Part shown: positions 1-64,000 of the stretch, one piece after another
Layout of the letters: each line of letters opens with the position of its first letter
How positions within the stretch are numbered: the first letter of the stretch is position 1
Assembly: GCA_964247055.1 (NCBI GenBank)
Contig: OZ176058.1
Span: 248,001-312,000, forward strand
Direction of reading: 5' to 3'
Length of the DNA: 64,000 nt
From: Paragordius varius
Taxonomy: Eukaryota; Animalia; Nematomorpha
Translations under genes and position numbers: made by a program
Notes under the pieces: model-generated
Databases searched by the model: none
Told to the model about the DNA's origin: nothing
What the model saw: the letters and a program-made list of their open reading frames with translations, nothing else

Positions 1-401
1 TTACTTAATCATGCGTTTTTTAGATTTGGAAAAATTTTGCCATAAATAAAGACTTGTAAAAAAATTTTGTAAAAATTTTTATAATTATAATATTTAATTT
101 TTAATATAAGATTGAGGACGAAGGAATATCCTAATCAAATACATATATTTATATCTAAAAGATAATCCTCCATACTTTTTCAATGCTTAATTTTTCTTGT
201 ATAATTATTTATAATATTTTCAAGTTTTGTCCGTATAAATTCAATTTTTACTGTATATATAGATATATAAGCAATCGTCTTCATCATAAAATTTAAAGAG
301 CATTTAAAAATATATTACTGGTCTAATATAAATTTCATAACTGTTTAATAAGATATTTATACTGACAATAAATACCTCAAAAAAATTTAATATAATATCT
401 A

Positions 402-975
402 TAACTTAAATTCACCCCCCTTGAACAATTCAAATTTACTCTTGAACATTGTAAATTCACGCTTGAACAATTCAAATTCCCCCTTAAACAATTCATTCCT
501 TGAACAAATCGATTTCACCCTTGAACATTTCAAATTCACCCTTGAACATTTTAAATTCACCCTTGAACAATTCAAATTATTTACCCTCGAACATTTCAAA
601 TTCACCCTTGAACGATTCAAATTTACCCTAAAATAAATAAGTTTTTTATGATTAAAAATTATTACTTTTATATTAAAATAAATTCTGTGTTTAATATTTA
701 TATAATGCTGAAAAATATTAACTATATCATAAAAATATATTCATATTAATGAGTTATATTAGCTGCCCGAAAATAATTAATTTATTTTCAAGGGTGAATT
801 TATATTGTTCGAGGGTGATTTTAATTGTTCGAGGGTTATTTGAATTGTTCAAGGGTAAATTTGAATTATTCGAGGGTTGAGTTGTTTAAGGGTGAATTAG
901 AATTGTTAAAGATTGAATTATAAGTGAAAATTTAAATTTTTCAAGGATGAATTGAATTTTTTATGGAAATGTATA
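402..975. mobile_element. Foldback/MITE family A, expanded copy with inverted arms of tandem ~21-bp units (TTCAAATTCACCCTTGAACAA); duplicated at 9188-9761
   Basis: About 11 units at 405-632 and reverse-complement units at 790-960. The core resembles the family A copies at 7337, 16026, 44708 and 45905. Confidence 0.75.
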
Positions 976-1489
976 GCTTAGGGCCAGAAAAAGGCAATAT
1001 TACAGGGGTACTAGGTCATCAAAAATGCCTTGAATTAACTTTTTGATATGGTTAAATGGCAGAAAAAGGGAAATTTTCCAAATAACTAAGTTTGAGTTTA
1101 AATCTCATATATCTTTGAAATTCTGAACATAATTATCTACATTTCAAAATCCTCCGTATATTATATTTTTTTGTGTAAGTGTTTTATATATATAAGTATT
1201 TTAGAACTAAATTCCTACAATATAGCCAAATTATTAGGCATTGTTAGTTTAACTGATAAAATTTTATATATAATTCCCTTATCATTTTTACTGAAAAATA
1301 GCGCTTTTTAAATAAAATTTAAAATTATTAACGGGTTAAAATACGCCAAATTTAATTAATCTAAAGTCGTCGTAATATTCACTCTGCGTTAAGTTTTTTA
1401 ACTTTAAGTTTTGATTTAAAATCTAAAAAATATATTTTAAAAAAAAATTAACAAAATATTATAAAATTATTCAATGTTTATATGAATGT

Positions 1490-3638
1490 ATGCCATCTCA
1501 ACAGCAAAAAAATAAGTTGAGGCAAGTTGAAAAGCAAAAACAATTGCAGGAACGACAAACCAAGTTAAATGAACGCAAAAAAGATCGAGAAAATTCTGAA
1601 TCAGACGAAGAAAATTTGCAAACAGACGAAAAAAATTTGAAAGAAAATTTAAATTCAGAAATAATTCATTCTCATCAAGCAATAAATAAAGGTTTTCATA
1701 TATAAATTTAATTATATTGTGTAACTTTTACCTAAATACTATTCAAATAATTTATTTTTATTAAGTAGCAATTTTTATTTCTATATTAATTTAAAGCTTA
1801 TTATAGGAATTATATATTTCATTTTTTAAAGTTTTCCCGTTATTTCCACATAAAATCTCAATGTTTTTATTTATAAAACTCAAAAAAAAAATTTCGAAAA
1901 CCATAAAAAACCAAATAGCCTTTAAAATCCGTTCAATATAATCTTCATTTCATTATAAAACACTAAACTTTTTTTAGGTATTTTTCAAAAAATTTATAAT
2001 TTTTTGTTTAAAAAACATTATATTATTATTTTTTACAAAATAAGTAAAGTTTTAAATTATACGGACAAAACGTTATATAAAGACAAATATTTTTTCTAAT
2101 TTTTTAAAAACCATATTTTTTAATTGATATTTAAATTTAAAATTCAGTAAAAATTGATTAAACAACGTAAAAATATAAAGACAAATATATTTTTCTAAAG
2201 ACAACTTCATATTTTTTATAAATTTGAAATTTAAACTTAAAATACAATAAAAATTGAAATTAAACAACGTAAAAATATAAAGACAAATATATATTTTAAT
2301 CTAAAATTCAACCATATTTTTTGAATTTTTTTATAATGATAACTTATTGTTTTAAATTATATATATATATTATATATTAAAATATTAAAATAAAGACTTA
2401 AATTATAATAGACAAATATATTTTTTAAATTTTAATATATAAATTTAAAATTTTGATATTTAAATTTAAAATACAGTAAAAATATATAAAGACATATATA
2501 TTTTCTAAATGACAAATATTTTTTTTGAAATTTTCATATTTAAATTTAAAATACAGTAAAAATATAAAAACAAATATTTTTTTTAAATTTTGATTTTTTT
2601 TAAATTGTGATAAGTAAAAATATATAAAGACAAATATATTTTTTAAATTTTGATTTTTTTAAATTGTGATATTTAAATTTAAAATTCAGTAAAAATATAT
2701 AAAGACAAATATATTAGTAAAATATTTTATAACAAGTCTAAAATATATAATTGATAAGTTTATTAATAATATATATTTATATTATTATATTTTTTTAAAA
2801 AATTTTAATTTTTATTGTGAATTAAATTTAATAAATTAATTAATCAAAAATTTTTAAAATTATTTGTGGGTTGTTTTTTATAAAAAATATTTGTCTTTAT
2901 ATTTTTACATTTGTCCGTATAATTTCAATTTAAAAAAATTTAAGATTATTTGACAAACTAAAAAAATGTAAAATAATCGGTTTTTTAAATAATTTGAAAA
3001 ACCGGTTTTGTATGATTCGACTGTTGCTTATTTTATTTTTTTGATAAAAAAAACTGTAAAATTTTTAAATATTACATACAGTTATAACGGTTAATTAAAA
3101 ATGTTATTATTTTTTAAAACATACATTTAAAAATATATTTTTAATAAAAAAAATGTTTTTTTGATTTATATATTATTAATTTATTAAATTTTTAACTTAT
3201 CAGCTGATTTTGATGATAATTTTTAACGATTAATTACATACAGTTATAACTGGTCTTTTTTAAAAGGGTTTTTTTACTTTATATATAAAGTTTTCAGATT
3301 TACAACTAATAAAAATATATTTTTATCCAATTTTAATTTTATTGAATTTTTAAAAATATTTTTTTTTCTTAAAATATACATATAAAGTTTTTAGATTACT
3401 TTTTAAATTTACAAGTAATAAAAATATTCCAAATTTAATTTTATTAAGTTTTTTAACTTATCAGCTGATTTTGATGAGCCCATTACAACGGCAAATCATC
3501 AACATGGCGATGATTTGCAGACGACAAACTTTACCGAAAACGCGGACGACAAAATGGCCGCGCCCACATCATCATCAGCTGATGCGGTTGTAAAATATCC
3601 CCTCACTGTCTTATACTGTGACATTTGTTCAATGCCCG
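1490..3638 (+). pseudogene. DENR: 3'-truncated duplicate of the DENR 5' region (putative exon 1 plus exon 2 up to YPLTVLYCDICSMP)
   Basis: 3465-3638 matches DENR exon 2 (12251-12424), then breaks into AT-rich sequence with an in-frame stop (CCC GAA TAA). Confidence 0.8.
2055..2925. mobile_element. MITE family B with internally amplified subterminal motif; duplicated at 10841-11711
   Basis: Left AATTATACGGACAAAACG..ATAAAGACAAATAT; right TTTGTCTTTATATTTTTACATTTGTCCGTATAATTT; several internal CAGTAAAAATATATAAAGACA repeats. Confidence 0.7.
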
Positions 3639-5653
3639 AATAAAAATTATAAAAACATTTTTTAAATAATATATTTTAATTAATAAAATATTATAAATGT
3701 ACTAAATAAAAATTTATATACAAAATTTTATATTATATAAATGCTAAAAGAAGTTATAAATTAAAAAAACGTTTTAAATATATAATTTATAAAATAATTT
3801 TTAATAAAAAAAATAAGAAAAAATTTAAAATTTAACCACAAATCCGAATATAATTTGTAATAATAGAAATTGTAAAACAAAGTTTCAAAAAAAGTTTTTA
3901 ACAAATATGAAAAAAATAAAAGACAATAACTTTTAAAACAAAATTAGTTTATTATTCAAATTTTTTCTTTTGTTAAAAAAGAAAATTGGCATAGAAATAT
4001 GGAATGTAAAAAATTGAAAAGAGAGCAGTTTAATAAAATAGTAAAAAAATGGCACAAAAACAAAAAGCTAAACCTGTTTTGGCTGTTAACATTAATTTGC
4101 TGACATTTTCTATAAAATAAAAACGCTTGAATTTTGACACAAATGCAAATTAGTCTTTTTCAAGATTTGTGTGGATATGTTTTGATGTTTTCACTTTAGT
4201 TTTCTGTCAAAAAGTATAAAATATAAAAAAACTTGATTAATTAGTTAGATATGTTTCTAAACTTTTTGTTTTTCTGAGTATTTTTTATTTCTTTAGGCGA
4301 TCTTTGATGACATAAAATTATAATAGAAAAAATACGTCGATTCAAATAATGAATGTAGATGAAACAGTTGATATTTAAAAATTATTTTGTTGGAAATATT
4401 AAAATTTATTAACTTTTAGGATGTTTTTATAAGATTTATAATAAATTGACCTAAAAAATTGCTAAAGGCTTAAAATATTTCTCTTGTGGGTTTTTTTAAA
4501 GATTTCGGACTCTCTTAAATATACCCTTAAATATTTAATGGTTTATTACAATAAATATTGAACTATACGGACAAAACGCAAAAATATAAAGACAAACATT
4601 TGTTATCGAAAAGACTTTTATACTTTTTAAAACATTAACTTTGTCTCATATTATATATACATTTGTAAAATATTGATTTGATTGTATAAGTATTCAATTT
4701 CTATTATTTAAAACTATGAGTAATATTGAAATAAATCAAGATTTGAATAATAAGGTTCTTTTATTATCTGATAGGGCATTAAGGTAGTAACTTTGTAGAT
4801 TTAAAAGTGAGCTACGCCTAAAATTTTTGCCCCCCCCCTTCCCCCAATAAAATCAGCTGTTTTTTGTTAAAATAATTGCAATTTTTTTAGATTTGCAATA
4901 ATATCTCATATATATATATATATATGCTAGATTATTCCATCAAAATTATATTTTTGAAACAATGTTTAATCGATTAACAGGAGAAAAATACTTTATTTTT
5001 TTCAGATAGAATTATTTATTATTTATAGCTTGATTTTTTATTCGCTTAAAACCTAAATTAAAATAGTTGTTTGTTTTAGAATAATGAAATTATACCATGG
5101 ACTAAATCTAAATATAAAGACAAAAAACTTTTTTTAAAAACAACCATTTTTTTAATCCTTAATTAGTCCTATAAAAAAACATTTAATTACAATCGTAAAA
5201 TACATAATTGATTGTGTTACCAATTTAAATTTCTTTATTGTTTGAAGTTTAAGATAACGAGTAATGATAAAAAACATGGTTTAAAAAATATGGTTTTCTT
5301 TTAGAAAAAAATATTGGTCCTTATTTTTTTTACGTTTTTTCCGTATAATATTAAATTTTACACTAAAAACAACTAAATTTTAAACAAAATGGATCATAAA
5401 AAATCTTGATTTCATAGACGAACAGATATTCCACTTAAACTAGAGGTAATGAAAATGTTTGCCCCAAATTATATATAAATTTATTATATTTTTTCGATAA
5501 AAACTTTACTATAAAAGTCGAAAATTAAAATATATATTTTTTTTCTATTTGTACGCATTTCAGCTTAATTTTACTAAAATTCTAAAATACAATGCATAAT
5601 TCTCTCAATTTTTAATAAAATGTTTAAAAATGTTTTTTATATATTTTCACCAT

Positions 5654-6100
5654 GTTGCAAATGACTAAATATGTTAAAGACCGACCATATTCTAATTGAT
5701 ATATATTTTAAAAAGCTATTGAAAGAAACAATTCTATTAATTTAAGTTTTTATATACTTATTTCCAAATATTATATAAATATGCAAAAATATATCTAAAT
5801 AAATTTAGTTTTGAATAAAAAATCTATATCAAACTAATTCGACGCCAATTTTGCAAAATATCGTGTTTAATTGATTCTAAAATTCTCCATTTTGCAAATG
5901 ACTAAATATGTTAAACATATTCAAAATGATATATTTAATAAACTATTGGAAGAAACAACTCTTTTAATTAAAATATATACTTATTTCAAAATTACAATTA
6001 TATAAATAAGCAAAAAAAAATCTAAATAAAATTTAGTTTTAATAAAATTCAAATTAATTTAACGCCATTTTTGCAAAATATCGTGTTTATTTGATTTTGA
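5654..6100. repeat. Tandem pair of ~240-bp units of a dispersed repeat (inverted relative copy at ~55640-55860)
   Basis: TTGCAAATGACTAAATATGTTAAA at 5655 and 5892; GACGCCAATTTTGCAAAATATCGTGTTT matches the reverse complement of ~55720-55770. Confidence 0.65.
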
Positions 6101-7336
6101 GATTAAAATAAAGTTTACTTTTTTATTGAAATCAAATCTAACACTAATATAAATGGATTATAGTTTTTTATTTTTTTTTTCACACATGTCATATTAGCTA
6201 AATATTTTTTGCGTTTTGCTTTTGAATAAAATATAATTTTATTTAAAATTTTAAAGATTTTTTTATATTTCGGTTCATTAAAGTTATAAAAGTATATATT
6301 TTTTCCATATTTTTAATTTATGACATATTTTTTTAAAAAATATTTAATTTTTAACAGGTTTGGGGTACCCAAAGACCCTTTTTGAATCCAAGGACTGAAA
6401 TTTATACATTATAAATGTTAAAATATAATGAAGGCATTTTTTACAAAAAAGTTTTGTTGGAATAACCTACTAAATGTTAAAAATTTTAGAATAATATAAA
6501 CATTTAGTTTTCAAAGAAAAACTTATTATTTTTGTTAAAAAAAATTTAATTTTTCTATTTACCACAAACGCAAAATCTTTCTTGGCCTATAAGGAAAACC
6601 CTAAAAGAATCAAAAAATATTTTGTAAAAAATATAATTTTATGTTAAACACGTATGTTTGAATATTTTTATTTCAAAAAAATAATTTTTCTAAATGTGTG
6701 TATTTCTGATTTTTCTCTATGGAACAATAATCTATAAAATAAAAGCAAAGAAAATAGACTTGAAATTCACAAAAGTTTAAATATAAGAATTGTAATATAT
6801 ATCAATATAAAAATTTACAATTTGCCATCTTAAAAAAGATATGAATTAAAAAATTGAAATCGTTGAAAATTGCAATAAAAATGTGAAATTATACCAAATA
6901 ATATAAATTTGAAAATAATTAAGAAAAAAAGTGGGTATTTCCAGTTAAGAATCAATTAAAAAATAAATAATATTAACTTTAAATTGCTATTATATTTGCT
7001 TTATATCAAATTCGCTGGAGTTTATTTCTATTAACAATACTGATAAAAACATCCATAATATTAAATACAGTAAAAATTAAAATATTATACCAAAGGACAA
7101 AACTTAAAAATAAAAAAGATCATTTTTTTTCTTAAAGACAACTAACCACACTTTTTAAATCTTGATTTTTTGAATAAAACTCATTGTTTTAAATAGCAAA
7201 GTGTGAAATAGAAATATATATATAATTAAACAATATCAATTTTATATTTAACAATCGTAAATACCTACCTAGCTTATAGACGAAAATTAAAAAAGTATGG
7301 GGTTGTCTTTTTAAAGAAAAAAATATGGTTGATATA

Positions 7337-7606
7337 TACCATTTACAGTTCAAATTCACCCTTAAATAATTCTAATTCACCCAAAAATAAATTATGTGTT
7401 TTCGAACTAATATAACTCATTATTAATATGAAATGTATGTTTATGGTATAGTTTATTATTTTTTTCAGTATTATTTTAATTTTAAACCAAAATTTCTATT
7501 TTTTAAAAAATATATAAAATATAGGTAATTTTTAATCTTAAAAACATGTTATTTATTTGAGGGTGAATTTGAATTGTTTAAGGGTGAAATTGAATTGTAA
7601 ATGGTA
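7337..7606. mobile_element. MITE family A (TIR TACCATTTACA.., TA target duplication; Tc1/mariner-like)
   Basis: TA|TACCATTTACAGTTCAAATTCACC ... GGTGAAATTGAATTGTAAATGGTA|TA. Confidence 0.8.
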
Positions 7607-7683
7607 TATATAAAAAGCCTGAATTTCACTTTTCAGAATATCATATATTTATTTCTGATACTAATTATTTTAGATAAAATTTC

Positions 7684-8780
7684 TACAGTAAAAACTCAAA
7701 TTATACGGACAAAACGTAAAATATATAAAGACAAATACTTTTTTCAAAAGACAACCCCATACTTAAATCTTGATTTATTTTAATGTAACTTAGTGTTTTA
7801 ATTGACAAAGTTAAAATAGATTTATAAATAAAAAATTTGCCTTACATAAATATATTGATCACTCAAAATAATAAAATAAAAAAAAATTAATTCACTTTTC
7901 TGGATATCATATATATTTCGTGTGATACTAATTATTTTAGATAAATCGATATTTCTACATTAAAAGTTGAAATTGTTGAATACGGATGGACAAAACTTAA
8001 AAAGCTTAAAGACAAAAATTTTTTTTAAAGACAACATACTTTTTATTTGAATTAATTTAATATATTTCTGATTGTTTTAAATTATAAAATAGATTTAGTT
8101 ACCAATAAACATCTTTGTTTTTATGGACATAAGGTAAAAATATTTAGACAAATATTTTCAAAAGACAACCATAGTTTTTAAATCTTAATTAAACATAATA
8201 TATATCTGATTGTTTTAAATTGCACATTATATAATAGATTTCATTAGCAATAAATATTTTTATATCTATAAACAAAAGATAAAAATATAAAGACAAATAT
8301 TTTTTTCTAAAACGCAACCCTATACTTTTTAAATCTTGAATTATATCAATATAAATCATTGTTTTGAATTACATTATAATTTAGTTAGCAATAAACATTT
8401 TTATTTCTATGAATAAATGTAAAAATATAAAGACAATTATTTTTTTTTCAAAAGACAACCCTATACTTTTTAAATCTTGATTTATATCAATATAAATTAT
8501 TGTGAATTATATTCTAATTTATAAACATTTTTATTTCTATGGACAAAACGTAAAACACATAAAGACAAATATTTTTTTTAAATACTTTTTTAATCTTGAA
8601 ATAATTTACCGATTGTTTTAAAATGAAAATCATATTATGATTGTGTTACTAATATACATTTTTGTTTTCTAGTTTATAGTTTGAAACAATAAGTATAATT
8701 TAGAAAAAAAATGAAGGTTTTTAAAGGTAGGGATTTGTCTTTTGAAAAAAAAATTACGTTTGTCCTTCCGTATAATTATA
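7684..8780. mobile_element. MITE family B with internal ~130-bp tandem amplification
   Basis: Starts TACAGTAAAAACTCAAATTATACGGACAAAACG and ends ..TTACGTTTGTCCTTCCGTATAATT. Repeated AAAGACAA(A/C)..ATACTTTTTAAATCTTGA units lie inside. Confidence 0.65.
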
Positions 8781-8786
8781 ATTCCA

Positions 8787-11700
8787 TTACTTAATCATGC
8801 GTTTTTTAGATTTGGAAAAATTTTGCCATAAATAAAGACTTGTAAAAAAATTTTGTAAAAATTTTTATAATTATAATATTTAATTTTTAATATAAGATTG
8901 AGGACGAAGGAATATCCTAATCAAATACATATATTTATATCTAAAAGATAATCCTCCATACTTTTTCAATGCTTAATTTTTCTTGTATAATTATTTATAA
9001 TATTTTCAAGTTTTGTCCGTATAAATTCAATTTTTACTGTATATATAGATATATAAGCAATCGTCTTCATCATAAAATTTAAAGAGCATTTAAAAATATA
9101 TTACTGGTCTAATATAAATTTCATAACTGTTTAATAAGATATTTATACTGACAATAAATACCTCAAAAAAATTTAATATAATATCTATAACTTAAATTCA
9201 CCCCCCTTGAACAATTCAAATTTACTCTTGAACATTGTAAATTCACGCTTGAACAATTCAAATTCCCCCTTAAACAATTCATTCCTTGAACAAATCGATT
9301 TCACCCTTGAACATTTCAAATTCACCCTTGAACATTTTAAATTCACCCTTGAACAATTCAAATTATTTACCCTCGAACATTTCAAATTCACCCTTGAACG
9401 ATTCAAATTTACCCTAAAATAAATAAGTTTTTTATGATTAAAAATTATTACTTTTATATTAAAATAAATTCTGTGTTTAATATTTATATAATGCTGAAAA
9501 ATATTAACTATATCATAAAAATATATTCATATTAATGAGTTATATTAGCTGCCCGAAAATAATTAATTTATTTTCAAGGGTGAATTTATATTGTTCGAGG
9601 GTGATTTTAATTGTTCGAGGGTTATTTGAATTGTTCAAGGGTAAATTTGAATTATTCGAGGGTTGAGTTGTTTAAGGGTGAATTAGAATTGTTAAAGATT
9701 GAATTATAAGTGAAAATTTAAATTTTTCAAGGATGAATTGAATTTTTTATGGAAATGTATAGCTTAGGGCCAGAAAAAGGCAATATTACAGGGGTACTAG
9801 GTCATCAAAAATGCCTTGAATTAACTTTTTGATATGGTTAAATGGCAGAAAAAGGGAAATTTTCCAAATAACTAAGTTTGAGTTTAAATCTCATATATCT
9901 TTGAAATTCTGAACATAATTATCTACATTTCAAAATCCTCCGTATATTATATTTTTTTGTGTAAGTGTTTTATATATATAAGTATTTTAGAACTAAATTC
10001 CTACAATATAGCCAAATTATTAGGCATTGTTAGTTTAACTGATAAAATTTTATATATAATTCCCTTATCATTTTTACTGAAAAATAGCGCTTTTTAAATA
10101 AAATTTAAAATTATTAACGGGTTAAAATACGCCAAATTTAATTAATCTAAAGTCGTCGTAATATTCACTCTGCGTTAAGTTTTTTAACTTTAAGTTTTGA
10201 TTTAAAATCTAAAAAATATATTTTAAAAAAAAATTAACAAAATATTATAAAATTATTCAATGTTTATATGAATGTATGCCATCTCAACAGCAAAAAAATA
10301 AGTTGAGGCAAGTTGAAAAGCAAAAACAATTGCAGGAACGACAAACCAAGTTAAATGAACGCAAAAAAGATCGAGAAAATTCTGAATCAGACGAAGAAAA
10401 TTTGCAAACAGACGAAAAAAATTTGAAAGAAAATTTAAATTCAGAAATAATTCATTCTCATCAAGCAATAAATAAAGGTTTTCATATATAAATTTAATTA
10501 TATTGTGTAACTTTTACCTAAATACTATTCAAATAATTTATTTTTATTAAGTAGCAATTTTTATTTCTATATTAATTTAAAGCTTATTATAGGAATTATA
10601 TATTTCATTTTTTAAAGTTTTCCCGTTATTTCCACATAAAATCTCAATGTTTTTATTTATAAAACTCAAAAAAAAAATTTCGAAAACCATAAAAAACCAA
10701 ATAGCCTTTAAAATCCGTTCAATATAATCTTCATTTCATTATAAAACACTAAACTTTTTTTAGGTATTTTTCAAAAAATTTATAATTTTTTGTTTAAAAA
10801 ACATTATATTATTATTTTTTACAAAATAAGTAAAGTTTTAAATTATACGGACAAAACGTTATATAAAGACAAATATTTTTTCTAATTTTTTAAAAACCAT
10901 ATTTTTTAATTGATATTTAAATTTAAAATTCAGTAAAAATTGATTAAACAACGTAAAAATATAAAGACAAATATATTTTTCTAAAGACAACTTCATATTT
11001 TTTATAAATTTGAAATTTAAACTTAAAATACAATAAAAATTGAAATTAAACAACGTAAAAATATAAAGACAAATATATATTTTAATCTAAAATTCAACCA
11101 TATTTTTTGAATTTTTTTATAATGATAACTTATTGTTTTAAATTATATATATATATTATATATTAAAATATTAAAATAAAGACTTAAATTATAATAGACA
11201 AATATATTTTTTAAATTTTAATATATAAATTTAAAATTTTGATATTTAAATTTAAAATACAGTAAAAATATATAAAGACATATATATTTTCTAAATGACA
11301 AATATTTTTTTTGAAATTTTCATATTTAAATTTAAAATACAGTAAAAATATAAAAACAAATATTTTTTTTAAATTTTGATTTTTTTTAAATTGTGATAAG
11401 TAAAAATATATAAAGACAAATATATTTTTTAAATTTTGATTTTTTTAAATTGTGATATTTAAATTTAAAATTCAGTAAAAATATATAAAGACAAATATAT
11501 TAGTAAAATATTTTATAACAAGTCTAAAATATATAATTGATAAGTTTATTAATAATATATATTTATATTATTATATTTTTTTAAAAAATTTTAATTTTTA
11601 TTGTGAATTAAATTTAATAAATTAATTAATCAAAAATTTTTAAAATTATTTGTGGGTTGTTTTTTATAAAAAATATTTGTCTTTATATTTTTACATTTGT

Positions 11701-12424
11701 CCGTATAATTTCAATTTAAAAAAATTTAAGATTATTTGACAAACTAAAAAAATGTAAAATAATCGGTTTTTTAAATAATTTGAAAAACCGGTTTTGTATG
11801 ATTCGACTGTTGCTTATTTTATTTTTTTGATAAAAAAAACTGTAAAATTTTTAAATATTACATACAGTTATAACGGTTAATTAAAAATGTTATTATTTTT
11901 TAAAACATACATTTAAAAATATATTTTTAATAAAAAAAATGTTTTTTTGATTTATATATTATTAATTTATTAAATTTTTAACTTATCAGCTGATTTTGAT
12001 GATAATTTTTAACGATTAATTACATACAGTTATAACTGGTCTTTTTTAAAAGGGTTTTTTTACTTTATATATAAAGTTTTCAGATTTACAACTAATAAAA
12101 ATATATTTTTATCCAATTTTAATTTTATTGAATTTTTAAAAATATTTTTTTTTCTTAAAATATACATATAAAGTTTTTAGATTACTTTTTAAATTTACAA
12201 GTAATAAAAATATTCCAAATTTAATTTTATTAAGTTTTTTAACTTATCAGCTGATTTTGATGAGCCCATTACAACGGCAAATCATCAACATGGCGATGAT
12301 TTGCAGACGACAAACTTTACCGAAAACGCGGACGACAAAATGGCCGCGCCCACATCATCATCAGCTGATGCGGTTGTAAAATATCCCCTCACTGTCTTAT
12401 ACTGTGACATTTGTTCAATGCCCG
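8787..12424. repeat. Right copy of the 8786-bp-offset duplication; continues into the intact DENR gene
   Basis: Same sequence as 1-3638, with no indel shift across 3.6 kb. Confidence 0.95.
10276..10477 (+). CDS. DENR: DENR putative exon 1 (charged low-complexity N-terminal extension)
   Basis: ORF MPSQQQKNKLRQ..HSHQAINK. Donor AAAG|GTTTTC is phase 1 and matches the phase-1 acceptor at 12251. Confidence 0.5.
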
Positions 12425-13097
12425 TAGAGTATTGTATGTATTCCCCAACCTTTACACAATGTAAAGCCTGGCTTCAAAAAACACATGTTCAAGTGTATGA
12501 ACGTATGTACATGCCCTCACAAAAACAGCTGACCACAGCTGATGTTACTAAAAATCAGCTGATCTCAACATCAGCTGATAAACAACCATCTGCTCAAGAC
12601 ATACTGAATGATATAAATTGCAATTTGGATTCCCTGAAATTGGTTAAAGGTTGTTTTTTGATTTTTTTTAAAGTTTTAATAATTTAATATTTTTTTTTGT
12701 TTTAATTTATTATTTCTTAATTATTTCCTTAGGTTTGATTTTTAGTTTTTTATAATCATAATTTTATATTTATCATTTGCTCTTCAAGAGTGTCCTTGAA
12801 CAGTTCAAGTTGGTCCTTAAAATTTAAAAATTTTAATTTAACCATAATTTTTGCATTTATTTTTTTATTTTATTATTTTTCAACCTAATTTTCTTTATTT
12901 ATTATATATTTATTCATTTAAAAATATAAATTTTTATTGAAAAACTACTTTTTTGTTTTAAACTATTTTTTATCGATTAAACAAAATTTTAACTTTTAAT
13001 TGTTTTTAATGAAAAATTTTAATTAATAAGTAAGAATACCTAATCTTATAAAAGGACCAACTTGAAGTGTTTAAGGACACTCTTTAAGTGCAAATGG

Positions 13098-13128
<31 letters not shown>

Positions 13129-15180
13129 ATCATTTTATTTAGTTCTATTTTTTTCTAATTTATAATATATCATTAATAAATGCATTTTTACACATTTTTT
13201 TCCCAGATACCGATTCCTTGGAAACAGCTGATACCGGCGAAGAAATGGCGGGCGCCAAAAAGCGACAAACCCGCGGCGGTCGAGGTATGAATACAGTCGC
13301 CAAAATGGCGACCGGCTCTAAATCATCGAAACAGCCGGCGAACGCGTCCGTTAAAGTTTTCACTGCACCTCGTGGAAAGAAAAAAGCTGTTACAGTTATA
13401 ACTGGTCTCGAGGATTTTGGGATTGATTTAAAGGTTAGACAAATTTGAAAAATTTTCTTTAAAAACAGCTGATTCGTTTGAAAAAAACGGTTGAAATCGC
13501 CATACTTACGCGAAAACATATGTTAAAAACAGATGTTTATAAGGTTATAAGCAGCTTTTGTTAAAGTTTTCACAGCACCTCGTGGAAAGAAAAAAGAAGG
13601 CTGTAACAGTTATAACTGGTCTAGAGGATTTTGGGATTGATATAAAGGTATAAATGACTGTATTTGAAAAATTTCGCGTTAAAAATAACTAAAACAGCTG
13701 ATTTGTTTGAAAAAAATGGAAACATACGAATATGTTAAAAACAGCTTTACAATGTTATAAGCAGTTTTATTTTAAGAATGGGTTTAACAGCTGCTTTTAT
13801 GACTTATAATGTCACATAATCAGGTGATTGTCATTTATTTTTTTTGACGATTTTATAATGATGGCGGATTAAGATGAAAACCACCCGTAAAATTGTCCGT
13901 TAAAGTTTTTATCGGTCCTTACGGAAATAAAATACAGTTATAACTGGTCTCTAAGATTTCGGATTTGATTTAAATCTACAAGCAAGATTTTTTGGAGTAA
14001 AATATAGATAAAAACAGCTGATTGTGCGAAAAAACGGTTTAAAACGGTTAGTATCTTTTGAGATTAAAATTTTGAGCGATAATTTGTAATTTTTTAGTTT
14101 TTAAAACAGCTGTTTTATAATAAGAAAATCGGGTAACAGTTGGTATGCTTATGACTGTTTTAAATTTTTTTTGACAAAAAATAAAATAATTTTAACTTTT
14201 AAATGGACGAAATAATGAAATTATATTTTGGAATTTTTCCAAAACTTTTTTGAATCTTCTAAAAGGTATTCATAATTTTTCATAATTTTCTAGAATTTTA
14301 AAATCCCGATTATATATCTGCGCGCACTAATATATAAAACGGTTTAATACATTTTTTTCAAAATAAATATTTGAAATATTCTATAATATATAAATTTTTA
14401 CAAATTTAAAAATTAGGATTTTTGATATATAAATATAATATATATATATATAAACCAATTACAATTTAAATTCACCCTAATATAAATAGAGTGTTTTTTA
14501 AGATTAAAAATTACCTATATTTTTTATATATTTTTAAAAAAATTGAATGCTATTTATAATTAAAATAATACTGAAAAAATAATAAACTATGCGCGCCATA
14601 AAGATATATTTTATATTGTTAATAATGAGTTGTTATATCAGTTTGAAAATACATAATATATTTTTAGGGTGAATTTGATTTGTTTAAGGGTGAATTTGAA
14701 TTGATAACGGTGAATTTAATTGTTCAAGGGTGAATTAGAATTTTTCAAGGAATTTTAACTGTTTAAGGGTGATTTTCAATCGTTCAAGCGTGAAATTGAA
14801 TTGCTTAAAGGTCAGTTTGAACTGTTAAAGGGTGAATTTGAATCGTTAAGCGCGAATTTGATTTGTTAAAGGGTGAATTTGAAATGTTTAAGGGTCAATG
14901 AACTGTAAATATATATAGCTATAATTAAAAAATTATAAATAATCATATATATTTTATTCTCCTTTTTTATTTTATAGCAATATCATATTTTTTTATTTAG
15001 ACAGCCAGTAAACTTTTTGCTACACGGTTCTCGTGTGGAGCATCTGTTACAGCTCCCAATGAAATTGTCATTCAGGGTGACGTTAAAGATGATGTCATTG
15101 ACCTGATTGGAGAAAGGTGGGGTGAAAACATACCCTCCCCTGCTGCTCAAATCAAAGATTTGGGCATTATGAAACGATAA
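10276..15180 (+). CDS. DENR: Density-regulated protein DENR/Tma22 (zinc-binding N-domain + SUI1 domain); 4 exons, 335 aa if exon 1 is used, 238 aa from ATG 12340
   Basis: KYPLTVLYCDICSMPVEYC..C..WL, KKRQTRGGRG, RGKKKAVTVITGL..FGIDLK, FSCGASVT..NEIVIQGDVKDD..DLG; all splice phases join in frame. Confidence 0.9.
12251..12649 (+). CDS. DENR: DENR exon 2 (contains canonical-looking start MAAPT at 12340 and the Cys-rich domain)
   Basis: Acceptor TTAACTTATCAG|CT, donor AAAG|GTTGTT; open frame throughout. Confidence 0.85.
12771..13099. mobile_element. MITE (family A-related TIR) in DENR intron 2
   Basis: ~50-bp inverted repeats: TATCATTTGCTCTTCAAGAGTGTCCTTGAACAGTTCAAGTTGGTCCTT versus AAGGACCAACTTGAAGTGTTTAAGGACACTCTTTAAGTGCAAATGGTA. 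Confidence 0.75.
13207..13433 (+). CDS. DENR: DENR exon 3
   Basis: TCCCAG|AT ... TTAAAG|GTTAGA; encodes KKRQTRGGRG..GKKKAVTVITGLEDFGIDLK. Confidence 0.92.
13558..14000 (+). repeat. Two intronic partial copies of the DENR exon 3 3' end
   Basis: 13560-13650 encodes VKVFTAPRGKKK..VTVITGLEDFGID and keeps a GT donor; 13895-13985 is a decayed copy. Confidence 0.85.
14455..14912. mobile_element. MITE family A, degenerate, with amplified 21-bp units in the right arm
   Basis: ACCAATTACAATTTAAATTCACCC left; multiple GGGTGAATTTGAA units ending AACTGTAAAT right. Confidence 0.65.
15001..15180 (+). CDS. DENR: DENR exon 4 (SUI1 C-terminus, stop TAA)
   Basis: TTTAG|ACA; TASKLFATRFSCGASVTAPNEIVIQGDVKDDVIDLIGERWGENIPSPAAQIKDLGIMKR*. 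Confidence 0.93.
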   Translation, partial: TASKLFATRFSCGASVTAPNEIVIQGDVKDDVIDLIGERWGENIPSPAAQIKDLGIMKR

Positions 15181-15290
15181 AAAATAAATTGTTTAAAATA
15201 TGTTACTTTTTTATGTTGGGTTTTTGTTACAGATCAGCTGATTTACTCGGAAAATTGAAAATATATACCAGATATTTAAGTTTATAGTAA

Positions 15291-15400
15291 TTGGAAAGAA
15301 GTGGGGTGAAAAATACCCTCCCCGGCGTTCAAATCAAAGATTTGGGCATTATGAAACGATAAATGAAAATAAATTTTGTTTAAAACATTTGTTATTGACT
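15291..15400 (+). repeat. Duplicate of the DENR last-exon end including stop codon and proximal 3' UTR
   Basis: GTGGGGTGAAAA..CCCTCCCC..CAAATCAAAGATTTGGGCATTATGAAACGATAAA repeats 15117-15185. Confidence 0.9.
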
Positions 15401-16025
15401 TTTTTATACTGGGTTTTTGGGTAAAACAGCTGATATTTTGTGACAAAAAATTGTAACTGCGTTTTTTACATGTCTGTAGATGTGAGGCAAAGATTTAAGA
15501 TTTTTAAATGATTTCAAATCACAATATATAAATAAAATAGTTAATTTATATATTAGCCTGATTAATATAGTAAAAGTTGAAATTTATGACATATAAAGAC
15601 AACCATATATTTTTTTCTAAAAGACAACTGCCCATATTTAAACCTTAATTTTTTTATATATATATATATAACTCATTGTTTTAAACTAAAAAGTAATATA
15701 TACAAATTTAATTGGTAACAAAATGAATTATTATGTATTTTACGATTGTAATTAAATGTTTTTTTATTGGATAAGGTTAAAAAAGTTTGGTTTCCATTTT
15801 AAAAAAATTTGTCTTTATATTATTTTTTTGTCCGTATAATTTTAATTTTAGCTGTAATATAATTTGATTGTTGTATAGCAATATTGTTTGATTGTTGAAA
15901 TTTATATAAACTGGATATAAACAATACAAAATTCACCACAATTTAAATTTTATCATAGGGCGATAAATATTTTCAAATTTTCTTTTTATAATAAAATTTT
16001 TTTAATTCATATAAACTTTAAAATA

Positions 16026-16203
16026 TACCATTTACAATTCTCAAATTCACCCTAAAAATAAATCATGTCAGGCTATTTAAAATTAATATAAAATATATTC
16101 TTATGGCATAGTTTTCTATTTCTATAATTTTAAACAAAATTTCATAAAGTTTTTTACATAAAAAACTCAATTTATTTTTAGGGTAACTTGAATGTAAATG
16201 GTA
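16026..16203. mobile_element. MITE family A (short copy)
   Basis: TA|TACCATTTACAATTC ... GAATGTAAATGGTA|TA. Confidence 0.7.
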
Positions 16204-16571
16204 TATTATTAAACAAAATACCAATTAACTTTGTTTTATCAATCCTTTAACACTTTCAAATGATATTAAATATTAACATTCCCAGCAATTAATATTAAAT
16301 TACATGAAATGAAAATATGGAAATAAAAATTATATTTATTCAAAATATCAATATATGGAAATGTATTGAAATAAGATTGGAATATTACGAAAAAAATGGT
16401 TGATGATGAATGTATTATGTGGTTTTATTCTAAAAATTGGCACATTTTAAAAAATAACCTGTTTTTAAATATAAAATCAGGTGATTGCGAATCGAATATA
16501 TACAAAGTATAATTATATTGTAGTTTCTAATCAAAAAATGAGATATTAGTTAAATATTATTTACATAAAAA

Positions 16572-16970
16572 CAGGTGATCGTGAATGAATGTATGACTAA
16601 TATGGTTTACATGATTATTTACAGTCAATCATTAATTGGATATAAAATCAGATGTAATTAACATTATAATCAGGTGATTGCAAACCATAAAGTTTTTTAA
16701 ATTTTATTTTATGTCAATAATTTGATTTTAGTAAAAATCAGCTGTTATTTACATAAAATCAGGTGATCGTAAATGAATGTATGACTAATATGGTTGACAT
16801 GATTATTTACAGTCAATCATTAATTGGATATAAAATCAGATGTAATTAACATTATAATCAGGTGATTGCGAACCATAAAGTTTTTTAAATTTTATTTTAT
16901 GTCAATAATTTGATTTTAGTAAAAAACAGCTTTTTTACATAAAATCAGGTGATCGTGAATGAATGTATGC
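16572..16970. repeat. ~187-bp tandem repeat (about 2.2 units) rich in AATCAGGTGAT
   Basis: CAGGTGATCGT(G/A)AATGAATGTATG at 16572, 16760 and 16946. Confidence 0.85.
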
Positions 16971-17501
16971 ATAAAATGGTTTGCATGATTTTTGTTACTA
17001 ACTAAAATGGGAATAGTTTGTGAAAGAATAAGTTTTGAACACAGCTGTTTACGTTTTATTGAATTACGTGTAATTTTATTATAATTTTTACCAAAAACTG
17101 GCACGTATCGAAAATAAAACTGTTTTAAAAGAATGAATAATATCAGATGATTGTGAACAGTTTTAATCATGAATGGCACTTTTTAATGTAAAATGATCTG
17201 TTTAAAGCAGTAAAAGACAGATGTTTGCCATGTGTTACATAAACATTTATTGGCACTTTTTAATCTTTTGTTTTATATAAAAATCAGGTGATGGGGAAAA
17301 TTTTACTTAATTTTAATATATAATCCTAAAATTGGCACACTCTTTTCAATAAAATTAATTCTTTTTCTCATGAACACATTGTTATTTAAAATCAAAATTG
17401 GCACTTATTTAGAAATTACTTTATCTTACTGTTTTTTACAGTTAAAATACAGGTGATCGCGAATGAATGTATGCATAATACAATGATTTTTATGATTATA
17501 T

Positions 17502-17532
<31 letters not shown>

Positions 17533-18649
17533 CATTAAAATATATGATTAGAATGGACAAAAGATATAAAAATAATAATATTTAAAAATTAATTTTTTAC
17601 AAAAAATTTAAAAAAAATATATATACAAAAAGTGCACTTTGTATTAAGGCAATTCTATATATTTAAATATAATCAAAATATCACTAAAATGACAAAAAAA
17701 TTGACTTTACAGTTATGTATAGTTTTGCGAGTTATGTGAGCACTTTAAAAGAGGATGTACACGGCACTTTATGGCCAAATGGGTGATTAATAAGGAGATA
17801 CTTGATGTTTAAAAGTATACACTACTGGTTGTGTAAAAAATTGGAATTATATGAAAGGACAAAACGTAAAAATATAAAGACAAAAATATAAAAAAATTAA
17901 TTAAAATAAAAATATAAATTATTTAACAATTAAAATAAAATAATTATAAAAATTATTTAAAAAATAATAAAACATAAATTATTTAATAAATTAAAATAAA
18001 AAATTTTAATAAAAATTTAAAAATATAATAAATTTAATTTAAAACAATAAAATAAAAAACTTATATATAAAAAAATATTAAATTTTTATAAAATAAATAT
18101 TTAAAAAATTGATTAAAAAATTAATATAAATAAAATAATAAAATATATTTTTTAAAAATAATAAAAAAATAAAATAAAATATAATTATGATTTAAAAAAA
18201 TATTATAAAAATAAAATAATTATTAAAATAAAAATAATAAAATATAAATTATTTAATTAATTAATAAAAAATAAAATAATTATAAAAAATTATTTGAAAA
18301 ATAAAATAAATTTTATTTAAAACAATAAAATAAATTACTTATAATTGAAGTAATTATAAAAAAATTAATTTTAAAAAAATAAAAAAAATATAAATTATTA
18401 ACGAATTAAAATAAAATATAAAATGCTTAAAAATGATATAAAATATTTTAAATAATTTAAAAATAAAAAAAATTATAATAATAAAATATTTATAATAATA
18501 ATATAAAAAAATTATAAAAATTAAATATAAATTATTTAACGAAATAAAATAAAATCATAAAATATAAATTATAAAAAAAATTATTAAAAATAAAATAAAA
18601 TAATTATAAAAAAATAAATTAAAAAAAAATTAAAAAATTAATTTCTATA

Positions 18650-18711
18650 TCAATCATCTTCCTTTTGTGGAACAGCCAGGAAAATTTTTTGCACGAAAAG
18701 CGTCAAATGTC
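18650..18711 (-). CDS. SLC7 exon 13 (stop TGA)
   Basis: TTAG|[21 protein letters not shown]. Confidence 0.9.
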
Positions 18712-21700
18712 CTAAATTATAAAAAAAATAAAAAAAATTAATTTAAAAAAAAATAATAAAATTTTTAATAAATATTAAAATTAAAAAAATTAAAAAAATA
18801 TAAAATAAAAATAATTAAAAATTTATTAAAAATATAAAAATAAATGAAAAAAATTAAAAATAATAAAAAAAATTTCAAGAAATAAATTTTTAAAAACACA
18901 TTTTTTATTTTCTCACATATTTTCTAAAACATTTTAAAATTTTATAAAAAAACTGTTTTTTAACAGCTGACTTTTACTTTAATTAATATATATTATGAAA
19001 AAAATCCTTTTTATTTAAAAAAACTTTTTTTCTCTTTAAACTATTTTTTTAATTTCAAACTTTTAATTCTTAAATATCTATAAATATTTTAAATTTTAAA
19101 TATTTTATATTTTTGATCAGTTTTAATAATTTTACCATATTATTATATTATTTTAAACTTTTTTATAATTTTTACAATTTTAATTTTAAAAATTATAAAT
19201 ATTTTTTTTCAAAAATATAGTTTTTATATAAATTATATATATTTTTAATTATTTAAAAAAATTTTATATTTTTTTCATTTCAAATTTTTTTATCTTTGAC
19301 TTGTTACAATTTATATTCTTTTAAATTTTAATTTTTTTCATTTAAATATTTTTATTATTTATTTCAAACATTTTTTTATATTTTTTTATTTTAATTTAAA
19401 ATAATTTGATTTTTTAATCTTTATTAATTTTTATAAACATTTCCAAACTTAAACTTAGTTTTATTATCTTTTAACTTTTTTTAAACCTTTTTTACAAGTT
19501 TTTTAAAAACTTTTAAAAAAATAAACTTTTTAACTTTTTTTCAACTTTCAAAAATCCTTACTTATGCAATGTCCCACACAATCAGGTTTATTTTTGAAAA
19601 TACAATTTTTTAAATATTTTTAAAAACATTAATTTTTTATAATATTATTTCAATTTTAAATTTTTTTTTATTTTTTTTAACTTTTTTATAGAAATCATTT
19701 ATTTTTCAAACTTTTTAAATATTTTTTTTATCTTTTAACTTTTTTTGAAATTTTAAATATTTTTTAATCAAACTTTTTTTAACTAAAATTATTAATTTTT
19801 ACTTTTTCAAAAACCTATTTAAAAAAAATATTTAAAATTAATTTTTAAAACTTTTTTAATTTTTTTTAAAAACTTTTTATAAAAAAATTTAAAATTTTTT
19901 TTATAAAAAATAAATTAATAATTTGATTATTTTAAATTGATTAAAAAAATTTTTTTTCAAAAAAATAAATTTTTACTTATGCAATGGCCAACACAATCAG
20001 GTTTATTTTTTAAAATACAATTTTTATTTTTTAAAAAATAAATTTAATATTTTATAATATTATTTCAATTTTAAACTTTTTTTTATTTTTTTTAACTTTT
20101 TTATAAAAAATCAATTTTTATTAAAACTTGATTTATAGATTATGAATTTTTTTTTAAATTTTTTTAAACTTCAAAAATAAATTTTTTAAATAATTTAGTT
20201 ATTTAAATATTTTTTTTAAATAAACTTTTTATAAAAAAATTTAAATATTTTTTTTAAAAAAAAATAAAAATTCTTACTTATACAATGTCCCACACAATCA
20301 GGTTTATTTTTCCATAAAATACCCAATGCATAAACCGGGATTCCCAATAACATAATTCCCAACCCGATTCCACAATCGATGGGCGAAGAATAAAGAGGGA
20401 GTATTAATAAAAATACGCAAATAGCCAGAAAGAATATGGGTAGAGCTAGATTGTTCTAGAAAAGTTAAGAAAAAATAAAAAAATAGTTTAAAAAGTTTGA
20501 AATTTTTTAGGTTTTAAAAACTTTTTAAAGTTTAAAAAAATAAAAAAACAGATTTGTGGGTTAAAATATGATAATTGTAAAATTAATTTAAATCTTTTGT
20601 AAAAATAAAATTTATATAAAATTTTCATATAAATATATTTAAAATTTAAAAAAATTAATAAAAAAAATATCTAAATTTTTATTTTTTAAGAAACAATCGA
20701 TGGGCGAAGAATAAAGGGGGAGTATTAATGAAAACACTAAGTTATTCTAAATAGAAAAAAATAAAGTTTGAAAAAGTTTAAAATTTTTAAAAAATATAAT
20801 TATTTTTAAATTTAAAAAATAAAATTTTCAAAAAAATTAATAATAAAACAATATTTTATTTTTTATAAACAATCGATGGGCGAAGAGTATATAGAGGGAG
20901 TATTAATAAAAACACGCAAATGTCCAGAAATAAGATGGGTAATGTTAGATTGTTCTAGAAAAATATTTTTTTACGAAAAAAAATATTAAAAAATAAATAT
21001 GGTAATAATTTTAAAAAGTTATAATTTTTTTAAAAAACATTTTTTTTAATAATTTTTTATAATATATAAAAAAATTTAGATTTTTACGCGTAAAATTTAT
21101 TATAATTTTTTCTTAAAAACTTTTTTTTGTAATTTTTAAAAATGTAAAAAATATAGATGAGTTTAAAAAGTTTTTAAAAAAATAACCAATTTTTCGAATT
21201 TTATAAAAAATAGAGAAGAAAAATAAGATTTTTACGGTAAAATTCAATAATAATTTTTTGTCCAAAAAAATACTGTTAATTTAATTTTTTTCCAAATATA
21301 AAAAATAATAAAGATTTAAATTATTTTTAATTTTAAAAATATTTATATTTTTTTCAAAAAAATAAATTAATTATTTTTAATATTAAAAAAGTTTATTTTT
21401 TTCAGTCAATCTAAAAAATAATTTTTTTAGTCAAAAAACTAAAATTATTTTTATTTTTAATAAAAATATTTTTTTAGTCAAAACTCTAAAATATTATTGA
21501 AATAATTTATATATATTTTCAAAAATATTTCCAATTTTTTATATATAAAAAATATTTTTTAAAAAATATTAAAATATTTAAAAAAATCCTAAAAATATAA
21601 ATTTTTGTATTAATTTAATTTTAAATTATTTCTAAAAAAAAATAATAACTTTTATAGGAAAATCTTAAATATTATTAAAAATATCAAAATAATCATAAAA

Positions 21701-24700
21701 AAATATGCTAAAAACATTTTATAAAAATTAAAATATCAAAAAAATCCTAAAAATATAAATAATTTAATTTTATATATTCTAAAAATATATAATTTTTATT
21801 TAAAAAAAAAATTAAAATAATTACTTTTATAGGGCGATACATATTTTTCCGCGTAAATCTGAGGTATAAAAGCGCCGCCACTGAAAGAGTTATAAAGGAT
21901 GATTCCACAAAACTCGTATAATTAATCAGGGCAAGAATGTTTGTAGAAACGCACATAAGAGCGGATAGAGCACCCTATTTTATAGATAGTTACATAAATA
22001 TCATAGATAGTTACATTAATTTTTTACATAATTACATAGATAGGCACATTAATATCATAGATAGTTACATAAGAGCAGCTGTTAATAGATATTTTCATAA
22101 ATATCATAGATATGCACATTAACTTTATTGATAGATACATAAAACTCCAAAAAACCCAATGATTTTTATGAAAAACAGCTGTTCATAGATAGTTACATTA
22201 AATTTATAGATAGTTACATTAATTCTTAAAACAAAACTCTCGTATAATTAATCAGGGCAAGAATGTTTGTAGAAACGCACATAAGAGCGGATAGAGCACC
22301 CTATTTTATAGATAGTTACATAAATATCATAGATAGTTACATTAATTTTTTACATAATTACATAGATAGGCACATTAATATCATAGATAGTTACATAAGA
22401 GCAGCTGTTAATAGATATTTTCATAAATATCATAGATATGCACATTAACTTTATTGATAGATACATAAAACTCCAAAAAACCCAATGATTTTTATGAAAA
22501 ACAGCTGTTCATAGATAGTTACATTAAATTTATAGATAGTTACATTAATTCTTAAAACAAAACTCTCGTATAATTAATCAGGGCAAGAATGTTTGTAGAA
22601 ACGCACATAAGAGCAGATAAAGCACCCTAATATATCATAGATAGTTACATAAATATCATAGATATGCACATAAAATTTAAAAATAGTTACATCAAAAACA
22701 GCTGTTTTTCATAGATAATTACATAGATAGTTCCTAAAAGTAGTATTTTATAGATGTATAATATAATTCATAGATGCGCACATTAATTTTATAGATAGTT
22801 ACATAAATTATAGATAGTTACATTAATTTATAGATAGTTACATAGATCTCATAGATAATTACATAGATATCTCCTAAAAGTAGTATTTTATAGATGTAAA
22901 CATAATTTATAGATGCGCACATTAATTTTATAGTTACATAAAATCAGCTGTTTTTCATAGTTTAAAATAAAATCAAAAATTTTAGATACTCACATAAATC
23001 TTCATAGATATTCACATAAAAACAGCTGTTTCTTATAGATAATCACACAAATGTTTATAGATACTTACAGTAAATATTAATGAGGGGATAGGACTGTACT
23101 TTGTTGTACTAATCATGGCCAGGAATCCTGGCAAATGGCCTTCACGAGCCCCCACAAAAAATAATCTAAAAAAATAAATTAAAAAAAATTTTAAAATTTT
23201 TAAATTTTAAATTTTTTTTTAATTATTTAAAATATTTAATAAAATTAAATAATAAATAATAAGAGAATATAAAAAAATCACAAAATAAAAAAAATAATAA
23301 TCTAAATTTTTTTTTCAATTTTAAAAATAAAAATTATATATAAAATAAAATATTTTTTTTTATTATTTAAATATATTAAATTATTATTATAAAAAATATT
23401 TTTTACAATTTAAACAATGGTAAATGGCCTTCACGGGCCCCCACAAAAAATAATCTAAAAAAAATAAAATTAAAAAAAAAAATTATTTTAAAAAAAAATT
23501 TTAAAAAATTTTTTTAATTTATTTAAAATATTTAATAAAATTAAACAATTATAAATTTTAAAATTTTTTAATTTAAAAATTTTTTAAACAATATCATAGT
23601 TTTTAAAATATTTTAGAGTATTTTAAAAATTTTCTATTAACAATTTTATTTAGGAATTTTTAACTTCAATTTTTTTATATATTTGAATTAAAAGTAAAAA
23701 AATTTAAAAAAATTAAAAAATCAAAATCTTTAATAAAAACTTTAAGATTTATGATCTAGAAAAAATATAAATTATGTATATATTTTTTATAAAAAAAGCT
23801 AAATTATTTTTAAAAAAATTGAATTTTTTTTAAAAAAAATTAAAATATTTTATCAAATCTTCATCCTTTTAAATTAATTTTAAAATTTTAAATAAACTTA
23901 TTATTTTTTAAATAATTTATTTAAAAAATTTTACAATATTTAATTTTTTTAATATTTTTAAAATATTAAAAAAAATTAAAAAATCAAATTTTTTGAAAAC
24001 CTCGAAGAAGCAAAAATTCCGCCATTCCCACCATTTTTTTTATATTTTTTACATTTTTATTGTTAACTATTTAAATTTATATTTTATTAAAAAATGTTAT
24101 TATTTTTTAAAAAATATAATATATCTATAAAAAAAAGAATAAAATATTTTTTTATTATTTAAATATATTAAAATTTTTTTCAAAAAAACTGAAATAAAAC
24201 CTTGAAGAAGGAAAAATACCGCCATTCAGCTCGCCAAAAGTTGATGCTGCCACGAAAATATTTTTATTTTTTTTTATTTTCTATAATATATATTTTTTAC
24301 AATTTCATTTTTTTTGAAATTTAATTTAATTATAATTTTAATTTAATTTTATTTCTTTGATAATTTTTTAATAAAAATAAATATAATTTTTTCAAAAAAT
24401 TTTAATATTTATAACAAAATATAATTTTAAATTAATTTTATTTCTTTTACAATATCTATTAAATTTAATTTATTTTTTTAATTAAAAAATTTTAAAAATT
24501 TTTTTTAAAAAAATTAAAAAAAAACCTTGAAGAAGCAAAAATACCGCCATTCAGCCCGCCATTTTTTTAATATTTTTTAATTTTTATAAATTTTACATGT
24601 TCTTTTAAATTTTATATTTTTTTAAATAAATTTTTTAATTTAATAATTTTTTTATTTTTATAAAATATATTTTTTAAAAGAATTTAATTTTTTTAAAAAT

Positions 24701-25816
24701 ATTTTTTTTAATTTTCTACCTTGAAGAAGCAAAAATGCCTCCATTCAGCCCGCCATTTTTTTCAATATTTTTTTGATAATTATATATTATTTGTATTTTT
24801 AACTAATAATTTCTTATATAAATATATATATCTATAATTTTAATGTTGTTTATTTAATTAAATATTTTTAATTTAATTAAATATTTTTAACTATTTAAGT
24901 TAATTTTTTTATAAAAATTAAAAATTAATTTTTTCAAAAAATTAATTTTTTAATAAAAACCTCGAAGAAGCAAAAATGCCTCCATTCAGCCCGCCATTTT
25001 TTTCAATATTTTTTTGATAATTATATATTATTTGTATTTTTAACTAATAATTTCTTATATAAATATATATATCTATAATTTTAATGTTGTTTATTTAATT
25101 AAATATTTTTAATTTAATTAAATATTTTTAACTATTTAAGTTAATTTTTTTATAAAAATTAAAAATTAATTTTTTCAAAAAATTAATTTTTTAATAAAAA
25201 CCTCGAAGAAGCAAAAATTCCACCATTCAGCCCGCCAAAAGTCGATGCTGCCACGAAAATTGGCATAATCCAAGAAAAACGCCCCAGCGTTTTTTCAGCA
25301 AAAGTCTAAAAATTTAAAATAAAATTAAAAAAAATAATTTTTAAAATAATAAATTTTTTAAAAATAAAATATATATATATATGTTTAAATTTATATTTAT
25401 TAATATTATAATAATAAAAAAAAATTTTTTTAAAATTATATTTTATATTTTTTTAAATATAAAATTAAATTTTAAAATAAAATTTTTTTTAAAAAATAAA
25501 AAAATAAAATTTATAAAATATTAAAATTAAATTTTGTTAAATATTAAAAATAAATTTTTTAATAAATATTAAATAATAAAAAAAATTTTTTTTTAAAAAA
25601 AATAAAATATTTAAAAAAAAAAATAATTTTAAATTATGGAATAAAATTTTAATTATTGAAAATATTTTAAAAATAAAATATATATATAACATATATATAT
25701 GATATATATTTATTAAACGTTTATTAAATATTAATTAATAAAAAATTATAGAATAAAATTTTAAATTTTATAAAATAAATTATTTTTAAAATAAAAAAAT
25801 AATTTATAATAAAATT

Positions 25817-25861
<45 letters not shown>

Positions 25862-25942
25862 TTTTATAAATAAAATATATATATATGTATTTTATACATG
25901 AAAAAAGATTAATAATTTTTTAATTTTTGTAAATTTAAAAAA

Positions 25943-25982
<40 letters not shown>

Positions 25983-28900
25983 TTTTATAAATAAAAAATA
26001 TATATATATTTTATACATGAAAAAAAATTAATAATTATTAGAATTTTATTAATTTTATAAAATATCAAAAATATTAAAATTTAAATATATATATATTATT
26101 TTTTATAAATAAAAAATATATATATATTTTATACATGAAAAAAAATTAATAATTATTAGAATTTTATTAATTTTATAAAATATCAAAAATATTAAAATTT
26201 AATTTTAATAAAATTTATAATTATATATATATATATATATAAATATACTTTTTTTGTTAAATTTCTAAAATGAAAGTTTTTTATTAATATAATTTTCAAA
26301 TAAAATAAAATTAAAAAAAAATTTTGAGTACAAATATAATTATTTTATGAGAAAAAAAGATTTTCCAAAAATTAAAAAAAAATAGCCAAAAAATATAAAA
26401 TAAATAATTAAAATATTATAAAGAATTAAATATTTATTTATAAATATTACGACAACCACGGCTTTATAATATTGAATATGCATGAATACTTTTTTAATTT
26501 TAAATTAATAACTTTAAAATAAATTAAAAAATAAAAAATCTTAATTTTATTTGAAAATGCAAAAAAAATTAAATTAAATAAAATTAAATAATTAAAATAT
26601 TATAAAAAAAATTAAATTTTTTTTTATAAAATAATTAAAAAATTATTAAAAAAAATATAAAAATTATTTTTTAATTATAATTCTCTTACGACGTCCACGG
26701 CTTTAGAATTTTTATTAAAATTACAATATATAATACAACCTTTTTTTAAAAAAATTAGATTTTTTTTATTAAATTTAATTAATATTTTTTATTCAAATTA
26801 ATAAGATTCTTTGACAACAGCCACGGCTTTAGAATATTCATTTAAAAAAATTACAAAAATTAAAAATTTTGAAACTATAATATACTTTTAAAAAAAAATT
26901 CAAAAAAATAATTGAAAAAATAAAAAAATTATAAAAAAAATATTTTTTTAATATTTTTATTTAAAATTCTCTTACGACAGCCATAGCTTTGAAATATTCA
27001 TTTTTAATTTAAATAATTAAAAAAAAATTATTTTATTTAAATAAATTAAATGAATTATAAAAAAATTTTTCATAAAAATTAAATAAAAACTAAAAAACAA
27101 AAAAATTAAAATATTTATTATAAAAATAAAAAATTAAAAAACAACTTTATAAAAATTAATTAAAAAAAATTAAAACAAATTTATAAAAATTAAAAAAACT
27201 AAAAAATTAAAATATTTTTTAAAAAATCCCTAAATTTAATAATTTATAATAAAAAAAATTAATTTTTTTATAAAATTAAATTTTTTTATTTCAGGATTCT
27301 CTTACAACAACCACAGCTTTAAAATATTCATTTTAAAAAAATTATTTTAAAATATAAAAAAAATTAAAATTTTAAACTGTAATATAAACTTTATTAAAAT
27401 TTAAAAAAAAATTATTATTAATATTAATATTTAAATTTAAAATATTCAAAATTCTGAAAAAATATAATTATTATATTATTTTATTAAAAAATTAATTATT
27501 TAAATTAAAAAACATTTTCCAAAAAAAATTAAATAATTAAAAATTAAATTTACAAAAAATAAAAAAATTAATATTTTCAAAATTATTAAAAAAATTATAT
27601 TTTCCAAAATTAAAAAAATAGTTATCTTAAAATTATTTTAAAAAAACCCTTAAATAAAAAATTAAAAAACTTATAAAAAATATTTTTTCCATTGTAGTTC
27701 TCAGAAAAATTAAAAATAAAATCAAAAAGACCTTTTCAAAATTTTAAAAAATTTATATTTTCATTTATAAAATCTTACGGAATATTGAATATTTTATTTT
27801 GAAAAAATTTAAAAAATATATATTTTTTATTTAATTAAAATAAAAAATTATAAAATAAAAAAATTAAAAAAATATTTTTTATTTATAATTCTTACGACAG
27901 CCACGGCTTTAGAATATTGATTTTCAATTTTAATATTTAAATTAAAATTATAAAAAAATTTAATTAAAAAAATTTATAAATTTCTAAATAAAATAATCTT
28001 TTTATTTAATTAAAATTTTAAAAAAACTAAATAATTTAAAATTAAAAATATATTAAAAATTATAAAATCAAAAAGATAATTTCAATAATTTTAAAAAACA
28101 TTTCAATTCAAAAAAAATTTAGGTATAAATTTTTTTTTATTTTTTTATAAATATATAAATATTATTATTTTTATTTAATAATCTTAAGACAGCCACAGCT
28201 TTAGAATATTAAATATTTTTATAATATTTATTAAAATCACTAAGATAAATACAAATAAAAAATTATAAAATTAAATATTAATAAGAAATTCTTTAATTTA
28301 AAAATTAAAAAAATATTGATTTTTCATAAAAAATTATTTAAAATTTTTAAAATATAAAATAAATTATTAATATATATATTTTTTTAATTTTAAATTCTTT
28401 TATTTAATTTAATAATTTAAAATAAAAAATTTATAATAAATTAAATTATTTCTTTAAAAAATATAAAAATTTAAATTATTAATTTAAAAAAATTCTTACA
28501 ACAGCCACAGCTTTAGAATACTGAATTTCTATTGGAGTCATAACTGCAAAATACGCCACGTTTGCTAAAACATAAACGATGGTAACTAACGGTAAGCTTA
28601 TATAAATGGCACGGGGTAGATTTCTAAAAAAATATTAAAATTTTTTAAAATATAATTAAATTAATTATTTTTTAAAAATTGAAAATAATATAACAAATTT
28701 TGTATTAAAATTGTTTAAAAACCTTAAAATATATTATTTTATTAAAATCAGCTGTTTTTTTAAAAAAATTGAAAAACAGCTGTTTTTTTAAAAAATAAAA
28801 TTTTTAAATTATATTTGAAAAAATAAAGAATTCTTATTTGTATATAAATATTTTATATAATCATGAAAAATATTCAATTAATGAACAGCTGTTTCAAAAA

Positions 28901-30926
28901 TATGAAACAAACAGCTGTTTTTTCAAAAAAATAAGATTTTATATTTAAAAAATATGCAACGTCTGCTAAAACATAAACGATGGTAACCAGAGGTAAACTT
29001 ATATAAATAGCACGGGGTAGATTTCTATAAAATAATTTATAAATATTAATAAAACAGCTGATTATAAAAAAATTTTAAATAATATATATATATATTATAT
29101 TTATATAAATTATATATAATTAAATAGATTGCTCTGAAAAATAATAAACTAATGAAAACAGCTGTTTTGAATAAAGAAAATTATAAAACAGCTGATAAAA
29201 AAATATAAAAATATTATTGAACTAAAATATTAAAAATAGAAATCATATTTATACATTAATATGCTAAAAAATTATAAATTATGAAAACAGCTGATTTTTA
29301 TTCAAATTTTTAATTATAATATTAGGAAATATTTAAGTAATTTCATGTTGTTTTAAAAAATATTTTTATTGAAAATAAAAAATATGCCACGTTTGCTAAA
29401 ACATAAACGATGGTAACTAACGGTAAGCTTATATAAATGGCACGGGGTAGATTTCTATAAAAAATATTTTTAGGAAATTTAATTATTTAAATTATTATAT
29501 GATTATAAAAAAATTAAATTGGTGAGAACAGCTGTGTCTAATTAAAAAAATATAAAAACAGCTGTTTTTTCAAAAAAATAATAAAATTAAAAAAATATGC
29601 CACGTTTGCTAAAACATAAACGATGGTAACTAATGGTAAGCTTATATAAATGGCACGGGGTAGATTTCTATGAAATTAAAAATTATTTAAAATTAAATAA
29701 TTTTTTTTATAAAATAATTAAAAATTAATTATTTTAATAAATATATAATTAAAAAATTTCGCTCTGAAAAAAAGTTTATTAATAGCTATTTTTTAAAAAT
29801 ACAATAACAGCTGATTACAAATAAAAAATTATTAAATTAATCAGCTGTTTTTAATAAAAATTTAATGAAAACAGCTGTTTCTAATAGAGTAAAATTAAAA
29901 ATTAATATATTAGGCAAATTTTGCATAATTATTTCATTTTAAATAAAAATTTCAAAATTAATAAATATGCCACGTTTGCTAAAACATAAACGATGGTAAC
30001 CAGCGGTAAGCTTATATAAATGGCACGGGGTAGATTTCTATAAAATAATTTATAAATATTAATAAAACAGCTGTTAATCATCATTTTTAAATAATTTTAA
30101 TTTTTTATTTATAAATATATATATATATAAATTTTTTGAAATATATTATTTATTCATTAAAAACAGCTGGTTTCTAAAATTAAATCGCATATAAATTTTT
30201 TTAATAAATATTTTTGATTGTAAGTAACGGTAAGTTTAGATAAATGGTACGGGGTAGATTTTTATAAAATAATTTAAATTAAAAAAAGTTTAATTATATT
30301 AATTTTTAAATATTGAAATATATAATAAAATTGTTTTAAAAATCTTGAAATATATTAATTTATTAAAATCAAAAATAAATTGATAAAAAACTGATAAACA
30401 GCTGATTAGAAATTAATTTATTATTAAATTATATTTAAAATGTTATATTTAAATTTTATATTATTATGAAAAAAAATTAATGAAAACATATGTTTCTAAT
30501 TTAAAAAAATGAAAACAGCTGTTTTTTCAAAAAATGAGATTTTAAAGTTAAAAAAATACGCCACGTTTGATAAACGCAAACGATGGTAGGTAAACTTATA
30601 TAAATGGCACGGGGTAAATTTCTATAATATAAAAAATTATTTTTTAAATAAAATTATTAATTTAATTAAAAAAAAATATTTTTTGAAATACAAATATTTA
30701 AATTTTTTAAAAAATTATAAATTTATATAGAAAAAAATAAAAAATTTTATATTTAATGCTCGAGGGCTGTTGATATATTTAAAAAATAATTTTAAAAAAA
30801 AATTAAAATAAAACTTATTTTATTTAAATAGATAAATAAATAAATTATTTTATTTATAAAAAATATAAATCTTAATATAAATTTTTTGATTTTTTTTAAA
30901 AATATCTCATAAAACTGTAAAATTTG

Positions 30927-30962
<36 letters not shown>

Positions 30963-33900
30963 ATTATACTAATTTATTAAAATAGCAAAAAAAACTTTTT
31001 ATGATAAAATAATTTAATTTTTTATTATATTAAAAAAACTCTGAAAATTTGAATTTTTATAATTATAATATTTTTTAGATAATTTAAATTATAATATATT
31101 CTATTTTTCAAAAAAATAAAATTTTTTCAACGCTATATTAAATTAATATTTTTTGGCATTTAAGGATTTATAAAATTTTATAAAAAAAGTTTAAAAATTA
31201 ATTTTTATAAATATATATTTTAAAAATTATTTTTATATAAAAATATATATTCTATAAAAATATGGTTAATTATAAAAAAAACTATAGAGAATCAAAAAAT
31301 CAAAATATTAAAATTAATAAATTTTGTATTTTATAAAAAATTAAAATAAAATATTATAATATAAATAATATGGATTAAATATTTTAAAAAAAAATTAAAA
31401 TAAAATATTATATAATTAAAAAAATAATAAATAAAAAACTAAAAATTTATAAAAAAAATTTTTTTTATAAAATATTTAATAATTTGTAAATAATTTTTAC
31501 TTATAAGGATTCTTGAGCTCTTCTGTAACGAAATTCAAATAATTCCTAAATATTAAAAAATAAAAAAATATTATTTTTTAGAAAAAATATTAATTTAAAA
31601 AAAATTATAAAAAATAATTTTAATTTTAACAAAATTAAATATATTTATTAAATAAATTTTAATTTAAAAAAATAATAAAATATATAATTTAAAAAATTAA
31701 AAATATTATTTTTTTAATTTATAATTTTTCCAAATAAATTTATAAAAAATATTTTATTTAAATTATTAAAATTAAAAAAATTTCAAATTAATTAAATTTA
31801 AAAATTTTATTTAATTTTTAAATATAAAATTTTATTTAATTTATTAAAAATTAATTAATTAAAAAAATATTTTTTAATTAAATTTTATAAATAATTTATT
31901 TAATAAATAAATTTAAATTTTATTTAATTAATATTTTTTAAAAAAATTAAATTTATTAAAATAATTAAATATAAATTACCATCCAGCATAAGAAAATAAT
32001 CCGGAATAGAAAGAAATAATAAAATAAATATAAAAAATGGAAAATATTATTTTATTAATTAAATTAATTTATAGAATATTAAAATAAATTAAATTTAATT
32101 AATGTAATATTTATATAAAAATATTTTTTTAATTAATTAATAAAATATTTAATATTTTATTAATTAACTTAAATTTAATATATTTAAAAAAAAATTTCAT
32201 AGTAATTAAATTTAATATTTTTTTTTGAATTTTAAAATATTTATTATTTATTAAAAAAAATTTCAAATTAATTAAATTTAATATTTTTCTTAAAATTTTA
32301 AATTTTTAATTTAAAAATAAATATTAATTTAAAAATAAACAATTAATAAATTAAAAATATTATTAATTGTTTAATTAATTAAATTTTTAAATAAATTATA
32401 ATTTTTTAAATTAAATTTTATAAATTAATTTAAATAAATTTTAATTTTTCAAAAAATAATTTTTCAAAAATTTAAATAAATTACCATCCAGCATAAGAGA
32501 ATAAACCAGAATAGAAAGAAAGCGCAACGCTTGCCGGGTTTTTATTTGTGTTTCGAAACGAATTTTCAGGTAAAAGATTGCTTGTGTAACCTTTAATGAA
32601 AAATAAAATTAATGTAACTATCTATAAGGATTATGTGGCTATCTATAAAAGTTATGTAACTATCTATGAGAATTAACTTTTATAGATGTTTACATAAATT
32701 GTTTACATTAATTCTCATAGATAATTACATGAATATTATTGAAACATTTTTATAGATGTTTACATAACTTTAATAGATATTTACATTAATTCTCATAGAT
32801 AGTTACATTAATTCTCATAGATAGTTTCATTACTCATAGATACATACATTATTTATATAGATTATTACATTTTTATACTTGAATACAATATATATATATA
32901 TATATATATAAGTGTTGTGTAAGTCTTTATAATTTTTTTTAAAATTTAAAATTAAGGTTTTTATTTGTGTTTCGAAATGAATTTCCGGGCAAAAGATTGC
33001 TTGTGTAACCTTTAATGAAAAATTAATGTAAACATCTATGAGATTTTATGTAAGTATCTATGAAAGTTATGTGGCTATCTATAAGAATTAATGTAACTAA
33101 CTATAATATTTAGGCAATATCTATGAGAATTTATAAAAGTGTTATGTAATTATCTATAAAAGTTATGTAAATATCTATGAGAATTAATGTAAATATCTAT
33201 GCGAATTATGTAAGTATCTATGAGATTTTATGTAACCATCTATGAAAGTTTATGTGTGTAACTATCTATAAAAGTTATGTAATTATCTATGATAATTAAT
33301 GTTAATATCTATGAAAGTTATTGTAACTATCTTAGAAAGTTAATGTAACTATCTATGAAAATTTATGTACACATCTATGAAAGTTATGTAAATATCTATG
33401 AGAGTTTTGTAAGCATCTATGAATTTTATGTAAACATCTATGAAAATTGATGTAAGTTTCTATAAGATTAATGTAATATCTATGAGAATTATGCGACTAT
33501 CTATGAAAGTTGTGTAATTAACTATAAACATTAACTTTCATAGATATTTACATAATTCTCATATATGATTACATTAATCCTCATATATAGTTACATCAAT
33601 TTTTATAGAGAGTTACATAAATTTTATTGAATAACTTTAATACATGGTTACATAATTTTTATAGATGTTTACTTAAATGTCATAGATATTCAAATTAAAA
33701 GTTATGTAATTATCTATGAGAATTAAAATTTATAAAGTTATGTAATTATCTATAAAAATTGTTTGTGTTTCGAAACGAATTGCCGAGTAAAAGATTGCTT
33801 GTGTAACCTATAATAAAATTAATGTAAACATCTATGAGAATTACGTGGCTATCTATGAGAGTTATGTAAGTTTCTATTAAGTTATGTAAGTATGTATACA

Positions 33901-36900
33901 TAAAAATAAGTCACTATCTATATGAATCAATGTAAATATCTATGATAATTACTGTAAATATCTATGAAAGTTATGTAAACATTTATAAAAGTTATGTAAA
34001 CATCTATAAAAGTTATGCAACTATCTGTGAAAGTTATGTAACTATCTATAAGGATTATATGACCATGTATAAAGTTTATGTAAGTATCTATGAGAATTAT
34101 GTGGCTATCTATGAAAGTTATGTAAATATCTATAAGAATTTTGTAAGTATCTATGAAAGTTATGTACCGATCTATAAAAGTTATGTAAATATCTATGAGC
34201 ATTTATGTAACTATGTATGATAATTAATGTAAGCATCTATAAAAGTTATGTAATTATCTATAAGGTTAATGTAAACATTTATAAAGTTTATGTAAGTATC
34301 TATGAGAATTAATGTAAACATGTATGAAAGTTATATAAACATCTATAAAAATGTAAGTATCTATGAGAATTAATGTAACCTTTAATGAAAAATAAAATTA
34401 ATGTAACTATCTATGAGAATTATGTGGCTATCTATAAAAGTTATGTAAACATCTATGAGAATTAATTCTTATAGATAGTTACATTAATCCTCATATATAG
34501 TTACATCAATTTTTATAGAGAGTTACATAAATTTTATTGAATAACTTTAATACATTGTTACATAATTTTTATAGATGTTTACTTAAATGTCATAGATATT
34601 CAAATTAAAAGCTATGTAATTATCTATGAGAATTAAAATTTATAAAGTTATGTGATTATCTATAAAGATATTAAAAGATTTTTATTTGTGTTTCGAAATG
34701 AATTTTCGGGCAAAAGATTGCTTGTGTAACCTTTAATGAAAGCAAAATTAAATTAATGTAACTATCTATGAGAATTAATTTAAACATTTTATGTAACTAA
34801 CTATAAAAGTTATGTAATTATCTATGATAATTAATTCTTATAGATTGTTACATTAATCCTCATATATAGTTACATTAATTTTTATAGATAATTTGATTAT
34901 TTTTATAAATATCTACAATAATTCTCATAGATAGTTACATTAATTTTTATACATAATTAGATTATTTTTATAAATATCTACAATAATTCTCATAGATAGT
35001 TACATTAATTTTTATACATAATTAGATTATTTTTATAAATATAAACAATAATTCTCATAGATAATTACATTAATTCTCATAGATATTTACATTAGAATTT
35101 AATTTTCATAGATATTTATATAAATCTCATAAATGTTTAAATTAATTCTCATAGATGGTTACATTAATTCTCATAGTATTTACATTAGATTTAATTATCA
35201 TAGATATTGATATATTTACATAAAATTTATTGAAACATTTTATAGATGTTTACATAATTTTTATAGATGTTTACATTATTCTAATAGATAATTAAATTAA
35301 TTCTCATAGATAATTAAATAATATTTTTATATTGTAACTATAAAAAGTAAATATCTAAAAAAAATTTTGCAATTATTTATGAGAATAATTTAAACATTCT
35401 ATAAAAATGTTTTAATAAAAATTATGTAATTATTAATAAGAGTTAATGAATATATCTATGAAAATTAATGTAAACATCTATAAAATATGTAAATATCTAT
35501 GAGAAATAATGTAAGTATTAAGGAAAATTAATGTAAGATTCTATGAGAATTATGGTATGTATCTATAAAAAATGTATAAATATCTATAAGAATTTATGTA
35601 ACTATCTATGATAATTGTGTAAAAATTTATGAGAATTATTTAATTATCTATGAGAATTAATGTAAACATCAATGTAATTATAACTATGTATCAAAGTTAA
35701 TGAAACCTTAAATAAAACAAAAATTAATGTAAATTTATGAGAATTATATAAATATCTATAGAATATATATGAATTTATCTATAAAAAAGTAAGTATGAAA
35801 TTAATGTGATCTATGAGAATTATGTAAATATCTATGAAAGTTATGTAAATATCTATAAAATATTTAAAATTCTATAAAAGTTATGCAATTATCTATAAAA
35901 AATTATTTGTGTTTCGAAATGAATTTTCAGGTAAAAGATTGCTTGTGTAACCTTTAATGAAGAATTAATGTAAACATCTATGAAAATTATGTAAGTATCT
36001 AATGAGTATCTATGAGAATAAAAGAAAGTATTTATAATATGTAAAAAATATTATATTTTTCAAAACCTTTAAGGTTTAAATATTTAAATATTTTAAATAA
36101 TTATAAATTTTAAAATTATTAATTTTAATATATAATATAAATTCCATAAAAAACCATCAAAAATTAAAAAATCAATTATAAATTTTAATAAATTACTCTT
36201 TAAAAAAATAAAAATTAATTTTGAAAATAAATATAATTTTCAAAAAATATTTATCAATAAAAAATTAATAATTTTCAAAAAAAATATTTAAAAATTTATA
36301 ACTTTTAATTATAATAGTAAATAAAAATATATATTTAATGAATTTCATTTAAAATTTAAATTTTCAAAAATTATATTCATTCAAAAAAATTTATTTTTAA
36401 AAGCTTTATTATAGGTTAAATTTTATATCTTTAAAATTTTTACATATTAAATTTCCAAAATAATATAATATATTTTAATATAAAAAATATATTTATTTCT
36501 AATTTATTAAATAAAAACTCTTAAATTATAATAATATATTATTATTTAAAAAAAATTTAAAACCTTCAAAAAAACTCAAAACCTTTAAGAATAAAATATT
36601 TTCTATATTTAATATTCCTAAAATAAAATTTTTTATTAATTTATAAAAATATTTTAATTTAAAAATTTTAAATTAAAATTAATTTTTAAATATTTTACCT
36701 TTTCCAATAAAAGCAAATCCAGTCAAAATTATAACTACGAGGGCAAATAACTTTGCAATTTAAAAATTTTAATATTTTTTAAAAATAAAAAAATGAATAA
36801 TTTAAAATTTAATATATTATTATAAAATTTTTCTAATATTTTATTAATATTTTATATATATTTTAAAAAAATATACAAAAATTTAATATTTTTCAATTAA

Positions 36901-37708
36901 AAAATTAGAAAAATCTTTAAAAATATTAATAATTTATTGATTTAATATTTTTAAATTTATTAAATTATTAATTTGTATAAATACTATAAAATCTTAAAAA
37001 AGCTCTAATTTATTTAAAAAAACTCAATTATAAAATATCTTTTAAAATTTTATTATTTTAAAAAATAATTTTTAATAAGTTATTAAAATTCTAAATTATT
37101 TCCTAAAATAAACTCAAATATTATTTAAAAATATCAAATAATTACCTTTTCCAATAAAAGCAAATCCAGTCAAAATTATAACTACGAGGGCAAATAACTT
37201 TGCAAACGTAAATAATTTTCTTTTAAAATTTAATTAATTTTTAATTTAAAATAAAAAAATTAAATAAATGTATTTTAATATGATGAAAAATATATTAATT
37301 TCTAATTTATTAAATAAAAATCTTAAATTTTAATATTATAAAAAATAAATAAATTAGCTATTAAAAAATAAAAAATATATTAAAAAATCGTAAATAATTA
37401 AAAAAACCTTTAAAGCTTTAATAATTTATTTAAGAAAATACAAAATTTAGTAAATTTAAAAAATTTTAATAATTTATTAATATATATAAAATTTATTTAA
37501 TTCAAAATCCTTAAAAATTAAAAATTAAAAAAATTTTAAAATAAATTACCTTTTCCAATAAAAGCAAATCCAGTCAAAATAATAACCACGAGGGCAAATA
37601 ACTTTGCAAACGTAATTAATTTTAAATTTAATAACTTTTTAATTTAAAATAAAAAATTATATAATTCAAATATTAAATATATTTAATAATTTATTTATTT
37701 TAAAAATT

Positions 37709-37739
<31 letters not shown>

Positions 37740-38773
37740 TAAATTAACAAAAAAATTTAAAAAAATTAGCAAAACTTAAAATTTTGAATAATTTTTATTT
37801 TAAAGATTTCTATATTTTCAAACTCAAAAAATTTAAAAATTTCCATAATTTATCAATTTAATATTTTAAAAATTTAAAAATAATTAAAAATTTTAAAAAA
37901 TTAATAAAAATAATTTAATTATTTTAAAAATATATATGTTTTAAATAAATTACTCCTTATATAAAAATAATTTATTTAAAAAAACTTAAAACAATTTAAA
38001 AATTTCAATAATTTATTTATTTAATATTTTAAATTTATTCATTATTTTTAATAATTTTTTTTAAATATAAAATATATAATAAATTTCTAATTATTTTATT
38101 AAATAAAAATCTTATAAATTTAATAATATATATTTATATTTAATATAATAATTTAATAATTTATATATATTTTAATTAAATTTATTCTAAAAATAAATTA
38201 TTTTAAAATATATTACCTTTTCCAATAAAAGCAAATCCAGTCAAAATAATAACTACGAGAGCAAATAATTTTGCAAACGTGAATGTATCTTGAACACGCG
38301 TGGCCCATTTAACATTGTAGCAATTTATAAAGGTGAGGAATACTAAAATATAAATTAATAAATATATATTTATAAAATTTTTAAAAAAAATTATATATAT
38401 ATATATATAATTATATAGTTTGAAATGAATTTTTGAAAAAAAATATAAAGATAAAAATTTTATACTTTTAAAAAAAATGTTTCTTTATTTAATATTATAT
38501 ATTATTTAATATATTTTTATATATTAAATTTTATATATATATAATATATATAAAGATTTCATTTAACATTGTAACAATTTATGAAGGTTAGAAATACTAA
38601 AATATTTAAAATATAAATTAAAATAAAATTTTATAAAAAAATATTAAATTAAAAATATATTTTATTAAATTTATTAGTAAAAAATAATTTTTAATAATAA
38701 AATTAAATTTTTAATATATATATATATATATATTATAAAATTGTAAAAATATTTATTTATAAATATAAAATAT

Positions 38774-38816
<43 letters not shown>

Positions 38817-39094
38817 TTTTAAATTAAAAAATATTTATATATATAAATAGATAAAAATTTAACATTGTAGCAATTTATGAAGGTTAGGAATACTAAAATA
38901 TAAAATAAAATTTAAAATCATATTTTTTAAAAAAATATTTATTTTTAATTATTTAATTTATATTATATATATATTTTAATTATTTTATTAATTTTAAATA
39001 AAATATATATTAATTAAAAATTATGTTTAAATAAATTTTTGAAAAAAAATATTAAAGATAAAAATTTTATACTTACTTAAAAAAATGTTTTTTT

Positions 39095-39156
<62 letters not shown>

Positions 39157-39278
39157 GAAATATATTAAATAAAAAAATAAAAAAATTTTTAAGATAAAAA
39201 ATTAAACATTGTAACAATTTATCGTTAGAAATACTAAAATAATATGTTTTAAATTAAAAAAAAACAATTAAAAAAATG

Positions 39279-39318
<40 letters not shown>

Positions 39319-39645
39319 GTAAAAAAAAATTTTTAATTATATAAATATTTATTTTATACTTTTAAAAAAATGTTTCTTTATTTAATATATTTTTAAATTT
39401 ATTTATATGTATATATAAAGATTTCAATTAACATTGTAGCAATTTATGAAGGTTAGAAATGCTAAAAAAAAAATTAAATTTAAAAAAAATAAATATTTTT
39501 AAAAAAAATGTTTTTTATATTGAATATATATATATATATATATATTAAAATTAAATTATCTTAATTATAAAATAATATATTTATTTAAAATAAATATAAT
39601 TTTAAAAATAATATTTATTTTTTAATAATTAAAAAAATATTTCTT

Positions 39646-39686
<41 letters not shown>

Positions 39687-42600
39687 GAGTGTAAAAAATA
39701 TTTCTCTTTATATTTTTACGCTTTATCCGTAAAATTTTAATTTTTAATGTAAATATAAGGACTGTGCTTATCTATAAATTTATGTGGGTATGTATGATAT
39801 TATGTAAGGATCTATAATACCTATCATACAATTGAGTTATCATTATATAAATTATATACCCATACAAAATCTCATAGATAGTCACACATCATATATACTC
39901 ATACAATTCATAGATAGATACATAAACTCTCATAAATGTTTTCTAACAAATTTTCATACATAACCACACAAAATCTCGTAGATACTTACATAAAATAATA
40001 TATTAACAATAAATTCTTATATATAATTATATAAATCTCATATAAATCCACACAAATCCTTATAGAAACCCACACAAATCTCATAAAAAGTTACATAATC
40101 ATCTCATAGATAGTTACATAATTTCATACATAAACACATAAACTCTAAAGATCCCCACAGAAACATCATACTTAAGCACACAAACTCTAATAGATACCCA
40201 CACAAACTTCATAGATAAGCACATAAAAGTCTTTATAGATAGTTATATAAAATATCCACATAATGTTTATAAATTTCATACTTAAACACACAAACACTTT
40301 TAGATACTTACATAATGTCATACATACCTACACTAAATTCTTGTAGATAGTTATATAAATCTCATATAAATCCACAAAAACCCTTATTAATACCCACACA
40401 AATCTCATAGAAAGTTACATAATCATCTCATAGATAGTTACAAAATTTCATACATAAACACATAAACTCTAAAGATACCCACAGAAACATCATACTTAAG
40501 CACACAAACTCTAATAGATACCCACACAAACTTCATAGATAAGCACATAAAAGTCTTTATAGATGGTTACACAAAGATATTTATAAACAACAAATTAGTT
40601 TATAGATAAGCACATAAGAGTCTTGATAGATAGTTACATAATCAAAAACCCTTATAAATACGCACACAAATTCATAGATATCCACATAAAACCCTCATAG
40701 AAAGTTACATAAAAAGTAATAGATACTTATATGTGCAAGCAATGGCTATTAATCTAACGGCATTATCAGAATGCAAAAACTTTCTCATAGTTACATACAT
40801 AAATTTTTTTTATAGATATCCACATTTTATAAATTTCATACATAAGCACACAAACCCTAACACATACGCACAAACCTCATAGAAAAGCACATAGAAGTCT
40901 TTTAGTTAAGTTTTATATAAAATCCAATTAGTTTATAGAAACCCACATAAATCTTCATAGATAGTTACATAAACTCATTTATAGATACTTACATGTAAAG
41001 CAATGGCTACTAATTAAACCGTATCACATAAAATCAATTTTATAGATACCCACACAAGTTTCATACATCCGCACAAAAACTCTAATAGATCTCCACATGA
41101 GTTTTAAAGATACGCAGATACAAGTGTTTATAGATAGTTACATAACAGGAACATGTGATAAATTATTACCATAATTTTTATAGATATCCACATAAAACCC
41201 TCATAGATAGTTACATAAAAAGTAATAGATACTTACATGTACAAGCAATGGCTACTAATCTAACAGCATTATCAGGAACCAAAGCAGCTGGATCAACTTC
41301 TTCTTGAAGGATGAGGGCTTTATCATGAATATCCGTATAATTTATCGTATAATCAGCTGGTGGAGGTAACCTTTTACCTAGTGGAGTAAAAAGTTTTCAA
41401 AAGTTTAAAAACTCAAAAGTTTAAAAATTTAATAATATATGTTGATAATGCTTTCTTTTATGACTAATTGTTATAAAATTCATAATCCACAAATCTAATT
41501 TTGGTCTAGATCAGCTGATAATAAGATTTTGGGGGCAGATTATTAAATTTTTGTATTTTATAAGTTTTTTTTGTTTAAAATTTGTTTCTTCTTGAAGAAT
41601 TAACGCTTTAGCATGAATAGTCCGTATAATTTATCGTGTAATCAGCTGGTGGAGGTAACCTTTTACCTAGTGGAGTAAAAGGTTTTGTAAAAGTTTAATA
41701 CAATACGCACAAAAGTTTGGAGCTAATCAGCTGATCGCGCATATATATGCCTACTAGTAGGCAAAAATATACCTGGTGTCCCATGCGTAAAGTCTAATAG
41801 TTTCAGGGTAGTATTAACAAAAGTTAAGGCCGTTATATCTTTTGAGTTTTTTTCAAAAAACTCTAAACATCTGTTTTTATCGGGAAATTTTGTTAAAATA
41901 ATATTTTTGCGAAATCGTTATATTTTTTACAAGTTTTTCCTTTTTACTGATACTCAATTAAGTCTTTAGCTTTTTATAAAATCAGCTGATCTCGTGTACA
42001 TATGTATACTTTCAATCAGCTGATCTCATATATATTATATAATCCTATCAATAATCTTTATTTTTTGAACCACACTATTTTTAACATTTTTTGGATCACC
42101 TGGTTATACCTGATATAAACTTAATCAGCTGATTTCGTATATATGCGACCCCCATAAGCAACATTTTTCACACAGTCTATAGCCATACGTATCCAATGCC
42201 ACAGGAAAACACCGGTGCAGAATATTATTAGCAAATGTGAGGGCCCTTATAGCATTTCCCGTTGGCATAATGACAACGACCGCAAAATTATTTCTTAATT
42301 TAAATAACCCAATCAGCTGATTATGTCTAGTTTTTTATTTTAATTAATCACAAGCAATGCTCTATACAGTATCAGCTGTTCCTGTATATATATACGCTCC
42401 TTCATAATAAAAAATTCATAAATAAATTAATCACCAACCTGGAATGCCACGAGCAAACACCGGTTGTAGAATGTTATTAGCAAACGTAAGGGCCCTTATA
42501 GCGTTCCCCGTTGGCAACGAATCAAAAAATATTGATAATTTTTCAATTTATATACCGGATCAGCTGATGTTTTATTAGTGTATTATTTAAGCTCAAATTT

Positions 42601-45600
42601 AGCTCCTTTTACACTGAGATCAAACAAATAAGGTAAAAAACTTCATTCACATATCAGCTGATCTCGTATTTATGCGCCCTTTCAAACATATAAAACTTTG
42701 TTTCTCAAAGTTTAACTAATCACCTCCGGAACGACTTTTTTCTAAAAATTCTCTTGTTTTTAAAGGTGGCACACAAATTTTGCATTTTAAGATACTTATA
42801 TATCAGCTGATCTTGTATATACGCCTCCCATACATATATATCATCTGTTAAAAAATCACCTGGAATCCCGCGGGCAAACACCGGTTGTAGAATATTGTTT
42901 GCAAAGGTTAGGGCCGTTATAGCGTTTCCGGTTGGCATAATGACAACGACCGCTACCCAAAGGTACAGGAAAGCGGGTAGCGCTCCAAACGCTTCCTTAG
43001 CATACGCATAATCCCCACCGGATTTTAGAATGCTCGTTCCCAACTCAGCGTAACAAACTGCACCCGCCATACTGAAAAGACCGCTAAGTGTCCAAACAGT
43101 TAGGGCTAAGCCCACGGAACCGGTTTCTTTTACCACGCCTGAGGGGGAGATGAAAATCCCTGAGCCAATTATTATCCCCACAATTAGGGTGACACCTGGT
43201 AAGGTATAAAATAAAAATGTTATTTATCACAAAAACAGCTGTGAAACAGCTGCGATTCCATATATTTATGAAAAACATATGGGTTAGGAGTTGAATTAAA
43301 TAGATAGAAATAACGGGTTTTTTTAACGACGCCCGAGGGAGAGATGAATATGCCCGAACCGATAATTATCCCGACAATTAGGGTGACACCTGGTAAGGTA
43401 TAAAATAAAAATGTGATTTATCATATAAACAGCTGTAATTTCATAATTTATGAAAAGATATTGGTTAGAATCAGCTGAATTAGAAACTAAAAAACGGGTA
43501 ACGGGTTTGGCAGCCGAAGGGGATATGACAATGCTAAAACCGATAATTATCCCCACAATCAGGGTTACACCTGGAAAGGTATAAAACAAATGTAATTTAT
43601 CATACAAACAGCTGTGAAATAGCATATGGTATAGACACCTGTAAATGAATTAGGTAAAATAAAAGTGTAATCATCATACAAACAGCTGTGAAATAACATA
43701 TGATCAGGTAAAATCCCTGATTATCTAAAGATAAAAAATAAACATGTTGTTCCCCAAAACTGATTGATAATAGCTACGACAGTTAAGGTTACAACTGGGA
43801 CGGTATAAAAACAAATGTAAAATCATAAAAACAGCTGCAATTTCGAAATAACATATGATGGGATAAAATCACCCCAAAACTGATTAATAATAGTTACGAC
43901 AATTAGAGTGACACCCCTGGAAAGGTACAAAATGAAAATAATTTCTTATAAAAACAGCTTTGAATTCACGCATATATAAAAACGCGCGGGTGTAGACAAG
44001 TAGTCAGCTGTTCTATTAACGCAACATTAGGGGTCAAAACAAAAACCGCCACCTCTGCCATACTAAAGGGACCGCGCAAGCGTCGTTTAAACCGTTAAGG
44101 CCAGTCTAACAAAATAAATCGGTTTATTTAAACCGCCACCTCTACCATACTAAAAGACCGTTACGGCCAGTCTAACAAAACCGGTTTAAACCCTAACCCA
44201 AAAGAGAAATTATAATTCCAACGATTCCTGCAAAAGAATAAGATTATTTAATCAAAAAAAGGGATGTATAAGCTGTTAACATGCATTTATTTATACAGTA
44301 AAAACTAAGGGAATTATACGTAAAACATAAAATGTTTCATTATTTACTAGATATTTATATCCCCTATTTAACGAAAAAAAATAAATTTTTGATAAAATAA
44401 AGGATACATAACTGTATAAGCTAATCAAATTTTTCATTTGGAAATTTATATGTTTCTTTTTTCGTGAAAATCATTCATATCTTACTGTATATGTCCTAAA
44501 ACATAATTTCTATTAAAAAAATAATTATAAATGTTGTAAACAACTATAAATAGCTCAACACTAAAATAATTATAAAAATCTTTAACACTATTTTAAAAAT
44601 AAATAAAAAATGGTAAAATATAAATTTTTGATATAAACTAATTATTCTTCTATAATACAAGTAAAAACTGAGGGAATAATTATATGAAAGGACAAAACGT
44701 AAAAATATACCATTTACAATTCAAATTCATTTTTAAACAATTCAAATTCACCCTTGAACAATTCAAATTCACCCTCAAATAAATAACATGTTTTTTAAGA
44801 TTTAAAATTACCTATATTTTAATATATTTTTCTAAAAATAAAATTTTGTTTTAAATTAAAATAATACTGAAAAAAATAATTATTTATGCCATAAAGATAT
44901 ATTTTATATTAATAATGAGTTATATTAGTACGAAAACACATAATTTATTTATAGGGTGAATTTGAATTGTTCAAGGGTGAATTTGAACTGTAAATGGTAT
45001 ATAAAGACAAACATATTGCTTTCAAAAAGAATAATTTTGTAATTATAACTTAATTTATTGTTTCTAAATTTGAAAGAAGCATCAAATATAGATATCTATT
45101 GGTAACACAATCAATTATATATAATCGTAATTAAATGTTTTTTTATAGGATAAATTAGGGTTTAAAATAGTATGGTTGTCTTTAAAAAAAACTTTATTAC
45201 TAATTTTACTTTTGTCCGTATTATTTTAATTTTTAGTGGTTTAACCTTAATTTGTTTGTAGCTCTTTAAAAAAATATTTTTTAAAAAAACTAATATATTA
45301 ATTTACTATAATTCAAATTTCGAAAAAATTGTTATGAAAAATCATATCATACCAGACATTAAGCTAATTTCCTTTTTCAAATGCATTCCACCAGCTGATC
45401 CGCTCGAAACTGGGGAGGCGGATAAATCTAGGGTACCAGCTGTTTTTTCATCCAGATCAGCTGAGCTAGGAGGCGCTTTTCCCACATATGTTGTTTCGTG
45501 CTGTTTTTCTTTTCTAAAAAATAATTTAAAAATGTAAAAATAAGAGTTTTACATATGTTGGTATTTTTATGGAATAAATTAATGCAAAAATGCAAATTTT

Positions 45601-47026
45601 TTTATTTAAGAGTTTTATATTTACAGTAAAAACTGAAGTTATACGGAAAGATAAAACGTAAAATAAAGACAAAATACTTTTTGAAACTTTATTGTTTCTT
45701 ATATGAGCTATTTAGTTATTGATTGTAAAATATATAATTTATTGTGTTAGTTTTATATATCTCTATTTCTCACTTTGCCATTTAAAACAATAATTTATAT
45801 TGATATAATTTTAAATTTAAAAAGTATGGGGTTATGTTTTTGAAAAAAATACATGTCTTTATATTTTTACGTTTTATCCGTAAAATTTTAGTTTTTACTG
45901 CGTATACCATTAACACTTTCAACAATTCAATTCACCTCTAAATAAAATATATGTTTTTTAAGATAAAAAATTACCAATATTTTATATATATTTTTGAAAA
46001 TAAATTTTTTAAAGTTGTAAAATAATACTGAAAAAATAATAAACTATAACATAAAAATATATTTCATATTAATATGAGTTATATTAGTTCGAAAACACAT
46101 AATTTATTTTTAGGGCGAATTTGAACTGTTTAAGAGGGTGATTTTAAAATGTTCAAGGGGGTGAATTTAAATTGTAAATGGTATATTATTCTAATAGATT
46201 TTACATTTTTATCTTGGATTTTTTTCCATGAATTTTAATTTTCAATTTGGTGAGGGGCGTGAACAAAAAAAGGTATAAAACATTCGTCCAAATAATGAAA
46301 TAAATAGGTTGTCCTTAACAATTGTTACCGGAAAATAATATAAAACAAAAAATTATAGTCTGAAATTATACGGACAAATTGTAAAAATATAAAGACAAAT
46401 ATTTTTTTTCAAAAGACAATCATACTTTTTAAAACCTTATTTATCCTATAAAAAACATTTAATTAAAATCGTAAACTACATGATTTATTGTACTAACAAT
46501 GTAATTTCTATTTTATAACTTGAGGTTTAAAACAATCAGTTATATTTAAAAAAATTAAAATTTATAAAATAGCTTTTCAAACGCTTATTGTTGTTTTTTC
46601 CCATACGCTACTGTAAATTGGCCAACAATAAAATGTGTATACTGTATAAAATGAGATACCCCTATTTTATCAAAAAAGCTTAAATCCAATCATTCCACTT
46701 TAAAAACAAACAGCTGATATACTAAATTCACATGTATATATGAATGAATGCAAAAACATGTGATGTTACCCTGAATGACTCATTAACGGTTTCCCCGTAT
46801 ATGAATCACGATTGGTTGAAAGTCTCCTCGGGTTTTCTGACATTTCATAAACGCCGACGGGAGAGTTGACACCACGTGTAAGTAAATGCGCCATACTGTC
46901 GTCGGCTGTTGTATCATCAGCTGATTGGTTGTTGCGGTTGCCATCGGCAACGTAATTTTCGTTCAGGATAGTTGATTGCTGTGTAGGGCTCATTCCCGTC
47001 CCATTATCAGCTGAAATATTTGACAT
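18650..47026 (-). CDS. SLC7 L-type/heteromeric amino acid transporter light chain (LAT/y+LAT-like, APC superfamily); 13 exons, 628 aa
   Basis: [139 protein letters not shown]. Exon lengths sum to 1887 nt with compatible phases. The exact paralog is not assignable by eye. Confidence 0.95.
19557..20960 (-). repeat. Partial copies of exon 12: donor side (19557-19595, 19974-20010) and acceptor side (20693-20747, 20869-20960)
   Basis: Direct sequence match to the exon 12 ends; splice sites retained in three of the four copies. Confidence 0.9.
20278..20455 (-). CDS. SLC7 exon 12
   Basis: CTAG|[60 protein letters not shown]|GTAAGA. Confidence 0.92.
21825..21974 (-). CDS. SLC7 exon 11
   Basis: ATAG|[50 protein letters not shown]|GTAATT. 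Confidence 0.92.
21914..22640 (-). repeat. 326-bp tandem repeat carrying the exon 11 acceptor + 5' part (copies at 22240-22303 and 22566-22629)
   Basis: Identical ORFs 21937-22122 and 22263-22448 (offset 326). Confidence 0.95.
21975..23068. repeat. 21-bp minisatellite (ATAGATAGTTACATAAATATC-like) filling SLC7 intron 10
   Basis: Recurrent ATAGATAGTTACAT / ATAGATACTTACA units. Confidence 0.85.
23069..23165 (-). CDS. SLC7 exon 10
   Basis: TTAG|[33 protein letters not shown]|GTAAGT. Confidence 0.93.
23420..24997 (-). repeat. Intron 9 array: one exon 10 acceptor copy (23420-23460) and five exon 9 donor copies (23999, 24199, 24526, 24718, 24959)
   Basis: CT(C/T)GAAGAAG(C/G)AAAAAT..CCATTC recurs; the last two units form a near-identical 241-bp pair. 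Confidence 0.92.
25202..25305 (-). CDS. SLC7 exon 9
   Basis: TTAG|[36 protein letters not shown]|GTTTTT. Confidence 0.92.
26446..28210 (-). repeat. Intron 8 array: about seven exon 8 donor copies
   Basis: TTAC(G/A)ACAGCCAC(G/A)GCTTTAGAATATT variants at 26446, 26685, 26811, 26970, 27300, 27890 and 28183. Confidence 0.9.
28500..28623 (-). CDS. SLC7 exon 8
   Basis: TTAG|[42 protein letters not shown]|GTAAGA. Confidence 0.93.
28953..30625 (-). repeat. Intron 7 array: six exon 8 acceptor copies
   Basis: GCCACGTTTGCTAAAACATAAACGATGGTAAC..GGCACGGGGTAGATTTCTA variants at 28953, 29383, 29595, 29965, 30221 and 30556. Confidence 0.93.
31501..31545 (-). CDS. SLC7 exon 7 (45 nt)
   Basis: TTAG|[17 protein letters not shown]|GTAAAA. 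Confidence 0.92.
   Translation of the reverse strand, partial: ELFEFRYRRAQESL
32485..32590 (-). CDS. SLC7 exon 6
   Basis: AAAG|[41 protein letters not shown]|GTAATT. Confidence 0.92.
32600..36020. repeat. 21-bp minisatellite in alternating orientations, interspersed with four exon 6 acceptor copies (32960, 33763, 34680, 35905)
   Basis: ATGTAACTATCTATGA(A/G)A units; TGTGTTTCGAAA(C/T)GAAT..AAAGATTGCTTGTGTAACC copies. One exon 6 donor copy lies at 31976-32016. Confidence 0.9.
36695..39465 (-). repeat. Exon 5 flanking arrays: three donor copies (36695, 37142, 37546) and four acceptor copies (38561, 38859, 39203, 39428)
   Basis: TACCTTTTCCAATAAAAGCAAATCCAGTCAAAAT..GGGCAAATAACTTTGCAA and AACATTGT(A/G)(A/G)CAATTTAT..G(A/G)AAT(A/G)CTAA. 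Confidence 0.93.
38217..38342 (-). CDS. SLC7 exon 5
   Basis: TTAG|[45 protein letters not shown]|GTAATA. Confidence 0.93.
39780..41236. repeat. Same 21-bp minisatellite family in intron 4, with two exon 4 donor copies (40728, 40986)
   Basis: ATAGATAGTTACATAA / ATAGATACCCACAC units; ACTTA(C/T)ATGT..AAGCAATGGCTA copies. Confidence 0.85.
41237..41377 (-). CDS. SLC7 exon 4
   Basis: CTAG|[34 protein letters not shown]|GTAAGT. Confidence 0.88.
41586..44170 (-). repeat. Exon 3/4 partial-copy arrays: exon 4 acceptor copy (41586-41690); exon 3 donor copies (41770, 42195, 42437); exon 3 acceptor copies (43322, 43510, 43775, 43875); two internal exon 3 relics (44043-44170)
   Basis: Direct matches to exon ends; similarity declines with distance from the exon. 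Confidence 0.9.
42860..43195 (-). CDS. SLC7 exon 3 (TM1-TM3)
   Basis: CCAG|[28 protein letters not shown]|GTGATT. Confidence 0.92.
44708..44999. mobile_element. MITE family A inserted at a TA inside a family B MITE (~44660-45235)
   Basis: The family B motif GGACAAAACGTAAAAATA|TAAAGACAAA is interrupted by TACCATTTACA...TGTAAATGGTA with a TA duplication. Confidence 0.85.
45353..45513 (-). CDS. SLC7 exon 2
   Basis: TTTTAG|[15 protein letters not shown]|GTATGA; in frame with exons 1 and 3. Confidence 0.88.
45622..45902. mobile_element. MITE family B (TIR TACAGTAAAAACTGAA.TTATACGGA), directly followed by a family A copy at 45905-46183
   Basis: Left TACAGTAAAAACTGAAGTTATACGGA; right TCCGTAAAATTTTAGTTTTTACTG. 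Confidence 0.8.
46770..47026 (-). CDS. SLC7 exon 1
   Basis: [15 protein letters not shown]; donor CAGG|GTAACA, phase 2. Confidence 0.75.
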
Positions 47027-48045
47027 TTTAGGGATGTGAAATTTATAAAAAAAACTTTGGAATTTTTCGAAACGAATAATTTTCTGAAATCAAAATGGAA
47101 TTGAGCCTGCTTCAAAAAGAATATTTTGATAGGAATCAAGGAATTAATAAATTTGATAAATATGTAGAATGTAATTTCGATTGATTAAATGAACAAAATC
47201 GCATGTTGATGTTATTGGTTGGGAAAAATTTAGTTTTATTTTATCTTTAAAGTTTTTTAATGAATCTCTCCTCAAAGTGTTGTAGAAATAATAAGAATAT
47301 TTGTCCGTTTGATTCGACAGAACAAATTAAAAAAATCGTGAAATTTAATTCGGAAGAAATAATTTTTAGTACAATATTATCGTCTGATTATTTTCAAATA
47401 TATATGTAAAAGTAAAATCGTCTGACTAGGAAATATGGAGGAATAAAATTGGTTGAAATTTTTTAATTTTTTTATTAATTTTCCCAGTATGTTTTATAAC
47501 ATTTATATTTAAAATTAATTAAAATTGTTTAATAGGGATATAATTATAAAGTAGGATAATGTTTTTTAAGATAAAAAGAAACGATATAAATTATATTAAT
47601 TATAAATTTTTGTAGTAAAAAAATTTATCATTATAATTAGCGGAATAAAACAGCTGATAATTTCCAAATTATTTGTGGTGTATAGATGGGTTAAGATGGC
47701 ATATTTTCATGGATTTAAGAAATCTAAATAGGTAATAAAACAAATTATATACATATAAAAAATTATTTAAAATAAAAATTATGAAATACCAAAAATTTAT
47801 TATCAAAAAGTTTATGCCGCAAATAAGAATTTATGAATTATAAAAAAAATAAAACAGCTGATATCTTTATAATTTAAACATTTTATAAAAAATTGCACGA
47901 AAACTAAGCTTTTTTTGGAATATAAAAATTTAAAAAAAAATACTTTTTGGAATCCAAAAAATTTATTCAGAATAATTAATAATTGAGAATAAAAAGTAAA
48001 AAGACTATCTTAACAGAATAATTAATTAAATTAATCCATAGAAAT

Positions 48046-48164
48046 ACAGTAGTGTATGCTAAAAAAACGACTAATGATTGAAATTTATCAATCTTTTCCC
48101 GTTTTAACATTAATTTTGTATATTTGATTATAGGTGGATGTTTTTTTATACCATACGTTACTGT
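48046..48164. mobile_element. Short MITE family C (TIR TACAGTAG(C/T)GTATG..ATAAAAAA); related ends at ~46590, 48650, 50210, 50510-50730
   Basis: TACAGTAGTGTATGCTAAAAAAAC ... TTTTTTATACCATACGTTACTGTA. Confidence 0.6.
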
Positions 48165-49086
48165 AACATTAATAAAATATAGACATTTTTTATTTTTATG
48201 TCAACAAAAAATTAATTTATGCAAATTTTTTAACAATAAAAATATAAATAATAAATAACTGATTAATAAAAAAAATAATTATAATTAATTATACCTAATA
48301 ATAAAAAAACGTCTGAATTCGTTAATATTTAATCAATTTAGAAAATAAATAATAAATTTTAAATAATAATAAAATAAATAATTTTAAATAAATTATTTAA
48401 GTTCATTTTACATAAAATTAAAATGTGAGGTTTTATAAATATAAACTTTATATGATAAAAACTTGAAAAAAACTAAAAAATATAAAATTTATAAGAAAAT
48501 AATCGTAATATATGTAATTTAAAAAATATAAAAATTTCCTAAAATACATTAGGATATAGTAACAAACAGCGGATGGTCAAAATTAACCAGCATGTTCCCC
48601 CTCTTTAAACATTAATATTGTTTATTTAATTATGGATAAATATTTTTTATACTATACGTGACTGTAAATCATAAAAAAATTAAATAATATATATATTTGC
48701 AAATTTTATTAAATTTAATAAAATATAAATAAATTTTTGGAAAATATTAAAATAAATTTTTACAAAATTTATATAAATTAAATTTAAAATAAAAATTTTT
48801 TGGAAAATATTAAAAATTTTATATTTTTAAAAAAACTATTTACGCTTTATATTAGAGTTCAGTGTAGGGCAGGGCACATCAATCATAATTAAAAATTAAT
48901 TTTATTTTCTTAAAACACAAAAAAACTAAACAAAACAAAATTTTGACAGTGTTTTTGGGAATAATTAATTAATTATTAAATTCTAACTTAATACGTGATT
49001 CTTATAAAGTACATTCAATTAATTTATATAAAAACCCTTAAATATTACTAGAGTATAAGTAAGAATATATATTGCTAGAAAATTAT

Positions 49087-52000
49087 TACGGAAAAAACTG
49101 AAATTATACGGACAAAATGTAAAAATATAAAGACAAATATTCTTATTTAACACACACCCCATACTTTATAAACTTGATTTCTAATTATATAACTTAAAAT
49201 TTTATATGGCAAACTGTGAAATAGAGATTTATATAACTAAAACAATCAATTCTATATTTTACAATTAAGTAACTAAATGGCTTATATTAGAATAATTAAG
49301 ATTTAAAAAAGTATGAGATTGTCTTTTAGAAAAAAATATTTGTCTTTATATTTTTACGTTTTGTGTGTATAACTTTTTACTGTAATTATTACCAAATAGC
49401 TTACATATACAATAAAGGGGGCAGTATTATTTGCTTATAGTTATATTTTTCACTTTTTAATATTATTAACCAATAATAATACTCTTTGCTGCTGAATATG
49501 CTTTTATATGGCAAAAATAATTTATAACTTTATAGCAACGTATAATTACTTTTATACTGTAAATTAAAAAAAATGACATAAAAATAAAAAACCCTTAAAA
49601 TATAGATAGACAGTGAAAATTGAAATTATACGGGAGGACAAAACGTTAAAATATAAGGGTAAATATTTTTATCTAAAAGAGAACCATAGTTTTTAACCTT
49701 AGTTTTTCTTATACAAAATATTTAAAAAATATAAAATTGATTGTTCCCAATATATGTTCTATTTTACACTTTGAAGTTTGAAACAATGAGTTATATTTAT
49801 AATAATTAAGGTAAATAGTTTGTTTGTCTTTTGATAAAAAGTTTTGTCTTTATATATTTACATTATGTGCGTATATTTTCGATTTTTCTTGTAATTGATT
49901 GTTTTAAACTACTAAATATAAAATAGACATAAATGAGTATTTAAAATTACGTATTTTACAATTGTAAAATGATTTTCATACGATTAATTAAGGTTAAAAA
50001 AAGTTGGGTTGTTTTTGAATTGCCATATATTTTTACATTTTGTCCGTAAAATTTCAATTTTTATTGTACTTAATTTTGAAAAATTATGCAAAAATAATTT
50101 AATCTGCACTACGTATAGTTTATATTAAATTGAGTTTAAAATTAAATGGTCCACACTAATGTATAGTATAGGGAAAAAGTTATTTTAATTCCAACCATTT
50201 GTTGTTTTATACCATACCCTACTGTATATAATTTGATATAAAAATCAAATGATGATAATTTAATTTAGAAAACTTTTAATAGAAAAATAAAATGTTAATT
50301 TAGATTTTTTAGTATTAATCAATTAATTAAATTATTTCTTTATAACTAGGGTTAATTTTTGAAAATTTTTTGTAAATTTTTTATACTTAAAATCATCTAA
50401 TCTCCACTAATGTATAATTAATATTAAATTATGTTTAAATAGAAATGATCAACACCAATCTAGATTTATAGGAATAAGTTGTTCAATTTCAACCATTTGT
50501 TGTTGTTAACGATACGCTACTGTTTTTCGTAAATGTTTTAATAGAAATAATGTATAATACAGTAGTGTATAATAAAAAAAAATTTGTCCAAAATTAAAAA
50601 GAATGATTTATAAAGTTTAGGGTAATAGTTTTCAATTTCAACCATTTGTTGTTTTTTACCATACGCTACTGTATGTATGTCTAAAATTTTAATTTATATA
50701 TAAAAAATAAAATTTACAGTAGCATATCGTATAAAAAATACAGTTGTCATAATTTATAAATATTATACAATATAAAAAAAGGTTTAATTTAAACGATGGG
50801 TGGTTTAAGCTATACGCAACTATATAATAGTTTTATGATAAGTCTTTTTAAAACAATCTTAAATAAAATATATAAATTTTAAGCCATTGAAAATTTTCCT
50901 ATAAAAAATATTTTGAAAAATAGAATAAAAAGGTATATAACTAAAATATTTTATCGAATAAATATAAAGTTCATGTAAAAATCAAAAAAGACCAATTAAA
51001 GATGGAAAAGATATTAAGGATTAATAATTTATTATATTAATATTACTGAATTTAATTAATAGATGGAAAAATTTTTAGCATTTTTGTTTTTTAGCATTTG
51101 AAAAATTATATCATTTTGTTTAAAACTATTTCAACGACAACCCCATATGTTTAAGTCTTGATTTTTATATAAACTCTCATTGATTAAACTGCAAAATATA
51201 ATTAATTTTATTGTTTTATAAGTCAATATAAAAAAAATTAAGGTTTAAAAAGTATGATTTGTCTTTTAAATTTTTATATTTTACGTTTTGTCCGTATAAC
51301 TCTCTTAATTTTTACTGTAACATTTTGGTTAAAAACCTTTTTATTAGCCAATAATAATAACTTTCTAGAAATGTAAACTTACTCATACTGTAATAATAAT
51401 ATTTATGTGTAAATTTTCAACTTAAAACCCATTTATAAAAGTTAATAAATTAAACTTTATAATGATAATTTATGTCTTGAAGGATTTAAGTTTAAATGTT
51501 TTTTTAAATTTTTATATATTCTTTTACAATGTATTTATTCAATACCGCTAAGATATTTCTGACTTCAACAGAGTTTTTATTAATTAGTAAGCTAGAAATA
51601 TACATACAAAACTATTAAATTAATATCATAAATAAATTATGATTATATAACACAAAAACATTTATTCAATTTTGATTTTATAAATACCTCTAACCTATTG
51701 TAGACATGCTAAAAATAACTTTCTTAGGTTATTATTTAGCAAATAAAAAACAAAAACAAATATGTATATATGTTAGACGCAAAACTTAAAATATGACAGC
51801 TCAAAAATTTTCCTACAATTAATTAATTACAATATAACCAAATGTTACTTACATTAAAAATTGAAATTATACGCGTGTAAATATAATAGAATATTTTTTT
51901 CAAAAAGAAAACCATACTTTTATCTTGATTTTTTCAAATATAACTTATGTTTTAAACTACAAAGTTTTAATATTAAAATGTAAATTGGTAACAATCAATT

Positions 52001-55000
52001 ATGTTTTACGATTGTAATTAAATGTTTACATAGGATAAATTAGAATTTAAAAAAGTAGGGTTATCTTAAAAAAATTTTTTCTTTATATTTTTACATTTTG
52101 ACCGTAAAATTTCAACTGTAATTCAATAGAAAATAAAAAAATTTTAAATATGAAATTTATAGTGGCGTATTCACATTATTGTTGGTCAATCGGTAATATA
52201 GTAGCATGTTTAATAACATAGCTTATAATTTATTATATTAAAACAGAAAAATATTGTTTAATTTGAACATTTTTTTGTTTTTACCCATACCCCATTGTGT
52301 AGCTAATTGGTCAAAAATAATGTGATTAGACCAGCATATATTTATATAATTTAAGAATTTGGCATAAAATGTTAAAAGGCAACAAAATAACCTGTTTAAC
52401 GGAAATTTTGGATATGCAGACGATACATTTTTTCCATATAATTTGTAAATTTTTCGCACGCAAATATATATTTGCACAGAGATGGAATATCAATTAATTT
52501 CTATTTTTATTTTGTTTGAAGATGGATTATGAATAATAATAATTATATAATGTTACTAATTGTAATAAAAATAATGCTTTGTCGTAGATAAGGTGATGAG
52601 TTTTATAAAAAAAACAAAAATTTTATCGAATTATATTTATAGCTGGAGAAACAAATAATATAAACGAAAAACACTGATATTAACGCTAAATTAGTTTCAA
52701 AACTTTTTAGCTATATTATCTAAAAAAATAATTTGCAAGATGGAAAAAAGAATTGGAAAATATTTTTTGAATGTGAAAAAATCACTCCAGATATAAACTT
52801 TATTTTTAGCTCTCAAGAGAGCAAATTTTGTTTGATTATTATGGAATCAATCAAATGGAAAAAAAATTAAAATAATTGTAATATTACTTAAATTTTTAAG
52901 CGAGTCGAATATTAAATATTACGGATAATTTAAAATACAGCTAAAATGGATATATCGAAAGTTGAATATCACAAAAATTCAAGGGCTATTCTTTTTTTTT
53001 CGTAAATAAATTTTTGCATGTGAAAAAAAAAGTACAAAAAGATGTTATATGTTTATAAAAAAGCACATTGAGAAACAATTATGTGTATTTATTTTTTAGA
53101 TGGAAAAATAAAATTATTAATAAAAATATATTTTATTAAACAAATAAATACAAGAGAAAAAAGCATGTTTTAAGGCTATAAAAATTTACATCATGTTTTT
53201 TATTTTCTTTATACATAATAGTTTTATATTTGTATTACAAATATGTTTTTAATTGTATATATACTATTGTAAACTGAATATTAAAATAAAAATAAAAAAC
53301 GTGCAAATCAGACGGAAAACTTAAACGTTAAACAGTTGGTTTTTAAAAATATTTAATAAAAATTATTTAAATCTCAAATTATAGTATTATATAGAATTAG
53401 TGTAAAATAACTAAAAATATGACTTTATTACAGTCATGTATTATCCTTTGATTTATCAAAAATTTATTGTCTTTCGTTAAATGGGTATAAATATTTGAAA
53501 AATGGAAAGAACAAGAGCTCTATGGCAGGGCTTCTTAAACTTTTGTAGTTCCCGACCCCATTTATGATTGCGAGTTTTTTAACGATCCCAACAAATATAA
53601 AAAAAAATAATGGTTTCTTCGAAATAACACCTAAAAATTTTGTTGATAATATTTATCATATAACATTTTCTAATTCATAGTAAATTTATAAAAGATTTTA
53701 GCTGGACCTGTCATGCTTCGCTGTGACGTAGTCTCACCGATAATTATTCTTAATAATTTGCAATAAATAGAGTTAATGAAGATAAAAAATAATAAACCAG
53801 TTTAATAAAAAAAATGTCTTAATTATTCTTCACGTGTTTTTGCGCCAGCTCAAATATTGTTCTCGAAATCGAAAATATTTAAACTGTCCCTTAGTAAAGT
53901 TAATCAACAATCATTGGATTTATTTTAAAATTTTTGTTTTACTAAATCATGTTTAAAAGTTCTATTTCGAAATTCTGTTTACACAGCTGGGATCAAGGTA
54001 TAAAAATAGTAAATTATTTGTGGTCCCTTTTTAAAGGAAAGAATAATATTATACAAATTCCCCAGAAATGTGTTTAACTGAACTCGTATGGCTTCTTAAG
54101 TTTTTTGAAAATTAGGTCAAAACCACGCCATGTTCATATGGCGTCTCAGTTTTAAGCCGGTAAACCCTTACCCATAAAAATAAAAAAAGTGCTGAGTTAA
54201 ATTCTTTGCCTTTAGGCAAATATATAATATCATTTTGATACCATCGTCTCATGGGTTCGAAAAAATACAAAATCGTTATATGATGGCGTATTTAGGGAAT
54301 AAAGGCCTTAAATTAACGGCTAATAATAAAAGCTGGACCTTAATTTTTACCTAGTTAAGCGTAATATTTCAAGCTTTTAATCATCACGTACGGCTTCATA
54401 TCTGTAAATTAACTCCAAAATAATGCAATTTCTATATAGTAACACAGTTTAGCGGCGATCTGTTTACCCAGCAGCCAATATTAAAAAAATGCAAGACTAA
54501 AATTTTGCCTTTTAACAGATACCTCGAATCCTCATTGAATATTAACGGTTTCATACCCTGGGCAAAAATTATTTGTTTTTTTTTTGAAAAAAATTGCATT
54601 TTACGGGGGAGTGGGTAAAAAGAGAGCCTAAATTAAAAAGGCAAGCTGACAATGTTCGGCGCAATAAAAAAAAAGTAAAAATAATATCATATTTGAAATC
54701 GACCAACACGTTTTCCGGAAAATTGCCTCGAAGATACGATTTTAGTGGACTTGTGTTTTGTAAAAAAACCGTTTTTTACACGGAGTGGGCCCGAACGGCC
54801 TAATTCAAAAAAAGGGCGAAGCTATAGTCGGGGCATTCATTTTTAATTATATTTTTTTGACATTTGGATTTAAATGGGTCCACCGGTTTTCCGGAAAAAG
54901 ATCACAAAGCCAGCATTTTCCATTTTTATAAATACATAGATTTATAGTGATCGTAAAAGAAATGCTAATATAAACTGTCCTTCTGAACCAGAATATTTTA

Positions 55001-57455
55001 TGATATGTTAATCTACGATGATTGTTATTTTTTATAACAATAATTTAACAAGTTAAAAAACATTTTTTGTTAAATTGCATTATATCACTCGCAAGAGGCC
55101 CTGCTCTATGGTATTAACAATATCATATTCTGCAAAAAAAGGATAGCCATAGAGCTCCTTTTTTCCATTTTCCAACAAGTATTTTTACTCATTTAACGAA
55201 AAAAAATAAATTTTTGATAAACTAAAGGATATATTTTTTTAATATCGACATTTTTGATATCATTGGTGTATGGTGTATATTTTGTTATAATTATAATAAA
55301 AATTAAAATTATACGGACAAAACGTAAAACTATGAAGATAAATATTTTTATCTAAAAGGCAACCATAGTTTTCAAACCTATATTAACTTGGATACAACAC
55401 ATCCATTTCAGTTCTTCGATTCAAATTGGGGTAGTTGGATATCCCTAGCCTGTTTAATATAAATAAATAGAAAATATGGAATGGATTAAAACCATGGCAA
55501 AAATTTGCACTTTTATAACATTAATGAATTAAAATATAAAAAAAATTGAATAAAAAAATATGATATTAATTATTTTTAAGTAAAACCTCAAGGTAAAAAT
55601 TTGTTCAACATAACATGTGTGCACAAGCTTAATTTAAAATTAAAACAAATAAAACCACTATTTCTGTTTCTATGAATTGTAATGTAATTTAAATGAAATT
55701 TAGCTTACATTATTGTTTTAACAAAACACGATATTTTGCATAAATATTGTAAAATAAAAATGGCGTCGAAGTAGTTTGGTATGAAACTTTTTTTCAAAAT
55801 CAAATTTTGTTTAGATATTTCGGATTATTTATATAAATATTATTAAATTTTAATTGGGACTGTTTCTTTCAGTAGTTTATTAAAAAAAATTATTTTAATA
55901 TAGTCTAGGTATTTAGACACCCCAATTTATATCGAAGTGTTAATCCTAGTAAAATCCTCAATAGAATACTAAAATGTATAATTTGTCACCAATATACATC
56001 TCTATTTTATACTTAAAGAGTTTAAAACAATAAGTATCTAAACTAATCAAGATTTGAAAAGGTTGTCTTTTAATTTTTACAGTTTGTCCGTATAATTTAA
56101 ATTCTTATAACTATTCTCTATTTTATATTTTAATGTAAAAGCAGATGTAAGTGAAAATATAGAGATAAATATAAAATTTTTTTAATTTGTAGAAATAAAT
56201 TTTTGATTATAGAATGAAACCGACGAAAATTAGTTAACCACGAAAATTATCATAAAGAAAATATATAATTTTATAAATTAAATATTAAAATGAAATTGAA
56301 ATTATAGAGACTAAACGTAAAAATGTAAAGACAAATTTATTCCATAAGACCATCATACTTTTAATATCTTTTAAAATTTAAATAAATGATAAAAATTTTA
56401 AAGTATGGAATTGTTTGGTAATATAATCAATAATCTTAATTGTAATAAATTATTTATCTGGTAAAGATTTAGATTAAGAAAAGTATTATTATAATTTAAT
56501 GTGTATTTTACGTTTTGACCGTATAATTTTAAAATTTATATATGAAAATTTATAAAAAAAATACTTGTTTTAAATTTCATCCGTATAATCTCATTTTTAC
56601 TGTAATTCAAATATCTGAATTAAAACACTTAAACCAATTTAATGCAAGTTATGACATTTGTTCAAAAACTCTCATACATAATTAACTGTTTATTAACTTT
56701 TTTTCGGTCTTATAAGTAGATTTATATCCAGAATTTTGTAAATAAAGTATAGCTTTTAAAATTAATTTAGTTGTAATTTAATCATCAAACATTGTTCTCG
56801 GCTATTTAAAAAGGTAATGTTTTTTACAGTTTTTCAGATTTCTAGAGTCCAAATTGAGAAATCAAAATACACGGTTGAAACTAACACCTGATATATATCA
56901 AGTTTTTGGTCGTAAAATGTTGTCTGATATCTTTAAGTTAATTATGTATCTTTTAAAACAATAATATAGAAAAGATTGGCTGTTAGATGATTTATAAAAA
57001 ATAATAAAAAAATGGCAAAAAAAGTTTGAATTGAGGATTTTTTACAATTTTACATTGTTTTGAATATTTTTGTACTCCCCTAAAAAAGAAAGCATATATC
57101 TCAATTTGGCTTTTAACTTTTTATAATAATTAAATTTCAAGCTAAAGAATATAATACTACCCCAGATAATGGACAGTTGAATAATATGCAGTAAAAACAG
57201 ATAATATATCGACAAAATGTAAAAATATAGAAACAAATATTTTTTCTTAGAGAGAACCATTTTTATATCATAATTTATTTCATTATAACTCATTGTTTTA
57301 TTGCAGAGTGTAATAGAGTGATAACGAACACAATCAATTCTATATTTTACAATTGTAGCTATATAGCCTATAATTAGAAAAATTAAGGTTTAAAAATTAT
57401 GGTTATTGTTTAGAAAAAAATATTTGTCTTTATCGTTTTGTCCGTATAACTTTTA
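49087..57455. mobile_element. Cluster of family B MITE copies in the SLC7-NDUFB5 divergent intergenic region (49087-49384, ~49610-50070, ~51860-52115, ~55305-56100, ~56290-56605, ~57187-57455)
   Basis: Recurrent TTATACGGACAAAA(C/T)GTAAAAATATAAAGACAAAT and its reverse complement at ~280-450 bp spacing. Confidence 0.7.
53526..55103. mobile_element. Non-autonomous hAT-like element (1578 bp) with 8-bp TSD, nested in an inverted-repeat MITE (~53430-55232)
   Basis: TSD CTCTATGG at 53518-53525 and 55104-55111; TIR CAGGGCTTCTT / AAGAGGCCCTG; no long ORF inside. Confidence 0.85.
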
Positions 57456-57586
57456 ATCTATAAATTTTAAATTCCTTAAACCAATTATCTTTTAAAATAA
57501 ACAGTTTTATGTATAATTTTTAAAAGGTTAAATGCGGTTTTATTACTTCTGTTTTTCATGCACGCATTTTGAAGCGAGAGTTACAC

Positions 57587-60500
57587 ATGGGTGTTTTGAG
57601 CAAATTTGGTTTGCAGCAAAAATTTGCAGGTTTTTTTTGTCTTTGCATAGGAAATTAAATTTTTATAATAATGTATTTATTTTAAAAGTTATTTTATGAT
57701 TTTAATATAATAAACTAAATATATTTATTACCTAAATTTAAATCCTGGAAATAGATTGATTATTGCATTTTTTATAACATTTTTAATATTAAGAATCAAT
57801 TTTTAATATGAAGTTGTAATTTCTATTAATTTGAAAAACAATTTCCTGAAAATATTTTGTAAATTTTGATTTTCTAAAAGCCCAACTTATTTCTTATAAT
57901 TATTTTTACAATATTTTCCTGTAAACTTAAATTTTTTCGGGAAAAAAAAATTTGTTAATAATTTATATATTTATATTTTTTTTAAAAATACATATAATAT
58001 ATGTATATATTTTAAATTCATTTTTCTTATTTATGTTTTATTTTAATTTTTTAAATTTTTATTTTAGCTATTTTTATTTTTTTTAATATTTTAATTTTTT
58101 AAATTTAATTTATATTTTTTTAAATATTTTAATTTTTTAAATTTCTTCATTTCTTAAAAAATATTTATATTATTTATATTTTTGAAAATATTAATATTTT
58201 ATTAAATGGAATTTATCAACTTTTTTATAAAATTAATTTATTTGTTTTAATTTCCTATATATTTTTATATAAAATTAATTTTTTTATTTTTTTAAATTTT
58301 TTTTAAATTGAATTTATCATTTTTTTATTCTTTTTATAAAATAAATTTATATATTTTTTTAAATTATTTTTTTTTAATTTTAGGGTTCAGACCTCTAAGT
58401 TCTGGAAGTCACAGAATTATGGAAATTTTTCCTTCAAATTGGACCACAAGGAAAACTTTTGATATTATTGTAATTAATTTTTATTTAATAAATATTTTTT
58501 TTAAATAAATAATTTTTTTTATTATAAAAAGTTTTTTTTTATAAATATTAAAATTATTTTATAAATTTTTTTTATTAATTTTTTTTTTAAAAAAAATTTA
58601 TGAATATTATTTAAATATTAATTTGTTTTTAAATTAATTTTTTTTATTATTAATTTTTTAAATAAATATTTTTCTGATTTATATTTAAAATATTATAAAA
58701 TAAATATTTTATTATTATTTATAATTTTTTAATTTATTTTTTTATTTAATATCTTTATTTTATTATTTTTGATGAATATTTTAATTTTAATTATTTTTTT
58801 AAAATTAATTTTTCTTTTTTTATTTTTTTTTTAATATTTTTTTTATTTTTTTGTTTATCTTGATTTTTTTAAATATATTTTGTATTTTTATTAATTTTTT
58901 AATTAATTTCAAAATAAATTTTTTTTAATTTATTTTTTTTTATTTAAATTAATTTTTTGAATTTTTATTTTTTTGTTTTTTAATATTTTTTCAATATTTA
59001 TTTAATTTTTTTTAATTTTATATTTTATTTTTTTTATTTTTTTAAATTTATTTTTAAATATTTTTTAGCATTTCTACGTATGTTTAACCGGCTTGCCGCT
59101 TTTAGCTTGGGTCCTATATTGTCAAATTGTCATTGGTTTTTAATTTTTTTTATTTTTATTTAAATAAATTTATTTTTTATTTAATAATTTTTAATAAAAT
59201 AAATTTTTTTATTTTTAAGAAATTTATTTTAAGATATTTCAAAATATATATTTAATAGGAAAATTTACATAATATCCCAAATTTTAATTTTTTTTATTAA
59301 AGTTAAATTTTATGAAAAAAATTAATATTTTTTTTATTTAAATAATTATTTTTTAATTTTTTATAGTTTTTTAAAATTTATTTAAAAAAAATTAATTTAG
59401 AGATATATTATAATTTATATATTTATTAAAAATTTTATAAATTACCACATTCAAAAAAAAAATCATAATAAAATGGAAAAAAATATTTTCTAATCTATTA
59501 AAATAAAAAATATTTTTATGAATTTTTGGTTTAATAAATTTAAAATATTCAATTTTTATATATTTAATATTTAATTTAAAATTTATTTTAAAAATTATTT
59601 TTTTATTTTTTTTTATTTTTTAAGGACCAGCTGTTTTAACAGAAATTCCTGAAGGATATATACCAGAAGAATATGAATATTATAAAGTTTTTATTTAATT
59701 TATTTTTTATTTTTAAATTTCTAATTTAATATTTTTTTATTTTTTTCAAAAAATATATAAATTATGAATTTATATTAATTTAATTTGTTAGAAAAATTAT
59801 AAAAAGCAAATTAATAATTTAAAAAAAAATTTTATTTTAATAAATATTTTTATTTAAAAAAATATATTTTATTTTTTTTATTAAATTAAATATTTTTATT
59901 TATTCAATTTTTTTTTATCTTTTTATTTATTCAAAAAATATAATTATAAATAAAATAAAATGTTTTATTGTCTTATGAATTTTTTTACAAAAAAATAAAA
60001 AATTTATTTAATTTTTTTTTAAAAAAATGTATAAATTATTAATTTATATGAATATGATTCAGTTTATTAAAAATTAATTTTTTAAAAATAAAATTATATA
60101 AAATGGATATTTATGAAAAAAAATTAAATTCCTAATTATAATTAAATAATTATATTTTAAAATTTTTTATCAAAATATTTATATTTTATTTATTTATTTA
60201 AATTATTATATTTTAAAATTTAAATCAAAATTAATATATTTATTTATTTAAAAATTATATTTTAAATTTTTTTATCAAAATTAATATTTTTAATTATTGA
60301 TTTAAATAAATATAATAATATTTTAAATTTTTTTATCAAAATATTTTTATTTATTTATTTATTTTAAAAAATATTATAAATAATAAATGTTTTATTGTCT
60401 TAAAAATTTTATTGAAAAAAAATTATTTTTTTATATTTTATCCAAAAATTTATAATTTGAAAAAAAATGCGCAGTGTCCCATTGGTCGAAATTTAATTTT

Positions 60501-62676
60501 TAATTTTATAAATAATTTTTTCTAAAAAATATTTTAATATATAAAAAAAATATAAACAATATATAAATTTCTATAATTATTTAATAAAATTATTCAAAAC
60601 TTTGAAAAAAATTCACAAAAATTGATTTTTAATTTTTATATATTTTTTTCAAATTTATATTTTAATAAAAATATAAATAAAATATAAATTTATAATTTTT
60701 TTAAGTAAAATAAATATTTTTATTTAAAAATCTAAAAATTTGAAAAAAATGCGCAGTCTCCTATTGGTCGAAAATTGATTATTAATTTATATAATCAATT
60801 TTTTTATTATTTTTTTTCTAAAATATTGAAATAATCTTTTAAAAAAAATATATAAATTTTAAAATTTTTTAAAAATATAATTTTTTTTTATTCAAAAATT
60901 TAAAAAAATTCGCAAAAATTGATTTTTAATTTTTATCTATTTTTTTTAAATTTAAATATTATAATAAAAATATAAATAAAATATAAATTTATAATTTTTT
61001 ATCAATTTATTTAAATTTTTTATTCAAAAATTCAAAAATTTGAAAAAAATGCGCAGTCTCCCATTGGTCGAAAATTGATTTTTTTTACAAATAATTTTTT
61101 TTATTATTTCTGAAAATATTGAATAAATCATATAATAATTATTATTTTAAGAGATAAAAAATATAAATTTTTATAATTTTTTATATTTTTGTGCAAATAT
61201 TTATTGATTTTTTATTTTTCAAACATTTTTTTAAATAAAAATAATTCTTTTAATAATTAATATTTTAAAAGATAAAAAAATTATAATTTTTTATTTTATA
61301 TCATTAATTATTATTAATTTATATAATTTTTTTATTTAAATTATAAGTAATATTTTATTTTTTATTCAAAAATTTAAAAATTTGAAAAAAATGCGCAGTC
61401 TCCCATTGGTCGAAAATTGATCTAATATTTTTAATAAACAATTTTTATTTTTATAATTTTGAAAATATTGAATAATTTATATTTTTAAAAATTAATTTTT
61501 TCAAAATGTAAAAAATATAAGTTTTTATAATTTTTTTAATATAGGTCATTTTTAATTTTTTTATTTTATTTTTTTATATTTTTTTGAAAATATAAAATTA
61601 ATCTTTTAATAATAATTATTTTATTTTAAAACATAAAAAAATATAAATTTTTATATTTTATTTAATTAATTAATTTATTTATAATATTTTTATCCAAAAT
61701 TTTAAAATTTTGAAAAAAATGCGCAATAAACAATATTTATATTATTTTTTTTGAAAATATTTAATTAATTTTTTGACAAATAAATATTTTTTAAATATAT
61801 GTTTTTTTTATTTTTTTTTTTATTTTTTATTCAAAAATTTAAAAATTTGAAAAAAATGCGCAGTCTCCTATTGGTCGAAAATTGATTTTTAATTTTTATA
61901 ATAAATTTTTTTTTGAAAATATTTTAATATATAAATATTTTTAATGGAAATATATAATTTATAAGTTTTATATATAAGTTTTTTTAATTATTTTATTTAT
62001 TTTTTTTTATTTTTTTATTCAAAAATTTGAAAAAAATTCGCAAAAATTGATTAATTTTTATATATTTTTTATAAATTTATATAATAAAAATATAAATAAA
62101 ATATAAATTTATAATTTTTTAATATAAGTTAAATAAATTTTTTTATTCAAAATTTTGAAAAAAATGCGCAGTCGCCTATTGGTCGAAAATTGATTTTTAA
62201 TTTTTATAAATAATTCATTTTTTGAAAATTTTTTTAATATATAAATAAAATATTAACAATATATAAAATTTATAATTATTTAATAAAAGTTTTTTAATTA
62301 TTTTATTTTATTTATTTATTTATTTTTATTCAAAAATTCAAAAATAAAATGCGCAAAAATTGATATTTAATTTTTATATATTTTTTTTTGAAAATATTGA
62401 ATAAAGATTATATATTAATTATTAATATTTTTTAAAATGTTGAAAATTATAATTTTATAATTATTATATATTTTTAAATATTTATTATTTTTTTAAAATT
62501 ATAAGTTATTTTTATAAATTTTTTTTATTATTTTATTTAAAAATTCAAAAATTTGAAAAAAATGCGCAGTCTCCCATTGGTCGAAAATTGATAAAGATGA
62601 GTGGTCAGAATTTTGCACGTGACTATGAAAGAGAATTTGAATTTATAGAAAATAAATTTGAAACTATGAAATGGAG
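57587..62676 (+). CDS. NDUFB5: NADH dehydrogenase [ubiquinone] 1 beta subcomplex subunit 5 (SGDH); 3'-partial. Exons 57587-57629, 58384-58469, 59069-59135, 59625-59686, 62570-62676
   Basis: Spliced: MGVLSKFGLQQKFAGFRPLSSGSHRIMEIFPSNWTTRKTFDIIHFYVCLTGLPLLAWVLYCQIVIGPAVLTEIPEGYIPEEYEYYKSPIGRKLIKMSGQNFARDYEREF... It matches the family pattern FY..LTG.P...IG.A.L.EIPEGY.P...EYYK.PI.R. Exon 1 is less certain. Confidence 0.85.
60460..62370 (+). repeat. NDUFB5 intron 4 array: six full (60468, 60748, 61048, 61390, 61856, 62163) and several partial copies of the exon 5 acceptor + first codons
   Basis: TTTGAAAAAAATGCGCAG|T(C/G)(T/G)CC(C/T)ATTGGTCGAAA recurs in ~300-470-bp AT-rich units. Confidence 0.93.
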
Positions 62677-64000
62677 GTTTATTTAATTTAATTTAATTAA
62701 ATAAAAATTAAAAAAATAATTTATTAAATTAATTTAATATTTAATAATTATTTTCAATTTTAATATATTTTTTATTTATTAGTATTATTAAAAAATTCAA
62801 AAATTTTAATATTTAATAATTATTTTTAGAAATTTTGTATTTTAATTTTAATATTTTTTATATTATTAGTATTATTTTTAAAATGATTTTTGAAAATTTT
62901 GTATTTTAATTTTAATATATTTTTTATATTATTAGTATTATTTTAAAATTTAAAATTAAAAATTAATTTATTAATTTTATTTAATATATTTTTTATATTA
63001 TTGATATAATTTTTAAAATTATATTAATTTAAGTTATTTATTTTTGTAATAAATATAATTTTATTATTTTAAAATTTAATATCTTTATTATTTATTTATT
63101 TTAAATTTTTTTAAAAATAATTATTTTTTAATTTGATATATATATTTTTATAATAACTATTTTTATTTATTATTTAAAATGTTTAAGTTTTTTATATAAT
63201 AAAATTTTTTAATTTGATATATTTTTTAAAAAAATTATATTTTTTTTACATATTAATCTTAATTTGATTGTCTTTTCCATTTCAAATAATATAATAATTA
63301 TATTTTATTATTTATTTTTTTTTAAAAAAATTAAATTATTTTTTTCATTTTAAATTTTTATTTATTCCAAAAAATTATATTTTTTATTTAATTTAGTTTT
63401 TTATTTAATTTTCATTTAAATCCCTTTATTTATTTAATAAAATAATTTTTTATGAATTTAAATTTTTATTTTTTTTCATTTTTCATTTTTTTTTAAAAAG
63501 CATTTTATTTTTTTTCAAAAATTTAAATTTTTATTTTTTTTTCAATTTTTATTTTTTTCATATGGTTTATCATAATTTTATTTAATAAAATATATATTTT
63601 TTCCATATTCATTTTTTAACTTTTTACTATAAAATATTTAATTTTAAATTTATTTTATAAAATTTAAAAATTTTAATTTTTTCATTTAAATTTTTATTTA
63701 TTTTATAAAAAATTTTAATTTTTTCATTTAATTTATTTATTTATTTCATAAAATATTTATTTTTTTATATTTAAATTTTTTATTCTTTTTATATTTTTTA
63801 TTTATTTTTATAAAATTTTATTTATTTTATAAAACATTTAATTCTAATTTTTTTATTTATTTCATAAAATTTTTTTTAATTTTTAATTTATATTAAAAAA
63901 ATTAAATTATTTTATTTTAAATATTTATTTAAATTTTTAATCATAATTTAATATTTAAATTCGCTTTTAAATTTTTCTTTTTAAACATTTTTTTCTCATT

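What the first reader, a model, noticed from the sequence alone, without database searches (positions are those of the whole stretch)
11986..62676. Exon-edge 'spare part' arrays in all three genes, diverged almost only at synonymous sites
Seen: about 55-60 same-strand intronic fragments copy one edge of the neighbouring exon together with its splice site. They occur in 11 of 12 SLC7 introns and in DENR and NDUFB5. Acceptor+5' pieces always lie upstream of the exon and 3'+donor pieces downstream. In well-preserved copies the differences from the real exon are overwhelmingly synonymous (hand counts syn/nonsyn: exon 3 acceptor copy 11/0; exon 3 donor copy 10/1; exon 5 copies 3/0, 3/0, 4/0; exon 6 donor copy 3/0; exon 10 copy 2/0; exon 11 copy 2/0; exon 12 donor copy 3/0), while the AT spacers diverge freely. 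Established: a neutrally decaying pseudo-exon should accumulate changes at all codon positions, most of them non-synonymous. Inference: these untranslatable fragments are filtered by protein-level selection. One route is cycling in and out of the functional exon by unequal crossover or gene conversion, where array contraction makes the copy the real exon edge. Another is somatic repeat-mediated deletion that builds a chimeric exon. I know of no description of this as a gene-architecture system, but could not search the literature.
Basis: partly seen in the sequence, partly recalled or inferred. Interest (0 to 1): 0.92.

Follow-up and report, generated by a model that had tools for sequence, protein, structure and literature searches.

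The report
Dead exon-edge copies echoing divergent alleles
The introns of three ordinary genes hold about 50 truncated tandem copies of their own exon ends that differ from the working exons mainly at silent codon positions, most likely because they were sampled from very divergent working alleles of the same exons, not because they form a maintained reserve.

Summary
A blind search finds 52 exon-edge copies on the gene strand and none on the opposite strand. All acceptor pieces lie upstream of their exon and all donor pieces downstream. Differences fall 46/34/163 on codon positions 1/2/3, with 158 silent against 71 +/- 6 expected.

The "spare-part system" reading is only partly right. Three results point elsewhere:
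- Third-position differences show no base-composition direction (63 versus 60) and do not track decay (rho 0.11).
- Position-1/2 differences run towards A/T (47 versus 13), and 8 copies carry indels, so the copies decay neutrally.
- A spliced mRNA contig and equal-depth DNA contigs reveal other working versions of SLC7 exon 3. They differ from the reference at about 20% of third positions, and every listed difference is silent. At least three such versions occur in two samples.

Ten of 15 silent variants of the expressed allele recur in the reference intronic copies (4.7 expected, P = 0.001). The mRNA skips every copy.

Best reading: tandem duplication and unequal exchange between very divergent functional haplotypes park former exon edges in introns, where they decay. 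Whether the second version is an allele or a paralogue is not settled.

Earlier follow-ups of this scan reached the same reading at three other loci of this genome.

The parts
20278..47026 (-). SLC7 (L-type amino-acid transporter) gene. Exons: E1 46770-47026, E2 45353-45513, E3 42860-43195, E4 41237-41377, E5 38217-38342, E6 32485-32590, E7 31501-31545, E8 28500-28623, E9 25202-25305, E10 23069-23165, E11 21825-21974, E12 20278-20455. The last exon was not located.
   Evidence: tblastn with full-length homologues. In-frame join with AG/GT sites. A spliced RNA contig confirms the E2-E3, E3-E4 and E4-E5 junctions.
43312..43964 (-). E3 acceptor-side copies at 43312-43409 and 43516-43590, plus older weak copies at 43779-43837 and 43886-43964.
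   Evidence: Third-position differences are 11/25 and 9/17, against 2/51 and 3/36 at positions 1/2.
41780..42516 (-). E3 donor-side copies at 42437-42516 and 42195-42283, and a decayed copy near 41780-41850.
   Evidence: A 1228-nt contig covering 41651-42878 has 0 differences.
40711..41698 (-). E4 acceptor-side copy at 41586-41686 and E4 donor-side copies at 40981-41024 and 40711-40777.
36682..39477 (-). E5 acceptor-side copies at 38560-38605, 38857-38908, 39201-39241 and 39425-39477. E5 donor-side copies at 37533-37613, 37141-37213 and 36682-36758.
   Evidence: There are 0 position-1/2 changes and 2-4 third-position changes per copy. The variants CTA, TTC and TGT also occur in the expressed allele (loose end at 41237).
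31960..35968 (-). E6 acceptor-side copies at 32956-33026, 33759-33818, 34374-34399, 34679-34741 and 35903-35968. E6 donor-side copy at 31960-32016.
26795..30627 (-). E8 acceptor-side copies at 28949-29037, 29379-29468, 29592-29678, 29952-30050, 30216-30280 and 30553-30627. E8 donor-side copies at 28177-28214, 27887-27929, 27300-27334, 26960-27028 and 26795-26843.
   Evidence: The series runs from a near-intact copy (29379-29468, 1 silent difference) to decayed ones (26960-27028, 11 of 35 position-1/2 sites changed, 1 stop).
23418..24996 (-). E9 donor-side copies at 24941-24996, 24705-24755, 24514-24561, 24196-24259 and 23989-24027. E10 acceptor-side copy at 23418-23476.
   Evidence: Two adjacent Gly codons each show three silent states among the copies.
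19550..22649 (-). E11 acceptor-side copies at 22232-22320 and 22558-22649. E12 acceptor-side copies at 20869-20962 and 20693-20737. E12 donor-side copies at 19959-20010 and 19550-19595.
12340..15419 (+). DENR exons at 12340-12649, 13207-13433 and 15001-15180. Exon 2 donor-side copies at 13560-13649 and 13878-13974. A copy of the exon 3 end with stop codon and 3' flank at 15290-15419.
   Evidence: The older exon 2 copy has 10 of 65 position-1/2 changes, a 7-nt deletion and a stop.
57587..62676 (+). NDUFB5 exons at 57587-57629, 58384-58469, 59069-59135, 59625-59686 and 62570-62676. Exon 5 acceptor-side copies at 60454-60497, 60737-60779, 61037-61079, 61379-61421, 61844-61886 and 62154-62194.
1..3638 (+). 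Upstream member of a 100% identical direct duplication (equal to 8787-12424) that ends inside DENR exon 1 at coding position 85. It is a large, very young example of the same layout, with the 5' piece upstream.

Best explanation
The fragments are dead by-products of local tandem duplication and unequal (misaligned) exchange with one breakpoint inside an exon. Such a duplication is tolerated only if the truncated piece ends up on the intron side. This is why acceptor pieces lie upstream and donor pieces downstream.

The silent-only differences arise because this animal carries several very divergent functional versions of each exon, most likely alleles. These versions differ almost only at synonymous sites because selection has filtered them as working exons. 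Misaligned recombination or gene conversion between such haplotypes parks a former working exon edge of one haplotype next to the working exon of another. At birth, the copy therefore differs from its neighbour only silently. After that it is untranslated and decays neutrally towards A/T, picks up indels, and is eventually lost or duplicated again within the array.

Shown here:
- the arrays and their polarity;
- the synonymy filter;
- the two-component pattern of differences;
- the divergent functional versions;
- the sharing of variants between copies and the expressed allele;
- normal splicing that skips the copies;
- array differences between haplotypes.

Inferred: that the second version is allelic, that capture by unequal exchange is the route, and what molecular trigger causes the duplications.
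For: 1. Polarity and strand. There are 52 hits on the gene strand against 0 on the opposite strand. All acceptor pieces lie upstream and all donor pieces downstream. About 28 distinct exon-internal breakpoints are shared within families.

2. Two components of difference.
- Third-position differences (163) have no direction: 63 go from G/C in the exon to A/T in the copy, and 60 go the other way.
- Position-1/2 differences (80) run towards A/T, 47 versus 13 (Fisher P=0.0004).
- Third-position divergence does not track position-1/2 decay (Spearman 0.11).
- Twenty-four copies have 0 of 618 position-1/2 changes but 49 of 305 third-position changes.
- The other 27 copies show 7.5% position-1/2 change, and 8 of them carry indels.

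3. Divergent functional versions.
- A 2750-nt spliced RNA contig (X12) differs from reference E3 by 22 substitutions, and all 17 listed are synonymous third-position changes.
- DNA of sample S1 has two E3 contigs over 42987-43176 at equal depth: 195 with 0 differences and 211 with 12 differences. All 18 listed alternative letters are synonymous.
- The S1 and S2 alternatives differ from each other at about 7 silent sites, so there are at least 3 functional versions.
- Their third-position divergence (22/112 = 0.20) equals the pooled copy-to-exon value (163/836 = 0.195).

4. Variant sharing. Ten of 15 silent variants of the expressed allele that fall in copy-covered exon parts are carried by at least one intronic copy of the reference haplotype. 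The null expectation is 4.7 +/- 1.6 (P=0.0014).

5. Splicing. The mRNA removes intron 3 (1482 nt, GT..AG), with its three E3 donor copies and the E4 acceptor copy, in one piece.

6. Array structure differs between haplotypes and samples. Examples are contigs with joints that skip 195 nt (exactly one unit) or go back 181 nt, and six extra E3-like contigs in X2 only.
Against: - Both DNA samples share an identical reference haplotype over about 2.5 kb of intron, and both show the second version at about 1:1 depth. This would also fit a fixed paralogue or a permanent hybrid, and it is odd for a freely mixing hyperdiverse population unless the animals are related.
- The alternative sequences are known only from k-mer contigs and a truncated difference table. 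No phased haplotype was seen, so no alternative exon edge could be read together with its own array.
- The E3 copies differ from the exon at 44-53% of third positions, about twice the divergence measured between functional versions, although the counts are small.
- The event that starts a duplication is unknown. Breakpoints are not A/T-rich (0.575 versus 0.589, P=0.72), and only about 1 of 28 lies on the CAGCTG motif.
Confidence: 0.68

Rival explanations
1. The arrays are a maintained reserve. Copies cycle so often in and out of the working position, by unequal crossover or gene conversion within a lineage, that protein-level selection keeps the fragments themselves clean.
For: Copy-type bases occur in working alleles and in mRNA. 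One X2 contig joins a C1-type 5' edge in register to the exon body, skipping exactly one 195-nt unit. Splice dinucleotides are kept in 44 of 47 copies.
Against: - Exchange frequent enough to purge non-synonymous changes (much faster than mutation) would also erase synonymous differences, yet pS is 0.26 and reaches 0.5.
- Copies show A/T-directed decay at positions 1/2, frameshifting indels and stops.
- Third-position divergence is independent of decay.
- No function is apparent, because the variants are silent.
Confidence: 0.12
2. The second functional version is a paralogue or homeologue at another locus, from a duplicated or hybrid genome. The copies acquire silent differences by ectopic conversion or exchange with it. 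The mechanism is otherwise the same.
For: The two versions are at equal depth in both samples (about 200/200 in X1 and about 57/57 in X2), and segments identical in both are at double depth (99.8 in X2). The reference version is identical in both samples.
Against: - The alternative version differs between S1, S2 and the RNA at several silent sites, in a mosaic pattern.
- Its array structure differs between samples.
- Its intron pieces still align to this locus's array units (X1 record 7).
- At least three versions are seen among two samples.
Confidence: 0.15
3. This is a fossil-snapshot model with no allelic input. Each copy is a frozen image of the exon at the time of duplication. The exon then drifts at silent sites while the copy decays.
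For: Twenty-one differences are private to the exon, with all copies agreeing against it, and 18 of those are at position 3. The expressed allele agrees with the copies at some of these sites.
Against: - The model predicts a third-position to position-1/2 divergence ratio of about 1.7 and a positive correlation between the two.
- The observed ratio is 4.1 (z about 4.4 on unique events) and rho is 0.11.
- The E5 families have 9 silent and 1 non-silent unique events.
- Copies keep about 40% G+C in a background of about 10%.
Confidence: 0.08
4. Somatic or programmed repeat-mediated deletion between a copy and its exon builds chimeric exons in some tissues.
For: Only the presence of in-register direct repeats, and of contigs with unit-sized skips.
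Against: The skips occur at haploid depth and differ between individuals, as haplotypes do. Depth across the arrays is flat (197.5 in X1 and 56.1 in X2 over 41715-42435). The mRNA is explained by ordinary splicing.
Confidence: 0.02

Closest known systems
Tandem duplication across an exon-intron boundary (Rogers-type duplication, discussed for intron gain; e.g. PMC2891723 on Drosophila)
   Same: The duplication has one breakpoint in the exon and copies a splice site. The gene survives because only one of the duplicated sites is used.
   Different: In that case a single event creates or shifts an intron. Here the truncated piece stays as dead intron content, is amplified into arrays of up to 6 units, and occurs in nearly every intron.
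Gene conversion or unequal crossover between a working gene and linked pseudogene fragments (own knowledge: CYP21A2/CYP21A1P; chicken immunoglobulin pseudo-V donors)
   Same: Untranslatable partial copies lie in cis and share sequence tracts with the working copy.
   Different: No diversification or disease effect is evident, because the shared variants are silent. The copies are exon edges with splice sites, not genes or V segments. The direction of transfer is not established.
Concerted evolution of tandem arrays by unequal exchange (own knowledge: minisatellites, rDNA)
   Same: The units lie head to tail, copy number and structure differ between haplotypes, and variants are shared in mosaic patterns.
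   Different: One end unit of each array is part of a coding exon, so selection on the protein marks which sequences have been in the working position.
Hyperdiverse animals (own knowledge: Caenorhabditis brenneri, Ciona savignyi)
   Same: Functional alleles differ at a large share of silent sites, and their introns are hard to align.
   Different: Silent divergence here (about 0.2-0.26 in one exon) would exceed those cases. It rests on one locus and two samples. Allelism is not proven.
Mutually exclusive exon clusters (own knowledge: Dscam-type)
   Same: Tandem exon-like copies lie inside a gene on the same strand.
   Different: The copies are truncated, have only one splice site, partly carry frameshifts and stops, and are absent from the mRNA.

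Membership tests
Tandem partial-exon duplication arrays shaped by unequal exchange | Copies lie on the same strand as the source, inside the adjoining intron | tested here: met
   52 hits on the gene strand and 0 on the opposite strand at E<=1e-5. 51 lie within 5 kb.
Tandem partial-exon duplication arrays shaped by unequal exchange | Polarity: the truncated piece lies on the intron side of the edge it copies | tested here: met
   All 27 acceptor pieces lie upstream and all donor pieces downstream.
Tandem partial-exon duplication arrays shaped by unequal exchange | Breakpoint shared within a family (amplification of one unit) and near-identical neighbouring units | tested here: met
   For example, four E8 copies end at exon position 76 and six N5 copies at position 23. 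A 241-nt E9 unit and a 326-nt E11 unit are repeated almost exactly.
Tandem partial-exon duplication arrays shaped by unequal exchange | Array structure varies between haplotypes | tested here: met
   Alternative-haplotype contigs show unit-sized skips and go-backs. X2 has six extra E3-like contigs that are absent from X1.
   8 of 51 copies carry indels and some carry stops. 80 position-1/2 changes are biased towards A/T, 47 versus 13.
   10 of 15 silent variants of the expressed allele are shared with copies, P=0.0014.
Alternative or mutually exclusive exons | Both splice sites present, frame kept, and inclusion in mRNA | tested here: not met
   Each copy has one splice site only. The spliced contig joins E2-E3-E4-E5 directly and skips the copies.
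Assembly artefact (falsely duplicated haplotypes) | Arrays absent from read-level data | tested here: not met
   Contigs with 0 differences span the arrays in runs of two samples.
Programmed or somatic DNA elimination | Depth drop over the eliminated DNA and precise deletion joints within one individual | tested here: inconclusive
   Depth is flat over the arrays. The joints seen are at haploid depth and differ between samples, as haplotypes would. No germline versus soma pair was available.
Hyperdiverse allelic variation | The divergent versions segregate at one locus | not testable with these tools
   Only k-mer contigs of two samples were available. The mosaic differences between S1, S2 and the RNA favour alleles, but no phasing or cross exists.

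The most novel reading that the evidence does not exclude
The exon-edge arrays and the extreme silent divergence of working alleles are two sides of one process. Unequal exchange moves exon edges between the working and the parked position, and between haplotypes. Parked edges occasionally return as multi-nucleotide, selection-screened silent replacements of the working edge. This would be a genome-wide, previously undescribed mode of exon evolution in an animal whose functional haplotypes differ at about a fifth of third codon positions.
Probability: 0.2. Interest if true: 0.7.

Novelty: new variant of a known kind. Interest (0 to 1): 0.5.

Why it matters
The pattern looks like selection acting on DNA that is never translated, and that would be remarkable. 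The data instead point to known processes: tandem duplication, unequal exchange and purifying selection on working alleles. These processes operate here at an unusual scale, in a genome with exceptionally divergent functional haplotypes.

Two points remain worth following:
- Nearly every intron of ordinary genes carries arrays of its own exon edges. I found no description of this in the papers I could search.
- The working versions of one exon differ at about 20% of third positions. If these versions are alleles, this animal is among the most polymorphic known.

The parked copies would then be a readable record of past alleles and of unequal-exchange events.

Tried and rejected
1. Hyperdiverse alleles seemed unlikely at first, because contigs of two samples were identical over the arrays. 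The second lay of reads, at 85% likeness on a repeat-free stretch, revealed the divergent second version.
2. Runs X5 and X6, filed under other organism labels, were tried as outgroups. They hold exact 151-nt matches at depth 2-4, which looks like carry-over of the same DNA, so they give no polarity.
3. A/T-rich microhomology at exon-internal breakpoints was tested and not supported (0.575 versus 0.589, P=0.72).
4. CAGCTG as a unit boundary was tested. The motif is hugely enriched (77 occurrences) but is absent from the E5, E6, E9 and N5 arrays and sits on only about 1 of 28 breakpoints.
5. A mutation-bias explanation fails. G+C at position 3 is only 0.31, and the same base changes placed at random give 71 silent against 158 observed.
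6. I tried to fetch the alternative haplotype through the protein collections. The best hit to exon 3 is 77% identical, so this species is not in them.
7. A search with 60-nt flanks was swamped by A/T-rich chance matches (254 same-strand versus 201 opposite-strand hits) and was abandoned in favour of 20-nt flanks.
8. The literature searches found no description of such arrays. A horsehair-worm genome paper (10.1101/2023.06.26.546503) reports 26.9% G+C and 0.55% k-mer heterozygosity for another species and does not mention them.
9. The recursive-splicing and alternative-exon readings were rejected on anatomy and on the mRNA.
Full report
WHAT IS THERE

The window is very A/T-rich. Introns have 8-15% G+C and exons about 40-45%. 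I built gene models for three genes.
- An L-type amino-acid transporter (SLC7) lies on the minus strand. Twelve exons were located, and they join in frame with canonical AG/GT sites.
- DENR has three exons on the plus strand.
- NDUFB5 has five exons on the plus strand.

A spliced RNA contig later confirmed the E2-E3, E3-E4 and E4-E5 junctions. It also moved the exon 4 acceptor from 41302 to 41377. Earlier notes of this scan call the genome a probable horsehair worm. I did not test that.

THE OBSERVATION

Each exon, with 20 nt of flank, was searched against the whole window.
- At E<=1e-5 there are 52 non-self matches on the gene strand and none on the opposite strand.
- Fifty-one lie within 5 kb of their exon, in the adjoining intron.
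- All acceptor-plus-5' pieces lie upstream of their exon, and all 3'-plus-donor pieces lie downstream.
- Eleven of twelve SLC7 introns hold copies, as do DENR and NDUFB5.
- The splice dinucleotide is kept in 26 of 27 acceptor copies and in 18 of 20 true donor copies.
- About 28 distinct exon-internal breakpoints exist, and several are shared by whole families. This shows that single units were amplified.
- Contigs from runs of two samples cover the arrays with no differences, so the arrays are not assembly artefacts.

THE SILENT BIAS

The bias was counted over all 50-51 copies, not only the well-preserved ones.
- pS is 0.261 and pN is 0.047.
- Differences fall 46/34/163 on codon positions 1/2/3.
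- 158 of 243 differences are synonymous. Shuffles that keep every copy's own base changes give 71.3 +/- 6.4.
- Within third positions, 153 of 163 differences are synonymous against 142.3 +/- 3.4 expected (P=0.002). The filter therefore acts on synonymy, which means on the protein.

WHY THE COPIES THEMSELVES ARE NOT UNDER SELECTION

The differences fall into two components.
- Position-1/2 differences run towards A/T (47 versus 13), as expected for neutral decay in this genome.
- Third-position differences have no direction (63 versus 60; Fisher P=0.0004).
- Third-position divergence is unrelated to position-1/2 decay (rho 0.11).
- Twenty-four copies have 0 of 618 changes at positions 1/2 but 49 of 305 at position 3.
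- The other 27 copies have 7.5% change at positions 1/2. Eight of them carry indels, mostly frame-breaking, and several carry stops.

So a copy is born with its silent differences and then decays like any intron DNA.

A pure fossil model fails. In that model the copy is frozen and the exon drifts silently. It predicts a third-position to position-1/2 ratio near 1.7 and a positive correlation between the two. The observed ratio is 4.1 (z about 4.4 on unique events), and there is no correlation.

Frequent exchange within one lineage also fails. It would erase the silent differences too, yet pS is 0.26 and reaches 0.5.

THE MISSING PIECE: DIVERGENT WORKING VERSIONS

Contigs of an RNA-like run (X12) and of DNA runs from two samples were laid on 41200-44280.
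- One 2750-nt spliced contig joins E3 to E4 across a 1482-nt GT..AG intron. Its loose ends match E2 and E5.
- Over E3, this contig differs from the reference by 22 substitutions. All 17 that are listed are synonymous third-position changes.
- In E4 the five listed differences are three silent changes and one replaced codon, which lies in a lineage-specific loop.
- DNA of sample S1 holds two contigs over 42987-43176 at equal depth: 195 with 0 differences and 211 with 12 differences.
- Sample S2 shows the same pattern at about 57 each, and a segment identical in both versions lies at 99.8.
- All 18 listed alternative letters in S1 are synonymous, including a first-position TTG to CTG change.
- The alternatives of S1, S2 and the RNA differ from each other at about seven silent sites. 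At least three working versions therefore exist.
- Their third-position divergence (22/112 = 0.20) equals the pooled copy-to-exon value (0.195).
- Alternative-haplotype intron contigs align only in pieces, with unit-sized skips and go-backs. S2 has six extra E3-like contigs that S1 lacks, so the arrays differ between haplotypes.

THE LINK BETWEEN COPIES AND ALLELES

Fifteen silent variants of the expressed allele fall in exon parts that have intronic copies. Ten of these are carried, with the same base, by at least one copy in the reference haplotype. The null expectation is 4.7 +/- 1.6 (P=0.0014). The E5 edge of the mRNA, for example, carries CTA, TTC and TGT, exactly as the E5 acceptor copies do.

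However, the mRNA also carries many variants that no copy has, and its exon order is normal. It is therefore another allele, not a product of splicing to the copies.

MECHANISM

The best reading has three steps.
1. Tandem duplication or unequal exchange occurs with one breakpoint in an exon. This is tolerated only in the observed polarity.
2. It takes place between very divergent functional haplotypes, and so parks former working exon edges in the intron.
3. The parked edges then decay.

Confidence is 0.68. Three things are not settled: whether the second version is allelic or a paralogue, how often parked edges return to the working position, and what triggers the duplications. Breakpoints are not A/T-rich, and the abundant CAGCTG palindrome is not required.

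COMPARISON AND VERDICT

The processes involved are known: boundary-spanning tandem duplication, unequal crossover, conversion between genes and pseudogene fragments, and purifying selection on alleles. What is unusual is the scale, with arrays in nearly every intron, and the depth of functional divergence. I found no published description of this.

Three earlier follow-ups of this scan reached the same reading at other loci of this genome.

The class is a new variant of a known kind, with interest 0.5.

Noticed in passing
window 1-3638 and 8787-12424: A direct duplication of at least 3.6 kb, 100% identical, with a period of 8786 nt. Its upstream copy ends inside DENR exon 1 at coding position 85. 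It is either a very recent tandem duplication or an assembly artefact.
   Followed up: partly
whole window, e.g. 12362, 12526-12572, 41285, 45392-45458, 47008: CAGCTG occurs 77 times in 64 kb, where about one is expected. It sits within a longer palindrome, A[AT]CAGCTG[AT]T. Fourteen occurrences lie inside coding exons, where the motif is read as Ser-Ala-Asp in poorly conserved protein parts. The motif is clumped and is absent from several exon-edge arrays.
   Followed up: partly
window 46961-47011 (SLC7 exon 1): A second allele at half depth in run X1 carries several changes within 51 nt. They include GCT to AAT (Ala to Asn), which removes a coding CAGCTG, so the motif is polymorphic in coding DNA.
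   Followed up: partly
window 44284-46670 and 14660-14900: Very high-copy repeats, with word depth of 1e5 to 3.6e6 against about 200 for single-copy DNA. They include tandem units of GGGTGAATTTGAATTG type and short elements that are shared between introns.
   Followed up: no
window 41303-41377: The RNA shows that SLC7 exon 4 starts 75 nt further upstream than homology alone suggested. This adds a 25-residue lineage-specific loop, which itself contains a CAGCTG and has its own upstream copy at 41586-41686.
   Followed up: yes
window 12029-12046: A 17-nt exact piece of DENR exon 2 lies upstream of exon 1. This is an exception to the rule that donor-side pieces lie downstream.
   Followed up: no
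runs X5 and X6 laid on 41100-47050: Runs filed under two other organism names hold exact 151-nt matches to this locus at depth 2-4. This looks like carry-over of this animal's DNA rather than DNA of relatives.
   Followed up: partly
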